From the NCBI RefSeq assembly GCF_052425735.1, contig NC_135759.1:24366001-24430000 (forward strand): a stretch of 64,000 nt of DNA, read 5' to 3'. Of this stretch, positions 1 to 64,000 are shown in pieces. The position numbers and the translations under genes were made by a program. The notes under the pieces are model-generated. The model ran no database searches, was not told where the DNA came from, and worked only from the letters and a program-made list of their open reading frames with translations. Origin of the DNA: Oculina patagonica. Lineage: Eukaryota. Every line of letters begins with the position of its first letter. The stretch's first letter is position 1.

Positions 1-979
1 AATGATCACAACTTATTGTCCAATGATTAGGTATTTGTTTCATACCATTACTGTAATAGCAACTGGTGAAGAATAGTAGTACTGACCCAAAGTATAAGGG
101 CTGGAAAACACTGAAAACCATTTCAGCCGCGTTTCAAGGAATCCAAAAAAGCTTTACTTATCCCATATATATTTGTTTTGCAGTATTTTGTTAATTTTTG
201 GACGATTTTGGGGGATGTCTGGGAGGCGATAGTTTTTCTCAAAGGATTAGTAAAATTTAGACAAATAAGAAATATTGGAGATTTTATGTGATTTTAAAAT
301 TTGAATTTGAAGTGAAAAATTGGTGGACGGACACCAAACAGTCTCCTGACAACCCGGAGTGCTCTTGCGAGGGGGTCAACTGTTTGGAGGTGTTTCCATT
401 CTTTTCTTCAATCCCTTCTTTAAATCTCTTAAAGTTCCATTCAAATTCAGGTAGAACCCCACCTTAAGTTTTGTTCTTGTGAGAAAACAACAGAAGTCAA
501 AGGTTGCGTGATATAACCAAACATGGATTTTAATTCTCCCTCCCTTTCCATCTCCTTAGCCTTTCACCCCCACCTGTCCCTCCCTTTCTACTCTCATTCA
601 ATTTAATGTTTGTTTAAATTTCCTAACCAATTCAGTATCGTACTAATCTGTGCCAAGCAATCAGATAATAACAGAAATTTGCCTTAATTTTGATTTCCCA
701 TACCAAGACCTTAGAGTATAAACCGCTAATAAAACAAAACACACTTGATAATAATTCTCTGAGGTTATACACCTTGCAGTATTAACGTACTAACGAACTT
801 GATAACAAACCCCATGTCGTACTAAGGATTTTTACTGATCAACATAGAAAATAAGTTCACAATGGTTTGTTCCCAAAACGTTTTTTTACTGTACAGAGGG
901 TCTGTATATTGACCTGTAACTTGTATACCGTATTGAAAAATTCAGAACGAACCGACTTCTGCCCGCTACCATGATATCA

Positions 980-2116
980 TGTTGAAAAATTAGCTCGTTC
1001 GAAACCGTAGCAAAATCGTTAGAGACAGACAAGATACAGCCGTTTACTGGCAGTCTTTGAAAATCCTGAATTTCTTCAAAATGAGCCAAAATAACGTTTT
1101 AAAATTTCCTTCATCAATATGGTTCTTATCTTTTTATTCAATTCTATGAACTGCTTTTATGCAGTACTGTCCACAAAGATTTCAATTTCCTCAAAGTTTC
1201 GGGACAAATGGATACAAAATATTTCGTGCAGAATGTAATTTGATTAAGCGAATGTTTTCACGTCTATAAATTACTTTAAGCAGTGAATGAAAAACCGTTT
1301 TGTTTTCATCGATGAGAACCACTTTCAAATAGTTAATGCATAAAAATAACAATCAGACCAGAATACAATAATTATTAATGTAAGGTCTCACTACAAAAAT
1401 TCCTATTTTGAACACAGATGTCACTTCCGGAATTTCTCATCTAAAATTCAATTGGTATTTAATTATAATTATTCGAAGTTTTCATTTTCAAGTCATCTTT
1501 TCATTCGATAGCTTTACTGATCTCGTAAAAAATTCCATTCAAGTTCACACCAATACTGTACATTGCCAATGTTTTTCACTAGTCAAATCTAAAATTTTTC
1601 CAAACCATGTTATGCAAACATTCTACTCTTTGTGACAGGCGACTTTGACGCCCAACTGTGCGGAAATGAAAATCGACATACTTCTTGCTAAATATATAAA
1701 AAATAGTTTTAAAGTGGAGTCCGCCTCAAAAAAATGTACCGCCAGATCACACTGCTATTTGTAGAAACCAGCAAAGCGTCTAGGTTCAAAGTTTCCCACA
1801 AAAACATTGCGTGACATAAATGACGTTACCCCTTTTATTTACAAAAATAGCTTCAACTTGTCAAAGCAACTACAGTTTCACAATGGTGATTATTAGTACT
1901 TTACCCCTTAAGCTTTTTTCTCTGTCCTCCCGCCGAAGCAAAGAAGAGAACCAGATTGCAGATTAGCCCAAAAGTCGACCCCTACAACGATTTACTGTCA
2001 AAACTGAAATGAAATCGATTGGCCCAGGCTATCCCCGTCATTTTTTGCCGACAGGAGACTATCGTCTAGGACGACCAAAGGGTAAACTATAAATCGGCCA
2101 CGCCCGATTAAAAAGC
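980..2116. repeat. Copy 1 of a diverged ~1.1 kb tandem duplication (copy 2 = 2640-4868)
   Basis: Colinear similarity throughout, e.g. ttcaatttcctcaaagtttc, cattctactctttgtgaca, and the shared end ggacgaccaaagggtaaactataaatcggccacgcccgattaaaaagc. Confidence 0.85.
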
Positions 2117-2639
2117 TGATTCTCAAAAAATCTGCCACAAAAGGAAATTGACAAAAACAATATGAAAACCATATATCGAAAGTTTCTTATTCTAAAATTT
2201 TATCATACGTCTTAATTCAGAGCTACAAAGAAGTTCCTCCTTTTGAGTTATTGATACTGTTCTTACAGTACCTCTTTCCACTAGCGAAATTTTACAAAAT
2301 TCCTTCGCGGCGAAAAGGTAGCGCGAATCCAGAACAGACTCCAATCGAGAGTGGGTTAATTCTAGATTACTATTAATTAACTATTACAACATTCATTTTT
2401 AAAATAGTTTCCCAAGCCGACTAAGCTAACTAAACGTCGAGTGTATCTTTCAGTAAACAAAACATGCCGTTATGACGCCGGAAATCCAGCTCACGCATAC
2501 TATACCCCGTGACTCACGCAAACCTCCGACTTACGTGCTACTACAGTCATTCCTTTCTAAACATTTTTTTTTTTGACCACCACCGTACCTTTCTACCCAA
2601 AAAACTCATGAAACCGCCCGGTTTTAACCTGTTTTAACC

Positions 2640-4868
2640 TTTCAAAAATTAGAGCGTTCGAAACTAAATAAGATCCGTAATCACAAACAACATACAGTCG
2701 TTTACCAGCACTCTTTAAAACTCCTGAAACCCTTCAAATTCAGGCAAAATAAATCTTTGAAATAACCTTTATCAATGTTTCTTATTTTTTATTCAGTTCT
2801 TTAAAATGCCTTTCATACACTACTGTCAAACAAAAATTTCAATTTCCTCAAAGTTTCAAGACAAAAGAATAACAAATATTTCGTGCACAATGTAATTTGA
2901 TTAAGCCAATATTATCACGTCTAAAAATACTTCAAGCAATTCAGTGAAAACCCGTTTTTTTTTCGTATCAACGAAAACCACTTTCGAATAATCAATACAT
3001 GAAAATAACAATAAGATCAAAAGGAAGAAAGGAACCTTTCTAATTATTTGAAGACTTTCAAAGCCGTGATATTATGCATCCAATCCGCGATAAAATTTAA
3101 TTACAACAAAATCCAAGTTCTCATTTTGAAGTCCATTTTTTTCAGTTGATACCTTAATCCATTTTGTGAAAAATTCCATTCAAGTTCCTATTAATACTGT
3201 ACATTCCCAATGTTTTGCTCAGGTCTTCAGAAGCGTCTTACTAACCAAATCTAAAATAATTCCAAAACATGCTGTACAAACATTCTACTCTTTGTGACAA
3301 ACGACTTGACGACCAATTGTTCAGAAATGAAAATCGACACAGTTCTTGCTAAATAAAAAAAAAGTTTTACGGCGGAGTCAGGCTCAAAAAATATACCGCA
3401 AGATCACACCCCCATTCATAGTCAGAAACCAGCAAACCATCTAGTTTGCTAAAAAAAAAAAACACTGCGTGACATCAATGACGTTACCTTTTTCATTTAC
3501 AAAAATAACTTTAACTTGTCAAAGTAAGTGCAATTTCACAATGGTGAATATCAGTACAGTATGGGGCCCAGTTCTCGGCCGGGTCCAGTTCTCGGCCACT
3601 TTGTGTTTAACGCGTTTTTTCACACTCCAGTTGAATTAAAAGAAAAAGGTATTTCCTTCAAACGATAGACTGATTCATGTGCTTTAAGTATCTTGAGTTT
3701 GATCGTTCAATTCGATATAGAAAGCTCACACGTCGAGTTTACGCGGAGGTTGGTGAATTTGCATTCCCGAAAAATTTTTTTGTTTACGGCTCCTTAAAAT
3801 CATGGATGTAGTTAAATTCGTATTTTATCAAAAAGCCCCCACCATACGAGCTAATTTTTGGCATGTGAAACGTAGAATAATTCAGCTTTCTGCTTTAGTT
3901 AACTTTTCGTTGAACCATTGTATTTTTGGTCTTAATTTACTTCGAAATTTTTTCTTGCGACGTTTGCGTATTTGCCAGTTCTCGGCCACCCTGCTCGCTC
4001 TCACAGCTTAGCGCTTGGTTTTTAATATAATTTCATCTGCTGCTGCCAGAATGAAAGAAATAAATGTTTTAAAAATAAAGTTCAATCTTATCTCTAAGTT
4101 TTGAGCTGACTCTTGTCTTGTCTATTATTTCTACAACACCTAAATCTTTCAAGACCTTTTCACTGCAAAATAAACCATCTAAATGCACGGGTCACACAAT
4201 GCGGTTTTGCCAGAACCTGCACATAGGCAACTAGGCGCGTTAAAATCCTTCTTTTCTAAAGTAAAACAAAGCCTCATAAAAATAATTTGGGATCGATATA
4301 ACATAAATAGGTTTACAGAGTGATTTTATGACTGTGAAAATTAATTGAGCATTTTTTTTTACAGATAATTACGCACAAGCTTTTTAGTGGCCGAGAACTG
4401 GGCCAAGGTGGCCGAGAACTGGGCCCACAAATGGAGCTTTTATTTTTATTATTGCTCGGGCAAATTAATTTTTGACCGGTCGATAGCTTTACACCAAAAA
4501 GCTGAATAATGTAGCTAGCTCTGGGAGAAATTTCAAGTTCCTGCGGTTCTTCTGAGGTAAGAAATACAAGTTTACGTCAAAAGTGGCCGAGAACTGGGCC
4601 CCATACTGTACTTTGCCCCGTAAGCTTTTTTCTCTGTCCTTCCGCCGAAGCAAAAAAACACAACCTGATTACACATTAACCCAAAAGTCGACCAAGTGTG
4701 CCTGCAACGATTTCCTGTCAAAACTAAAATGAAAACCATTGCGGTATGCATCACCCGAAGCGGTTTTGTAGCAACCCCAAGCTATCCCCGTCTTTTTGGC
4801 CGACAGGAGACTATGCTCTAGGACGACCAAAGGGTAAACTATAAATCGGCCACGCCCGATTAAAAAGC
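2640..4868. repeat. Copy 2 of the tandem duplication, interrupted by a DNA transposon at 3557-4608
   Basis: Aligns to 980-2116 on both sides of the insertion. Confidence 0.85.
3557..4608. mobile_element. Non-autonomous Tc1/mariner/pogo-type DNA transposon, 1052 bp
   Basis: Perfect 24-bp TIRs (cagtatggggcccagttctcggcc) and TA target duplication (3555-56, 4609-10). Empty site seen in the paralog near 1897 (tattagta|ctttaccc). No transposase ORF. Confidence 0.93.
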
Positions 4869-4994
4869 GTGACTGAGGATTTGAACACGGGACAACCGAG
4901 AAACAAATCCAGCTAGTGGCAAGGACAAGTCTTGAACCGGAGACCTCCGGATTACAACAACAGCGCCCTTAACCACACGGCTACGCTTGCCTCC
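4869..4994 (-). mobile_element. tRNA-derived SINE, 5' part
   Basis: Minus strand reads ggaggcaagcgTAGCCGTGTGGttaagggcgct...ccGGTTCAAGACtt: Pol III A and B boxes followed by a non-tRNA body. Confidence 0.75.
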
Positions 4995-5248
4995 AAACAA
5001 AACGCTTGTACTTAAAACAAACATAGTTTCAGCATAAGGGGAAAAAGAAAAAGGGTTGAGCTCTGCTTTTTTCCCAACATCTTTCTACACACGGCTCGTT
5101 TCGGTGCAAAAAATACTAATAAGCTCCACAAGAATTGTATGTCTTAACCAATCAGAATGTTTTTTTTTTTCGGTCCAATATGTCCTTTTTTATTGCACGG
5201 AGTGAACTACCACTGAGTTGTTTAAAAATTTCTTAAATAGTAAGTCGT

Positions 5249-5465
5249 GTCTGGTTCACACTATACCGACATAACGACATAACGGCAAGGTCACGTAAAT
5301 GCAAAAACACATCACGTTGATGTTTTATCACCAGTATCACCAGTGTGAACAACGTAGTTGGAACCGTAATGACATAAGCATAACGACACAAAGAACGAAC
5401 TGAACTTTTCTATATGTCGTTTTGTCCATGTCGTTATGTTGTTATGTCGCTAATGTGAACCAAGC
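5249..5465. mobile_element. MITE with imperfect terminal inverted repeats
   Basis: Left ctggttcacactataccgacataacgacataac versus right gttatgttgttatgtcgctaatgtgaaccaag; internal gacataa repeats. Confidence 0.7.
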
Positions 5466-6574
5466 ATATAATGTGAAATTGACATTTTGAAGAAAAGTCA
5501 AGGAAAATTGGAATATAACACCGCTGATTTCATACAATTGATGGCTGGAAGAAACATTTCAGGTCAATGTGATCTCAGCGATGTTTATAATTTGGAAGTG
5601 GAGGCTGGAGGCCGCTACTATATCTGACATTTTGTGTATATTTGGCCAGGGAAATGGAAAAGTCAGGGAATTTTGAAAACTGATGTCTGTGGCAACCATG
5701 CAAAACATCTCTCAAACAAAGTCATATAGTCCCGAGAGGGGTTGAATATCTGGTCTTAGTCAAATTTCGGATTTTGGCAAAATTATTACAGTTTCTCTTC
5801 ATTTCTGTCGATCGATTTCTCATCACGATATTCAGTACGTCGAATTTTGACAAAAAACCTTCGATTCATGGATATCAAAGGCGCTGAAACAAATATAAAT
5901 ACACATAAAAATTAAATTCTTTCGCTGATGACACGCTGTGAACTCGGTTTTGAACCATCCAATTCTAGATGAATTGAGAGTCTTTTGTCGACATCAAGAT
6001 AACTTAAAAAACAAACAAGTATTGATAAAAAAGTTTTATTGAAAAAAACAAAACAAATTGCAGCAGGACCACGTTCAAAAAAAATCAATTGGAAAACTTT
6101 TCAAGCGGTAGAGCTTAATGCCTTCTATATCATTACGCTGTCATTTAGTACGTTTATTAAAAACAGATCTAATAAAGCTTAGGGCCGAAGTGTTTGCAAA
6201 AGAAACAGGTGCAACTTGAAATTTCCTTTCATGAATTGTCTTATTGCAAAAGCTGAACAATATTATTTATATTTATTGAACTGACCCCGCCGGGACTCAG
6301 ACAAAAGGCTTTGAGACGGGCAAACATATCAGCTAAAACCATAAATGGTCTAGCAAAAAAAAGGCCGATAACAGATGAGAGACCGAAGATAACAAAACTA
6401 AAAAAATTAAGAAAAAGAACAACTATATAACACTGCTGCTTTTTCTCAAATTGATATCTTTCAAATTTATGCTCTTCCTCTTTTTCTACATTTATTCCTC
6501 TGGTCCATTGAGCAGGATCTTAAAGAACTTCGATTCAGCGCCGTAAAAGTATGACCATGTAACACTCTTCCAAA

Positions 6575-7498
6575 ATGGCTGAGTCGTCTGGATCGTTCTG
6601 CAGTTCTACCAGCACTCACTATTATCCCGCCGCGCAACAATTCTCGAAGACTATCTACATCCTTGCCTGTGTTGTGATCATAATCGGATCCATTTTGTCG
6701 ACTACGGGCAACATCGTGATCCTATCTGCTTTTCGCAAGTGTCAATCTATACACCCTCCATCAAAAGCCCTCCTATGTAGTTTGGCTTTGACGGATCTTT
6801 TCGTAGGATTGGTTGTTCTTCCGTTGTTTACAACGTATTACATGATGATCATCTTGGAAATGCCCAGGTACTACTGTGTTATAGCTATCACATATGGAAG
6901 GACATCAACCTTCATTGGGGCAGTTTCTATTGGCACAATAGCTACCATTGCCATTGATCGATATCTCGCCTTTCGTCTTCGCTTGAGATACCGAGAACTC
7001 GTAACATTTAGACGAGTTGTTCGCATTCTTTTCATAGAGTGGATCCTCGCTGCATTTTGGTCGGGATCCTGGTTTTGGAATGCGCCAATCAATTTGTTTT
7101 CTGGGGCAATAGGAATGTTTATGTGTTGCCTTATAACACCTCTGTGCTATCTCACCATTTATCGTGGCATTCGTCGCCATGTTGCACAAATTCACCAACA
7201 GGCGAACTTCCGTGAGTCGACTGACTTTAATGTGGCTCAGTACAAGAAAACTGTAAATAACATGCTATGGATTTATGGTCTTCTTCTGTTGTGCTACGTG
7301 CCGTATTTGTTATCCTTGTTTGCGATAATTGTCATGGGACTGAATAATTCTACTCGATTTGCACTACATTTTAGCGCCATTGCAATTTATTTTAATTCGT
7401 CTTTAAATCCTATTTTATACTGTTGGAAGATCAAAGAACTAAAAGAAAATGTTAAGGCTGATTTACGTGCGTTTTTTAACTCTCTAACATTACATTGA
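6575..7498 (+). CDS. Class A orphan GPCR, main array subfamily, 307 aa, intact
   Basis: 7 hydrophobic segments; GN (TM1), SLALTD (TM2), DRY, CYVP (TM6), NSSLNPILY (TM7); single coding exon. Confidence 0.93.
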   Translation: MAESSGSFCSSTSTHYYPAAQQFSKTIYILACVVIIIGSILSTTGNIVILSAFRKCQSIHPPSKALLCSLALTDLFVGLVVLPLFTTYYMMIILEMPRYYCVIAITYGRTSTFIGAVSIGTIATIAIDRYLAFRLRLRYRELVTFRRVVRILFIEWILAAFWSGSWFWNAPINLFSGAIGMFMCCLITPLCYLTIYRGIRRHVAQIHQQANFRESTDFNVAQYKKTVNNMLWIYGLLLLCYVPYLLSLFAIIVMGLNNSTRFALHFSAIAIYFNSSLNPILYCWKIKELKENVKADLRAFFNSLTLH

Positions 7499-7765
7499 TG
7501 ATGGCTTCCCTTCCTACAGTGGCATGTCATTCTCATCTTGTTGTAACACAGGAACATGGACATAGTCACTATTTGCTTCAAAGTGGTACTAAGACGGAAA
7601 CACCATGTAGTTGTCCGTCGGCTTTGTTTGTACTAAAAAGACAGGGTTTCAGCATATTAAAGGAAACAAGAACAAAAAGTTCTAATCTGCTTTTTCCCTA
7701 ACATCTTTCCACACACGGCTCGCTTCGCTACAAAAGGATAATAAGTCTTAGCCAATCAGAATGTG

Positions 7766-8002
7766 TAAGTCGTGTAATAAAACTGTTATTAACCAAGCCT
7801 GCCCAATACCGTACTTAGTTGATCAGGTTTTCCCGGTTTCTAGCCAAAGGTGTTTGATTTCTCCTTATTTATTGCACCGAGTGAAGCTGTTTAAACTATT
7901 TCTTAAATATTAAGTCGTGTAAAAAAACTCTTATTAACCAAGCCTGCCCAATACCGTACTTAGCTGAGCAGGTTTTCCCGGTTTCTCGCCAACGGTGTTT
8001 GA
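7766..8002. repeat. Local direct repeat, ~92 bp x2 (7766-7858 and 7911-8002)
   Basis: taagtcgtgt...ttattaaccaagcctgcccaataccgtacttag...caggttttcccggtttct...ggtgtttga occurs twice. Confidence 0.8.
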
Positions 8003-8826
8003 AATTGAATTGTGATGAATCGAAACACACTCTCTCGTGTCCGTGCGTGTATCCGTTTCCGTGCAAGCTCGTGTTCGTGTATAAACGTGAGAAACGCACG
8101 GTAGATTGAATAGAAGCTGCTAGAAAATCGTTATCACCTGCCCTATCATTGCTCTATTAAAGAAACCTTAACGTTTTTCTTTAAAAGTGCGGACAGTAGA
8201 GAGTTTATTGTTTTTTAGATCTATGCTTCTTATTAGGCTGAAAGTAATTTTCGTTACAAGCAAGCATTTTTCGTTACAAGTTTCACAACTTACTCTTTTC
8301 CTATGCAAAGTAATTATGATAGAAAGACCAAACATGAGATCTCATGCTATGTATTCTTCCCATCGTAGAGTTTATACCTATATACATATATCTATATCTA
8401 TAACTGTCACTCTGTAAGTTAATTAGACAGATCTAACAAAGTTTTAATCCCTTGTGTTTACACAAGCAACAGATGCAACTAAAGAGACATTTTCCCATGA
8501 GTACTGAGATTTTCATTGGCGGAAGGATCAGTTTAAATTAAATTGAAAAACTATTAATTTAAAGAGTTGTCTATTAAATTAAAAAACAACAGCCGGAGCG
8601 CTTTGCCAAGAACACAAAACTGAACGAAACGGAATTCGAAGACAAAACGAAGGCTGTTCCGTCTCAAAATTTGTTACCGATCTCCCTCTCTTGAGAATAC
8701 TATTGATTACTCGAAAAGGTCAAATCTTCTCTCGAACGTAGTTCACTCATTAGCCTTTTTCGTTGGAGCAGGTGATCCTTGAAACACTGTTTATCAAGAT
8801 CTACAATAATTATACAGCCTTTAAAA

Positions 8827-9759
8827 ATGGAAGGGACATTCAGATCATTTTGCAGTTCTACCAGCACCCACTATTATCCCGCCACGCAACAATTCCCGAA
8901 AACAATCTACATCTTTGCCTGCGTTGCTAGTGTGATCGGATCAGTTTTTTCAACTCTGGGAAACATTATGATCCTTTTCGCTCTCCGCAAATGTCAATCT
9001 CTACATTCTCCATCAAAGGCTCTGTTATGTAACTTGGCTTTGACGGATCTTTTCGTTGGACTGGTTGTTCTTCCGCTATTTACAGCTTACTACTTGATGA
9101 TCATCTTGGAAGTGCCCAAATATTACTGTGTTATAGCTATCACATATGGGAGAATAAGCTCTTTCATTGGAGCTGTCTCACTTGCGACCTTAGCGACAAT
9201 TGCCATTGATCGATATCTCGCCTTTCATCTTCGCTTGAGATACCGAGAACTCGTGATACTTAGACGAGTTGTTTGCATTCTCGCGTTTGAGTGGATCATC
9301 GCAGCAGTTTGGTCGGGAACCTGGTTTTGGAATTCTCAAATCAATATGGTTTCTGGAGCAATAATATTGTTTAGTCTTTGTGTGATAACACCTCTGTGCT
9401 ACCTTAGTATTCATCGTGGCCTTCGCCATCATGTTGCACAGATTCATCGACAGAGAAATTCCAGTGAACCGGCAACTGACTTTAATGTCGTTCAATACAA
9501 GAAAACTGTGAATAACATGCTATGGATCTATGGCCTTCTTCTTGTGTGTTATTTGCCACACTTGGTATCGCAGATAGTAATACTCGCCATGGGACTCAAT
9601 AATGCCACTCGGCTTGCACTACATCTAAGCGTCATTGCGGTTTATTTTAATTCTTCCTTAAATCCCATTCTATACTGTTGGAAGATCGCAGAAATAAAAG
9701 AAAGAGTTCTTGCTAATTTATGTGCAATCCGTAACTATTTATCAGCTACAGCAGGTTAG
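8827..9759 (+). CDS. Class A orphan GPCR, main subfamily, 310 aa, intact
   Basis: Start set at MEGTF (aaaATGg) by alignment with paralogs; the ORF-track start is a TTG. DRY, CYLP, NPILY. Confidence 0.93.
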   Translation: MEGTFRSFCSSTSTHYYPATQQFPKTIYIFACVASVIGSVFSTLGNIMILFALRKCQSLHSPSKALLCNLALTDLFVGLVVLPLFTAYYLMIILEVPKYYCVIAITYGRISSFIGAVSLATLATIAIDRYLAFHLRLRYRELVILRRVVCILAFEWIIAAVWSGTWFWNSQINMVSGAIILFSLCVITPLCYLSIHRGLRHHVAQIHRQRNSSEPATDFNVVQYKKTVNNMLWIYGLLLVCYLPHLVSQIVILAMGLNNATRLALHLSVIAVYFNSSLNPILYCWKIAEIKERVLANLCAIRNYLSATAG

Positions 9760-10639
9760 ACTAAACACCATAAAGAAAAAGTTTGTACAGTTATCTTCGT
9801 ATTTTGATGCAGCAAGATAGCATTTTGTAATAATGAATTTAGGCCCACAACGTGTTCATTATTAGTTTCAAAGGAAACTGAGCTAACTTATAATGACGAA
9901 TAAAAGTAGTTTCCGGAAAATGCTGTGATGGTTTGCTTGTAGCATAGAGGACATTCACGATCAGTGGAATCTTTGCGTGAAATCATCGATATTATCCATG
10001 GTGAAATGGACACTAAACTCTGTGGGTTAATGTCGCCACATGCCTCATGCTGTTTCTTTCAGAACTTTACGATACAGTCTCTCCAAGACGGACACCATTG
10101 GGACTGGCTCCAACTGTTCGTCTGAGAGAGGTGTTCATCTTATGGGGGCGGGTAAAGGCCCTGGCATAGGCCGGCCACGTGATTATTTTAAATATTTCGC
10201 CGAGCTCTAATTTATGTAAGCGAATCTAGTGAATCGTTTACGTTTTCTCCGGTTTCCTGTAAAAAATATGGAGCATTAAACTCCCAAAAACACACGCTCG
10301 GAATTCAGTGTGCCGGCTTTGTGGTGGTGCTTTAGGCCGTCATATGCTTCGGGTTTTTCAGTGGCAAAAGCGGCATTGACAAAAACCTGCATGATGCCTG
10401 CGAAAATATGATCAGCGAGGAAGATTGCTTTACAAAGTAGGTTTTTAGGAAGTGGGAAGTATTTGTCTCTAAGGTTAGCAAATTTAACGAAAGAGTCAAA
10501 ACATCCAAATTGGACTTGGAGTGGAACAGAGCGCAACACAATATTATTATTATTCTTAAGTTAAGTGGTCCTTCATTGCCGCCAAAATTCGATGTTTATA
10601 TTTTAGATTCTAAAAGGTCTTGAGAACAGCAGACACGTA

Positions 10640-10919
10640 AAGATTTTAAGAAAAACGACAATTTTTTTAAGTTTTTAAGACATGTTTCGACAGAGCATCT
10701 GTCATCTTCAGTTGAATGGTTTACAAAGCATAGAGAGTTGAATAATAAGTAGATAAAAATGCTAATTAAGACAAGTTGTAACAACAGAAAGTGAAAATGT
10801 GTGAATAGAAGGATAATTTTAGATTTACATGGTGTAATTGCTGATTGAGGCAAGGTAGTTCCTTTTGAATATGGATAGCCTCCTTTATCTTAAGTTGAAA
10901 GCTGGCTTTCAACTTAAGA
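10640..10919 (-). mobile_element. Penelope-like retroelement, 3' fragment
   Basis: Minus strand encodes SFQLKIKEAIHIQKELPCLNQQLHHVNLKLSF, resembling a GIY-YIG C-terminal tail, followed by a hammerhead-type motif. Lower boundary approximate. Confidence 0.7.
10672..10719 (-). ncRNA. Degenerate minimal hammerhead ribozyme motif
   Basis: CTGAAGA-t-GACAGA-tgc-TCTGTC-GAAA-catGTC; stem II perfect, stem I poorly paired. Confidence 0.55.
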
Positions 10920-11070
10920 AAATGTGGAAAAAAACTCAGTGCACCTCGATATAACGTTGCAAAGTCCTGCTTATATAGATTAAAACTGAACTGAATGCAG
11001 ACAACCGAAAATTACTGCCTCGCTATATTCTATTTATTTTCGGTTCTTTTCGTTCAGAAGAAGATTATGT

Positions 11071-11976
11071 CTAGTTTCCTTCTGTTTGTTTACATAACAT
11101 CTGCCTTGCTGTCTTTACAACTGCCGCTCGAAGCCCGCGAAGACGCCAGCAATACAAAAATGGATTGATGGACGAGTTACTAAACACTAAAGTGGTAGCG
11201 AATTCACATTCTGGTTGCCAGATCGTCTTAGAAATTCCATGGAAAGTCAAAATGACATATATTGGCAAATAACATATAACTAAGGTTATGTAGAACACGA
11301 AAGTGTTCATCGCACGTCTTTTCAGTCGCAAAATTACATTTCCAGCATTGGAACTTTGAACTGCCTGTTGTTGAGCGTGAATTTGCAACTGATGCCGACG
11401 AACAATAAGATAAATTCTGATGTACGAAAGTGTAGAAATTAAAAGACAAATGACAACTGCAACGCCCAAAATAAACCTATATACCCGAACACTTCCAAAG
11501 CCTAAACCTGATACAAGGAAGCATATCAACCATATGATAACTAAAATATATTTAACACGGGATTTAGTCACTAATGTAGCATATCTCATATGATAGTCAA
11601 GAGCCAGAAATCTATCTACCGTGATTGCTGTTATTGTCGAGAGAGAAACTCCACATAAAGAAGGCCCTATCATCCTCCAAACATGGTCCAAGAAACGGTC
11701 TTTCGTAAGGAGAAGAGCAATATAACTCGGTTGAATAATTATACCAACAAGAATGTCTGAGACAGCGAGACTGCAGAGCAGATTCATTGAAGTTGAGCAA
11801 ATGGAAGGAGTTCTTATTATGGCGGCCAATACCAAAGCGTTGCCCAGAATGGATATGAGCATCAGTGGAGCATTAAGAACACAGTTTGTGACGATAATAG
11901 TTTCAAGAGTAGAGATACCTTCCTTGTCTGAATGACCGTCTGTAGATCCGTTGTTGAGTTTGTTGCTATTGTTCAT
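11071..11976 (-). CDS. Class A orphan GPCR, melanocortin/adenosine-receptor-like, separate family, 301 aa
   Basis: Start at MNNSN (first ATG; the ORF-track start is a GTG). GNALV, SLAVSD, DRF, CYLP, NSSINPFLY; N-glycosylation sequons in the N-terminus. Confidence 0.92.
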   Translation of the reverse strand: MNNSNKLNNGSTDGHSDKEGISTLETIIVTNCVLNAPLMLISILGNALVLAAIIRTPSICSTSMNLLCSLAVSDILVGIIIQPSYIALLLTKDRFLDHVWRMIGPSLCGVSLSTITAITVDRFLALDYHMRYATLVTKSRVKYILVIIWLICFLVSGLGFGSVRVYRFILGVAVVICLLISTLSYIRIYLIVRRHQLQIHAQQQAVQSSNAGNVILRLKRRAMNTFVFYITLVICYLPIYVILTFHGISKTIWQPECEFATTLVFSNSSINPFLYCWRLRGLRAAVVKTARQMLCKQTEGN

Positions 11977-13099
11977 TATCAACGATTTAAAATTCTTTGT
12001 GTACAGCAAAAAAGTGAGCCAATTTTTCCTTATCTTTCCAGCGAAAAAGATGTCAGGGCAAAACTGTTGAAATAGTGAAAAAGACGAAAACACTGTGAAA
12101 ACAACACACCTCAGCGCATTTTCTAAAACAGACTGTGATTATTACTCTTTGTGCTGACGTTTCCTGTGAATTGTGTTCATAACCTATTCATCTTTTTGCT
12201 AAAAAGCTACCCTGGTCTGGGGCGAGATTAAATTTTCAAGAATTGCTCTTACAATGTAAAAATAACTCGTAGAGCGTTTGATTAAATTTTTGGTAATTTA
12301 CTGGGCCTTTTCAGGGGAAAATTACCTTGCATTATCTTGCATTTTTCAATTATAACATACGCTTTCATTGCATCCCTTACTCATCAACCACCCTGCTGAG
12401 GGCCAAGGGGAAAAACATCCATGTGTACGAGTGTACGAACATTAGCTCAAAAAGTGTAAAAAGACAGCTGTAAACAAACTCAATTTGAACATGAACAGAA
12501 GCATAAGCGTACTCTTTTTAGACTTCGCACAGTATAAATCGCTTGTAAATGCAATGGAAAGTACTATATAGAGGAAGGGTTTTCTTTTTGGCTTTCATTT
12601 AAATTTCATGACAATGAAGATTTTTAAAATGAAAATAATAAAGCACATCTTATCTCTCACATTAACGACTGTTAATCCTTCGACACTATGACCGAAAAAC
12701 TTTTCAGAGCACCTCGATTCTGTCAGTGTATGCAGTATATATTTCATTTTATTTACAAATCTCCAGAAATTTACAGCTTACAACTTGAGCTATAACTACA
12801 ATATAACTGACAACCAAGGAAAAAACGAACGTTATTGGATTCTCAAAACGACACAGTTCGGTGCATTTTCTAACAGACTGTGATTCTAAATTAACTCTTC
12901 CTGCTGCCTTTGTTCAATTGCGTTTATAAACTATTCATCTATTTGCTTAAAAGGGGCAACGGTTTGTTGCAAGATTAACATTATAAGGATCTTGAGGGAG
13001 CTGCCAAGCAAATGAAAAAAACCTGCTTGAAATGACTGAAAAAAGCTAACAACGCCTAAAGGAGATCAAAGGTTGGACTGTAAACTTGTATCATCTTAT

Positions 13100-13980
13100 T
13101 TTAAAAGTGCGGATTGGAATAAGCTTCTTACTGCGGTGTAGGACATCACTGATAGATGAATGGAGCATTTTAATCTTGCTCAATCAGGCAGGACTTGCTG
13201 CACCTACAACAATCAGATCCCAGTAAACCCATGTCAGTCATGCAATCCCGAGCATGCAATTGCAATTACCACAGTAAGCGGCATCGAGGGTACCAAGGAA
13301 AGCAAGGTCCATGAACGTGACGACAGTTCATTAGAGGTGTCCAAATCTGGAGGAGTAAAGCACCTCACTCTTCATACCATTCCGCACTCTTCATACCAGT
13401 TGAGAGATTTAAGAGCTTTATCGCAGTCTTGAGGATGCAGTCGTTGTTAACTTTAAAAATCATCTCGTTGTCTTGTATCCAAGCGAGTTCGACCGACCTA
13501 ACAGTCTAGAAGTTCCACAACGTTCACCTTTTTCCAAGAAAAGTAATCAGGAATGACATGACCCAGCAAGATCCTATTTAAATGGAATTCTCTTCCCGTC
13601 AACGCCGGAGCTTAAAGCCATCTATATCATTAAGCTGTCATTCAGTAAGTTTATTAAAAACAGAACTAACAAACCTTATGCCCTTAGTGTTTGAACAAGG
13701 AGTAGATGCAACTTAGGAGATATTTACCCATAAGTACTGATTTAAGTCATTGGCGGAAGGATCGCGCAGCTAAAATTGAATTGAGCAAACATAAATTGAA
13801 CACGATATCCATTAAACTGAAAGCAGAAAAGGGAAAAGCAAAGAAAGCGCCGAGAACACCAATAACAGGAAGCCGATCTTTTCGACAGGGAAAACATAGC
13901 CACCATCCACAAATAAGCGAAACATTAGGAATTAAGCTCGTCACAATCACGTAGCTCGTTTTCTTCAGTTGGAGTTGCAG
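13100..13980 (+). promoter_or_regulatory. Shared upstream module of plus-strand GPCR genes, with a putative 5'UTR intron at 13645-13980
   Basis: Recurs at ~18140-18967, ~21622-22480 and ~29003-29897; its proximal part also occurs at ~6108, ~8400, ~24330 and ~31670. GTAAGT donor and TTGCAG acceptor are at conserved positions. Confidence 0.55.
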
Positions 13981-14049
13981 CCCATTCTTCAAGCATTGTT
14001 TATCATCATCTACCATTGTTTATCATCATCTACCAGGCATTCTTCGAAA

Positions 14050-14988
14050 ATGGCAGCGATATTTGATTCGTTTTGTAGTTCTAATAGCTCTCACTATTAC
14101 CCTGCCGCGCAACAATTCCCGAAGACTATCTACATCTTTGCATGTGTTTTCAACTTGATCATCTCAGTTTCATCAATTCTGGGGAACATTTTGATCTTAT
14201 TCGCTCTTCGCAAGTGTCAGTCTCTACATTCTCCATCAAAAGCTCTGTTATGTAGTTTGGCTTTGACGGATCTTTTCGTTGGACTGGTTGTTCGTCCATT
14301 GTTTATTTCTTATTACTTGATGATCATTTTGGAAATGCCCACTTATTACTGTGTTATAGCTATCACATATGCGAGGACATCAACCTTTATCGCAGCAGTT
14401 TCGCTTGAAACCATTGCCACAATTGCCGTTGATCGGTATCTCGCTTTCCATCTTCGCTTGAGATACCGAGAACTCGTGAAATTTAGACGAGTTGTTTTCG
14501 TTCTTGTTTCCGAGTGGATGTTCGCAGCAGTTTGGTCGGGAATCTGGTTTTGGAATGCATTGGTCAATATGATATTTGGGGCAATCGGTTTGTTCAGTTG
14601 TTGTCTCATAACACCTTTATGCTATATCAGTATTTACCGTGGTCTACGGCGTCATGTTGCCCAAATTCACCAACAGGTAAACTCCAGTTGGTCAACCGAC
14701 TTAAATGTGGTTCAATATAAGAAAACTGTGAATAACATGCTGTGGATTTATGGTCTTCTTCTTGTGTGCTACATTCCACACTTTACATCGCTGCTTGCAG
14801 TACTCGCCATGGGACTTAACAACTCCACTCGGTTTGCACTACATTTTGGTGTCATTACAGTTTATGTTAATTCGTCTTTAAATCCTATTCTATACTGTTG
14901 GAAAATCAATGAAATAAAGGAAAAAGTTATTGCTGATTTAAATGCACTTCGTAACTTTTTGCTAGCTTCATTAGGTTTGGCAAACTAA
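14050..14988 (+). CDS. Class A orphan GPCR, main subfamily, 312 aa, intact
   Basis: Start MAAIF by paralog alignment; DRY, CYIP, NPILY. Confidence 0.93.
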   Translation: MAAIFDSFCSSNSSHYYPAAQQFPKTIYIFACVFNLIISVSSILGNILILFALRKCQSLHSPSKALLCSLALTDLFVGLVVRPLFISYYLMIILEMPTYYCVIAITYARTSTFIAAVSLETIATIAVDRYLAFHLRLRYRELVKFRRVVFVLVSEWMFAAVWSGIWFWNALVNMIFGAIGLFSCCLITPLCYISIYRGLRRHVAQIHQQVNSSWSTDLNVVQYKKTVNNMLWIYGLLLVCYIPHFTSLLAVLAMGLNNSTRFALHFGVITVYVNSSLNPILYCWKINEIKEKVIADLNALRNFLLASLGLAN

Positions 14989-15767
14989 AACTCTAACTAT
15001 TTTTTGTTGGCATATTTCTTCCAGCAATGCTGTCATTTTATTATCAGTATCAAGAAACCGAGCTTATCACCAGTGATGAACAATACCAGTTAAGAGGAAA
15101 CACTACGATTATCGAGGCTTTTCGCCTCAAGGACACTCTGAAAACTTTTCCGAGACCGGAAACCAAGCCAGAAGAGCCTTTGGTATCCAGGATAGGGAGA
15201 TTGTTACCACGCGTAATTTATGCTGGCGCAAACAAAACTTAAAATTACTTTATACCTAATTTGCCCCCTTTACAGTATAAAAATGTCAGCTCATTGTAAT
15301 TTTACTGGCATGTAGCATTCATTGTCCTCACTAGTATGGTAGGGAGACTTTAGTCCGTTATTTGGGAGAAATCTCATTATAGTGGGGAGGAATAAATTGC
15401 GTAGGTGATGTCATGAATAAAATGCAGTAGATTTAATTAAATTGTTGGTCATGTCATGTTCTATTTTATGTCTGTCGGCAAAACCAGTTGGACTGGTTTG
15501 TCATATTCTATTTTTATCTTGGCTGGTATAACTGGTTTGACAGGCTACATTTTATTTTTGAATCACTGATGTAATAGTTGCGCAAGTAATGTGCAATAGA
15601 AGCATCAGTGCTTGTTGTTTTTAATTTTATTCGAAATTGCTTACCCATTCCGTCTGTAATATACACATTGTTTTCAAATAATGGTTTTATACTCGAAGCG
15701 CTTGAGTGAACACGGATAGAAGCGTTTAAAAACTTAGTCCAAAGCAAAAACTTTTACAAAATTTCTG

Positions 15768-16207
15768 TCTCCTCTTCCTCCTCCTCCTCCTCCACCACCA
15801 CCACCACCACTTCCACCACAATTCTATGGTTTTCCAAAACCACCACAATTCTATTGTCATCGACTGCCACCACCACCGCCACAATATCATGGTTTCCACC
15901 ATCATCACCACCACCACAATTTTATGGTCACCACCACCACCACCACCACAATTTTTATGGTTTCCACTACCACCACCACAATTTTTATGGTTTCCACCAA
16001 GACCACCACAATTCCTTTGTTTTTCACTGCCACCACCACTACCACAGTTTCATGCCTCTTCCTCCTCAGTTTTTTTTTTTACCTCTTCCTCTTCCTCTTC
16101 AACAATTCTATAATAGTGGAAGAGGGGAGGAGGGGGGAAGATTAGACTCAAAGGAGTCAAACAAAAAAAATTGAAGGAGGAGGAGGCATGGAATTGTGGT
16201 GGTGGTG
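15768..16207. repeat. Compound (CCT)n/(CCA)n micro/minisatellite with an inverted distal copy
   Basis: Units like ccaccaccacaatt(c/t)tatggttt; 16170-16207 is the inverted counterpart of ~16030-16070. Confidence 0.9.
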
Positions 16208-17086
16208 TAAGACAATAGAATTGCTTATATCGTGCATAGTATACGTATCCTCAATCCAGTGGAAATCCCTAATAGAATATGTATAAAGATGAAGCTGGAG
16301 GGTATTGCACTAATTAGAAGAATGCAGATATAAACGACACTGTTATGTCGTGTTGCTCTATTTATTGTTTAATTTCATGGATAAAATACCAATAACTTTT
16401 ACTTTAATTTTCGTATGGAAAGGCAAAGATAAGGTACCATGTGTACGTACGGTGTTAATCAATGCACTGAGCATTATTGAATTTCGTCCAGTTTATTTTC
16501 CTAAATAAAAAAATTAACTTTTTCGATGTCAGCCGCAAGTTTTTCTGTTTAGAAGCAAGTAAGGAAGTGGCGAGAGTACTCTAGTGCGCTTTTAAAGGCG
16601 AAATTATGGATAAATTAAATTCTGAGTCAATCATTAATTTTCCCTATTTTCATCCACTTTACAAACATGATAAGACAATAATATTAAAACAAAGGCGTCT
16701 AAAACAATATATATTTTTTTTATTGAAAACACGTAATAAATAAAAAACAATCATCAGAATAAAATTGACATAGCCGTCGCGACTTCCTTTAACTTATTCA
16801 AGTTTCTCTAATCAAAATGTTAATTTGCCAGCTTCTTGACATTTAAAAAGTTGAAATTGTCGATATTTGATTGACAGCACTTTAAATTTTTAGTTTTGAA
16901 ATAAGATTTTCCGTAAATATAAGCTCTGTTTGCTTTATAACGTTTCACACGTCATTAACCTGACACCTCAAAACGGCAACTCAGCACGTAGGCTGCCAAA
17001 TCTAGATTGCTAAATAAATACTATTCGTCATTAATTTTTGTGCTATTTTAGGTTGTTATTATCTTATTCATGGCAACAAAAGATGT

Positions 17087-17989
17087 TTAAAATTTTGTAA
17101 GGGCAATAACTTTATCTCTTAGTTCTTTGATCTTCCAACAATATAAAATAGGATTTAGAGACGAATTACAGTAAATTGCTAAGGCGCAAAACTGTAGTGC
17201 AAACCTAGTAGAATTATTGAGTCCTGTAGCAAGTATTGCAAGCAGCGAAGACACGTATGGCAAATAACACACAAGAAGAAGTCCACTGATCCATAGCGTG
17301 TTACTTACAGTTTTCTTGTATTGAACCACATTAAAGTCGACCACCGGTTCATTGAAATTCCTCTGTTGATGAATCTGTGCAACATGATGGCGAAGGCCAC
17401 GATGAATACTAGAGTAGCACAAGGGTGTTATGAGACAGCAACTAAACAATCCGACTGTCCCTGAAATCAAGCTGATTTTTAAATTCCAAAACCAGGTTCC
17501 CGACCAAATAAATGCGAGGATCCACTCAAACACGAGGATGCAAACAACTCGTCTAAGTTTGACAAGTTCTCGGTATCTCAAGCGAAGACGAAAGGCGAGA
17601 TATCGATCAATGGCAATTGTAACGATTGTCTCAAGCGAAACCGCTCCAATAAAGTTTGATGTCCTCCCATACGTGACAGCTATTACACAGTAATATCTGG
17701 GCATTTCCAAGATGATCATTAAATAATAAGTTATAAACAGGGGAAAAACTACCAGTCCAACGAAAAGATCCGTGAAAGCCAAACTACATAACAGAGCTTT
17801 TGACGGAGAATGTAAAGTTTGACACTTTCGAAGAGCGAATAAGATCATAGTGTTTCCAAGAGTTGATGACACGGAGCCGATCACGCTAACAACACAAGCA
17901 AAGATGTAAATAGTCTTCGGGAATTGTTGCGCGGCGGGATAATAATGAGTGCTGGTAGAACTGCAAAATGATTCTGATGTCCCTTCCAT
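17087..17989 (-). CDS. Class A orphan GPCR, main subfamily, 300 aa, intact
   Basis: DRY, CYLP, NPILY; near-identical to 27943-28845. Confidence 0.93.
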   Translation of the reverse strand: MEGTSESFCSSTSTHYYPAAQQFPKTIYIFACVVSVIGSVSSTLGNTMILFALRKCQTLHSPSKALLCSLAFTDLFVGLVVFPLFITYYLMIILEMPRYYCVIAVTYGRTSNFIGAVSLETIVTIAIDRYLAFRLRLRYRELVKLRRVVCILVFEWILAFIWSGTWFWNLKISLISGTVGLFSCCLITPLCYSSIHRGLRHHVAQIHQQRNFNEPVVDFNVVQYKKTVSNTLWISGLLLVCYLPYVSSLLAILATGLNNSTRFALQFCALAIYCNSSLNPILYCWKIKELRDKVIALTKF

Positions 17990-19022
17990 TTCGGAAAGAC
18001 ATATTTTTATACAGATTTCTATTGTCCCTTAACATTATGGTAATAAATATTTGGGTTTCGAATTGGCAACCAAGCCTGAAATATCGCGATGAACCGGGAT
18101 GAACCGGTTCCAGTACTTCCGTTCTTATTCACGTATTACCATAAACGCGTGGACTGGAATAAGCTGCTTAATGCAGTGTTGGACATCAATAATAGATGAA
18201 AAAACTTTTTTCCCTTCCTTAACCAAGCCGCAATATCCAGCTATCCCGGGCGTGCAAATACTACGGTGAACGGCATCGAGGGTACCAAACGGGGAAAGGT
18301 CCCTGGACGTAACAGTGGGCCATCAGAAGTGTCAAATCGGGAGGAGTAGAACTTGTGGCTCTTCGATCTCTTCAATACCAGCTGGAGAATAGGAAGGGCT
18401 TTCCCACGACTTTAAGGGTGCACTCATTGTTAATATTAATAAACGTAATCCCTAATCAGGCTAAAAGCGGCTTAAAGCAACAAAAGTCGGCGTGGTTTTC
18501 GTAATAATTTATACTATCTAAGAAAGGCAATATAGAATAACGTGACAAAAAAAATCCTAATTATGCAAATGAAATACTCTTCAAGTCGTAGAGCTTAATG
18601 TCTTCAATATCATTACGCTGTCATTCAGTAAGTTTATTAAAAACAGATTCAACAAAGCTTATGCCCTCACTATTAGCACAAGGAACATATGCAACTTAGG
18701 AGATACATTTCCCGTTAATACTAAGTCATGTCATTGGCGCAAGGAACACCTTAAATTAAATTGAACGAAGATTAATTAAACACGATATCCATTAAATTGA
18801 AAAGCAAAAAAATTGGTTAACCAATGCCAAGCCCTTACGACAAAAACACTCCAAACAGAAAGCCTCAGTGTCATTTCGTTTCAGAATCGTAGCGATCTTC
18901 TTCAACTACGCGAATGAACATTAAAGTTCGTCTCCACAAGGTAGCTGGTTTTTAGTTAGTGTTGCAGGCAATCCTTAAACGCTGTTTATCAAGTTCTGCA
19001 AGAATTACAGTGCTCTTTTAAA

Positions 19023-19952
19023 ATGGCACCGATGCACGAATCTTTTTGCGGTTCTACTAGTTCTCACTATTACCCTGCTGCGCAACAATTCCCCAAGACT
19101 ATCTACATCTTTGCCTGTGTTGTAAGCGTGGCCATCGCAGTTTTATCAACTCTGGGAAACACTTTGATCCTATTCGCTTTACGAAGGTGCCAGTCTCTAC
19201 ATCCTCCATCAAAAGCTCTGTTATGTAGTTTAGCTTTGACGGACCTTTTCGTTGGACTGGTTGTTCTTCCTCTGTTTACAGCTTACTACTTGATGATCAT
19301 TTTGGAAATTCCCACTTATTATTGTGTCATAGCTATCTCATATGGGAGGACATCAACCTTTATTGCAGCAGTTTCGCTTGAAACCATTGTCACAATTGCC
19401 ATTGATCGATGTCTCGCCTTTCATCTCCGCTTGAGATACCGAGAACTCGTGAAATTTAGACGAGTTGTTTGCATTCTTGTTTTTGAGTGGATCCTCGCAG
19501 CACTTTGGTCGGGGATCTGGTTTACGAATGTGCTGATCACTACGATTTTTGGAGCAATCGGTTTGTTCGGTTGTTGTGTCATAACACCTTTATGCTACTT
19601 CAGTATTTACCGTGGTCTACGGTGTCATGTTGCACAAATTCAACAACGAGAAAACTCCCGTGGTTCAACCAACTTTAATGTGGCTCAGTACAAGAAAACT
19701 GTCAATAACATGCTATGGATTTATGGTCTCCTTCTTGTGTGTTACATTCCACACTTTACAACGGTCCTTGTAGTTCTTGCCATGGGACTCAACGACTCTA
19801 CTCGGTTTGCACTACATTTTAGTGTCATTGCAATTTATGCTAATTCGTCTTTAAACCCTATTTTATACTGTTGGAAAATAAAAGAGATAAAGGAAAAAGT
19901 TATTGCTGATTTATATGTCCTTCGTGACTTTTTGTCAACTATTCTATGTTAA
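19023..19952 (+). CDS. Class A orphan GPCR, main subfamily, 309 aa, intact (DRC in place of DRY)
   Basis: Full 7TM ORF, CYIP, NPILY. Confidence 0.9.
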   Translation: MAPMHESFCGSTSSHYYPAAQQFPKTIYIFACVVSVAIAVLSTLGNTLILFALRRCQSLHPPSKALLCSLALTDLFVGLVVLPLFTAYYLMIILEIPTYYCVIAISYGRTSTFIAAVSLETIVTIAIDRCLAFHLRLRYRELVKFRRVVCILVFEWILAALWSGIWFTNVLITTIFGAIGLFGCCVITPLCYFSIYRGLRCHVAQIQQRENSRGSTNFNVAQYKKTVNNMLWIYGLLLVCYIPHFTTVLVVLAMGLNDSTRFALHFSVIAIYANSSLNPILYCWKIKEIKEKVIADLYVLRDFLSTILC

Positions 19953-21452
19953 ACAAACTAAAACTTAAACTATTTTTGTTTGTATCTTTCTTCCAGTTCT
20001 AATGAAGCAGTGACACAGTGAGTGACAGCTCCAATATCGAAATTTGTAATTTCTCAGTTATGTTGACAATGGAATGCTGTCATAATATTATCGGTTCTAA
20101 TAAACTGAGCTAACCAAGAGTGATGGATAGAATTAGTTAATAGACGGGAAATCCCGCAAGAAAAGCCTCTGACACTCAGGGTTGGATGCCACGCGCAATT
20201 ATACTGGCGGAAACAAAAGTCGTCCGTTCTTTGGTATGACAGAGTCCGGAGACAAACAAACAGAAAGTAGCAGGACTTAATTCAAACGGCATTTTGAATC
20301 GTATAACAATTAGAATATAACGAATGATTATTTACAGGCTAGATGTATTTATGCTAGCATTATTTAAAATAATATGCCAGCCGTTGGTGGTTGTATTCTC
20401 TGTGGCATGGGGAAATGTTTAATTTAGTTTCTGAAGGAATAAATATGTTAGCTTTATAAACAGAATAAATGATTTAGCTTCTCTTGAATCAAAGGGCTTT
20501 TTTTTCTTGTGTTTGAACTTAAATTTATATAGGAGAAAAATAAAAATAATACACGTTGAAAGTGAACTACAAGTGTGCGGCGAAAAGTTTTCGAGTTCCA
20601 AACACACTGAACATATAGAAAACTGGGAGTGGGCTAACAAAAACACGAGGAAGGAAGTTTATTCTGAGAATTTGAAAATGCTTGCGGGCAGAGATAAAAG
20701 ATACTCCAAATCTTATGATAATTTATATTAAAATTTTGTCATTTAAAAAAAATTAACAATTTTAATTAGAATTGTAATTAGACTCGGGCTTTCTTTTCTA
20801 ACTGAATCTGCTTGTATGCGCTTTCAAAACAACTCAGTTTCTCTTCCAAAACTTTCTTCTTTAAAATGAAAACTGACATATTCAGAATGCTTTAAAACTT
20901 TAAACTGAAAGAATACAATTTAAATGGCTGTCGAAGCATCCTTTAATCTATTCAAGTTGCTTCAACCAGAATTTTAATTTGTCAGCTTCTTGCAATTGAC
21001 GTTTAAAAAGTTGAGATCGTCGATATTTGACTGACAGCACATTAAATTTTCTAAGTTTTGTTATGAAAGCATGGATGTTAAACACCAAAGTATTTAAACA
21101 ACGTCATCTAAACTGAGATTGTACCCAAATCAAAGTGAATCTTCAGAATAAAATTTACATAGCTGCCGCAGCTTCCTTTAAATTATTGAAGTTTCTCCAT
21201 TCATAATTTTAATTTGTCAGCTTCTTGTCGTTTGAAACCTTGAGATTGTCGGTATTTGAGAAACAGCACATTTAATTTCCTCAGTTTTGTCGTTATAATT
21301 TCCGTAAATACATGCGCTGCTTGCTTTATTACGTTTTTAACGTCATTTACGTGACACTGCTAAAAGGCAACGCAGCACGTAGACTGCCAAATATAAATTG
21401 GTAAATTAATATTACTCTTTATTAATCGTCTTTATTTAAGCTTGTTATAAAC

Positions 21453-21617
21453 TTATTTATGCCTACAAAATATGCTTAAAATGTTGTATTGCGTAAGGGC
21501 AATAACTTTATCCCTTGGTTCTTTGATCTTCCAACAATGTAGAATAGGATTTAAAGATGAATTACAGTAAATTGCAATGACGCAAAACTGTAGCGCAAAC
21601 CTAGTAGAGTTATTGAG
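21453..21617 (-). pseudogene. GPCR remnant (TM7 and C-terminus) of the 17087-type gene
   Basis: LNNSTRFALQFCVIAIYCNSSLNPILHCWKIKE joined directly to the upstream module; about 0.9 kb deleted relative to 17222-18141. Confidence 0.85.
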
Positions 21618-22532
21618 CACCCTAAACGCGTGAACTGGAATAAGCTGCTTAATGCTGTGATGGACATCGATAACAAATAAAATGACAATTTTCTTCCTTG
21701 CCAAATGGCATGTGCTGCCCCTACAGCTCATTTGACTATTCAAGGTGATGTCATTTATGCCATCCCGGGCATTCAAATACTACGGTAAAAGACATCGAGG
21801 CCACCAAGCGAGGCAAGGTCCCTGATTGAACGTATCTGTAGTCCATCACAAGTGTCCACTTGTGAGGAGTAGAGCTTGTGAATACTAGGCTCTTTGCGCT
21901 CTTCAATACTAGCTGAAAAATTGAAGAGCTTCCCCACGATTTAAAGGAAGCACTCATTGTTAATATTGATATATGCTCCTTTATCATGATAAAAGCGGCT
22001 AAAAGCAATAAAATTGTGGTTTTATTGCTTGAAGCTTTACAACATACTGTTAATTATCTTTAAAAAAAAGTAATCAAGAATGACACATAACAAAACAAGA
22101 TGAAATGCTTTTCTGGTCGTAGAGCTTGATGCTTTCTAAATCATTACGCTGTCATTCATTAGTGTACACTGTAGTGTATAGTGTATAAGTAACGTAACAG
22201 GCCTTACAAAGCTTACGCCCTTTGTCTTTGCACAAATATTCAACTTAGGAAACATACTTTCCATTAATATTGAGTTATGTCAGTTGGCACAAGGACCACC
22301 TGAAATACAAAAACTTGTTAGTCAAAGCCAAGCCCTTAGCAAGACTGAGTCATTCTGTTTCATCATTCATAACTTATCTTTCCTGTCATTAATCGAGACC
22401 TCGGAGCGCTCTTCTACAACCACGCGAGTGAACATCGGTTCGTCTCAATCCGATAGCTGAGTTCCTTGGATTTTCTGGCAGTTCTTAAACATTGTTAATC
22501 GAAATCTACAAGAATTACAGCGTTCTTTTAAA

Positions 22533-23580
22533 ATGGCACCGATTCTCGAATCGTTTTGCAGTTCTACCAGCTCTCACTGTTACCCTAGGCCTGCTGCGCA
22601 ACAGTTCTCGAAGACTATCTACATCTTTGCGTGTGTTGTAAGCGTGGCCATCACAGTTTTGTCAACTCTGGGAAACATTATGATCCTATTCGCACTTCAC
22701 AAGTGTCAGTCTCTACATCCTCCATCAAAAGCTCTGTTATGTAGTTTGGCTTTGACGGACCTTTTCGTTGGACTGGTTGTTCTTCCATTGTTTATTGCTT
22801 ATTACTCGATGATCATTTTGGAAATGCCCAGGTATTACTGTGTTATAGCTGTCACATATGGAAGGACATCAACCTTTATTGGGGCGGTTTCTATTGGCAC
22901 AATAGCTACAATTGTCATTGATCGATATCTCGCCTTTCGTCTTCTCTTGAGATACCGAGAACTCGTGAAAATTAGACAAATTATTTGCATCCTCATTTTT
23001 GAGTGGATCTTTGCAGCGGTCTGGTCGGGAATCTCGTTTACGAATGTACTGATCACTACCATAATTGGAGCAATCGGTTTCTTAAGTTGTTGTCTTGTAA
23101 CAACTTTATGCTACTTCAGTATTTATTACGGACTAAGACGTCATGTTGCACAAATTCAACAACAGGTGGACTCCCTTGAGTCAGCTGACTTTCTTCTTCA
23201 GGACCCAGAGTGCCTGGTGCCACACATGGTGGCTTCCGTCAGGGATCTCCACATTTGCCGGTCCTCTGCCTGTTGTCTTGCTGCTTCCATTGCGAAGCCA
23301 CGCTCCATCAAGTCTTTCTGCACTGTTCTTCTCTAGGTCTCCTTAGGCCTACCTCTGCCACTTTACAACGGTCCTTGTAATACTTACCATGGGACTCAAC
23401 GACTCAACTCGATTTGCGCTCCATTTTAGTGCGATTGCAATTTATGCTAATTCGTCTTTAAACCCTATTCTTTACTGTTAGAAAATCAAAGAAATAAAGG
23501 AAAAAGTCATAGCTGATTAAAATACAATTTGTAACTTTTCGTCAGCTATATTATATAATATAGCTATATATATATTAGGC
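22533..23580 (+). pseudogene. GPCR pseudogene disrupted by a LINE fragment
   Basis: Paralogous through ...ESADF, then a foreign insert replaces most of TM6; the resumed frame has TAG in place of Trp at 23479-23481. Confidence 0.9.
23193..23358 (-). mobile_element. RTE-clade LINE 3' end
   Basis: Minus strand: RGRPKET*RRTVQKDLMERG...AEDRQMWRSL...* followed by a (GAA)n tail, typical of RTE ORF ends. Confidence 0.8.
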
Positions 23581-24169
23581 AAACTAAAACTATGACTATT
23601 TTTAGTGGCATTTTTCTTCCAGTTTTTATGAGGAAATAACACTTGCACTTGCCGGAAAGTTGTAAAAACTCAATTTTTTAATCAGTTTCAAGAAGATGAG
23701 CTGACCAACAGTGATGATCAATAGATTTGGATGATCGAGGCTTTTTCCCTCAAGGACACTCTGAAAACGTTCCCGTGACCAGAAAGTGCACCTTAAAAGC
23801 GGCTTCTGGGAGGAAGATTGTTATCACGCGCAATTTATACTGGCGGAAGCAGAAACCGTCAGTTCTTTGGTATTACAGAGTCTGGAGACAAACATATATA
23901 AAAGTCAGAAGATAACAAACAATATTTTACAGATTCATTGTGCTATTCAGTTGCAAGCGTAGAGGTGACAGAGGTTATTGTGGGAAACATTGCGATTTTG
24001 CAATGTCAGAGCGAAATTGATGAGTTAGTGTGGTTTTCGCGCCGAGATCAGCAACTAACACGCTATCATTAGAAAATGTAAATAGGGATAACGTGGCCAA
24101 GCAAAATCCACTCTAGATCTGCACTCAAGTCGTACACCCTCTCAAAGAGGGAAGCAAGTCATTTCAATA

Positions 24170-24293
24170 CAGCAGAACCTCGATTTAACGAACCTCTATG
24201 CAACGAATTCGAAGTCCTCGGTATAACGAAACCTCGTTGTAGCGAACGTATTTTGCCAGTCCCTTGACCCTTCTTTATGTAGAGGCTTCACTG
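24170..24293. mobile_element. Short Tc1/mariner-type MITE (paralog at 31503-31632)
   Basis: ta|cagcagaacctcgatttaacgaa ... gaggcttcactg imperfect TIRs with internal taacgaa repeats. Confidence 0.65.
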
Positions 24294-24764
24294 ACTGCTC
24301 TGAAAAAAATAAAAAAATCAGACTACCACACTGTCATTCAGACAGTATATTAAAAACAGATCTTAAAAAGCCTAGGTCTTTTGTGTTTGCACAAGGGATA
24401 GATTTAATTTGAAAAACAATCTTCCAAGAATACTGAGTTATTTAAATGCCACTAAATGCCGGAAGGATATTTTAAATTTAATTTAGCAGAATATAAATTA
24501 AACATTTAAGAAGTAAATTAAACTAAACAAATTAAAACTGAAAGAGCAGAAAGGCTGTCACCGACGGTTTTAGATTTTGTCACTGAGCTTTCCGCTATTT
24601 TTTTTCAAAATGGCTATCAATGATTAGTTGAGGGGATCGTGGCGACTTTCTAAAAGAGTACCAATAATTTTCTTTCAAATTTAGCTCATCTTCGGTAGCT
24701 CGTTTTCCAGGGATTGCATACGATCCTTCAAAACTGTGATCAACTGTACTGAGTGATATTTAAA

Positions 24765-25694
24765 ATGGCGGGGACATCCGGTACATATTGCAGTTCGACA
24801 AGCACTCATTATTATCCCGCCGCGCAACAATTCCCGAAAATTATCTACATCTTTGCATGTGTTTTCAACTTGATCATCTCAGTTTCATCAATTCTGGGAA
24901 ACGTTTTGATCCTATTCGCACTTCACAAGTGTCAGTCTTTACATCCTCCATCAAAAGCTCTGTTATGTAGTTTGGCTTTGACTGATCTTTTCGTTGGACT
25001 GGTTGTTCTTCCACTGTTTATTGCTTATTACTTGATGATCATTTTGGAAATGCCCACTTATTACTGTGTTATTGCTATCACATATGGGAGGACATCAACC
25101 TTTGTTGTAGCAGTTTCGCTTGAAACCATTGCCACAATTGCCATTGACCGATATGTCGCTTTACGTCTTCGCTTGAGATACCGTGAATTCGTGAAATTTA
25201 GACGAGTTGTTTTCGTTCTTGTTTCTGAGTGGATGTTCGCAGCAGTTTGGTCGGGAATCTGGTTTTGGAATGCTCTGGCCAATATGATTTCTGGGGCAAT
25301 CGGTTTGTTCGGTTGTTGTCTCGTAACACCTTTATGCTACTTTAGAATTTATCGCGGTCTACGGCGTCATGCTGGCCAAATTCAACAACAGGTGAACTCC
25401 AGTAGGTCAACCGACTTAAATATGGTTCAATATAAGAAAACTGTGAATAACATGCTGTGAATTTATGGTCTTCTTCTTGTGTGCTACATTCCACACTTTA
25501 CATCGCTGCTTGCAGTACTCACCATGGGACTTAACGACTCCACTCGGTTTGCACTACATTTTGGTGTCATAACAATTTATGTTAATTCGTCTTTAAATCC
25601 TATTCTATACTGTTGGAAAATCAAAGAAATAAAGGAACACGTCATTGCTGATTTAAATGCACTTCGTAACTTATTGCTAGCTTCATTTGGTTAG
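24765..25694 (+). pseudogene. GPCR with a single nonsense codon (TGG>TGA, 25458-25460); chimeric 5' end
   Basis: Frame continues intact after the stop to NPILY and TAG at 25694. Body matches 14050; promoter and N-terminus match 32082. Confidence 0.88.
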
Positions 25695-26896
25695 GCAAAC
25701 TAAAACTATAACTATTTTTGTCGTTACATTTCTTCCACCAATGCTTTCATTTTGTCATCAGTTTCAAGAAACCGAGCTTATCAACAGTGATGAACAATAC
25801 CAGTTAATAGGAGCCACTGCGATTATCGTGGCTGTTCGCCTCAAGGACACTCTGAAAACTTTTCCGAGACCGGAAACCGCGCCAGAAAAGCCTCTGGTAC
25901 CCAGGGTAGGGAGATTGTTACCACGCGTGATTATACTGGCGCAAACAAGTTGTCAGTTCTTTGGTATCACAGAATCTGGAGAAAAACAAACAGAAACTAG
26001 CAAGACTTAGTTCAAGCGGCATTTGATATAAAAGTTAGAAAATAACGAATAATTATTTAAAGGATAGATGCGTTTATGCTACCATTAATTAATTAAAAAA
26101 AATGCTACGCTTTTTTTGGTGGCTGTATTCTTTGTGGTATGGAGTAAATTCTGGTATTTCAGGTTCTGAAGAATTAAGGATGATAGCTCTATAAACAAAA
26201 TAAGTAATTTAGGGCATTTTTCTTGCCTTGGTAACTAAATTTAGATGCGGGAATACAAATATTTTCTGACACTTTTCTAAGATTGATTGTGCGTTAGTCA
26301 CCCTCAAACCTTCACTCAACTCATAAGTATCGCGGCACTTTCTTAAGGGTCTGCGAAAAACAAGGGCATCTTGGAATTACGAAAGTGCTCGCTTTTGCTA
26401 TTTGTTTAGTATGATAACTTGAATTGCTCTCTTTATACCCAACTTTCTCCCTTTACAGTATACAAATGTCAGGTTACTGTAATTTTACTGGCATGTAGCA
26501 TTCATCGTCCTCAGTAGTATTGTAGGAAGGCTTTAGTCCGTTAATTTGGGAGGAATCTCATTATCGTGAGGAGGAATAAATTAAGCAGATGATGTCATGA
26601 ATAAAATGCGGTAGAATTAATTAAGCTGTTGGTCATATTATCTTCCATTTTATTTTTGTCGGTATAACCAGTTGGACCGGTTTTTCATGTTCTATTTTTA
26701 TCTTGACTGGAATAACCGATTCGACAGGCTTCATTTTATTTTTAAATAAATGATGTAATAATTGCGAAAATGCTCAATTTATTACTTAAGCATCAGTTCC
26801 TGTTGTTTTTCATTTTATTCGAAGTCACTTACCCATTCCGTCTGTAATTTCGCAAACGTCTTATCGCGTAAATGATGCACTGCGCGTGAGTAAACA

Positions 26897-27101
26897 CTCC
26901 TCCTCCTCCTCCTCCTCCTCCTCCTCCTCCTCCTCCTCCTCCACTACCACCACTACCACCACAATTCTATGGTTTTCCACCACCGCTACCACCACAATTC
27001 TATTGTTTTCTACTGCCACCACCACTACCACAATTCTAAACAATAGAACTGTGGAGGAGAATTGAAGGAGGAGGAGGAGGCATGGAATTGTGGTGGTGGT
27101 G
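26897..27101. repeat. (CCT)n/(CCA)n satellite, shorter paralog of 15768-16207
   Basis: Same units and same flanks. Confidence 0.9.
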
Positions 27102-27942
27102 TAAGACAATTGAATTGCTTATATCGTGCATAGTATACGTATCCTCAATCCAGTGGAAATCCCTAACAGAATATGTATAAGGATGGAGCTGGAGATATAG
27201 CGACACTGTTATGTCGTGTTTCTCTAATTTTGTCTAATTTCATGGATAAAATACCAATAACTTTTACTTTAATTTTCGTATGAAAAGGCGAAAATAAGGA
27301 ACCATGAACACGTACAGCGTTGATCAATGCAGTGAGCCTTTTCGAATTTCGTCAAGTTTTTTTTCTTAAATAAAAAATTAACTTTTGTAATGTCAGCTGC
27401 AAGTTTTTATGTTTAAACGCACATGCAAGGAAGTGGCGAGAGCACTTAAGTGCGCTTTAAAAGGCGAAATTATGGATAAATTAAATTCTGAGTCAATCAT
27501 TAATTTTCCTTATTTTCATCCACTTTACAAACATGTTTAAGACAATAATATTAAAACAACGGCGTCTAAAACAATAGATATTTTTTTATTGAAAACACGT
27601 ACTTAAATAAAAAAGAATCATCAGAATAAAATTGACATAGCTGTCGCGGCTTCCTTTAACTTATTCAAGTTTCTCTAATCATAATGTTAATTTGTCAGCT
27701 TCTTGACATTTAAAAAGTTGAAATTGTCATTATTTGATTGACAGTACTTTTAATTTTTAGTTTTGAAATAAGATTTTTCGTCAATATAAGCGCTGCTTAT
27801 ACTTTTCTAACGTCATTTACCTGACACCTCAAAACGGCAACTCAGCACGTAGGCTGTCAAATCTAGATTGCTAAATAAATACTATTCGTCATTAATTTTT
27901 GTGTTAGGTTGTTATTATCTTATTTATGGCAACAAAAGATGT

Positions 27943-28845
27943 TTAAAATTTTGTAAGGGCAATAACTTTATCTCTTAGTTCTTTGATCTTCCAACAATAT
28001 AAAATAGGATTTAGAGACGAATTACAGTAAATTGCTATGGCGCAAAACTGTAGTGCAAACCTTGTAGAGTTATTGAGTCCTGCGGCAAGTATTGCAAGCA
28101 GCGAAGACACGTATGGCAAATAACACACAAGAAGAAGTCCACTGATCCATAGCGTGTTACTTACAGTTTTCTTGTATTGAACCACATTAAAGTCGACCCC
28201 CGGTTCACTGGAATTCCTCTGTTGATGAATCTGTGCAACATGGCGGCAAAGGCCACGATGAATACTAGAGTAGCACAAGGGTGTTATGAGACAGCAACTA
28301 AACAATCCGACTGTCCCTGAAATCAAGCTGATTTTTAAATTCCAAAACCAGGTTCCCGACCAGATAAATGCGAGGATCCACTCTAACACGAGGATGCAAA
28401 CAACTCGTCTAAGTTTGACAAGTTCTCGGTATCTCAAGCGAAGACGAAAGGCAAGATATCGATCAATGGCAATTGTAACGATTGTCTCAAGTGAAACCGC
28501 TCCAATAAAGTTTGATGTCCTCCCATACGTGACAGCTATAACACAGTAATACCTAGGCATTTCCAAGATGATCATTAAATAATAAGTTATAAACAGGGGA
28601 AAGACTACCAGTCCAACGAAAAGATCCGTGAAAGCTAAACTGCATAACAAAGCTTTTGACGGAGAATGTAAAGTTTGACACTTTCGAATAGCGAATAGGA
28701 TTATGGTGTTTCCAAATGTTGATGAAACTGAGCCGATCACACTAACAACACAAGCAAAGATGTAGATAGTCTTTGGGAATTGTTGCGCGGCGGGATAATA
28801 ATGAGTGCTGGTAGAACTGCAAAATGATCCTGATGTCCCTTCCAT
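27943..28845 (-). CDS. Class A orphan GPCR, main subfamily, 300 aa, intact
   Basis: Recent duplicate of 17087-17989. Confidence 0.93.
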   Translation of the reverse strand: MEGTSGSFCSSTSTHYYPAAQQFPKTIYIFACVVSVIGSVSSTFGNTIILFAIRKCQTLHSPSKALLCSLAFTDLFVGLVVFPLFITYYLMIILEMPRYYCVIAVTYGRTSNFIGAVSLETIVTIAIDRYLAFRLRLRYRELVKLRRVVCILVLEWILAFIWSGTWFWNLKISLISGTVGLFSCCLITPLCYSSIHRGLCRHVAQIHQQRNSSEPGVDFNVVQYKKTVSNTLWISGLLLVCYLPYVSSLLAILAAGLNNSTRFALQFCAIAIYCNSSLNPILYCWKIKELRDKVIALTKF

Positions 28846-29952
28846 TTCGGAAAGAAATATATTTATACAGATTGCTATTGTCCCTTAACATTATGGTAAT
28901 AAATATTTGGGTTTGGAATTGGCAACCAAGCCTGAAATATCGCGATGAACCGGCTCCAGTACTTCCGTTCTTATTCGCTTAAACCAAACACCGTATTACC
29001 ACAAACGCGTGGACTGGAATAAGCTGCTTAATGCTGTGTTGGACATCAATAATAGATGAAAAAAGCATTTTTTCCTTGCTCAACCAAACCAGAATATCCA
29101 GCTATCCCGGGCGTGCAAATACTACAGTGAACGGCATCGAGGGTACCAAATGGGGAAAGGCCGCTGAACGTAACAGTGGGTCATCAGAAGTGTCAAAATC
29201 GGAAGGAGTAGAACTTGTGGCTCTTCGATCTCTTCAATACCAGCTGGAGAATAGGAAGGGCTTTCCCACGATTTTAAGGGTGCACTCATTGTTAATATTA
29301 ATATACGTACTCCCAAATCAGGCTAAAAGAGGCTAAAAGCAATAAAAGTCGGCGTGGTTTTATCACTGAAAGCTTTACAACGTTCTCCTAATGATTTACA
29401 TTATCTAAGAAAAGAAATAAAGAATAACGTGGCAAAAAAATCCTAATTATGCAAATGAAATACTCTTCAAGTCGTAGAGCTTAAAGTCTTTAATATCATT
29501 ACGCTGTCATTCGGTAAGTTTATTAAAGCCAGCTCTAACAAAGCTTATGCCCTTAGTATTTGCACAAACAGATGCAACTTAGGATATATATTTCCCGTTT
29601 ATACTGAGTTATGTCATTGGCGCAAGGACCACCTTAAATTAAATTGAACGAAGATTAATTGAACACGATATCCATTAAAACAATGTATTAAATTGAAAAA
29701 AAAAAAAATTGGTTAACCAATGCCAAGCCCTTAAGCAAGAACACTCCAAACAGAAAGCCTCAGCGTCATTCCGTTTCAGAATTTATAACTAGTCTTTCCT
29801 GTCATTAATCGAGAGGCATCGTAGCGATCTTCTTCAAAGACGCGAATGAACATTAAATCTCGTCTCAACAAGGTAGCTGGTTTCCTTGGTGTTACAGGCA
29901 TTTCTTAAACACTGTTAATCAAGATCTACAAGAATTACATCGTTCTTCTAAA

Positions 29953-30900
29953 ACGGCGCCGATTCTCGAATTATTTCGCGGTTCTACTAGCTCTCACTAT
30001 TACCCTGCTACGCAACAATTCCCGAAGACTATATACATCTTTGCATGTGTTGTAAGCGTGGCCATTTCAGTTTCATCAACTTTTGGAAACACTGTGATCC
30101 TATTCGCTCTTCGAAAATGTCAAACTCTACACTCTCCATCAAAAGCTCTGTTATTTAGTTTGGCTTTGACGGATCTTTTCGTTGGACTGGTTGTTCTTCC
30201 ATTTTTTAGCGCTTATTACTTGATGATCATCTTGCAAGTGCCCAGGTATTACTGTGTTATAGCTATCACGTATGGGAGGACGTCAACCTTTATTGCCGCA
30301 GTTTCGCTTGAAACCATTGCCACAATTGCCATTGATCGATATCTCGCCTTTCATCTTCGCTTGAGATACCGAGAACTCGTGAAATTTAGACGAGTTGTTT
30401 TCGTTCTTGTTTCTGAGTGGATCCTCGCAGCGGTCTGGTCGGGAATCTGGTTTTTGAACTGCTGATCACTACCATAATTGGAGCAATTGGCTTGTTCAGT
30501 TGTTTTGGTCTCATAACACCTTTATGTTACTTCAGTATTTACCGTGGTCTACGGCGTCATGTTGCACAAGTTCAACAACGGCAAAACTCCTGTTGGTCAA
30601 CCGGCTTTAATGTGGCCCAGTACAAGCAATCTGTAAATAACATGCTGTGAATTTATGGTCTTCTTCTTGTGTGCTACATTCCACACTTTACATCGCTGCT
30701 TGCAGTACTCACCATGGGACTCAACGACTCTACTCGGTTTGCACTACATTTTAGTGCCATTGCAATTTATGTAAATTCGTCTTTAAACCCTATTTTTTAC
30801 TGCTGGAAAACAAAAGAGATAAAGGAAAAAGTTATTGCTGATTTAAATACACTTCTTCACTTTTTGTCAGCTATATTATATAATATAACTATATATATTA
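29953..30900 (+). pseudogene. GPCR pseudogene
   Basis: ATG>ACG at 29953, 1-bp frameshift near 30456-30460, TGG>TGA at 30648-30650. Confidence 0.9.
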
Positions 30901-31502
30901 GACAAACTAAAACTATGACTATTTTTTGCTGGCATTTTTCTTCCAGTTTTAATGAAGCAGTAACAGTTGCACTTGCCGGAAAGTTGTAAAAACTCAATGC
31001 TGTCATTATATAGTCAGTTTCAAGAAGATGAGCTGACTAACAGTGATGATTAATAGATTTGGATGATCGAGGCTTTTTCAGTCCTTCAAGGACACTCTGA
31101 AAACGTTTCCGAGACCAGAAAGAGCACCGTAAAAGCCTCTGGCAGGAAGATTGTTATCACCCGTAATTTATACTGGCGGGAGCAAACACCGTCAGTTTTT
31201 TGGTATTACAGAGTCTGGAGACAAAACTATATAAAAGTCAGAAAATAACAAATAATATTTTACAGATTCATTGTGGTATTAAGTTGCAAGCGTAGAGGTA
31301 ACAGAGGTTATTGTGGGAAACATTGCGATTTTGCAATGTTACAGCGAGATCGATGAGTCAGTGTGGTTTTCGCGCCGAGATCAACAACTGACACGCTTTC
31401 ATTAGAACATGTAAATAGGGATAACATGGCCAAGCAAGATCCACTCCAGATCTGCACTCAAGTCGTACACCCTCTCAAAGAGGGAAGCAAGTCATTTCAA
31501 TA

Positions 31503-31632
31503 CAGCAGAACCTCGATTTAACGAACCTCTTTGTAACGAATTCGAAGTGGGAGTCCTCGGTATAACGAAACCTCGTTATAGCAAACATATTTTGCCAGTC
31601 CCTTGGCCTTCTTTTATATAGAGGCTTCACTG
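31503..31632. mobile_element. MITE, copied with the segmental duplication
   Basis: Same element and flanks as 24170-24293. Confidence 0.65.
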
Positions 31633-32081
31633 ACTGCTCTGACAAAAATAAGAAAATCAGGCTACCACACTGTAATTCAGAAAGTGTATTAAAAACAGAT
31701 CTTACAAAGCCTAAGTCTTTTGTGTTTGCACAAGGGAAAGATTAAATTTGAAAAACAATCTTCTATCAATACTGAGTTATTTAAATGCCAGCAAAATGCC
31801 GGAAGGATATTTCAAATTTAATTTAGCAGAATATAAATTGAACATTTAAGAAGTAAACTAAACTAAACAAATTAAAACTGAACCGGAGCAGAAAGGCTGT
31901 CACCGTACGGTTTTAGATTTTGTTGCCGATCTTTCCGATTTTTTGTTCAAAATGGCTATCAATGATTAGTTGAGGGGATCGTGGCGACTTTCCAAAAGAA
32001 AACCAATAATTTTCTGTCAAATTTAGCTCATCGTCGGTAGCTCGTTTTCCTGGAGTTGCATACGATCCTTCAAAATCTTTG

Positions 32082-32222
32082 ATGGCGGGGACATCCGGTA
32101 CATATTGCAGTTCGACAAGCACTCACTATTACCCTGCCGCGCAGCAATTCCCGAAAACTATTTACATCTTTGCATGTGTTGTTAGCGTGCTCGGATCTAT
32201 TTCGTCAACTGTAGGGAACATG
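32082..32222 (+). pseudogene. GPCR 5' fragment (N-terminus and TM1)
   Basis: MAGTSGTYCSSTSTHYYPAAQQFPKTIYIFACVVSVLGSISSTVGNM, then similarity stops abruptly. Confidence 0.88.
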
Positions 32223-34963
32223 TGTGAGAAATGGACACTTTATTCGAAGGATTATTAATGTTCAGATTTTCAGTTCTTTGGTATGTAGAGACGTCTCTGA
32301 CAGACAAACCATTAATTCCCAAAAAGGAAAACTTGGTTCAAACAGCACGTTTTTTTTTTTTCAAAAAAAGTGGATTAATATTTACCGACTGGCTACGTTT
32401 CAGAAATAACTTCTATTTCGTATAATTGATGGTGGCCTCTTAACTTGTTTTAAATAACTTTGAAAATGTGATTATCGCATCTACATCATTGAATAATAAT
32501 TGAATAAATATCACATTACGATAACCTTAGTGCCGGGAGGTAGCTTTCTTGATACTCCGTTACTGAATAAAGAGTAAGTTGTTAAACATACTACTTGGCC
32601 ACTACGGATTTGAATAGAAAACCACATCCAAAACCAACTTAAAGAGCATGCTCTACGTCAGTCTTGTTCAGTTTATGGCAGATATGATAATCAATGTAAC
32701 TCGGATAGAGTGTTGGTCCCAGACCGGACCAACAGCCAGGGTCACGTTAAAATAACTATGCTGCCTTTGCAATGAAATCTGCAAAACCCGTAAACCGTTG
32801 GCCCCTCTCTGCACCTTCAGTGCCACGGTCAGCATATGCATGCCACACATTTATCTTAAAGAGTAGGGCATGGAGTTCCCGTTGTTGTGGTCTAGTCTTT
32901 GCCCGTTTTACTGTGGGCGTACTGTTGAAATGCTCGGAAATGTTAGCTATGTAATTTAAAAGTTACTCTTCAAATCCGAGGGTTAAATAAAAGTGATGCA
33001 TGTATATCATTTTAAGGACCACCTTCGTCCACAAAACGGCATTGATTTAGCAAATGAAAAGGCGATAACTGTGATTCTAGCTGTTTTAAAAGTAGTTGAA
33101 TACTCACTTTAATCGCTGTTTTCCAAATATCTCTTCAAGGTTTCAAGTAATCAAAATATCTTGGGTAATGGAAGTTGAAATGGACGTTAAAAATTTGTTG
33201 TCGTTAGGAAGAGGGACAAAGGGATCGGGGGAATAGAACTGAGGAAATGAATTAAAGAGAGAAAATGATTTATTTAAAAATGAGATTTTTTAATAATATT
33301 TAATACAATGGACTTCAAGAAGCATGTGTTTTGTTGTTGCGTATGATATTATCCCCCTCCCCTACCCGAGCTAAATTTATCTATTATACACACACAAACG
33401 CAAACTATAGTCCCATTAAAAAGTATGAGTATCAAGGGGTATGGTGTACTGGTTTGAGATCTCGACAATATAAAAACTAGAATATCCAAAGTGAAAAATG
33501 TTTTTATTCCAACGAATCTCGATTATACAGTGATATTGTTTATTGCGTTTCTAATTTTATGTTATAGTAAAGCAGTCGTGTTCAGATTTATTACAGGTCA
33601 TCGTCGTCAAGAAAGCAAAGACAAAGATGATGCATCTTGAAAACATAAATCTTTATTTTTTCAATTTTTTCCTTGACCATCCTTGTTCCTTTCCCTTTCG
33701 ATTTGTTATTTCTCATTCAGTGTTTTCCTCTATCGATAACTTTTTCTTGTGTTTTACTGAGATTTAAAGATAATTTTGCACATCACAAACATGACTTAAC
33801 TTAATTTATTACACTACTGGGGGGGGGTTATTACACTTCGGCCTTCGCGCGTGGTTAATAAGATATATACATATCGTGCCATGATATATATTTTTTATTA
33901 TCTTTTTTCACAAATAATAATTCAAAAACCAAAGGTATCTCACTTCCCATGCATTGGCAGAGATAAGTGCTGGTTTACGTTACATCAAATAAAAAGTGCA
34001 AGTTCTAAAATCGAGTGCCAAATGCTATTGTAAATAATTCCTAATACTCACAGGATTCAAAACATTGAACAGTTCGCATGTCACCGAACGCCACCCGAAA
34101 TTTTCATACAAATGTGCAATATCAGTGCGAAGAGTCTCGGACGCTATCTGATATTTGCTTTTCCAGACTACACTTGAATCATGTAATCATCTACACAAAT
34201 AATCAGCAGTATGTAGTGCTCCTGTTCGTGTCTTTCAGGTTATAATTAAAACATTTTTTCTTTGTGTTGTTATAATGCTTTTTGCTATCGTACTTCCTTT
34301 GATAAGATTTAGTTGTTGTAGAAATCTAACGCATTTCCTTGTTGATATATGTTTAAATGAATTTTATACATCAAGTTTACATATAGCATCTACCTTGAAA
34401 AAACAGATTCAAGTTTTTGATGCTATATTGTTTTATCTGTCAGCATCTTTAAAGGAATTGACACTATCGACCTTCTATTGCAAGCAACAATTTCCTGTTC
34501 ACTTGGCTTTAAGATAAAGGCCTCTTTCATTTTTTTTTCTTAATAAATTTATCATTTCATCATGTCCCTTATAGTTTTGTAAGGCTACCTAAACTATTTT
34601 CCGCTGCGGTATATTGACAATATTTTTTATCGTCACTCGAAGTTTTGTTTAAATTGTCCTTTGATAATAGGAAATATTTTATTAGAAAAATTGCTCTCAA
34701 CCTAGTAAAGTAAATTTATGTCCTGCTGCCGTTATGTGACAACTATAACACTTCTTATGTCAATTTACGTGGTGTTTAGAAAAACTGGGTAGCGCAAGTA
34801 GAGTGAAAAGATTAAATTTCTGATACTGCTTATAATGCAATCAACTTTTTTAAAGGTTCTCGTAACAGAGATCTAGTTTAATTCATTGTTGATGTATTAT
34901 TTGAAAGCGTTATTTGAAATATTGCATTGCAGCTTGTCAGAGGCATGCCCAGCCTTTGATAAT

Positions 34964-35905
34964 CTACTGTACCCAGTGTACATGAGATAATAAGAAGTTG
35001 TATAGCGCACGCAAAAGAATAATAACGTTTCCTCTTAATTCTTTGATCTTCCAACAATAAAGAACAGGATTTAAAAAAGAATTAAAGTATGTTGCAATGG
35101 CGCTAAAATGTAACGCAAACCGAGTATAATCATTGACTCCTGTAGCCAGAATTGCAAGCAGCGATGATAAGTATGGTATGTAACATACAAGAAGAAGTCC
35201 AATGATCCATAGCATGTTATTCACAGTTTTCTTGTATTGAACCACGTTAAAGTCGATCGCCGCTTCGCTGAAATTATTCTGTTGATGAATTTGTACGAGA
35301 TGACGACGAAGACCACGGTGAATACTGAGATAGCATAGAGATGTTACAAGACAAAAAATGAACAATGCTATTGCCCCAGAAATCTTGTTGATTTGCTGAT
35401 CCCAAAACCAGGATCCTGACCAAAATGCTGTAAAGAGCCACTCGATAACAAGAATGAAAACAACTCGTCTTAGTGTCACGAGTTCTCGGTATCTCATGCG
35501 AAGACGAAAGGCGAGAAATCGATCAATGGCAATTGTAGCAATGGTTTCAAGTGAAACTCCTGCAATAAAGGTTGACGTCCTTCCATATGTGACAGCTATA
35601 ATACAGTAATACGTAGGTATTTCCAAGATGATCGTCAAGTAGTAAACAGTTATCAGTGGAAAAATGACCAATCCAACGAAAAGATCCGTCAAAGCCAAAC
35701 TACATAACAGGACTTTTGATGGAGAATGTAGAGACTGACACTTGCGAAGAGCGAAAAAGATGACTGTATTTCCCAAGGTTGATGAAACTGAACAGATCAC
35801 GCAAAAAACACAACCAAATATGAAACAAATTTTGGAGACTTTCTGAGCGACGGCGTAATTTTCAATATTGGTTGGACTACAAAATGATTCAGGTCCCCCC
35901 GCCAT
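34964..35905 (-). CDS. Class A orphan GPCR, divergent member of the main subfamily, 313 aa, intact
   Basis: DRF, CYIP, NPVLY. Confidence 0.93.
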   Translation of the reverse strand: MAGGPESFCSPTNIENYAVAQKVSKICFIFGCVFCVICSVSSTLGNTVIFFALRKCQSLHSPSKVLLCSLALTDLFVGLVIFPLITVYYLTIILEIPTYYCIIAVTYGRTSTFIAGVSLETIATIAIDRFLAFRLRMRYRELVTLRRVVFILVIEWLFTAFWSGSWFWDQQINKISGAIALFIFCLVTSLCYLSIHRGLRRHLVQIHQQNNFSEAAIDFNVVQYKKTVNNMLWIIGLLLVCYIPYLSSLLAILATGVNDYTRFALHFSAIATYFNSFLNPVLYCWKIKELRGNVIILLRALYNFLLSHVHWVQ

Positions 35906-36556
35906 TTCAGAGGGATATTTAAAGCAATCGCTGTATTTCTTTTCTCCTTCCTAATTTCCTTCTTTAAGGATCCGCAGCCAATCCAGAACAGCGAATAAGT
36001 GGGTCTTTTCATGAGCTGTTGCAACAAATGCATTACTTGAAAGTGTTGATTAATTCTTTAAAAAATTATGACTGAACTGTCACTGACCCTACGGTAACAT
36101 CCGCCCATAAGTAATAGTGTCTTTTCTTTGGAAGAAGCAATTAGCCCCCCAAACGCCGGAGTGGTTGAAATTTCGCGGAAATGACATTTTCCCAAGATGG
36201 GGCACAAAAAAGTCACAATGGCCTCCTTTAATTTGGCGTAAACCAATATCTGTTATTTGTTCGCGGCCATTGTCTTGTTATTTCCAATTTAGCAGCTTCA
36301 ATTATAATTTCACCTGGATCGCTCGTTTTTTTCTTGACGACGGACTCGCGCGTTGCCATTTTAAGCAGTCCTTTTCTATGTTAGCAAGCCTTTAACACAT
36401 TTGTAGAAATATTTCTCTCCTTTTTTTTCATTTGTGAACCTCGACTTAATCGCGGTCCACGTGAACTAAAATTCGAATAGGTCAATATTATTCCTACATC
36501 TAGACTTCAAGCTTATTCAAAAACAACTATATTTCCAGTGGAAAATGTCAACATAT

Positions 36557-36781
36557 TGTAACGAAACGGAGTTTAGCGCACGAGAGGTTAATGTGCACGA
36601 GCTTGTAAAGACAGTTATATTGCGAAGAGTACGCGTAGTGAAGTCGCATGCTAGGCATAAATAGGACTTACGCTTCCCGTGTTGTGTGTGTGTGTGATCA
36701 TGAGTTATACTCGGAGTGCAGTTGTTTATACTCGCAGTGTTAAAACAATAAAAGTAATTATGGACGAAGACGATCGTTACA
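36557..36781 (+). mobile_element. Solo LTR, 225 bp
   Basis: TGTAACGA...TCGTTACA termini, internal TATA-like cataaata and AATAAA; flanks atat/ataa (imperfect 4-bp TSD). Confidence 0.7.
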
Positions 36782-37798
36782 ATAAAGTTTCAGCTCATAA
36801 CTAAAATTGTCCTGTGCATCAGGCGCAGCTAGAAAAGGTGGAGAGAAGGAACATTTGGTCGCTATGGCACTAAAGCAGTTTCTTCTAGCTAATCATGTAG
36901 ATTAACGTTTATCCAGTAGTTCAAAGAATATATTTCCGCTTTAATTGCTGATAACTCAAAAACGCGCTCGGTGAGCCCCTTTTTTGATGGAATAATGATC
37001 AGCATGTTAAAATACAACTTTGAGGTTTTACGGAAGGAAAATTGGCGTTTTCGTTCCAAGTGAAATTGTGTGAAAACCATCAATGGTAACCACAATAAAG
37101 TATATATTTTATAAAGCTTATTGAATAAACATTGTAATTTCGGAATTTTGTTTTGACCATACAGACCATAATAAGTAACGTCAGCATTTTGTTTGCAATT
37201 ATGATGTTGCGCAACATAACGTTTATTTGAGAACACATTTACGTGAGAGCCTAAACTTTTATGTGGAATTTGATCTACATATAATGGTCTAAAAAACGGT
37301 GTCTAAGATTTTTCTTTTCCTACTCCATTAATTTTTTATAAACTTTTAAACTTCAAAATTGCGTTTTTAGGCCTTCTTTAAGATTAAAAATGCATAAAAA
37401 ATAATGGAACAAGAAAAGAAAAATCTGCGCAGAATTTTACACATAATTACCGCTCTGCAGTTGTTTTAGCAATGATATACATATAAAGAGTGCTTATAGG
37501 CTTTATTTTTTTGACTGAATAAATTTACCTCTTCATACCTTTTGTTACCCTTTAAGCATTTTAGATCCACTTAACACGTTTTCGGTTGTCATATATTAAA
37601 ATTGATTTCTAGTATTAAAAGTAAGAATAAGGTCTACCTTCCTGACTACATCAGTTCAAATGTCATTTATTAACTTGTTTAAGAGGCTGTACAGAGTACA
37701 AAGTCTGAATGGCTGATATCATTTATTGTTCAGACTTCTTTAAATTTATGGCTGGAATGAATATTGGAAAAGTTTACATTGCCGCAGCTTTTGATAAT

Positions 37799-38731
37799 CT
37801 ACTGAACATGAGATGATATGAAGTTGTACAGCGCACGCAAAATGGCAATTACTTTCTCCCTTAGTTCTTTGATCTTCCAACAGTACAGAACAGGATTTAA
37901 AACTGAATTTAAATAAATTGCAATGGCGCTAAACTGAAGTGCAAACCTGGTGGAGTTATTGAGTCCCATGCTGAGTATTGCAAGTAGCGATAAAAAGTAT
38001 GGCATGTAACACACAAGAAGAAGCCCATTGATCCATAGCATGTTATTCACAGTTTTCTTGTATTGAACCACATTGAAGCCAACCGCTGGTTCACTGGGAT
38101 TCTGCTCCTGGCGAATTTGTGCAACATAACGGTGAACACCACAATAATAACTAAAATAACTAAAAGATGTTATAAGGCAACAGGTGAACACAACGATTGC
38201 CTTGAAGATAAAATTATTTTGTCCATTCAAAAACCAGGATCCCGACCAAACTGTTGCGAGTATCCACTCAAAAACAAGGATGCAAACAACTCGTTTAAGT
38301 GTCACTAGTTCGCGGTATCTCGAGCGAAGATGAAATGCGAGATATCGATCAATGGCAATTGTGGCAATGTTTTCAAGGGAAACTCCTGCTATAAAGGTAG
38401 ATGTCCTACCATATGTGATAGCTATAACACAGTAATGCCTGGGCATTTCCAAGATGATCATCAAGTTGTAAGTTATATACAGAGGAAGAACAACCAGTCC
38501 AACAAAAAGGTCCGTCAAAGCCAAACTACAAAGCAGAGCTTTTGATGGAGAATGTAGAGATTGACACTTGCGAAGAGCGAATAGGATCATAGTGTTTCCA
38601 AAACTTGATAAAACAGAGCATACCACGCTAAAAACACAGGCAAAGATGTAGATAGTATTTGGGAATTGCTGCGCTGCGAGGTAATTGTAAGTGCTGGTAG
38701 CACTACATCGAGATCTGGATATCCCTTCCAT
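37799..38731 (-). CDS. Class A orphan GPCR, main subfamily, 310 aa, intact
   Basis: DRY, CYMP, NPVLY. Confidence 0.93.
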   Translation of the reverse strand: MEGISRSRCSATSTYNYLAAQQFPNTIYIFACVFSVVCSVLSSFGNTMILFALRKCQSLHSPSKALLCSLALTDLFVGLVVLPLYITYNLMIILEMPRHYCVIAITYGRTSTFIAGVSLENIATIAIDRYLAFHLRSRYRELVTLKRVVCILVFEWILATVWSGSWFLNGQNNFIFKAIVVFTCCLITSFSYFSYYCGVHRYVAQIRQEQNPSEPAVGFNVVQYKKTVNNMLWINGLLLVCYMPYFLSLLAILSMGLNNSTRFALQFSAIAIYLNSVLNPVLYCWKIKELREKVIAILRALYNFISSHVQ

Positions 38732-39359
38732 TTCGAAAGGGTCAGGTAAACAGATTTTCTTTCCTTCAGATTTTTGTAATAAACCTCTTTACGATCGCCA
38801 GCCAAACCAGGACAACAAATAAATGGATCGATCATGAGTTGTTAAAGCAAATGCATGAAGAAAACAAATTAAGTGACCATACATTCTTTTTAGATTGTTG
38901 ATTGAACTGTCACGGACAAGATGGGTTGTCTTGGATATTGTGAAGTTTACTGCGAATCGCCACAAAATTTTAAGTTCAATCTTCAATTATAGCATCCTTC
39001 AATAGTCCGTGGTCTGTTGTCTTACTACCACTTCGAAACTTCTTGCGTTGATAAATGATTTTTAGGTATTATCCTTCAGGTTGCATGAGTTTTTATTGAA
39101 GCCTAAAGTCACGGACGAATAGATGCATGAGTGTAGAATTGTCCCATTTGTCACCTTTGTCAATCCATTTGTCCCATTAACAATTACCCCCGCACGGTTA
39201 TTGATGCTAAGCTAAATTGGCTAAAGTAATAACGTTAACGTTTAGTTTGGATGGCAATTAAAGAGTGGTCAAACTGCGTGGGGGAGACATTTTCACGATA
39301 TGAGGCACTCAAAGTAAATAATGGCCTTCTTTAATTTGGCGAAAACGAATATATGTAAC

Positions 39360-41230
39360 ATGATTATTTGCTTAAGGACAATGTCTAGTATTCCGATCTA
39401 GATTCTATAACCAATTTTAACTGCCACTATTCCGAAAACCTTGGATTTAATTAGTTATTTCTGTTAAGTCGATTAAGAAAATTCGACAACCTATTTTTAT
39501 TAATTGATTAAACCGGACCGGTGACAATTTTTTTCCATCTGGACCGCCGCTCGCCTTGATTACTCGCGCGTGTTAGCCATTCCGCGGACCCTTCTTCTAT
39601 GTCAGAAAAGTAATTAAGTTTTCTTACTAAGCCTATTTTGTTAAGAAGTAGAAATATCGACCTCCCTTATTCTGTTTTTTTTTTTTGTTTCAATATGCCG
39701 AAAAAAAAAAACAAGCTTAGTCGATGTTTCAAGTATGATCTGGTCCATTACAACTTTATGCCCAATAATTCAATGTCAGCGCACATTTGTAGCTGATATA
39801 GCTAAAACTCTGAAAACTAGGTTGTGAAGGAGACTTAAAAAGGGTTAGAGACTCAAGAAAAGACCAAACATCTTCTATTTGAAGTAAGCCTGGCTACAAG
39901 GGATATAATTAAAATATACGTTTTGAGTGTAAACCTCGAGTGTAGCCCTAGCCCTTTTGAGGAAAACAGTGAACTACCAAAAATGAGGCTTGTTGAATTC
40001 ATTTATTATTCAATTGGTGTTATTATGTGTTGTGCAGAATGGGTTTTCTGGTTCAATTTCACCCTTGGAGAGACTGGTGTTTACTGGCTCAATGTGAATA
40101 AAACTAAGTGTCACAAAATGCTTTCCAATCTTTCCTTTTTTGCAATAAATTTTGATAATTATCACTTTGTGTTATTCAAGATAATTTTGGATCAGTGCTA
40201 TCTACGACGTTGTCAAATATGCTATTGTTGTCGACAATTGTCGACGAAATTTTGTCAAAATTTCGGATCACTTCGAATCACCTCAAAACGAAAATTCGAC
40301 GAAATTTTGTTTTCATGAAGGAGCGAAAATTCAAGGAAGCTTGAGGAAACGAATGTTTGGGGTATTTAGCAGTTTCAAGCGAAATTTCGAGCAATTACCA
40401 GGGTTCGTCAAAGGCTGTAGTTTGGCAGCCGAAAGCTAATACTTTTCACAACTTTTTAGCCAGAGAAAGCTTCCAACTTTTACAAAATTAATATTTGAAC
40501 AAACTAAAACCAAAAATGCTTGGTCATGAGAACAGACGCTGAATTCAAATACTTGCGTTGATTTCAACCAAGAGCGGCTAGCACTGCTAACTGAATCATT
40601 TGTATTCTGATGTCAACATACTACCCATAAATGAAAGCAGCACGAAGCCAGCAGAAGTAGTAAACAACTTTTCAGTCAATTTCGCAAGTTTACATACCGT
40701 ATCCGTTTCTTTTATAAAGCTGACATTGACGACATTTGGTTTAAAGCAGCATATTTTTCTATTTATTAAGCTTTTAGTCAGTAAACAATATTCTACACCA
40801 ATTCCGGCGTTTACTTAATAAATTAAATTTATCGTTTCAGAATTGTAAAGTTCTTGTGGGTCCACCTATACAATGTATATTATCACGGCAATACTCTTTG
40901 AGAGGCACATGAAATACTGGTTACATTTGATAGCTCTTTGTCTGCGAAAGTAAATATATGCACTGTGCCATTATATTGTGGCAACTACATTAGTTATAAT
41001 TTATACAATAACCGAGAAACTGCGCGGGTTATATTTGTTTAATGCTTGTGAACTATTAGAGTTTACAGACGGATGGGTGAGATCACTGCGTAGTGATATT
41101 CGCGCGCGTGATCAGAGTGATCAGAGTTCATGATAGTCCAAGCCAGTCTTATCGGCAAAGTTTTTTTAATTAAACCTCAGAGCCAAGACAAAGCTTAGTT
41201 CAATGATAAACATGTTGCCAAATATCGTCC
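39360..41230. repeat. Intergenic block duplicated at 44481-45740
   Basis: Colinear motifs (atttgcttaaggacaat, gatcagtgctatctacga, gacgctgaattcaaatac, tacaataaccgagaaactgcgcggg) in both copies. Confidence 0.75.
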
Positions 41231-41342
41231 ATCTTGAGAGAACAGTGCTCCTACTCGAACCGGGGCACCCTGAACAAAGTTAACCAATCACATTGCCGGA
41301 AGATAAGTGACCACGGTGCAAACTTTCTTTATGGTGTTTAGT

Positions 41343-42277
41343 CTAAACGGCTGTAGCTGATAGATAGTTACGGATTGCACATAAATCAGCAAGAACTCTT
41401 TCTTTAATTTCTGCGATCTTCCAACAGTATAGAATGGGATTCAAAGAAGAATTAAAATAAACCGCAATGGCGCTAAGATGTAGTGCAAGCCGAGTAGAGT
41501 TGTTGAGTCCCATGGCGAGTATTACAAGCTGCGATGCTAAGTGTGGCAAATTGCACACAAGAAAAAGGCCGTAGATCCATAGCATGTTATTCACAGTTTT
41601 CTTGTATTGAACCACATTAAAGTCATTCGCCGGTTCACTGGAATTCCTCTGTTGATGAATCTGTGCAACATGACGGCGAAGGCCACGACGAATACTGAGA
41701 TAGCACAGAGGTATTATCACACAAACACTGAATAAAATTATTGCTCCAAAGAAACCATGTTCATTTGAGAATTCCAAAACCAGGTTCCCGACCAAACTGC
41801 TGTGACTATCCACTCAAACACGAGGATGAAAACAACTCGTCTTAGTTTCACGAGTTCTCGGTATCTCAAGCGAAGATGAAAGGCGAGATATCGATCAATG
41901 GCAATTGTAGCTATGGTCGCAAGCGAGACAGCCCCAATGAAAGAGCTTATTCTCCCAAATGTGATAGCTATAACACAGTAATGTTTGGGCATTTCCAAGA
42001 TTACCATCAGGTAGTAAGCCGTAAACAATGGAAGAACAACCAGTCCAACGAAAAGATCCGTTAAAGCCAAACTACACAACAAAGCCTTTGATGGAGGATG
42101 TAAAGATTGACATTTGCGAAGAGCGAATAGGATCATAATGTTTCCCAGAGTAGAAAAAACTGATCCGATCACGCTTACAACACAGGCAAAGATGTAGATA
42201 GTCTTGGGGAATTGTTGCGTAGCGGGGTAATAGTGGGTGCTTGTAGAACCACAAAATGATTCGGAGGACTCGGTCAT
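41343..42277 (-). pseudogene. GPCR with a +2 frameshift near 41748-41750 (pseudogene or sequence error)
   Basis: Two overlapping ORFs give a full 7TM; ATGGTTTCTttGGAGCA versus ATGGTTTCTGGAGCA in the 8827 paralog; also CNLP instead of CYLP. Confidence 0.75.
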
Positions 42278-43829
42278 TTCAAGGATATGATAATACCGAT
42301 TGCTATATTGATATTATGTATTAAATCTCGCTTTAAGGATCGCTAACGAATCCAGAAAATGAACAAATGGATCGTTCAGAAGTTATTGTACAAATAGATG
42401 AGGATAAGAAGGTAGTGATGGTACAATATTTTAAAAACTGGTGACTGATCTATCACTGACAAGCTTTGTCGTTGGATATTGGGTGAGTGCCCCCTGCGAA
42501 TGGTCGAAAATCAGGTTAAACACAACCGTTTAATCGTACCTGGACTGTTGTCTGTTGCTGCTTTTTTTAAAAAAATGTTCCTGTTTGATTATCGTTCCCA
42601 CTATAGAGTACTTGAGAAATATGTTTGCATCAGTTAATCCGGTAAGTTCAACCTACATTCGAGGACAGATAGATTCAGAAACGGAACTACATTTGTTTGC
42701 ATCTGTCCCATTAGCAATAATGAATTTACATAAAGAAATTTATCTCCGGCAGGCATTTGTTGAATTAATGACTGCAAAATGGCTTTTACTTTGGATGGCA
42801 ATTAGACAAAAAAGAGTGGTTAAAACTTGGCGCAATATACGTGTTATTTGTTGAGTTACGAATTAGAAGCTTCCTTGGCCATTTTGTTCTCGATCATTGT
42901 ATTGGTTGGTGACGATCGCAATAACTACTGGGATTACCACTTTGTGTATGCTTTTTAAAAGACCTTTTTTGCAAATTGAACTGATGGGGGTAAAGAAATT
43001 TAATTTCCCTTTTTTTTGCTCACTTTGTTTGGTTCTTACAGAGAATTTCTGTACTCCTTTTGTTAACTCGACACCAGGGGATAAAGCGTTTATTAGAAAT
43101 ACATAGAAACTATTTTATGACGCCGTAAAATAAATGGAAAGACTACATTCTAATTAAAAATAACGCCGTTAGATGTATCACTATAAATTTAAGTTGGAGC
43201 TCTACACATAAACTGACGACGAGGCGACTTCATACTACATGCACATCTTTTTATTGATACTTTCTGTTTTTGGAACAAGAACTTTGAAAATTCCCTGCTT
43301 ATTATACATTCATTTCTCTTTTTCACCATAATGTAGTTATACGGTGAAGAAAAATTAAGATGTTGTGCTATTGAACAGCCCTGACCTGTTCTTCAAATTA
43401 TTAGACCACTTACCAAACGTGCGTCCATTTATTAGCAAACAAGCATTTTCTTAGATTTCGTTTTCTTAGCACTATTTGTTTATAACTGTTCCTACATCAC
43501 CCACTTCAAACTTCTATTATTCGTTCTCGCCAATTTTAAGAGGGCAAGGAGGCCATCATTTACTTTTAGTGCTTCATATTGTGGAAATGTCTCCCCCACA
43601 CTTTTAACCACTCTTTTCTGCTCCAATTGCCATCCAAACTTATTGTTATTACTTTAGCCAATTTAGCTTAGCATCAACAGCCGTGCCGGGGTATTTTTTT
43701 ATTTATGTAAATGTGCGTTGCTTGTGGGACAGATGTTACAAATAGGACAATTTTTCATTCATGCATCTATCCGTCCACGATTGCAAGCTTCACTAAAAAC
43801 TAATGCGACTTAAAGGGATCATACAAAAA

Positions 43830-44069
43830 AAATATAAATAAAATAAATTTATTTTTTTTTTTTTTTTTACAGGTTTGATTTTTTTTTTTTTTTTTTTGGG
43901 GGGGGGTTTTTCCCTTTTATTTTTGTTTTTTGAAGTTGTTTTTTTTTTGGGGAAAGAAAAAAAAGAAAAAAAAAAAAAAAAAAAGGGAGGAAAAAAAAAA
44001 AAAAAAAAAAAAAAAAACCCTCCCAATATGACCCGGCGGCAAAAAAAGGGGGGCGGCGGGGGGGGGGGG

Positions 44070-44100
<31 letters not shown>
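43830..44100. other. Homopolymer-run tract, probable sequencing or assembly artefact
   Basis: Back-to-back long runs of T, G, A, G and C with no repeat unit. Confidence 0.7.
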
Positions 44101-44124
44101 ATTCATCAGCGCAAGGGCAAGATG

Positions 44125-44480
44125 AAGGTTTGCGCCGTCAAACAACGCTTATCTAGGACCAGTGTCACCTGATCAACGACCCAAACCCCACCCTCCCCAA
44201 AAAAAGCGACTTTAGCGTGGGCCAATACAAGAAAAATGTAGTAGTGCTGTCTGGTTGTATTCGACGTCCTTTATTATCTCAACCTGGTTTTACTTATTGC
44301 AATCGGTAGCTATACCCTGATTTTGGCGAGAAAAATAACCTCTGTTGCTATTTATCTTGAATTCTTCCCCCCCCCCCCCCCCCTGAAACAGGCTATTTAT
44401 TGTTGGAAAATGAAAGAAACAAGACAAGAACCTCTTGCCATTTATCACGGCATCTGCCGCCCCTAGCATATGCGATCTGT
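44125..44480 (+). pseudogene. Degraded 3' half of a 53425-type GPCR, inverted
   Basis: GLRRQTTLI*, FSVGQYKK, YYLNLVLLIAI, IYCWKMKETRQEPLAIYHGICRP* match the 53425-54348 protein. Confidence 0.85.
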
Positions 44481-46056
44481 CATCATCATTTGCTTAAGGA
44501 CAATTTCAGTTATTTCTAATCTAGAAGCTTCTACAACCAATTTAGTGAAGAGTCAATCTAGAAGATTCGACAGCACATTTTAATTATCTTCCATCGCGCA
44601 GTGGTTAAACAAGACCGGTGACATTTTTTTCATCAGGACCGGTCGCCTTTTTTCCGGAAGACGCGTGCGTGTTAGCCATTCATAGGGCCCTTGTTCTATG
44701 TCAGAAACGTTATAAAAGTTGCTCTTGTTATGCTTTGCTTCTGTATATTAAAACTGCACTCGGAATCACGGGATTACTTATCATTTTGTGCTATTCCTGA
44801 TATCATAGCTCAGGGTAAATTTAGATCAGTGCTATCTACGATGTTGTTTAATACGCTACTGTTTTCAAACATTTTCGACGAAATTTTGTCAAAATTTTTA
44901 GAAATTTAAAAAATGTCGAAATTTCGTTTTCATGAAGTAGCGAAAATTCCGACGAAGCTCGAGATAGCAAAGATTGGGGGTATTTAGCAATTTTCTAGCG
45001 AAATTTCGGAAATGTTACTTCAACAAACGAAAACCAAAAATGCCTGGTAATTTGTACATGTAATAAGAAAGAGAAAAGACGCTGAATTCAAATACGCGCG
45101 CTGATTTTAACCAACAGCGGCTAGCACGGCCAACTGAATCATTTTTATGTCAAAAGACTATGCATAATGGTGCGAAAAAGGGTACACGACGCAATAAAAG
45201 CAAAGCCAGCTAGCAGCAGCAAGAAAACAACTTTTAAATCAAATTCACAAAAAGATTTCATACCGTATCCGCCTCTTTTAATAAGTTGAAATTGTAGACA
45301 TTTGCTTAAAAGCAGCAATTTTTGTATTCTGACCATTCATTTGATATAAGACAGTAAGCATATATTTAACACCTATTTCAGTTTTCACTGAATTAATTAA
45401 ATTCATCTTTTCATAATTGTAGAGTCCTTGTAGGCCTTCCTACAAAATGTATATTATCACGGCAGTACTCTTTGAGGGGACATGAAATACTGGTTATATT
45501 TTTTAGCTCAACTCTAAGAAAGTAAATATATATGCACTGCTCCATTAAATGTGGCAACTATATATTAGTTATAACTTATACAATAACCGAGAAACTGCGC
45601 GGGTTTTGTTTGTTTGATGCCTGTGGTCCATGTCAGTCTTGGCGACAAAGTTTTTAATTAAAACTCAGGGCCAAAAAAAAGCTTAATTACAATTCGTTAA
45701 TGAGAAACAAGCCGCCAAATAGCGTTCACCTTGAGGTAAATTTACTGGGCTTAACAAGCTTGAAGTTCTTACTGATTCGAAAGAAACTGACACAAGCTTG
45801 AATTGTAAGTATTTGTTAAGCAGATTGATAACGCTATGGAAAATCTATAAATAGCGGTGGACCCGTGGGCTACATTTTTGTTCCCTGTTACGACACTTTA
45901 ATGTCAACCACATCTGTGAATTATAACGGAACAGATGCACAGCAAAGTGAAATTTATTTGTTAAATCATTTTTTTGACGTAACGAAGAGAGTTTCAAAGT
46001 GAAAAGTGAATTCCTGACAACACTGTTATTTGACTCGTTTAACCAAGTATTTTTTT

Positions 46057-46963
46057 CTACAGAGCAGGGGCACGGAGAAAGGCCATAACTTTCTCTCTCA
46101 GTTCCTTGATCTTCCAACAATATAGAATAGGATTCAAAGATGAATTAAAATAAACTGCAAGAGCGCTTAAATGTAGTGCAAACCGAGTAGAGTTATTGAG
46201 TCCCATGGCAAGCACTGCAAGCATCGATGCTAAGTAAGGAAAATAACACACAAGAAAAAGCCCATTTATCCAGAGCATGTCATTCACAGTTTTCTTGTAT
46301 TGAGCCACATTAAAGTCGACCACCGGATCATTGGAATTCCTCTGTTGATGAATTTGTGCAACATGACGGCGAAGGCCACGATGAATACTGAGATAGCACA
46401 AGGGTGTTATCACACAAACACTGAACAATACTATTACTCCAGAAGTCACGTTCAATTGCAAATTCAAAAACCAGGACCCTGACCAAACTGCTGCGATAAT
46501 CCAGACAAAAACAAGAATGAAAACGACTCGTCTAAGTTTCACGAGTTCTCGGTATCTCAAGCGAAGATGAAAGGCGAGATATCGATCAATGGCAATTGTA
46601 GCTATCGTACCAAGTGAAGCTGCCCCAATAAAGGTAGATGTCCTCCCAAATGTGATAGCTATAACACAGTAATGCCTGGGCATTTCCAAGATGACCAACA
46701 GGTAATAAGTTGTAAACAATGGAAGAACAACCAATCCAACGAAAAGATCCGTCAAAGCCAAACTACATAACAAAGCCTTTGATGGAGGATGTAGAGACTG
46801 ACACTTGCGAAGGGCGAATAGTATCATTGCGTTTCCCAACAGTTGATGAAACCGATCCGATCACGCTAACAACACAGGAAAGATGTAGATAGTCTTGGGG
46901 AATTGTTGGTAGCGGGGGAATAGTGGGGGGGGGGAGAACCCCAAAACCGGATGTCTCGGTCAT
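46057..46963 (-). pseudogene. GPCR with frameshifts limited to the 5' ~120 bp and a shortened C-terminus (possibly intact, error-affected)
   Basis: A 260-aa ORF covers the end of TM1 through TM7; the 5' end has a G-run (46924-46934) where paralogs have ordinary sequence. Confidence 0.65.
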
Positions 46964-47417
46964 TTCGCGGATATCGGCGATACCGATTGCTGTATTTCCT
47001 TTAGATTCTGGTACTGAATCTATTTTTAAGGATTGCTAGCAAATCCAAAAAACGAACAAATTGGTTGATTGTTCACGATATGTTGCGACAAAGAGATGAG
47101 AAAAAGAAGGTAGTGATGATAGAATTGCTGATTGAACTATCGCTGACAAGCTTCGTCGTTTGATATTGTGAGTGTTCCCTGCGAATCATCGGAAATGTTA
47201 AACTTAACCATTCAATCGTCCCTGCACTGTTGTCTGTTGCTGCCTTTTGATATTTTCGAATTCTGTTTGACCATCGCTTCCACTAACAGATTACTTGAGA
47301 AATGTGTGAACGATAAAGGGAACCCTGCAATCGAGGATAGATAGATTCAGAAATGTAACAGACATTGGTTATATCTGTTCCGTCAGCAACAATGAATTCA
47401 CAGCAATATGCCCAAGT

Positions 47418-47965
47418 CATACTGTCTACAGTTCTTTTTTATTCACACACGCTGAAAATGCTATTGTTTGCGTTCGTGCCGTATTGACACTGGACCTGGA
47501 CAGGCGTTGCTTGATACAATACAATACAATACAACAACTTTATTTAAACACGGAAAAAGTTAAAGCAAAAGCTTGTGGGGCCGGACAAATAAAAATTAAA
47601 AAGACATAAAAAGACATATATGAGAAGATAGAAAAATTCACTATTATAATCTTTAAAAATCATAAATTTAAAACATCATCGTTCAGTCTGACAGTCTGCG
47701 TGGAAACGCCCGAGCTAATTTTTTAAGAATGTTCTTGCCTTTTACTATGTTAAAAAACGACTTAAAATTACTAGTTTTACCGTGTAGTAGTATGATGACG
47801 CAAACCTTTGTATATCCTCTAATAGCAAACCAGAGTAATAACAACACAGCTCAATATTGCTACAGTTCCCAATACCCTCTTCAGAATCTCATTCACTATC
47901 TCGCTGCAAGTCCAAATTATTGCCAAAAACCAATCCGCGATTGGCAAGAAAATTGTTTCGTTCAT
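47418..47965 (-). pseudogene. Internally deleted 53425-type GPCR remnant (start codon joined to TM4-ICL3), split by a LINE end
   Basis: Matches 53660-53905, then jumps to tgtttcgttcat (54337-54348). Confidence 0.8.
47516..47796 (-). mobile_element. LINE 3' end (CR1/L2-type tail)
   Basis: Minus strand ends aataaagttgttgtattgtattgtattgt; tgat is repeated at both junctions; absent from the paralogous remnant at ~50075. Confidence 0.7.
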
Positions 47966-48886
47966 GAGCAATAATGTCTTCCACGGAGTTTAAGCTGTCG
48001 GTACTCTTTCCAGTTGTGCGATCAATCCCGATAAACGGCCCCTGTCTGGCACAAATGTATGAAAATTAATCAGTTTTACAGATGTCAGGCATGGCCAAGA
48101 AAACAATTTTATATTAAGAGTGGCCAATGTGACGCGCATTTCACATGCAAATTGTCCTCTTTTATATCCAGGGTGAAATTAATTGCATTTTGCTGTCTAA
48201 AAGCCAGTCGTATTTTATTGATGATTAGTTTCGTCCACCTGCCTCTTAACCTAGATAGTGATAATTACCAAATTTTCATCTCTGGCTATTTGCTTTTTTC
48301 TAGATACACTGTATTAGAAGAGAAGACAGAAGCCGGTTCAACATACGTGCGTTGCATTCAACGAACAGCGGATGGCATTGCCAACTGAATCATTTCCATT
48401 CTGAAGTTAACATAGTATGCAGATTGGAAAATAGGTATATTCTGCATAAAACACGCCGTCAGCAGCAAATACTACTTTTTTTTTTTTTTTTTCCTTAATC
48501 AGTTTCACAAAACGTTTTCAAACGGTAATTGCTTCTATGAAAGAGTTTACATTGTCGACAATTGGTTAAAAACAGCATATTTTCTGTTCATTTTGCTATT
48601 AAATTGTAAGCTTACACCTACAATATATTGCAGTTTTCACTGAATAAATTTACCTGTTCACACTTTCAAAGGCTTTGTGGGTCTACCTTCAAAACGTTGA
48701 TTATCAATAGGTTTTAAATATTGGTCAGTCTAGGAAAGTAAATACAGGTATACGCACTGCTCCAATTTAATTTAGACACTAGCATCAGTTTTAATATTGA
48801 AGTCTCCAGGATCTTATTCAAGTTCAGTTTTTGTTTTTGGAGAAAACGTAATTGGAAACAGTTGCAATGCAGAAGCCTTTTCTAGC

Positions 48887-49819
48887 TTACTGAACATGAG
48901 ATGATAAAAAGTTGTACAGCGCACGCAAAAGGGCAATAACTTTCCCTCTTAGTTCTTTTATCTTCCAACAATAAATAATAGGATTTAAAGACGAATTAAA
49001 AAACATTGCAACTGCGCTAAAATGCAGTGCAAACCGAGTAGAGTCATTGAGTCCCATGGCAAGCACTGCAAGCAACGATGAAAACTGAGGCAAATAACAC
49101 ACAACAAGAAGACCATTTATCCATAGCATGTTATTCACAGTTTTCTTGTATTGAATGATATTAAAATCGACCGCTAGTTCACTGGAATTATTCTGTTGAT
49201 GAATCTGTGCAATACGATAGCGAAGGCCACGATGAATACTGAGATAGCACAAGGGTGTTATCAAACAACAACTTAGCAATCCGATTGCCCCAGAAACCAC
49301 ATTGATTTGCTGATTACTAAACCAGGTTCCTGACCGAACTGCAGCGAGGATCCACTCGAACGCGAGAATGGAAACAACTCGTCTTACTTTCACGAGTTCT
49401 CGGTATCTCAATCTAAGGTGAAAGGCGAGATATCGATCAATAGCAATTGTAGCTATGGTTTGAAGTGAAACCGATACAATAAAATCGGTTGTCCTTCCAT
49501 ATGTGATAGCTACAGCACAGTAATACCTGGGCATTTCCAAGACGATCATCAAGTAGTAAGCTGTAAACAGTGGAAGAACAACCAGTCCTACAAAAAGATC
49601 CGTTAAAGCCAAACTACATAACAGAGCTTTTGATGGAGAATGTAGAGATTGACACTTGCGAAGAGCGAATAGGATCACAGTGTTTCCAATAGTTGATGAA
49701 ACTGAGCAGAACACGCTAGCAACACATCCAAATATGTATATAGTCTTTGGGAACTGTTGCGCGGCAGGATAATAGTGAGAACTTGTAGAACTGCAAAATG
49801 ATCCGGATGTCTCAGTCAT
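48887..49819 (-). CDS. Class A orphan GPCR, main subfamily, 310 aa, intact
   Basis: DRY, CYLP, NPIIY. Confidence 0.93.
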   Translation of the reverse strand: MTETSGSFCSSTSSHYYPAAQQFPKTIYIFGCVASVFCSVSSTIGNTVILFALRKCQSLHSPSKALLCSLALTDLFVGLVVLPLFTAYYLMIVLEMPRYYCAVAITYGRTTDFIVSVSLQTIATIAIDRYLAFHLRLRYRELVKVRRVVSILAFEWILAAVRSGTWFSNQQINVVSGAIGLLSCCLITPLCYLSIHRGLRYRIAQIHQQNNSSELAVDFNIIQYKKTVNNMLWINGLLVVCYLPQFSSLLAVLAMGLNDSTRFALHFSAVAMFFNSSLNPIIYCWKIKELRGKVIALLRALYNFLSSHVQ

Positions 49820-49979
49820 TTCAAAGATATATCGATACCATTTGCTCTATTTAATATACCCTAACTTCTGGACTAAATCCGGCGAAGAACACGAACAAAT
49901 AGATAGATTCAGAAACGTAACAGACGTTTGGTTACATCTGTCCCGTCAGCAACAATGAATTCACAGCAAATAACTAAGG

Positions 49980-50246
49980 CATACCGACTAGATTTCTTTT
50001 TTATTGACCCAGGTGAAGCTGCTATTGTTTGGGTTCTTGATGGGCTGACACTGGACCTGAATAAGCGTTGCTTGATGACGCAAAACTTTGTAGATCCACT
50101 TATAGCAAAAAAGAGTAATAACAACACAGTTTAATATTGCTACAGTACCCGATACCCTCTTGAAAATCTCATTCACTATCTCGCTGCAAGTCCAAATTAT
50201 TGCTAAAAACCAATCCGCGAATTGGCAGGAAAATTGTTTCGTTTAT
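49980..50246 (-). pseudogene. Second internally deleted 53425-type GPCR remnant
   Basis: Same deletion junctions as 47418-47965. Confidence 0.8.
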
Positions 50247-50879
50247 GAGCAATAATGCCTTTCACGGAGTTGAAACTGTCGGTGATGTCCTAGTTGTGTG
50301 ATCAATCCCGATTAACGGCCTTTGCCTGACACAAATGTATGAAAATGAATCAGTTTTACAAATGTCAGCCATGGCCAAGGAAACAATTTTATAAAAGAGA
50401 GTGGCTAATGTGACACGCATTTCAAATGCAAATTGTCCTCTTTGATCTCCAAGGTGAAATTAATTGCATTTTGCTGTCTATAAGCGAGTCGTAAGGGTTT
50501 GTGAAGGGAATTAGTTTTCCTTAATAATTAGTTTCGTCCACCTGCGTCTCAGATAAGATAGTGATAATTACCAAATTTTCATCTCTGGCTATTTGCTCTT
50601 TTTGTAGATATTATAAAATAGGACTGAAGCCGGTTCAACATACGTGCGTTGCATTTACGAACAGCGGCTGGGATTTCTAGCTGAATCGTTTCCATTCTGA
50701 AGTTAACAGAGTATACATATTGGAAAATAGGTATATTCCGCATAAAACACGCAGCCAGCAATAAAAAAAACATTTTTTTAATCAATTTCACAAGACGTTT
50801 ACATACGGTGACTACTCCTTTGAAAGAGTTAACATGGTCGACGTTTGGTTGCAAACAGTATATTTTTCTACTATAAAAC

Positions 50880-51655
50880 AAAAAAACTAAAAAAATGTTG
50901 TGAACAGTGTCATTTTGTGTAGTTTACACAAACGTTTCGGGCATAGCCCTTCTTCAGTGTGAAACCGTTTTCCAATGTGTGTACGCGATCGCATGTTGGA
51001 TTTAAAAGGCCCAAGAGCGCGCGGAAACCTAAGCGCGCGCGCCCAGTTTAAATGAAATGAAAAGCATTGTTCAAGCCCTGCGGTTGCATTGAACCGAGCT
51101 TAAAAATGCTTTCCATTTCAATTTGCCTCCGTCGCGCTCCGGAACCAGAACACATTCTTAGTCCTCTAACTTGAATGTATTATAGAGTGTGGCCGGGGGA
51201 GTTGAAATGTTCCGCTACAGGGAAACCGGGTGTGTTCTTTTCAACGCTTCGTAGGTGTTCTCCGAAACGCTCGCGGAGAGAACGTCCAGTTTCCCCAATG
51301 TAAAGCCTTGAACATCGACGGTTGAGGTGCTCGTGGATGGTAGTTGAGCACTTCGGTCCGCGTACATGTACATCGGATGTGGTGTACTGGCATGTGCGGC
51401 AGGGCGGGTGTTCACACGCGAATGTTCCTGGTTCGTCTGTCACACAGCGGTCGGAGGTATGTACCAGGAGATCTCTTAGGCTGCAACTGCGTCGATATGG
51501 AACAATAGGTGATGCTGGAAATATTGCTGCAGTCGTTGGGTCACTCATCAGGATGTTAAAGTTGTTAAGCAAAATGTGCTTAATGCGTGAACTTAGCGGG
51601 TGGTAGGTGAATACGAGATGGGATCCTTTCTTCGCTCTGCCTTTGGATAAAACTT
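50880..51655 (-). mobile_element. 5'-truncated Penelope-like retroelement (GIY-YIG endonuclease region and 3' end)
   Basis: LVFTYHP...YRR..SLRDLLV..C..CRTC..LYIGETGRSLRERFGEHLR..VAEHFN..GH, continuing past a stop to IFKLGSMQPQGLN; the first (GIY) motif is deleted. Confidence 0.9.
50922..50965 (-). ncRNA. Minimal type I hammerhead ribozyme
   Basis: GTTTCACA-CTGAAGA-a-GGGC-tat-GCCC-GAAA-cGTT-TGTG(t)AAAC: full core, stem II, stem I with one bulge, palindromic AAACGTTT stem III. Confidence 0.75.
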
Positions 51656-51682
51656 TATTGGAAACAGTTGCAGTGCAGTAGC

Positions 51683-52433
51683 TTATTGAGTTCCATGGCA
51701 AGCACTGCAAGCATTGATGAAAAATGAGGCAAATAACACAAAAGAAGAGCCCCATTTGTCAACAGCATGTTATTCTTGTTATTCTTGCATTGAATGACAT
51801 TAAAGTCTACCGCTGGTTCACCGGAATTCCTCTGTTGATGAATTTGAGCAACATGACGGCGAAGGCCACGATGAATGCTGAAATAGCACAGAGATGTAAC
51901 CAAACAACAACTTAGCAATCCGATTGTCCCAGAAACTTCATTGATTTGCTGAACTGCTGCGAGGATCCACACAAACGCGAGAGTAGAAACAACTTGTCTA
52001 AGTTTCACGAGTTTTTGATATCTCAAGTGAAGATGAAATGCGAGATATCGATCAACGGAAATTGTAGCAATGGATTGAAGGGAAACCGCTACAATAAGGG
52101 CTGTTGCGTTCCATATATGATATCTATAGTACTGTTATACTTGGGCATTTCCAAGATGATCATCAAGTAGTTAGTTATGAACAAAGGAAGAACAACCAGT
52201 CCAACGATGAGATCGGTCAAAGCCAAACTACATAACAGCGCTTTTGACGAAGAATGTAGAGATTGGCACTTGCGAAGAGCGAATAGGATCATGGTGTTTC
52301 CAAAAGTTGATGAAACTGAGCAGATCACGCTTACAACACATGCAAAGATGTAGATAGTCTTCGGGAATTGTTGCGTGGCGGGATAATAGTGAGTGCTGGT
52401 AGAACTGCAATATGATCCGGATGTCTCGGTCAT
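51683..52433 (-). pseudogene. GPCR pseudogene (48887-like)
   Basis: Frameshift in TM3, ECL2 deletion, TM7 and C-terminus deleted, TM3 Cys lost. Confidence 0.9.
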
Positions 52434-53424
52434 TTCATTTGACGATATATCGATACCGATTGCTGTTTTTTCTTCAGAATCTGGTACTAAATCAGAGAAA
52501 ACGAACAGACGGATCGGTCACGAGTTGTTGTGACAAATAGATGAAGAAACGAAGGTAGTGATGATACAATATTTTTGGAAATTGGTAATTGAACACTGAC
52601 AAGCTGCGTATTGTTGGGTATTGCGGGTGTCCCCTTCGAATTCAACCATTAAGTTCAATCGTCCGTGGACTACTGTCTGTTGCTATTTTTTTAAAAAAAA
52701 TTCTTGTCTCACTTTCGCTTCCAATGTCTGACAGATGACTTAAGAGATATGTTTTCATCACATTCCTGTAAATATCCCTGAAGGTTGTAGTTGACCAGGC
52801 AAAGTAGAGTTTGCAGTCGAGGGTGGATAGATTCATTCGTTTACATTTGTCCATAAGCAACAATGACTTTAGATAAAGGAATTAATGCTCGCGCCGACAT
52901 TGGCTGTTGACTGGGAAATGACTTTGATTTTGAATGACAATAAGTGCAAAAAAGAGTGGTTAAAACTTCGTGTGGGAGACATTTTTAACAATGTGGGGTA
53001 TGCGTGAAAGCAAACTCACGGGGAGTTTAAGAGATTTAATTTCCCACTTCTGTTCACTTTGTTTGTTTCTTACAAAGAGTTCCTCAGCTCCTTTTGTTTA
53101 CTCAACACCTGGGAATAAAGAGTTTATTTGAAATATATAAAGGGATTATACTTATGACGCCGTGGACTAAATGGTAAAAGAATACGTCCTAACAAAAAAT
53201 ACGCTTATCAACGCTGCCATTAAAACCCAGCATTAATTACACGGCTGGATGTATCGCCATAAATTAAAGTTGGAGCTATACACATATAATAACGAAAAGG
53301 CAACTTCATACCATATGTACATCTCTTTAATGCGGTTTTCTGTTGTTTGAATAGTACATTTTCATAGAAATTCGTTTCTTCAGCACTATTTGTTTCTAAC
53401 TGTTTCTACATCATCCCCCTCAAA

Positions 53425-54348
53425 CTACGATCGCACATGCAAGGGGCGGCAGGTGCTATGATAAATGGCAAGCGATTCTTGTCTTATTTCTTTCAATTTC
53501 CAGCAATAAATAACCGGGTTTAGGGAAGAATTCAAGTAAATTACAACAGAGGTTACGTTTTTCGCCAAAATCAGGGCATTGCCATCGATTGCTATAAGTA
53601 AAACCAGGTTAAGATAATACGGGACGTAGCATACAAGCAGACAACAATATACCCAAACCATACTGACTACAGATCTTTTGTATTGACCGAAGCTAAAGCC
53701 GCCATTTTTGGGATTCGTGGCCGGTTGACTTTGGACCTGGATAAGCGTTGCTTGACGACGCAAACCTTTGTAGATCCTCTGATAACAAACCAGAGTAATA
53801 GCCACACAGCTCAAAATTGCTACAGTTCCCAATACCCTGTTAAGAGTCTCATTCACTATCTCGGTACAAGCCCAAATTATTGCCAAAATCCACTCCGCGA
53901 TTAGCAACAAAAGTACCCTTCGCAGTGTAACAGCTTGGCGGTATCTTAAACGGAGTCGGAAAGCAAGGTATCTATCCAAAGCAATTGCTGTTGAGGTAAA
54001 GAAAGAAACAGTTCCCATCACGGCAGCGATGATGCGAAAAGGTCTCCACAGTAGACAGTACAGTGAAGGGGCCTTTAATATCACAGCCAGATTCAGTGCC
54101 AGTTTCAGAGGAACGACTACAGCACCAACACCAAGATCGGACAGTACCAGGCTGTAAAGAAGGGCCTTAGACGGGGGATGCAGAGTTTGACATTGTTTCA
54201 GAGCAGCCAGGATCACACTATTTCCAAGTATGGCGGTCCCTAGAATAAGGATGTTTGCAACGCTTACGACGTAGTAGACTTCGTTTGGGAAATCGTGTGT
54301 TCTGTTGTATTGACCAAAATACGCTGGAGAGCAAGCTGTTTCGTTCAT
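53425..54348 (-). CDS. Class A orphan GPCR, divergent sister of the array, 307 aa, intact
   Basis: CQTLHPPSKALL, SLVLSD, DRY, CYVP, NSSLNPVIYCWK shared with the main subfamily; extracellular parts differ strongly. Confidence 0.93.
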   Translation of the reverse strand: MNETACSPAYFGQYNRTHDFPNEVYYVVSVANILILGTAILGNSVILAALKQCQTLHPPSKALLYSLVLSDLGVGAVVVPLKLALNLAVILKAPSLYCLLWRPFRIIAAVMGTVSFFTSTAIALDRYLAFRLRLRYRQAVTLRRVLLLLIAEWILAIIWACTEIVNETLNRVLGTVAILSCVAITLVCYQRIYKGLRRQATLIQVQSQPATNPKNGGFSFGQYKRSVVSMVWVYCCLLVCYVPYYLNLVLLIAIDGNALILAKNVTSVVIYLNSSLNPVIYCWKLKEIRQESLAIYHSTCRPLHVRS

Positions 54349-55131
54349 AATGAGCGAAAGTTAGGAAAGTGTCTTCAGTGGAGTCGAAATTGTTGGTAAT
54401 GTTGCCAGTTGCACGATCGACCTCGATTAACGGCCTCTATGTGCGACAAATGTATGATAATGAATCAGTTTTTCAGATGTCAGCCATGGCCAAGAAAACA
54501 ATTTTCTGTTACAGTGGCCAATGTGACGCTCTCTTTACATGCAAATCGTCATCTTTTAATCAAAGGGTAAAATTATTTGCATTTCCTTGCTTATGGCGAG
54601 TCGGAAGGGTTTGTGAAGGGAATTGTTTTTCCTCCTTAATTAGTTTCGTTCACCTGCTTCTCAGTCTAAATACAGTAGTGATATTCATCTCTGGCTATTT
54701 TTCTTTTAAAAAGGACAAGTGCCGGCAAAGACCACTGACTTTGAAAAAACATGTCGAAAAACGTAAAAATAAACCCACAAGGTACTGAGCTAACTCGACT
54801 CGGTCTTACAGGTAAATAACAACTTACTATAGGAGATGTGTCCTCGTTGTTTCAAGCAATGAGGCGAAACGAAGTTTATTGCTATGGGATAAAACAGCGT
54901 GTCTTTAAAATCATTTGGAACAACTGTGACATGTAACTCTATGCATTGCATTGCATTACATTGAATTGCTAAGTTACGAAAAATACTACTGAAGCAAATA
55001 TGAAAGTCCTACCGAAAATAAAATTTTAAAGCAGTTTGTTTAACATAGCTGTGCGAAAATGATAAAGATATCCAGTATGCGTTTCTTTTCTCTAATAACC
55101 CAAAGCATGGAATTAATCTTTTCTTTACTAC

Positions 55132-55257
55132 TAAGGCCCAGGCCAAACGTCGAACTTCGCCTGAGTCGAACCTAATGCAAATGACTAAAAACAATAAGTT
55201 TTGTTCATTTGCATTAGGTTCCACTCATTTGAAGTTCGACGTTTGGTCTGGGCCTTA
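55132..55257. mobile_element. Palindromic MITE
   Basis: taaggcccaggccaaacgtcgaacttc...aacctaatgcaaatga / tcatttgcattaggtt...gaagttcgacgtttggtctgggcctta form a near-perfect hairpin. Confidence 0.85.
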
Positions 55258-55689
55258 GAGGAACCTGGAAATAAAAATATGCTGATCGTACAAAGGCAAT
55301 TAAACAAACACAGTACAATCGCGCTTCCTGCAAACGTAAAGAAAACCACGACTTATTAACATCAGTTTACTTTAAAATGCAACCGCAGTTTCTACCCTCT
55401 TCGGAGAAACCTACAGGTAACCTCTATTAAGGGTTGATCAGTCATGACGAGGAAGGTGAGTCTCGATTTGCTTGATTAACACGATTCGATATTCCGATCG
55501 AGAGATGCACGCTTTAGAACACCTTATCATCGCATTATCTCTTGGACCGGCGTGATAAACAGTTGCTCATAAGGTTTTATCAAAAACATAACGCGGCAAT
55601 AAAAATTGAAAATATTACTAACAGCTTTCATTGGGGGGAAGGGGGTGTGCAAGGTCTTGCAACACAGACCGTAGGGGTTATATTTGTCG

Positions 55690-57190
55690 CTTAGAAACGG
55701 TGATTGGTGTTTTGACAGTGTGCATATTTTTCTTTTTTACAGAGTAAGCTCACAGTACAGGGACTAACGTATAGTGTCCGTTCTATCATTTTAGAGTGGG
55801 TTTCATTTTAAGATGAAAGTGGTGAGTTCATTTTATACCGTGATAAAATCTTTAATGTTTTTGCATAATATCTTTGATCGCGGTGAGCACATTAGCAGAG
55901 TTTTTACTCCGTTTTTCAAAGATAAAACGGCATCGAAGTGGCTGATAAAGCCTAATTTACGTTAGAGCTTACGTTTTCAAAACTTTGTTCCTTTACCTGT
56001 GTAATATAATAGTGTACAAAACCTAGGAACACCTCACGAACTGCAACATCAGTGTCATTAAAATAGACAAGATAAACAGCCGATACACTTATGTTTGCAT
56101 TCCAAAACTTTAGCGAATACTGAAACAAACCTCAAAAACGGCAACATGTTACTAAAACAGAGAAGATAAACAGATACGCTTCGTCTACATTCTCAAACCT
56201 TACATAGAAAACTGACTTCAACCGAATTCTTGTTTTGATTCCAAGTTTAATGTATTCTCGTCGGTGTTTGTGTAGATGGACTGGAAATGCAGATTATGCA
56301 AAACAGGGAAACTGAGATGTTATGGTGAACGAAATATAAAACAAGCGACTCATAGCTAATAATTTTTCGTTAAATGTACCGTCAAAACATTTTTGCTTAT
56401 CTGCAGATTGACGTGTGTCATAAGTTAAAGCACAAATTCTAATGTACGGATAGATCTAGTCAATCTTGATCTTGGCTGTATAATGTGTAATTTGTGCCTA
56501 ACACCTGCAGCCCGGGCCTAATAATTACCGTTGCATTGTGTTAATCGAAACATGGAAGGTAACCAGCCGAAATAAGTTTCACTAAAAAAAACAATGTGAA
56601 ATATTCTGTGTCATCCCGCATGTTAGGCTGTGAATGGCAATCTAGACACAAGTAAGTAATTTCAGTAGTTGTAACTATATATTCCGCACTTAAAAGTAAT
56701 GAATGATTAATTAAGGCGACAAAGGCAAGCAAAGGGACAAAGAACCGTTGTACTAAGTAGATACTCACGGACAATAAAAATTCAAAACTGTGTGTAATGT
56801 TGGAGCATACTACATGGACAACATTTTTGAAAGTAGATAGCCGCTTAATACGGACACCGGCTTACTATGTTTGGCAGGACTTTAAAAAGATCATTCATTT
56901 TCTCTTACGTATATATTAACCTGCTTAATACGAACACTGGTCATTGCATACAACGGACAATTTTCTGTGTCCCAAATTGTATCAAGCATAAAATTGAACT
57001 ACGACATATACCTTCACGTTGTAGATACAGATTTTTTATGTCGTTCAAGTTTCTTCATCGCTACCATTCGTTAATAAATGCTAATGCAATTGTCTATTTT
57101 CAGGATTGAATTTTCTATTGAGTTCACGAAAGAACGTCTATGAAAAGTAGACGACTTTAGCTAATTGCGTTGCCGGAAAAGTTCAGAAGA
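55690..57190. repeat. K2P upstream region, duplicated at ~62390-63925
   Basis: Colinear from gaaacggtgattggtgttttgacagtgtgc to ttcagaagatggaccc. Confidence 0.88.
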
Positions 57191-57478
57191 TGGACCCACT
57201 GCTCAAAACAGTGCTCTTGCGGTCTTTTGCCTTTCTATTATGGATCTTATTCAGCGCTTGGTTGTTTTCTATGGTGGAGTACACGGATAAGGATGATGTC
57301 GGAGAAAAATATCAGTTGTTGCTTTCTTTGTACGATTCCATGGCATCTAAATACAACATGACCATCGACGAGTTTAACAACTTTTCCAATCTTGCGCACG
57401 AGGCCTTAATTGACCCTAAGCCACAGTGGAGTTATAATGCTGCATTGGATTTCGTCTTTCAATCTTTAACTACAATTG
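57190..57478 (+). CDS. Two-pore-domain K+ channel (KCNK family, TASK-like), coding exon 1: M1, cap, P1
   Basis: ...QWSYNAALDFVFQSLTTIG, with donor G|GTGAGT splitting the first Gly of GYG. Confidence 0.88.
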
Positions 57479-57579
57479 GTGAGTCAAAATACGAACTGGC
57501 TGAATAGAGATTTAGGACAGACAAGACAAAAAATACTGACCTCTTGGAAAAACTTGGCTAAACTAGCAAAATGCCAATG

Positions 57580-58396
57580 CAGGCGCGTAGCTGAGGTTTA
57601 TGGAAGGGTGTCGATTGACAGGAAATTTATTAGGGGGATATACGAGCGCCAAGGCGCCAGGGGCGGGGCATGTCCCCCGAATATTTTGAATCTAGAGGCC
57701 CGGAAATGCTATTTTCAGCATTGACACGTCAATATCAACTCGAGGAGGTAAAATAACAGGTAGTCATAACAACAATCGAGGAACCACTCCCAGGACGAGC
57801 AGGACAGCAGGATCGAGCCAGGACGAGCCAGGTAGCAGGACGAGCGGATCAGAGGACTGAGCGGAGCGCCGGCCTGAATGGCACTCCGGTAGCAGCGCCC
57901 CGACTCTGTAGGCGCACCGACCTAAGCGTGCCAGCACCGGAGCGACACGAGAGCGGGAGTATAGGGAGGAGAAAAAGGGTGGACCAGCCGACGACCCGGA
58001 CGCCGCGCATCCCAAATTCCGGCGGGACACAACACCGGCAGACCACGACAAAAGCGACGGGGCAGGACCAGGAAGCAAGCCCCCCACCCCCGGCTCCACC
58101 GTCAATGACAAGGCGCGCGTCAAAGACAACACGATCCCCCCATGTCCCCGCCCCCAAAACTCCACCCGCGCCTGAAATGACATGAGACTAGCGAGACCAC
58201 CACACAGGCGAGAGACGACAGGTGGAGGCAAAAGAGACAACCCGGCCAGAGAGCGAGAGCCCCCTACTCCGACAGCGCAGGGTATATAAAAGCTCAACAC
58301 CAAAGTTTCCTCCCCACTATTGAAAGTAAATCAAGTTTCAGTCCTCATATGACCAGGGGTTCGTTCGAACCCCTCTAACCCCCTCCTACGCGCCTG
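57580..58396. mobile_element. Intronic non-autonomous DNA transposon (hAT-like termini, 5-bp TSD) carrying a nested insert
   Basis: TIR caggcgcgtag/ctacgcgcctg; caatg on both sides (57575-79, 58397-401). Confidence 0.8.
57722..58340. mobile_element. GC-rich nested insertion, class uncertain (possibly a terminal-repeat region of a DIRS/Ngaro or LTR element)
   Basis: Sharp rise in GC and CpG inside the MITE, strong strand skew, gggtatataaaag motif, no credible ORF. Confidence 0.45.
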
Positions 58397-58740
58397 CAAT
58401 GTAAAATGCAATGTTCAACTGACTTTGATGTGGAAAATACAATATGCTCCCATAGAAATCCATCGAAATAAACATTACATAAACTTTACTCCTTTTTGGA
58501 AAAAAAAACATCAGCAATAATTGTGATTATACGAAGGGAATGGAAAATTTCACCTTGTTTTGTAGTAGCATTCACGGGCACCACTTTGATGAAACCTGGT
58601 CAAAATGCTTTAATATTCTTACTGAACAACCCACATAACGTGTTTCTCTGTTAAATATTATTGAAAACCGCTCCAGCCAATTTAAGTGAGCTTTTTCTAT
58701 GGGTCAATGTCTGAATATGTTTATGATATAGTCTTAATTT

Positions 58741-59024
58741 GGGAGGCGCGGTGGCCTAATGGTTAGCGCGCTCGACTCCCGGGTTCGAGGCCTGGCCGGG
58801 GCGCAGCGTTGTGTTCTTGGGCAAGACACTTTATTCTCACAGTGCCTCTCTCCACCCAGGTGTATAAATGGGTACTGCCGAGTTTACTGCTGGGGGGGGG
58901 TAACCCTGCGATGGACTAGCATCCCATTCAGGGGGGGTAGCAATACTCCTAGTCGCTTAATGCTACGGAAACCGGGATAAGCTCCGCTGTATGGGCCACT
59001 TGGCTCGGACACAGACTTTACCTT
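58741..59024 (+). mobile_element. tRNA-derived SINE with a CORE-like central block
   Basis: A box TGGCCTAATGG, B box GGTTCGAGGC, ttgggcaagacactt...tgtataaatggg, tail ctttaccttt. Confidence 0.85.
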
Positions 59025-59233
59025 TAAGTCTTTTAAATTGCTTTGTGCAGTATAACAGGTTATACTTTTGCCATGGTAACCACTAAAATGATGACCACTT
59101 GTTAACCAATCATTGGGCATTTGCTGAAAAGAGTAATAGCAATTCATTAAGTGTTGTAGTACTGACCAATCAAAGTATAAAATCTGGAAGATACTGAAAT
59201 TAATACTGAAGTTAATTTATATTTCTTTTGTAG

Positions 59234-59917
59234 GTTATGGATACATCACTCCTCAAACACCCACTGGCCAGATATTGTGCATCTTTGTCTGTTTACTTGG
59301 GATTCCCATCACATTGCTCACGTTAAAATCTGTCGGTGAACTCGATGCTAAATTGGTAAAACGCAATTGTCACAAAGGTCGAAAAGAAAATCCTAAAAAG
59401 AGCGGAACCAAAACAAGTAGAAATTAAGGGTGCTGTGATTATGTTTTCAACAATGGTGGTGTCACTACTTTTAGCCACCTGGAAAGCGATGATTCTTTGG
59501 GATTTCACTTTCGTCGAGGGATTGTACTTTTGGTTTATAACACTCACCACCGTCGGTTTTGGTGACTACATTCCTTCTAGACGCGGAATTGTCAGGCAGT
59601 CCATTAAGTCTATAAATGGCTCTGAAAATCATCTAAATAAAAATAACTCAGCTAACGCAAATGACTCCACTGCTGTGTTTTTCCTCGACGTGCTTTTTCT
59701 CATATTTTGCATGATGGGACTTGTTGTCGTTTCAAGTGTGTTAAACTCCATCATGGCGGCTCTTGATGTTAATGAGCGGAAATGTCAACTTCGGTGTCCC
59801 GGATGTGTTCCTCGGCATAAAAGGCAGAATCACGTGGACAATGAGCAGTATAACACTCCACAGCAGGAGGAAGCAGAGATGACATACTTAGGCATGGAGA
59901 ATGTTGGATTCCAGTAG
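59234..59917 (+). CDS. K2P channel coding exon 2 (GYG, M2, M3, P2, M4) with a +1 frameshift at 59358-59361
   Basis: Acceptor ttttgtag|GTTATGGA; GYGYITPQTPTGQILCIFVCLLGIPITLLTLKSVGE, then in the shifted frame WDFTFVEGLYFWFITLTTVGFGDYIP. Confidence 0.8.
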
Positions 59918-60459
59918 GAGAACATGGGGTCGGTCTCAGTAAATGAAATTAAGTGAAAGAACTGGATACGTTTTGCTATTTGATAGTAAGCTTACACCTA
60001 TTGCGGTTTTTACTGAATAAATTCATTTGTTCATACTGTAAAGGCTTTGTGGGTCAACCTACGAAGAGTATATAATCATTAGTCTTTGAATGACACTCGA
60101 AATACCATGAAATATGGCCCATGACATATATTAAAAGTTCCAAGGCTAGGAGTTACTCTGGAAGAAATAAAATTATATGCACTGCTCCACTTTAATTACA
60201 CTAGATCATTTACCTAACGTAAGGAAAAGACTGCAAGGCGTACGTAGAGTGCAAAGTACTAGTCTGAATCCCAGTGATATTTAACAATTATCCCACGAAA
60301 TCGCGCGAAATATCGCCTGATACTTAGTTGACAAAGCCGCACGTAGGTCGACTTCATGTATTACGCTTATACTTATTTCATGATGTTATTTCAGTTCGGT
60401 TTTTATTTATGACTGGAGTTGTTATTAGAAACAGTTAAATTGCAGTAGCCTTTGCTAGC

Positions 60460-60517
60460 ATACTTTACATGAAATAATAAAAAGCTGTACAGCGCACGGA
60501 GAAAGGCAATAACTTTC
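60460..60517 (-). pseudogene. GPCR C-terminal remnant (48887-type)
   Basis: KVIAFLRALYSFLLFHV, plus a downstream flank matching ~48850-48886. Confidence 0.7.
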
Positions 60518-60520
60518 TTT

Positions 60521-61706
60521 ATTAATTTACTAGCTCCGTGAGCGGTCAAGATGAAACGAATCCCGTGCTCTGATTGGCTACCCGAGCGGTCAAGATGGAG
60601 CCATCTTGACCGCTCGGGATCGCTCGCTGTGTTCCCGCAAGCGAAAAAACTTTTCAGTTCCGTCGTCGCTACTTCAAAAAGCTTTTCAGTTGTAAATTTG
60701 AGTTATGAAAGTATTTTCCGAAACAACACAAGTATTTTCTGTCTGTTTCTAGCGAATTGGAGTCTGATAACAAAGAAATAGGTATTGAAGTGAAATAATG
60801 AGAACAAACAAATTAATCAACAAATGCAAACGAATTTCGTGAATTTTATTTGCCACAACAACCACCTAATACAAAAATTAAAACGCAAAGCGACTTGAAG
60901 ACATGTTATCGGTTTTTTTCGGCGGAAAAGGGAGAGAAGTCAGTGACATACCAGAAGAATAAAGACTTCGGCAAACTAGTCGTTTGTGTAAAATCTTCAA
61001 AATGGAAGAAAGTGGACGGAACGGCAAACCAGGCACTGAAAGTTTTTAAAACATCTTTTTACCAAACCCTCTAACGCTCACGTCGAATAAGGTCAGGTAG
61101 AACATTTATTTCAACGATGTAGAAAAGTTCAAGCTTTTCCCGTGAAGTGGTAATTCCCAAACGCTTTCAACAATCACAATTCCAATATTCACCGCGTGTC
61201 AGGGCAGGTTTGCACCACAAAAGCGCCAGAAGCGAGGAAATACTCTACAAAACGTCCAATAATCAAAAGCTGGCGGCCAGTTGGAATGGACATTCTTTGT
61301 TCTAAGGCTTCAAACTCAACGTTGATTCGCAATTTTAGCCATTTCAATACCCTTTTGACGGTTAAAAAGAGTTGAATTTCGCTGTTGTCGCGTCGTTTTA
61401 CTTCAACTCGATTCATTTAAGAATTTGACAGCCACTCGTTAAACTTTTAAAACAATGAAATGATTTTAGCGTGCGCCATTGATTGTGCATGCAACTGGCT
61501 TTTTTTTTCAGTACTCGAAAAAAGTCAAATAATAAATCCATTTATTGACCAAGCTTGTTCGGTCAAGATGGCAGGATATTGGCCTCGTTCTTTTTATTTT
61601 GCGTGTTTATGAACCTCGACTTCATCTCGGTCCATAAACACGCAAAAAAAAAGAACTTGGCCAATATCCTGCCATCTTAAACTCACGCTTGATCAATAAC
61701 CCATAT
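60521..61706. mobile_element. Crypton-like (tyrosine recombinase) non-autonomous or decayed element
   Basis: Internal hairpins at both ends (cccgagcggtcaagatgg/ccatcttgaccgctcggg; aagatggcaggatattggcc/ggccaatatcctgccatctt). Remnants PPNTKIKTQSDLKT, KKVDG and (with one frameshift) FNDVEKFKLSREV resemble the N-terminal part of Crypton/DUF3504 recombinases. Confidence 0.55.
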
Positions 61707-63924
61707 CTCTTCAAACAATATAGAATAGCATTTAAAGGATCAACTTTTAACTCTTTTCTAAAATGTTCAGAAATGTTTAATCTTTCTCTTAGTTTTTTTG
61801 TTAGAGTGTACAACCATCATATGCGACATTTGAACAATAACAATGCTAATAAACAGCCAAAATGAACGACCGAAGGGTTAAGAGGGCACTAGTAGTTTCA
61901 ACGGCCTTTTTCTTAAAATCTACACGTATAAACCCACCTCGAAGTTTAAGAAATGAGAAATTGGCTCTGATTTAACATTCATTCAAAATAAAATAAAAAT
62001 CTGTAAGACGGATTTTGAGCTATTTTTAAAATAGGCGAAACAATACGTTTTCCTACTTTGTCTTCAACGGAGTCGAAATTATGACTAATGTTGCCTGTTG
62101 CACGATCAATCTCAAGTAAAGGCCTCTATCAGCGAAAAATATATGATAATGAATCAGTTTTACAAATGCCATCCATGGTCAAGTAAACATTCAATGTTCT
62201 ATTAACAGCGGCCAATTAGACGTGCTCTGCAAATCGTCATTTTTTACAAGGGTATAATTGTTTGCTTTTTCCTTGCCTTTATTAAAGCAAGTCGGAAGGG
62301 ATTCAGCAAGTCCCAACAACAAGTTAAATTGGGCCAGCGTTATATTGTAAAATTTAATTTAAAAATATCCAAAGCCGCCTTGATTGTCGCCTGGAAACGG
62401 TGATTGGTGTTTTGACAGTGTGCATATTTCCCTTTCTACAGAGTAACCTCACTGCGGGTAATAACGCATAGTTATCGTTCTATTTAAATGTGGATTTCAC
62501 TTTAAGATGAAAATGGTGAGTTCATTTTATAACGTGATAAAATCATTAATTTCTTGTATAATATCTTTGGTCGTGGTCAAAACATTAGCAACTCAGAGAA
62601 ACGGCTTTTCAGGGGCTTTTTCTTATCTTTTTGCGACTCCGTTGTTCCATCGAAGATAAATCGATATGGAATTTTTGAGTTTACGTTTTGAAAACTGTGT
62701 TCTTTTACCTGTAATAACTACTGCACAAAACATGCAGCAGATACTGAAATATGCCTAGGAACACCTTACGAACAGCAACATCAGTGTTATTAAAACAGAC
62801 AAAATAAACAGATACACTTACCTTTGCATTCTTAAACCAAAGCGAAAGCGAATACTGAAACAAACCTCACGAACGGCAACATGCTACTAAAACAGGGAAG
62901 AAAAACAGGTATGCTTCGTCTAACATATGAAAACTGACTTCAACCGAATTCTTGTTTCGATGACAAGTTTAATGTATTCTCGTCGGTGTTTGTATAGATG
63001 GACTGTAAATGCAGATTATGCAAAACAGGGAAACTGAAATGTCATGGTGAACGCCGGGAGAAAAAAAAAAACAAGCGAGCTAGAGAGCTAATATTTCGAC
63101 TTCAAAAGTACCGTCAAAACGGTTAGCTTATTTGTAGATTGACGTGTTTCATAAGTCAAAGCACAAATTCTTAAATGCACAAATTCTAATGTACGGAGAG
63201 ATCTAGTCAATCTTGATTTTGGCTGTAAAATGTGTAATTTGCGCCTAACACCTGCAGCCTGGGCCTAATAATTACCGTCACGTTCTGTTAACCAAAACAT
63301 GGAAATTAACAAGCCTGTATAAAATTATGTGTCATCCCGCATGTTAGGTTGTGAATGGCAATCTGGAAATAAGTAAAAAAATAAAAGAAATAAGAAATTT
63401 CAGCAGTTTTAACTTTGTATTCTAATAAATAATTAATTAAGGCGACAAAGCAAAGGGACAAAGAACCGTTGTATTAAGTAGATACTTACGGACAATAAAA
63501 ATTCAAAATTTTGTGAAATGTTCAAGCGTACTATAAGGAACGCCGGTTTTTGAAAGTAGATACCCGCTTTACAGACACCCGCTTATTATGGACAGTTTTG
63601 TCTGTCAGGACTAAGAGCTCATACAATTATCTCTTTTACATTAACCTTTTACATTAACCTAACACCGGTTAATACGGACAACGGACAATTCTCTGTGAAC
63701 CAAATTGCACCAAGCGTAAAATTAAACCACGACATATACCTTTATGTTGTAGAAATGAACTTTTTATGTTGTATAAGTTTCTTGATCACTGCCAGCGTCA
63801 ATAAATTCTTATGCAACTGTTTCTGTTTTCAGGATTTATTTGTCCAATGTCAAAGGTTCACGCAAGGGTTTTTCATTGAACGTTGAAGAATGTAGCTAAT
63901 TGCGTGGCCGGAAAAATTCAGAAG

Positions 63925-64000
63925 ATGGACCCACTGCTCAAAACAGTGCTCTTGAGGTCTCTTGCCTTTCTATTATGGATCTTATTCAGCGCTTGGTTGT
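63925..64000 (+). CDS. Second K2P channel paralog, start of exon 1 (runs off the window)
   Basis: MDPLLKTVLLRSLAFLLWILFSAWL, one residue different from 57190 over this stretch. Confidence 0.88.
   Translation, partial: MDPLLKTVLLRSLAFLLWILFSAWL

Follow-up and report, generated by a model that had tools for sequence, protein, structure and literature searches.

In the window (the whole 64,000-nucleotide stretch of Oculina patagonica chromosome contig C2 that was analysed), the interval 6575-54348 carries 22 class A GPCR loci, and we consider it probable that this array is one local cluster of the very numerous orphan class A receptors with a single coding exon that have expanded in corals, and that its paralogs bind variants of one chemotype. 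Hundreds of orphan class A GPCRs stand in tandem arrays in coral genomes, and we know of no identified chemoreceptors in corals for settlement, feeding, symbiont or microbe cues. The observations of a preliminary description of this DNA (the array, its motifs and its residue numbering) are confirmed, and its interpretation as a diversified sensory repertoire is partly supported.

Locus Census and Genomic Setting

The 22 loci, found by tblastn with three intact copies and by pairwise nucleotide alignment, fall into 11 intact and 11 broken ones (Table 1). Nine intact copies form a main subfamily with 64-96% amino acid identity among themselves, and two are more distant (one at ~40% identity, one at ~30%); the broken loci comprise six near-full-length pseudogenes and five fragments. 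The preliminary description had placed about 23 loci in ~54 kb and called roughly half of them dead; the number of loci and the dead half hold, but the span is 47.8 kb. The census, the lesions and the block duplication likewise bear out its picture of class A genes with a single coding exon, standing in tandem among many pseudogenes, whose copies come and go. Three copies score 98, 85 and 85 bits against Pfam 7tm_1 (PF00001; cut-off 30.5).

Table 1. Receptor loci and duplication arms in the window (nucleotide positions of the window).
Position	Strand	Feature	Evidence or remark
6575..7498	+	Intact GPCR gene, 307 aa, main subfamily	ORF; Pfam 7tm_1 98 bits
8827..9759	+	Intact GPCR gene, 310 aa, main subfamily	ORF, tblastn, alignment; groups with other-assembly sequences, 98* support
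11071..11976	-	Intact GPCR gene inside array, different class A subfamily, ~30% identity	tblastn; Pfam 7tm_1 84.6 bits
14050..14988	+	Intact GPCR gene, 312 aa, main subfamily, sister of 19023	ORF, alignment, tree
16169..20015	.	Segmental duplication, arm 1, ~4 kb	88% identity to 27060-30965; two genes copied together
17087..17989	-	Intact GPCR gene, 300 aa, main subfamily, 96% identical to 27943	Block duplicate; dS 0.11
19023..19952	+	Intact GPCR gene, 309 aa, main subfamily, DRC replacing DRY	ORF, alignment
21476..21617	-	Fragment of a main-subfamily copy, final ~45 codons	tblastn, alignment
22533..23554	+	Old pseudogene, two in-frame stops, many frameshifting indels at ~codons 220-244	Alignment
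24765..25703	+	Pseudogene, one premature stop (codon 232) in assembly sequence	Otherwise colinear with 14050, 92% nt
27060..30965	.	Segmental duplication, arm 2	Pairs with 16169..20015
27943..28845	-	Intact GPCR gene, 300 aa, main subfamily, block duplicate of 17087	Alignment
29955..30879	+	Pseudogene, 1-bp deletion at codon 169, codon-232 stop shared with 24765	Alignment
32082..32288	+	Fragment, first ~70 codons, degraded	tblastn, alignment
34964..35905	-	Intact GPCR gene, 313 aa, main subfamily	Groups with 10 other-assembly sequences including Orbicella faveolata (99*)
37799..38731	-	Intact GPCR gene, 310 aa, main subfamily	ORF, alignment
41343..42277	-	Young pseudogene, lone 2-bp insertion at codon 176 in assembly sequence	omega 0.15 vs nearest copy
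44125..44477	+	Fragment, 53425-type subfamily	tblastn, alignment
46057..46963	-	Pseudogene, TM1 lost, four frameshifting indels within first 45 codons	Alignment
47391..47983	-	Fragments, 53425-type subfamily	tblastn, alignment
48887..49819	-	Intact GPCR gene, 310 aa, main subfamily; D3.33, Q3.41, Q6.51	ORF, alignment, numbering
49963..50278	-	Fragment, 53425-type subfamily	tblastn, alignment
51669..52433	-	Pseudogene, frameshifts, 24-bp deletion, 3' end gone after ~codon 265	Alignment
53425..54348	-	Intact GPCR gene, 307 aa, sister subfamily, ~40% identity	ICL1, ICL2 and H8 motifs in common with main subfamily

Across the O. patagonica genome at least 129 loci of such GPCRs were scored, in many tandem clusters. 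The main subfamily forms a single ~89 kb array (C2:24.331-24.420 Mb; 11 intact genes), and copies with at least 66% identity occur only there. The one exception is an 87%-identical copy on the unplaced contig C150; it matches one array member at 98% identity and is probably the haplotig of that member. No RNA run contained this stretch; in candidate "RNA?" runs, short contigs fall in genes and intergenic DNA alike, as low-coverage DNA would; the look-alike contigs are metagenomic DNA, or Logan contigs with no stated library type.

Receptor Architecture and Family Assignment

Judged from their sequences, the proteins look like signalling-competent receptors, with the microswitches present and a common G-protein-facing surface. 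With residue numbering anchored on DRY, CYxP and NPxxY, the positions N1.50, D2.50, D3.49, R3.50, W4.50, P6.50 and N-P-x-x-Y are invariant in 11 main-subfamily copies; Y5.58 and CYxP are also present, 3.51 is Y but C in 19023 and F in 34964, and 6.48 is Y rather than W. The intracellular motifs first described recur as given (CQSLHxPSKALL, DRYLAFxLRLRYRELV and QYKKTVxNxLW, with one or two substitutions each in a few copies; YCWKI invariant), and since this cytoplasmic face is conserved across copies, the shared signalling proposed earlier can fairly be expected. The variable positions were also read correctly (3.33 = T/S/N/D, 6.51 = Y/H/Q, 7.36 = H/Q), with 3.41 now G/A/E/Q/V instead of E/G/A/Q, and the stretch from the TM4 tip to the top of TM5 differs in nearly every copy, as had been said of ECL2 to the top of TM5. 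Invariant pocket positions among the 11 copies are L2.60, Y2.64, Y3.28, W4.60, Y6.48, R7.32 and L7.35, with Y7.43 in 10 of 11, and the N-terminus is likewise conserved.

The AF2 model (pLDDT 84, pTM 0.80) has seven TM helices plus H8, with a single residue linking TM4 (145-168) to TM5 (170-209); in sequence and model, ECL2 amounts to 1-3 residues and contains no Cys. As ECL2 is almost absent, the canonical disulfide from Cys3.25 to ECL2 is missing: the conserved Cys at the top of TM3 is 3.22, three residues earlier. Another conserved Cys is found at position 9 of the N-terminus, which may cap the pocket. The near-absence of ECL2, the conserved Cys-bearing N-terminus and Tyr6.48 are unusual. 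Class A membership stands despite the missing disulfide, because several bona fide class A groups also lack a TM3-ECL2 bridge. Foldseek gives a probability of 1.00 against class A structures, and the closest solved structures are the beta1-adrenergic, A2A, TAAR and CB2 receptors (17-22% identity).

Several narrower assignments were rejected. The absence of Asp3.32, already pointed out in the first description, excludes an aminergic receptor (automatic names histamine H2-like and beta-2 adrenergic): 3.32, the site of the amine counter-ion, is S/T throughout, and Asp occurs at 3.33 only, in two copies. Adenosine receptors contact adenine through Asn6.55 and an ECL2 Phe/Glu; the array (automatic names A3-like and A2b-like) has L/Q/V at 6.55, practically no ECL2 and ~20% identity to A2A. 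A vertebrate-type odorant receptor (Pfam PF13853, 7tm_4) was matched at 36 bits (cut-off 27) over residues 40-156 only, far under 7tm_1, and the 53425 copy reached 24.5 bits, under that cut-off.

Duplication, Gene Conversion and Loss

Birth-and-death evolution is real in this array, with the ~4 kb block duplication and recent inactivations. The gene at 6575..7498 arose recently by partial duplication of a copy that lies 38 kb upstream and outside the window, and its dS against that copy changes by segment (0.065, 0.415, 0.159 and 0.083), i.e., it is a conversion mosaic. Recombination is also indicated by the PHI test (p=0.0005) and by AU tests, which reject one common tree for four segments, the trees of the segments being mutually incompatible. 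Gene conversion accounts for the low silent-site divergence in the central block, since dS is uniform (0.33-0.40) in a cross-species ortholog pair, and the uniformity of the TM2-TM3-ICL2 block stems partly from that process. The near-invariance of the motifs in that block stands as an observation but not as pure constraint; more generally, "invariant motifs" of such arrays may partly be gene-conversion products.

Pseudogene omega values of 0.15-0.44 point to recent death. The codon aligned to stop 232 of 24765 encodes Trp in 11 of 11 intact copies, and the lesion of 41343..42277 may instead reflect allelic variation or a fault of the assembly. Pseudogene 51669..52433 overlaps an unrelated 191-aa ORF (51180-51755). 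The array evolves by multi-gene block duplication, by partial gene conversion, which shuffles segments between copies and keeps the TM2-TM3-ICL2 block alike, and by frequent and recent inactivation of copies.

Selection and the Ligand Pocket

Selection is mainly purifying (M0 omega 0.35; our own codon-model code reproduces the IQ-TREE likelihood), and M1a assigns omega 0.16 to 70% of sites and omega 1 to 30%. Could the cluster simply be decaying, i.e., functionally redundant and drifting under relaxed constraint, its diversity having no specific adaptive role? The 11 broken loci among 22, the 30% of sites fitted by omega = 1 and the weakness of positive selection after partitioning (p=0.016-0.026) would suit such drift, yet the omega of 0.16 at 70% of the sites of intact copies, the open frames kept over dS 0.6-1.0 and the partner copies kept in other coral assemblies make it very unlikely.

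In recombination-partitioned models, positive selection has p=0.026 under M2a and p=0.016 for M8 vs M8a, and the codons concerned are 170, 210 (ICL3) and, weakly, 168, of which 170 and 168 lie at the near-absent ECL2; these site models were fitted to 11 sequences, with breakpoints placed on a 45-nt grid and posteriors from naive empirical Bayes. None of 3.33, 6.51, 7.36 and 3.41, the positions singled out in the preliminary description, is among the positively selected codons of the recombination-aware site model. Naive positive-selection scans on such arrays overstate the signal.

The pocket was compared with the remaining outer-half TM positions through 37 predefined sites, a generic class A contact set mapped by sequence, not coordinates. 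No enrichment was found in omega (p=0.26) or entropy (p=0.53), nor any excess when site rates were estimated from 96 coral sequences (p=0.52). Variability is higher in the outer half of the TM bundle than in its inner half (p about 1e-4). The proposed focus of diversification on pocket residues thus did not hold up: the pocket behaves like other outer-half positions, and many of its positions are invariant or nearly so.

These results bear on an odorant-receptor-style sensory repertoire, in which paralogs are driven apart at the pocket to detect many external chemicals. The genomic hallmarks of a chemosensory-type family are present: tandem single-exon genes, a high pseudogene fraction (11 intact and 11 broken, ~50%) and copy turnover (block duplication, an Oculina-specific extra copy). 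Diversifying selection concentrated at ligand contacts is what one would further expect, and omega exceeds 1 only at 2-3 codons. We regard this repertoire as unlikely, since the pocket exceeds other outer-half positions in neither variability nor omega (p=0.26, 0.53, 0.52), the N-terminus and the greater part of the pocket are conserved, none of 3.33, 6.51, 7.36 and 3.41 is significant with recombination modelled, there are just 11 intact genes, and lineages are kept across coral genera. In its favour remain the omega of 0.35, the few positively selected codons, among them 170 and, weakly, 168 where the pocket opens, the variation at 3.33 and 6.51, and the implication of GPCR signalling in coral larval settlement competence (PMC5755313).

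Distribution in Corals and Possible Ligands

Among named hits, the main subfamily at high identity occurs in stony corals only. Partners of several paralog lineages occur elsewhere among robust corals (in another coral assembly and in Orbicella), so the repertoire is not lineage-specific in the sense of species-specific; Acropora has a separate expansion, and the O. patagonica array holds one extra, Oculina-specific copy relative to another coral's array. No close relative was seen outside stony corals, and the best-matching cluster representatives in AlphaFold DB reach 27-30% identity. Of 192 coral-amplified orthogroups, 34 are rhodopsin-like GPCRs, mostly in tandem, and class A GPCR is the commonest domain in coral-amplified families, with copy number differing by genus (Noel et al., 2023, Genome Biol 24:123; PMC10236652); Nematostella has >1000 class A GPCRs, mostly orphan (PMC11087051). 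Tandem expansion of coral GPCRs has thus already been described, and the O. patagonica array is one instance of it.

Core hormone receptors typically have a lower omega than 0.35 with 30% near-neutral sites. Those values, the death of half the copies, the ongoing block duplication and loss, and the sighting of close relatives in stony corals only (with the 27-30% representatives next) weigh against receptors for endogenous coral signals (neuropeptides, lipids, small transmitters), whose duplicates would be tissue- or stage-specific copies, not new specificities. We judge this somewhat unlikely, although it accommodates the conserved pocket core, N-terminus and cytoplasmic face, the partners of several paralogs in other coral assemblies, the melanocortin-like colinearity including the tiny ECL2, and the independent expansion of cnidarian neuropeptide GPCRs with several receptors per peptide (PMC11087051).

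The reading we prefer, that of paralogs binding variants of one chemotype, starts from the pocket: most of it is the same in all paralogs, and therefore the ligands of the copies are most likely variants on a single chemotype, all acting through one pathway. Tuning would fall to the few varying pocket residues (TM4/TM5 tip, 3.33, 3.36, 5.46, 6.51, 6.52, 7.39), a logic closer to a small TAAR-like family than to a broadly diversified odorant repertoire. From the high pseudogene fraction, the copy turnover and an omega near 0.35 we infer that an outward-facing cue (environmental or microbial) may be favoured over a core endogenous hormone. An endogenous ligand would agree just as well with the conservation of the pocket and N-terminus. 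A bolder proposal, which we think doubtful, is that this ECL2-less, N-terminally capped subfamily, so far known from stony corals alone, consists of true external chemoreceptors (e.g., for settlement, prey or microbial cues). Their tuning would then lie chiefly in the TM4/TM5 tip (codons 168-171) and in a few residues of the pocket, with segmental gene conversion shuffling outer-face modules on a constant signalling core.

With its 11 intact genes, its conserved signalling face and the small number of outer residues that vary, the array is a compact, well-defined set of candidate chemoreceptors that could be cloned and screened as a panel; its value is practical rather than conceptual, because the genomic phenomenon had already been described.

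Comparison With Known Systems

The same phenomenon was treated by Noel et al. (2023; PMC10236652) at the level of orthogroups, without the subfamily anatomy, pseudogene census, gene-conversion analysis or site-selection analysis given here. Mammalian odorant receptors, sea-urchin "surreal" GPCRs and lophotrochozoan class A sets (PMC11886862) share with the array the single exon, clustering, birth-and-death evolution, pseudogenes and lineage-specific expansion. The coral array differs from them in having only 11 intact genes and a pocket that is not hypervariable, and from odorant-type sets in that its 7tm_4 match is partial and weaker than that to 7tm_1.

Melanocortin receptors (MECA cluster) have a very short ECL2, acidic 2.60, 3.25 and 3.29, and a DPxxY motif. 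The coral receptors align with them near-colinearly in a single stretch (query 33-294 vs MC5R 41-307), share the very short ECL2 and the missing canonical TM3-ECL2 disulfide, and even carry automatic cluster names such as "MSH receptor-like" and "MC4R-like"; but with L at 2.60, A at 3.25, G/A at 3.29, NPxxY in TM7 and ~20% identity, assignment to this family was rejected.

Vertebrate TAARs descend from aminergic class A receptors and form a small chemosensory family of intronless genes in tandem, with a conserved pocket core, few tuning positions, pseudogenes and moderate omega. The coral copies are not orthologous to them (~20% identity) and differ in lacking Asp3.32, the aminergic motif and the TM3-ECL2 disulfide, with ECL2 nearly gone. 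The likeness lies in about a dozen single-exon genes in one cluster, the alpha-group class A fold (in the PDB sequence search TAAR13c ranks among the top matches, E 7e-14), and the same combination of a conserved pocket core with few tuning positions, pseudogenes and moderate omega.

Composition and Setting of the Array

A tblastn search with three intact copies as queries, with broken loci aligned as nucleotides to their nearest intact copy, recovered 22 GPCR loci in the window (see table). Every coding region is one open frame, matches to Pfam 7tm_1 run from 85 to 98 bits (cut-off 30.5), and single-lesion pseudogenes were called from the assembly sequence. The flanks, scanned over 60 kb on the upstream side and 20 kb on the downstream side, contain no copies other than two intact ones, at -34964 and -31601 in window coordinates (genes are named by start coordinate, so that -34964 is distinct from gene 34964 within the window). 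The subfamily thus spans ~89 kb, interrupted by a ~37 kb gap, and the upstream pair brings the copies used in codon analyses to 11. Fragments of the 53425 type sit between main-subfamily genes, so shuffling within the array has mixed two subfamilies.

The window (G000:C2:24366001-24430000) lies on a 46.5 Mb contig of the stony coral Oculina patagonica, in whose 529 Mb genome at least 129 similar single-exon class A GPCR loci were scored (all E <= 2e-42, from 3661 first-look candidates), in tandem clusters on many contigs. Among these scored loci, identity of at least 66% is confined to the array and one copy on an unplaced contig (C150), with the next-best locus at 44%; the C150 copy, 98% identical to gene -31601, is probably its haplotig. 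Such tandem clusters of single-exon class A GPCRs are the situation already published for corals, where the rhodopsin-like GPCR is the commonest domain in coral-amplified orthogroups (34/192, mostly tandem duplicates; PMC10236652). In Nematostella, class A GPCRs number >1000, and most of them are orphans (PMC11087051).

Three neighboring features were also noted. The ORF overlapping a broken receptor is possibly what is left of a mobile element that disrupted it, the matching segments downstream of the array suggest that a K+ channel gene of the two-pore type was duplicated in tandem, and the low-complexity ORF in a G+C-rich stretch is probably not a gene.

Features of the receptor array and its flanks (window coordinates unless a contig is named)
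Feature	Position (strand)	Size, identity or match	Remark
GPCR loci (n=22)	6575-54348
Intact, main subfamily (9 genes)		300-313 aa; 64-96% identity
Intact, sister subfamily	53425-54348	~40% identity
Intact, third subfamily	11071-11976	~30% identity
Near-full-length pseudogenes (n=6)
Pseudogenes sharing a stop	24765-25703; 29955-30879		Closest intact copy is 14050 for the first, 19023 for the second
Fragments (n=5, of which 3 of 53425 type)
Fragments of 53425 type	44125-44477; 47391-47983; 49963-50278		Alternate with main-subfamily genes
Interval without GPCR loci	G000:C2 24,336,000-24,372,500	~37 kb	Between upstream pair and rest of array
Duplicated block	16169-20015; 27060-30965	~4 kb; 88% identity	Two genes copied together
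Broken GPCR	51669-52433		Truncated 3' end
ORF overlapping that 3' end	51180-51755 (-)	191 aa	Unrelated; no Pfam match
Potassium-channel exon-like ORFs	57190-57507 (+); 59435-59917 (+)	Pfam Ion_trans_2, E 2e-8	Just downstream of array
Matching segments	55684-57265; 62384-64000	75% identity
Low-complexity ORF in G+C-rich stretch	57764-58303 (-)	179 aa	Local GC 0.45 vs 0.35-0.40 elsewhere; no Pfam match
Contigs from presumed-RNA runs (examples)	16351-16620; 18030-18280; 18361-18563

Descent of the Copies Among Corals

A 98-sequence tree (SH-aLRT; all values given here reach the >=95 mark) argues against a species-specific burst. Specifically, several Oculina paralogs cluster with sequences from other assemblies (P numbers) and not with one another: 6575/-31601 with P0003 and P0004 (100), 8827 with P0012, P0014, and P0023 (98), -34964 with P0011 (98), and 34964 with 10 sequences including Orbicella faveolata (99). 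Acropora sequences are placed in a separate 34-sequence clade (98) without Oculina members. In another coral (contig ENA ERZ25067872), just one ortholog of 6575/-31601 comes after the ortholog of -34964, so the gene order is shared, with one copy more in Oculina. The family is thus an old array within robust corals that has undergone local gains and losses, with an independent expansion in complex corals.

Duplication, Exchange, and Loss

Median divergence between deep paralogs is 0.60 for dS and 0.17 for dN (ratio 0.29), and three younger pairs are also present (17087/27943, dS 0.11; 6575/-31601, 0.20; 14050/19023, 0.30), as are, in the window self-comparison, the ~4 kb duplicated block and further shared blocks. 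Comparison of deep paralogs gave no shared promoter or splice-acceptor motif beyond an A-rich context directly 5' of the ATG.

Recombination among the copies is clear (PHI p=0.0005), with preferred breakpoints near codons 45, 150, and 210 on a coarse search grid (45 nt). In AU tests, three segments each reject the trees of the remaining segments, and segment 46-150 rejects the global tree (p=0.004). The uneven dS of 6575/-31601 across four segments (0.065, 0.415, 0.159, and 0.083) marks this pair as a conversion mosaic. Deep-paralog dS is lowest in TM2-TM3-ICL2, with a minimum of 0.18 around the ICL2 motif; silent-site constraint on this block would be one explanation, and it is excluded by a cross-species ortholog pair whose dS is uniform by segment (0.405, 0.402, 0.347, and 0.327), which attributes the low paralog values to homogenization by gene conversion.

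Exchange may also have involved dead copies. Two pseudogenes have in common a stop at codon 232, a position that is Trp in 11/11 intact copies, so that either a dead copy was duplicated or the lesion spread through gene conversion. Pseudogene-to-intact omega (0.15-0.44) resembles that of intact pairs, which implies that most divergence accrued under constraint and that the inactivations are recent.

Selection Across the Receptor

Site models (GY94/F3x4, own code, whose M0 likelihood of -5715.938 equals that of IQ-TREE) were fitted to the 11 sequences, with naive empirical-Bayes posteriors. On a single tree, omega is 0.35 under M0, and M1a places 70% of sites at 0.16 and 30% at 1; M2a adds 0.7% of sites at 5.4 (p=0.008), and M8 is favored over M8a (p=0.002). 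With segment-specific trees both tests persist (M2a, p=0.026; M8 vs M8a, p=0.016), and M8 supports only three codons: 170, the first residue past the TM4-TM5 turn (posterior 1.00; 0.99 under M2a), 210 in ICL3 (0.95; 0.73), and 168, at 4.62 (0.74; 0.07). Other unpartitioned calls (i.e., 3.33 at an M8 posterior of 0.82, together with several sites that face lipid or lie in loops and the tail) were lost. Of the variable sites highlighted beforehand, 3.33 therefore drops out once recombination is modeled, and 6.51, 7.36, and 3.41 were never supported.

For the pocket as a whole, which we take to comprise 37 positions chosen beforehand, mean omega is 0.46, vs 0.47 at other outer-half TM positions (p=0.26) and 0.30 in the inner half (p=2e-4); site rates over 96 coral sequences agree, at 0.86, 0.91 (p=0.52), and 0.61, respectively. 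The pocket-specific diversification proposed earlier is thus not seen, as pocket positions behave like the rest of the outer half. Greater outer than inner variability is common in GPCR families, and the gradient alone is accordingly no pointer to chemoreceptors.

Fold, Function, and Relatives

Residue identities reported from the raw sequence hold when counted from DRY, CYxP, and NPxxY (3.32=S/T, 3.33=T/S/N/D, 3.41=G/A/E/Q/V, 6.51=Y/H/Q, 7.36=H/Q), as do the near-invariant motifs of ICL1, ICL2, the TM6 base, and H8, which are conserved too in 52 sequences from many corals. All 11 copies share one residue at each of 2.60, 2.64, 3.28, 4.60, 6.44, 6.48, 7.32, and 7.35, and 10/11 have Y at 7.43. 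An AF2 model from 52 homologs (pLDDT 84, pTM 0.80) has helices at 25-55, 61-93, 97-134, 145-168, 170-209, 220-254, and 258-285, then H8. A single non-helical residue links TM4 to TM5, leaving ECL2 practically absent, so the canonical TM3-ECL2 disulfide cannot form. Cys101, at the top of TM3 and three residues ahead of 3.25, does not vary, at least 90% of sequences carry the N-terminal Cys9, and a Cys9-Cys101 disulfide may form; the N-terminal 25 residues are conserved (window omega 0.15-0.20, columns 6-35).

No sequencing run recorded as RNA covers the window. Four presumed-RNA runs on 14000-19999 yield short contigs in genes and intergenic DNA alike, behaving like low-coverage DNA, and so speak neither for nor against expression. 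Among candidate transcripts from other corals, contigs encoding the homologs P0051 and P0056 are largely metagenome scaffolds, i.e., DNA, and P0024 and P0052 are each encoded by a single Logan contig.

The array probably encodes a small family of signaling-competent receptors whose ligands are variants of a single chemotype. Given the number of pseudogenes, the turnover of copies, and omega, the cue is somewhat more likely to be outward-facing than endogenous, with endogenous peptide or lipid signaling a serious rival.

Key residues, going by what we take to be the family hallmarks, rule out the automatic annotations as an adenosine A3, histamine H2, beta-2 adrenergic, or MSH receptor. In the PDB, the top matches by sequence and by structure are the beta1-adrenergic, 5-HT1E, TAAR13, A2A, H2, and CB2 receptors (17-22% identity), and MC5R aligns in one colinear stretch. 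Closest AlphaFold DB cluster representatives share 27-30% identity, and the closest ESM Atlas clusters are all cnidarian.
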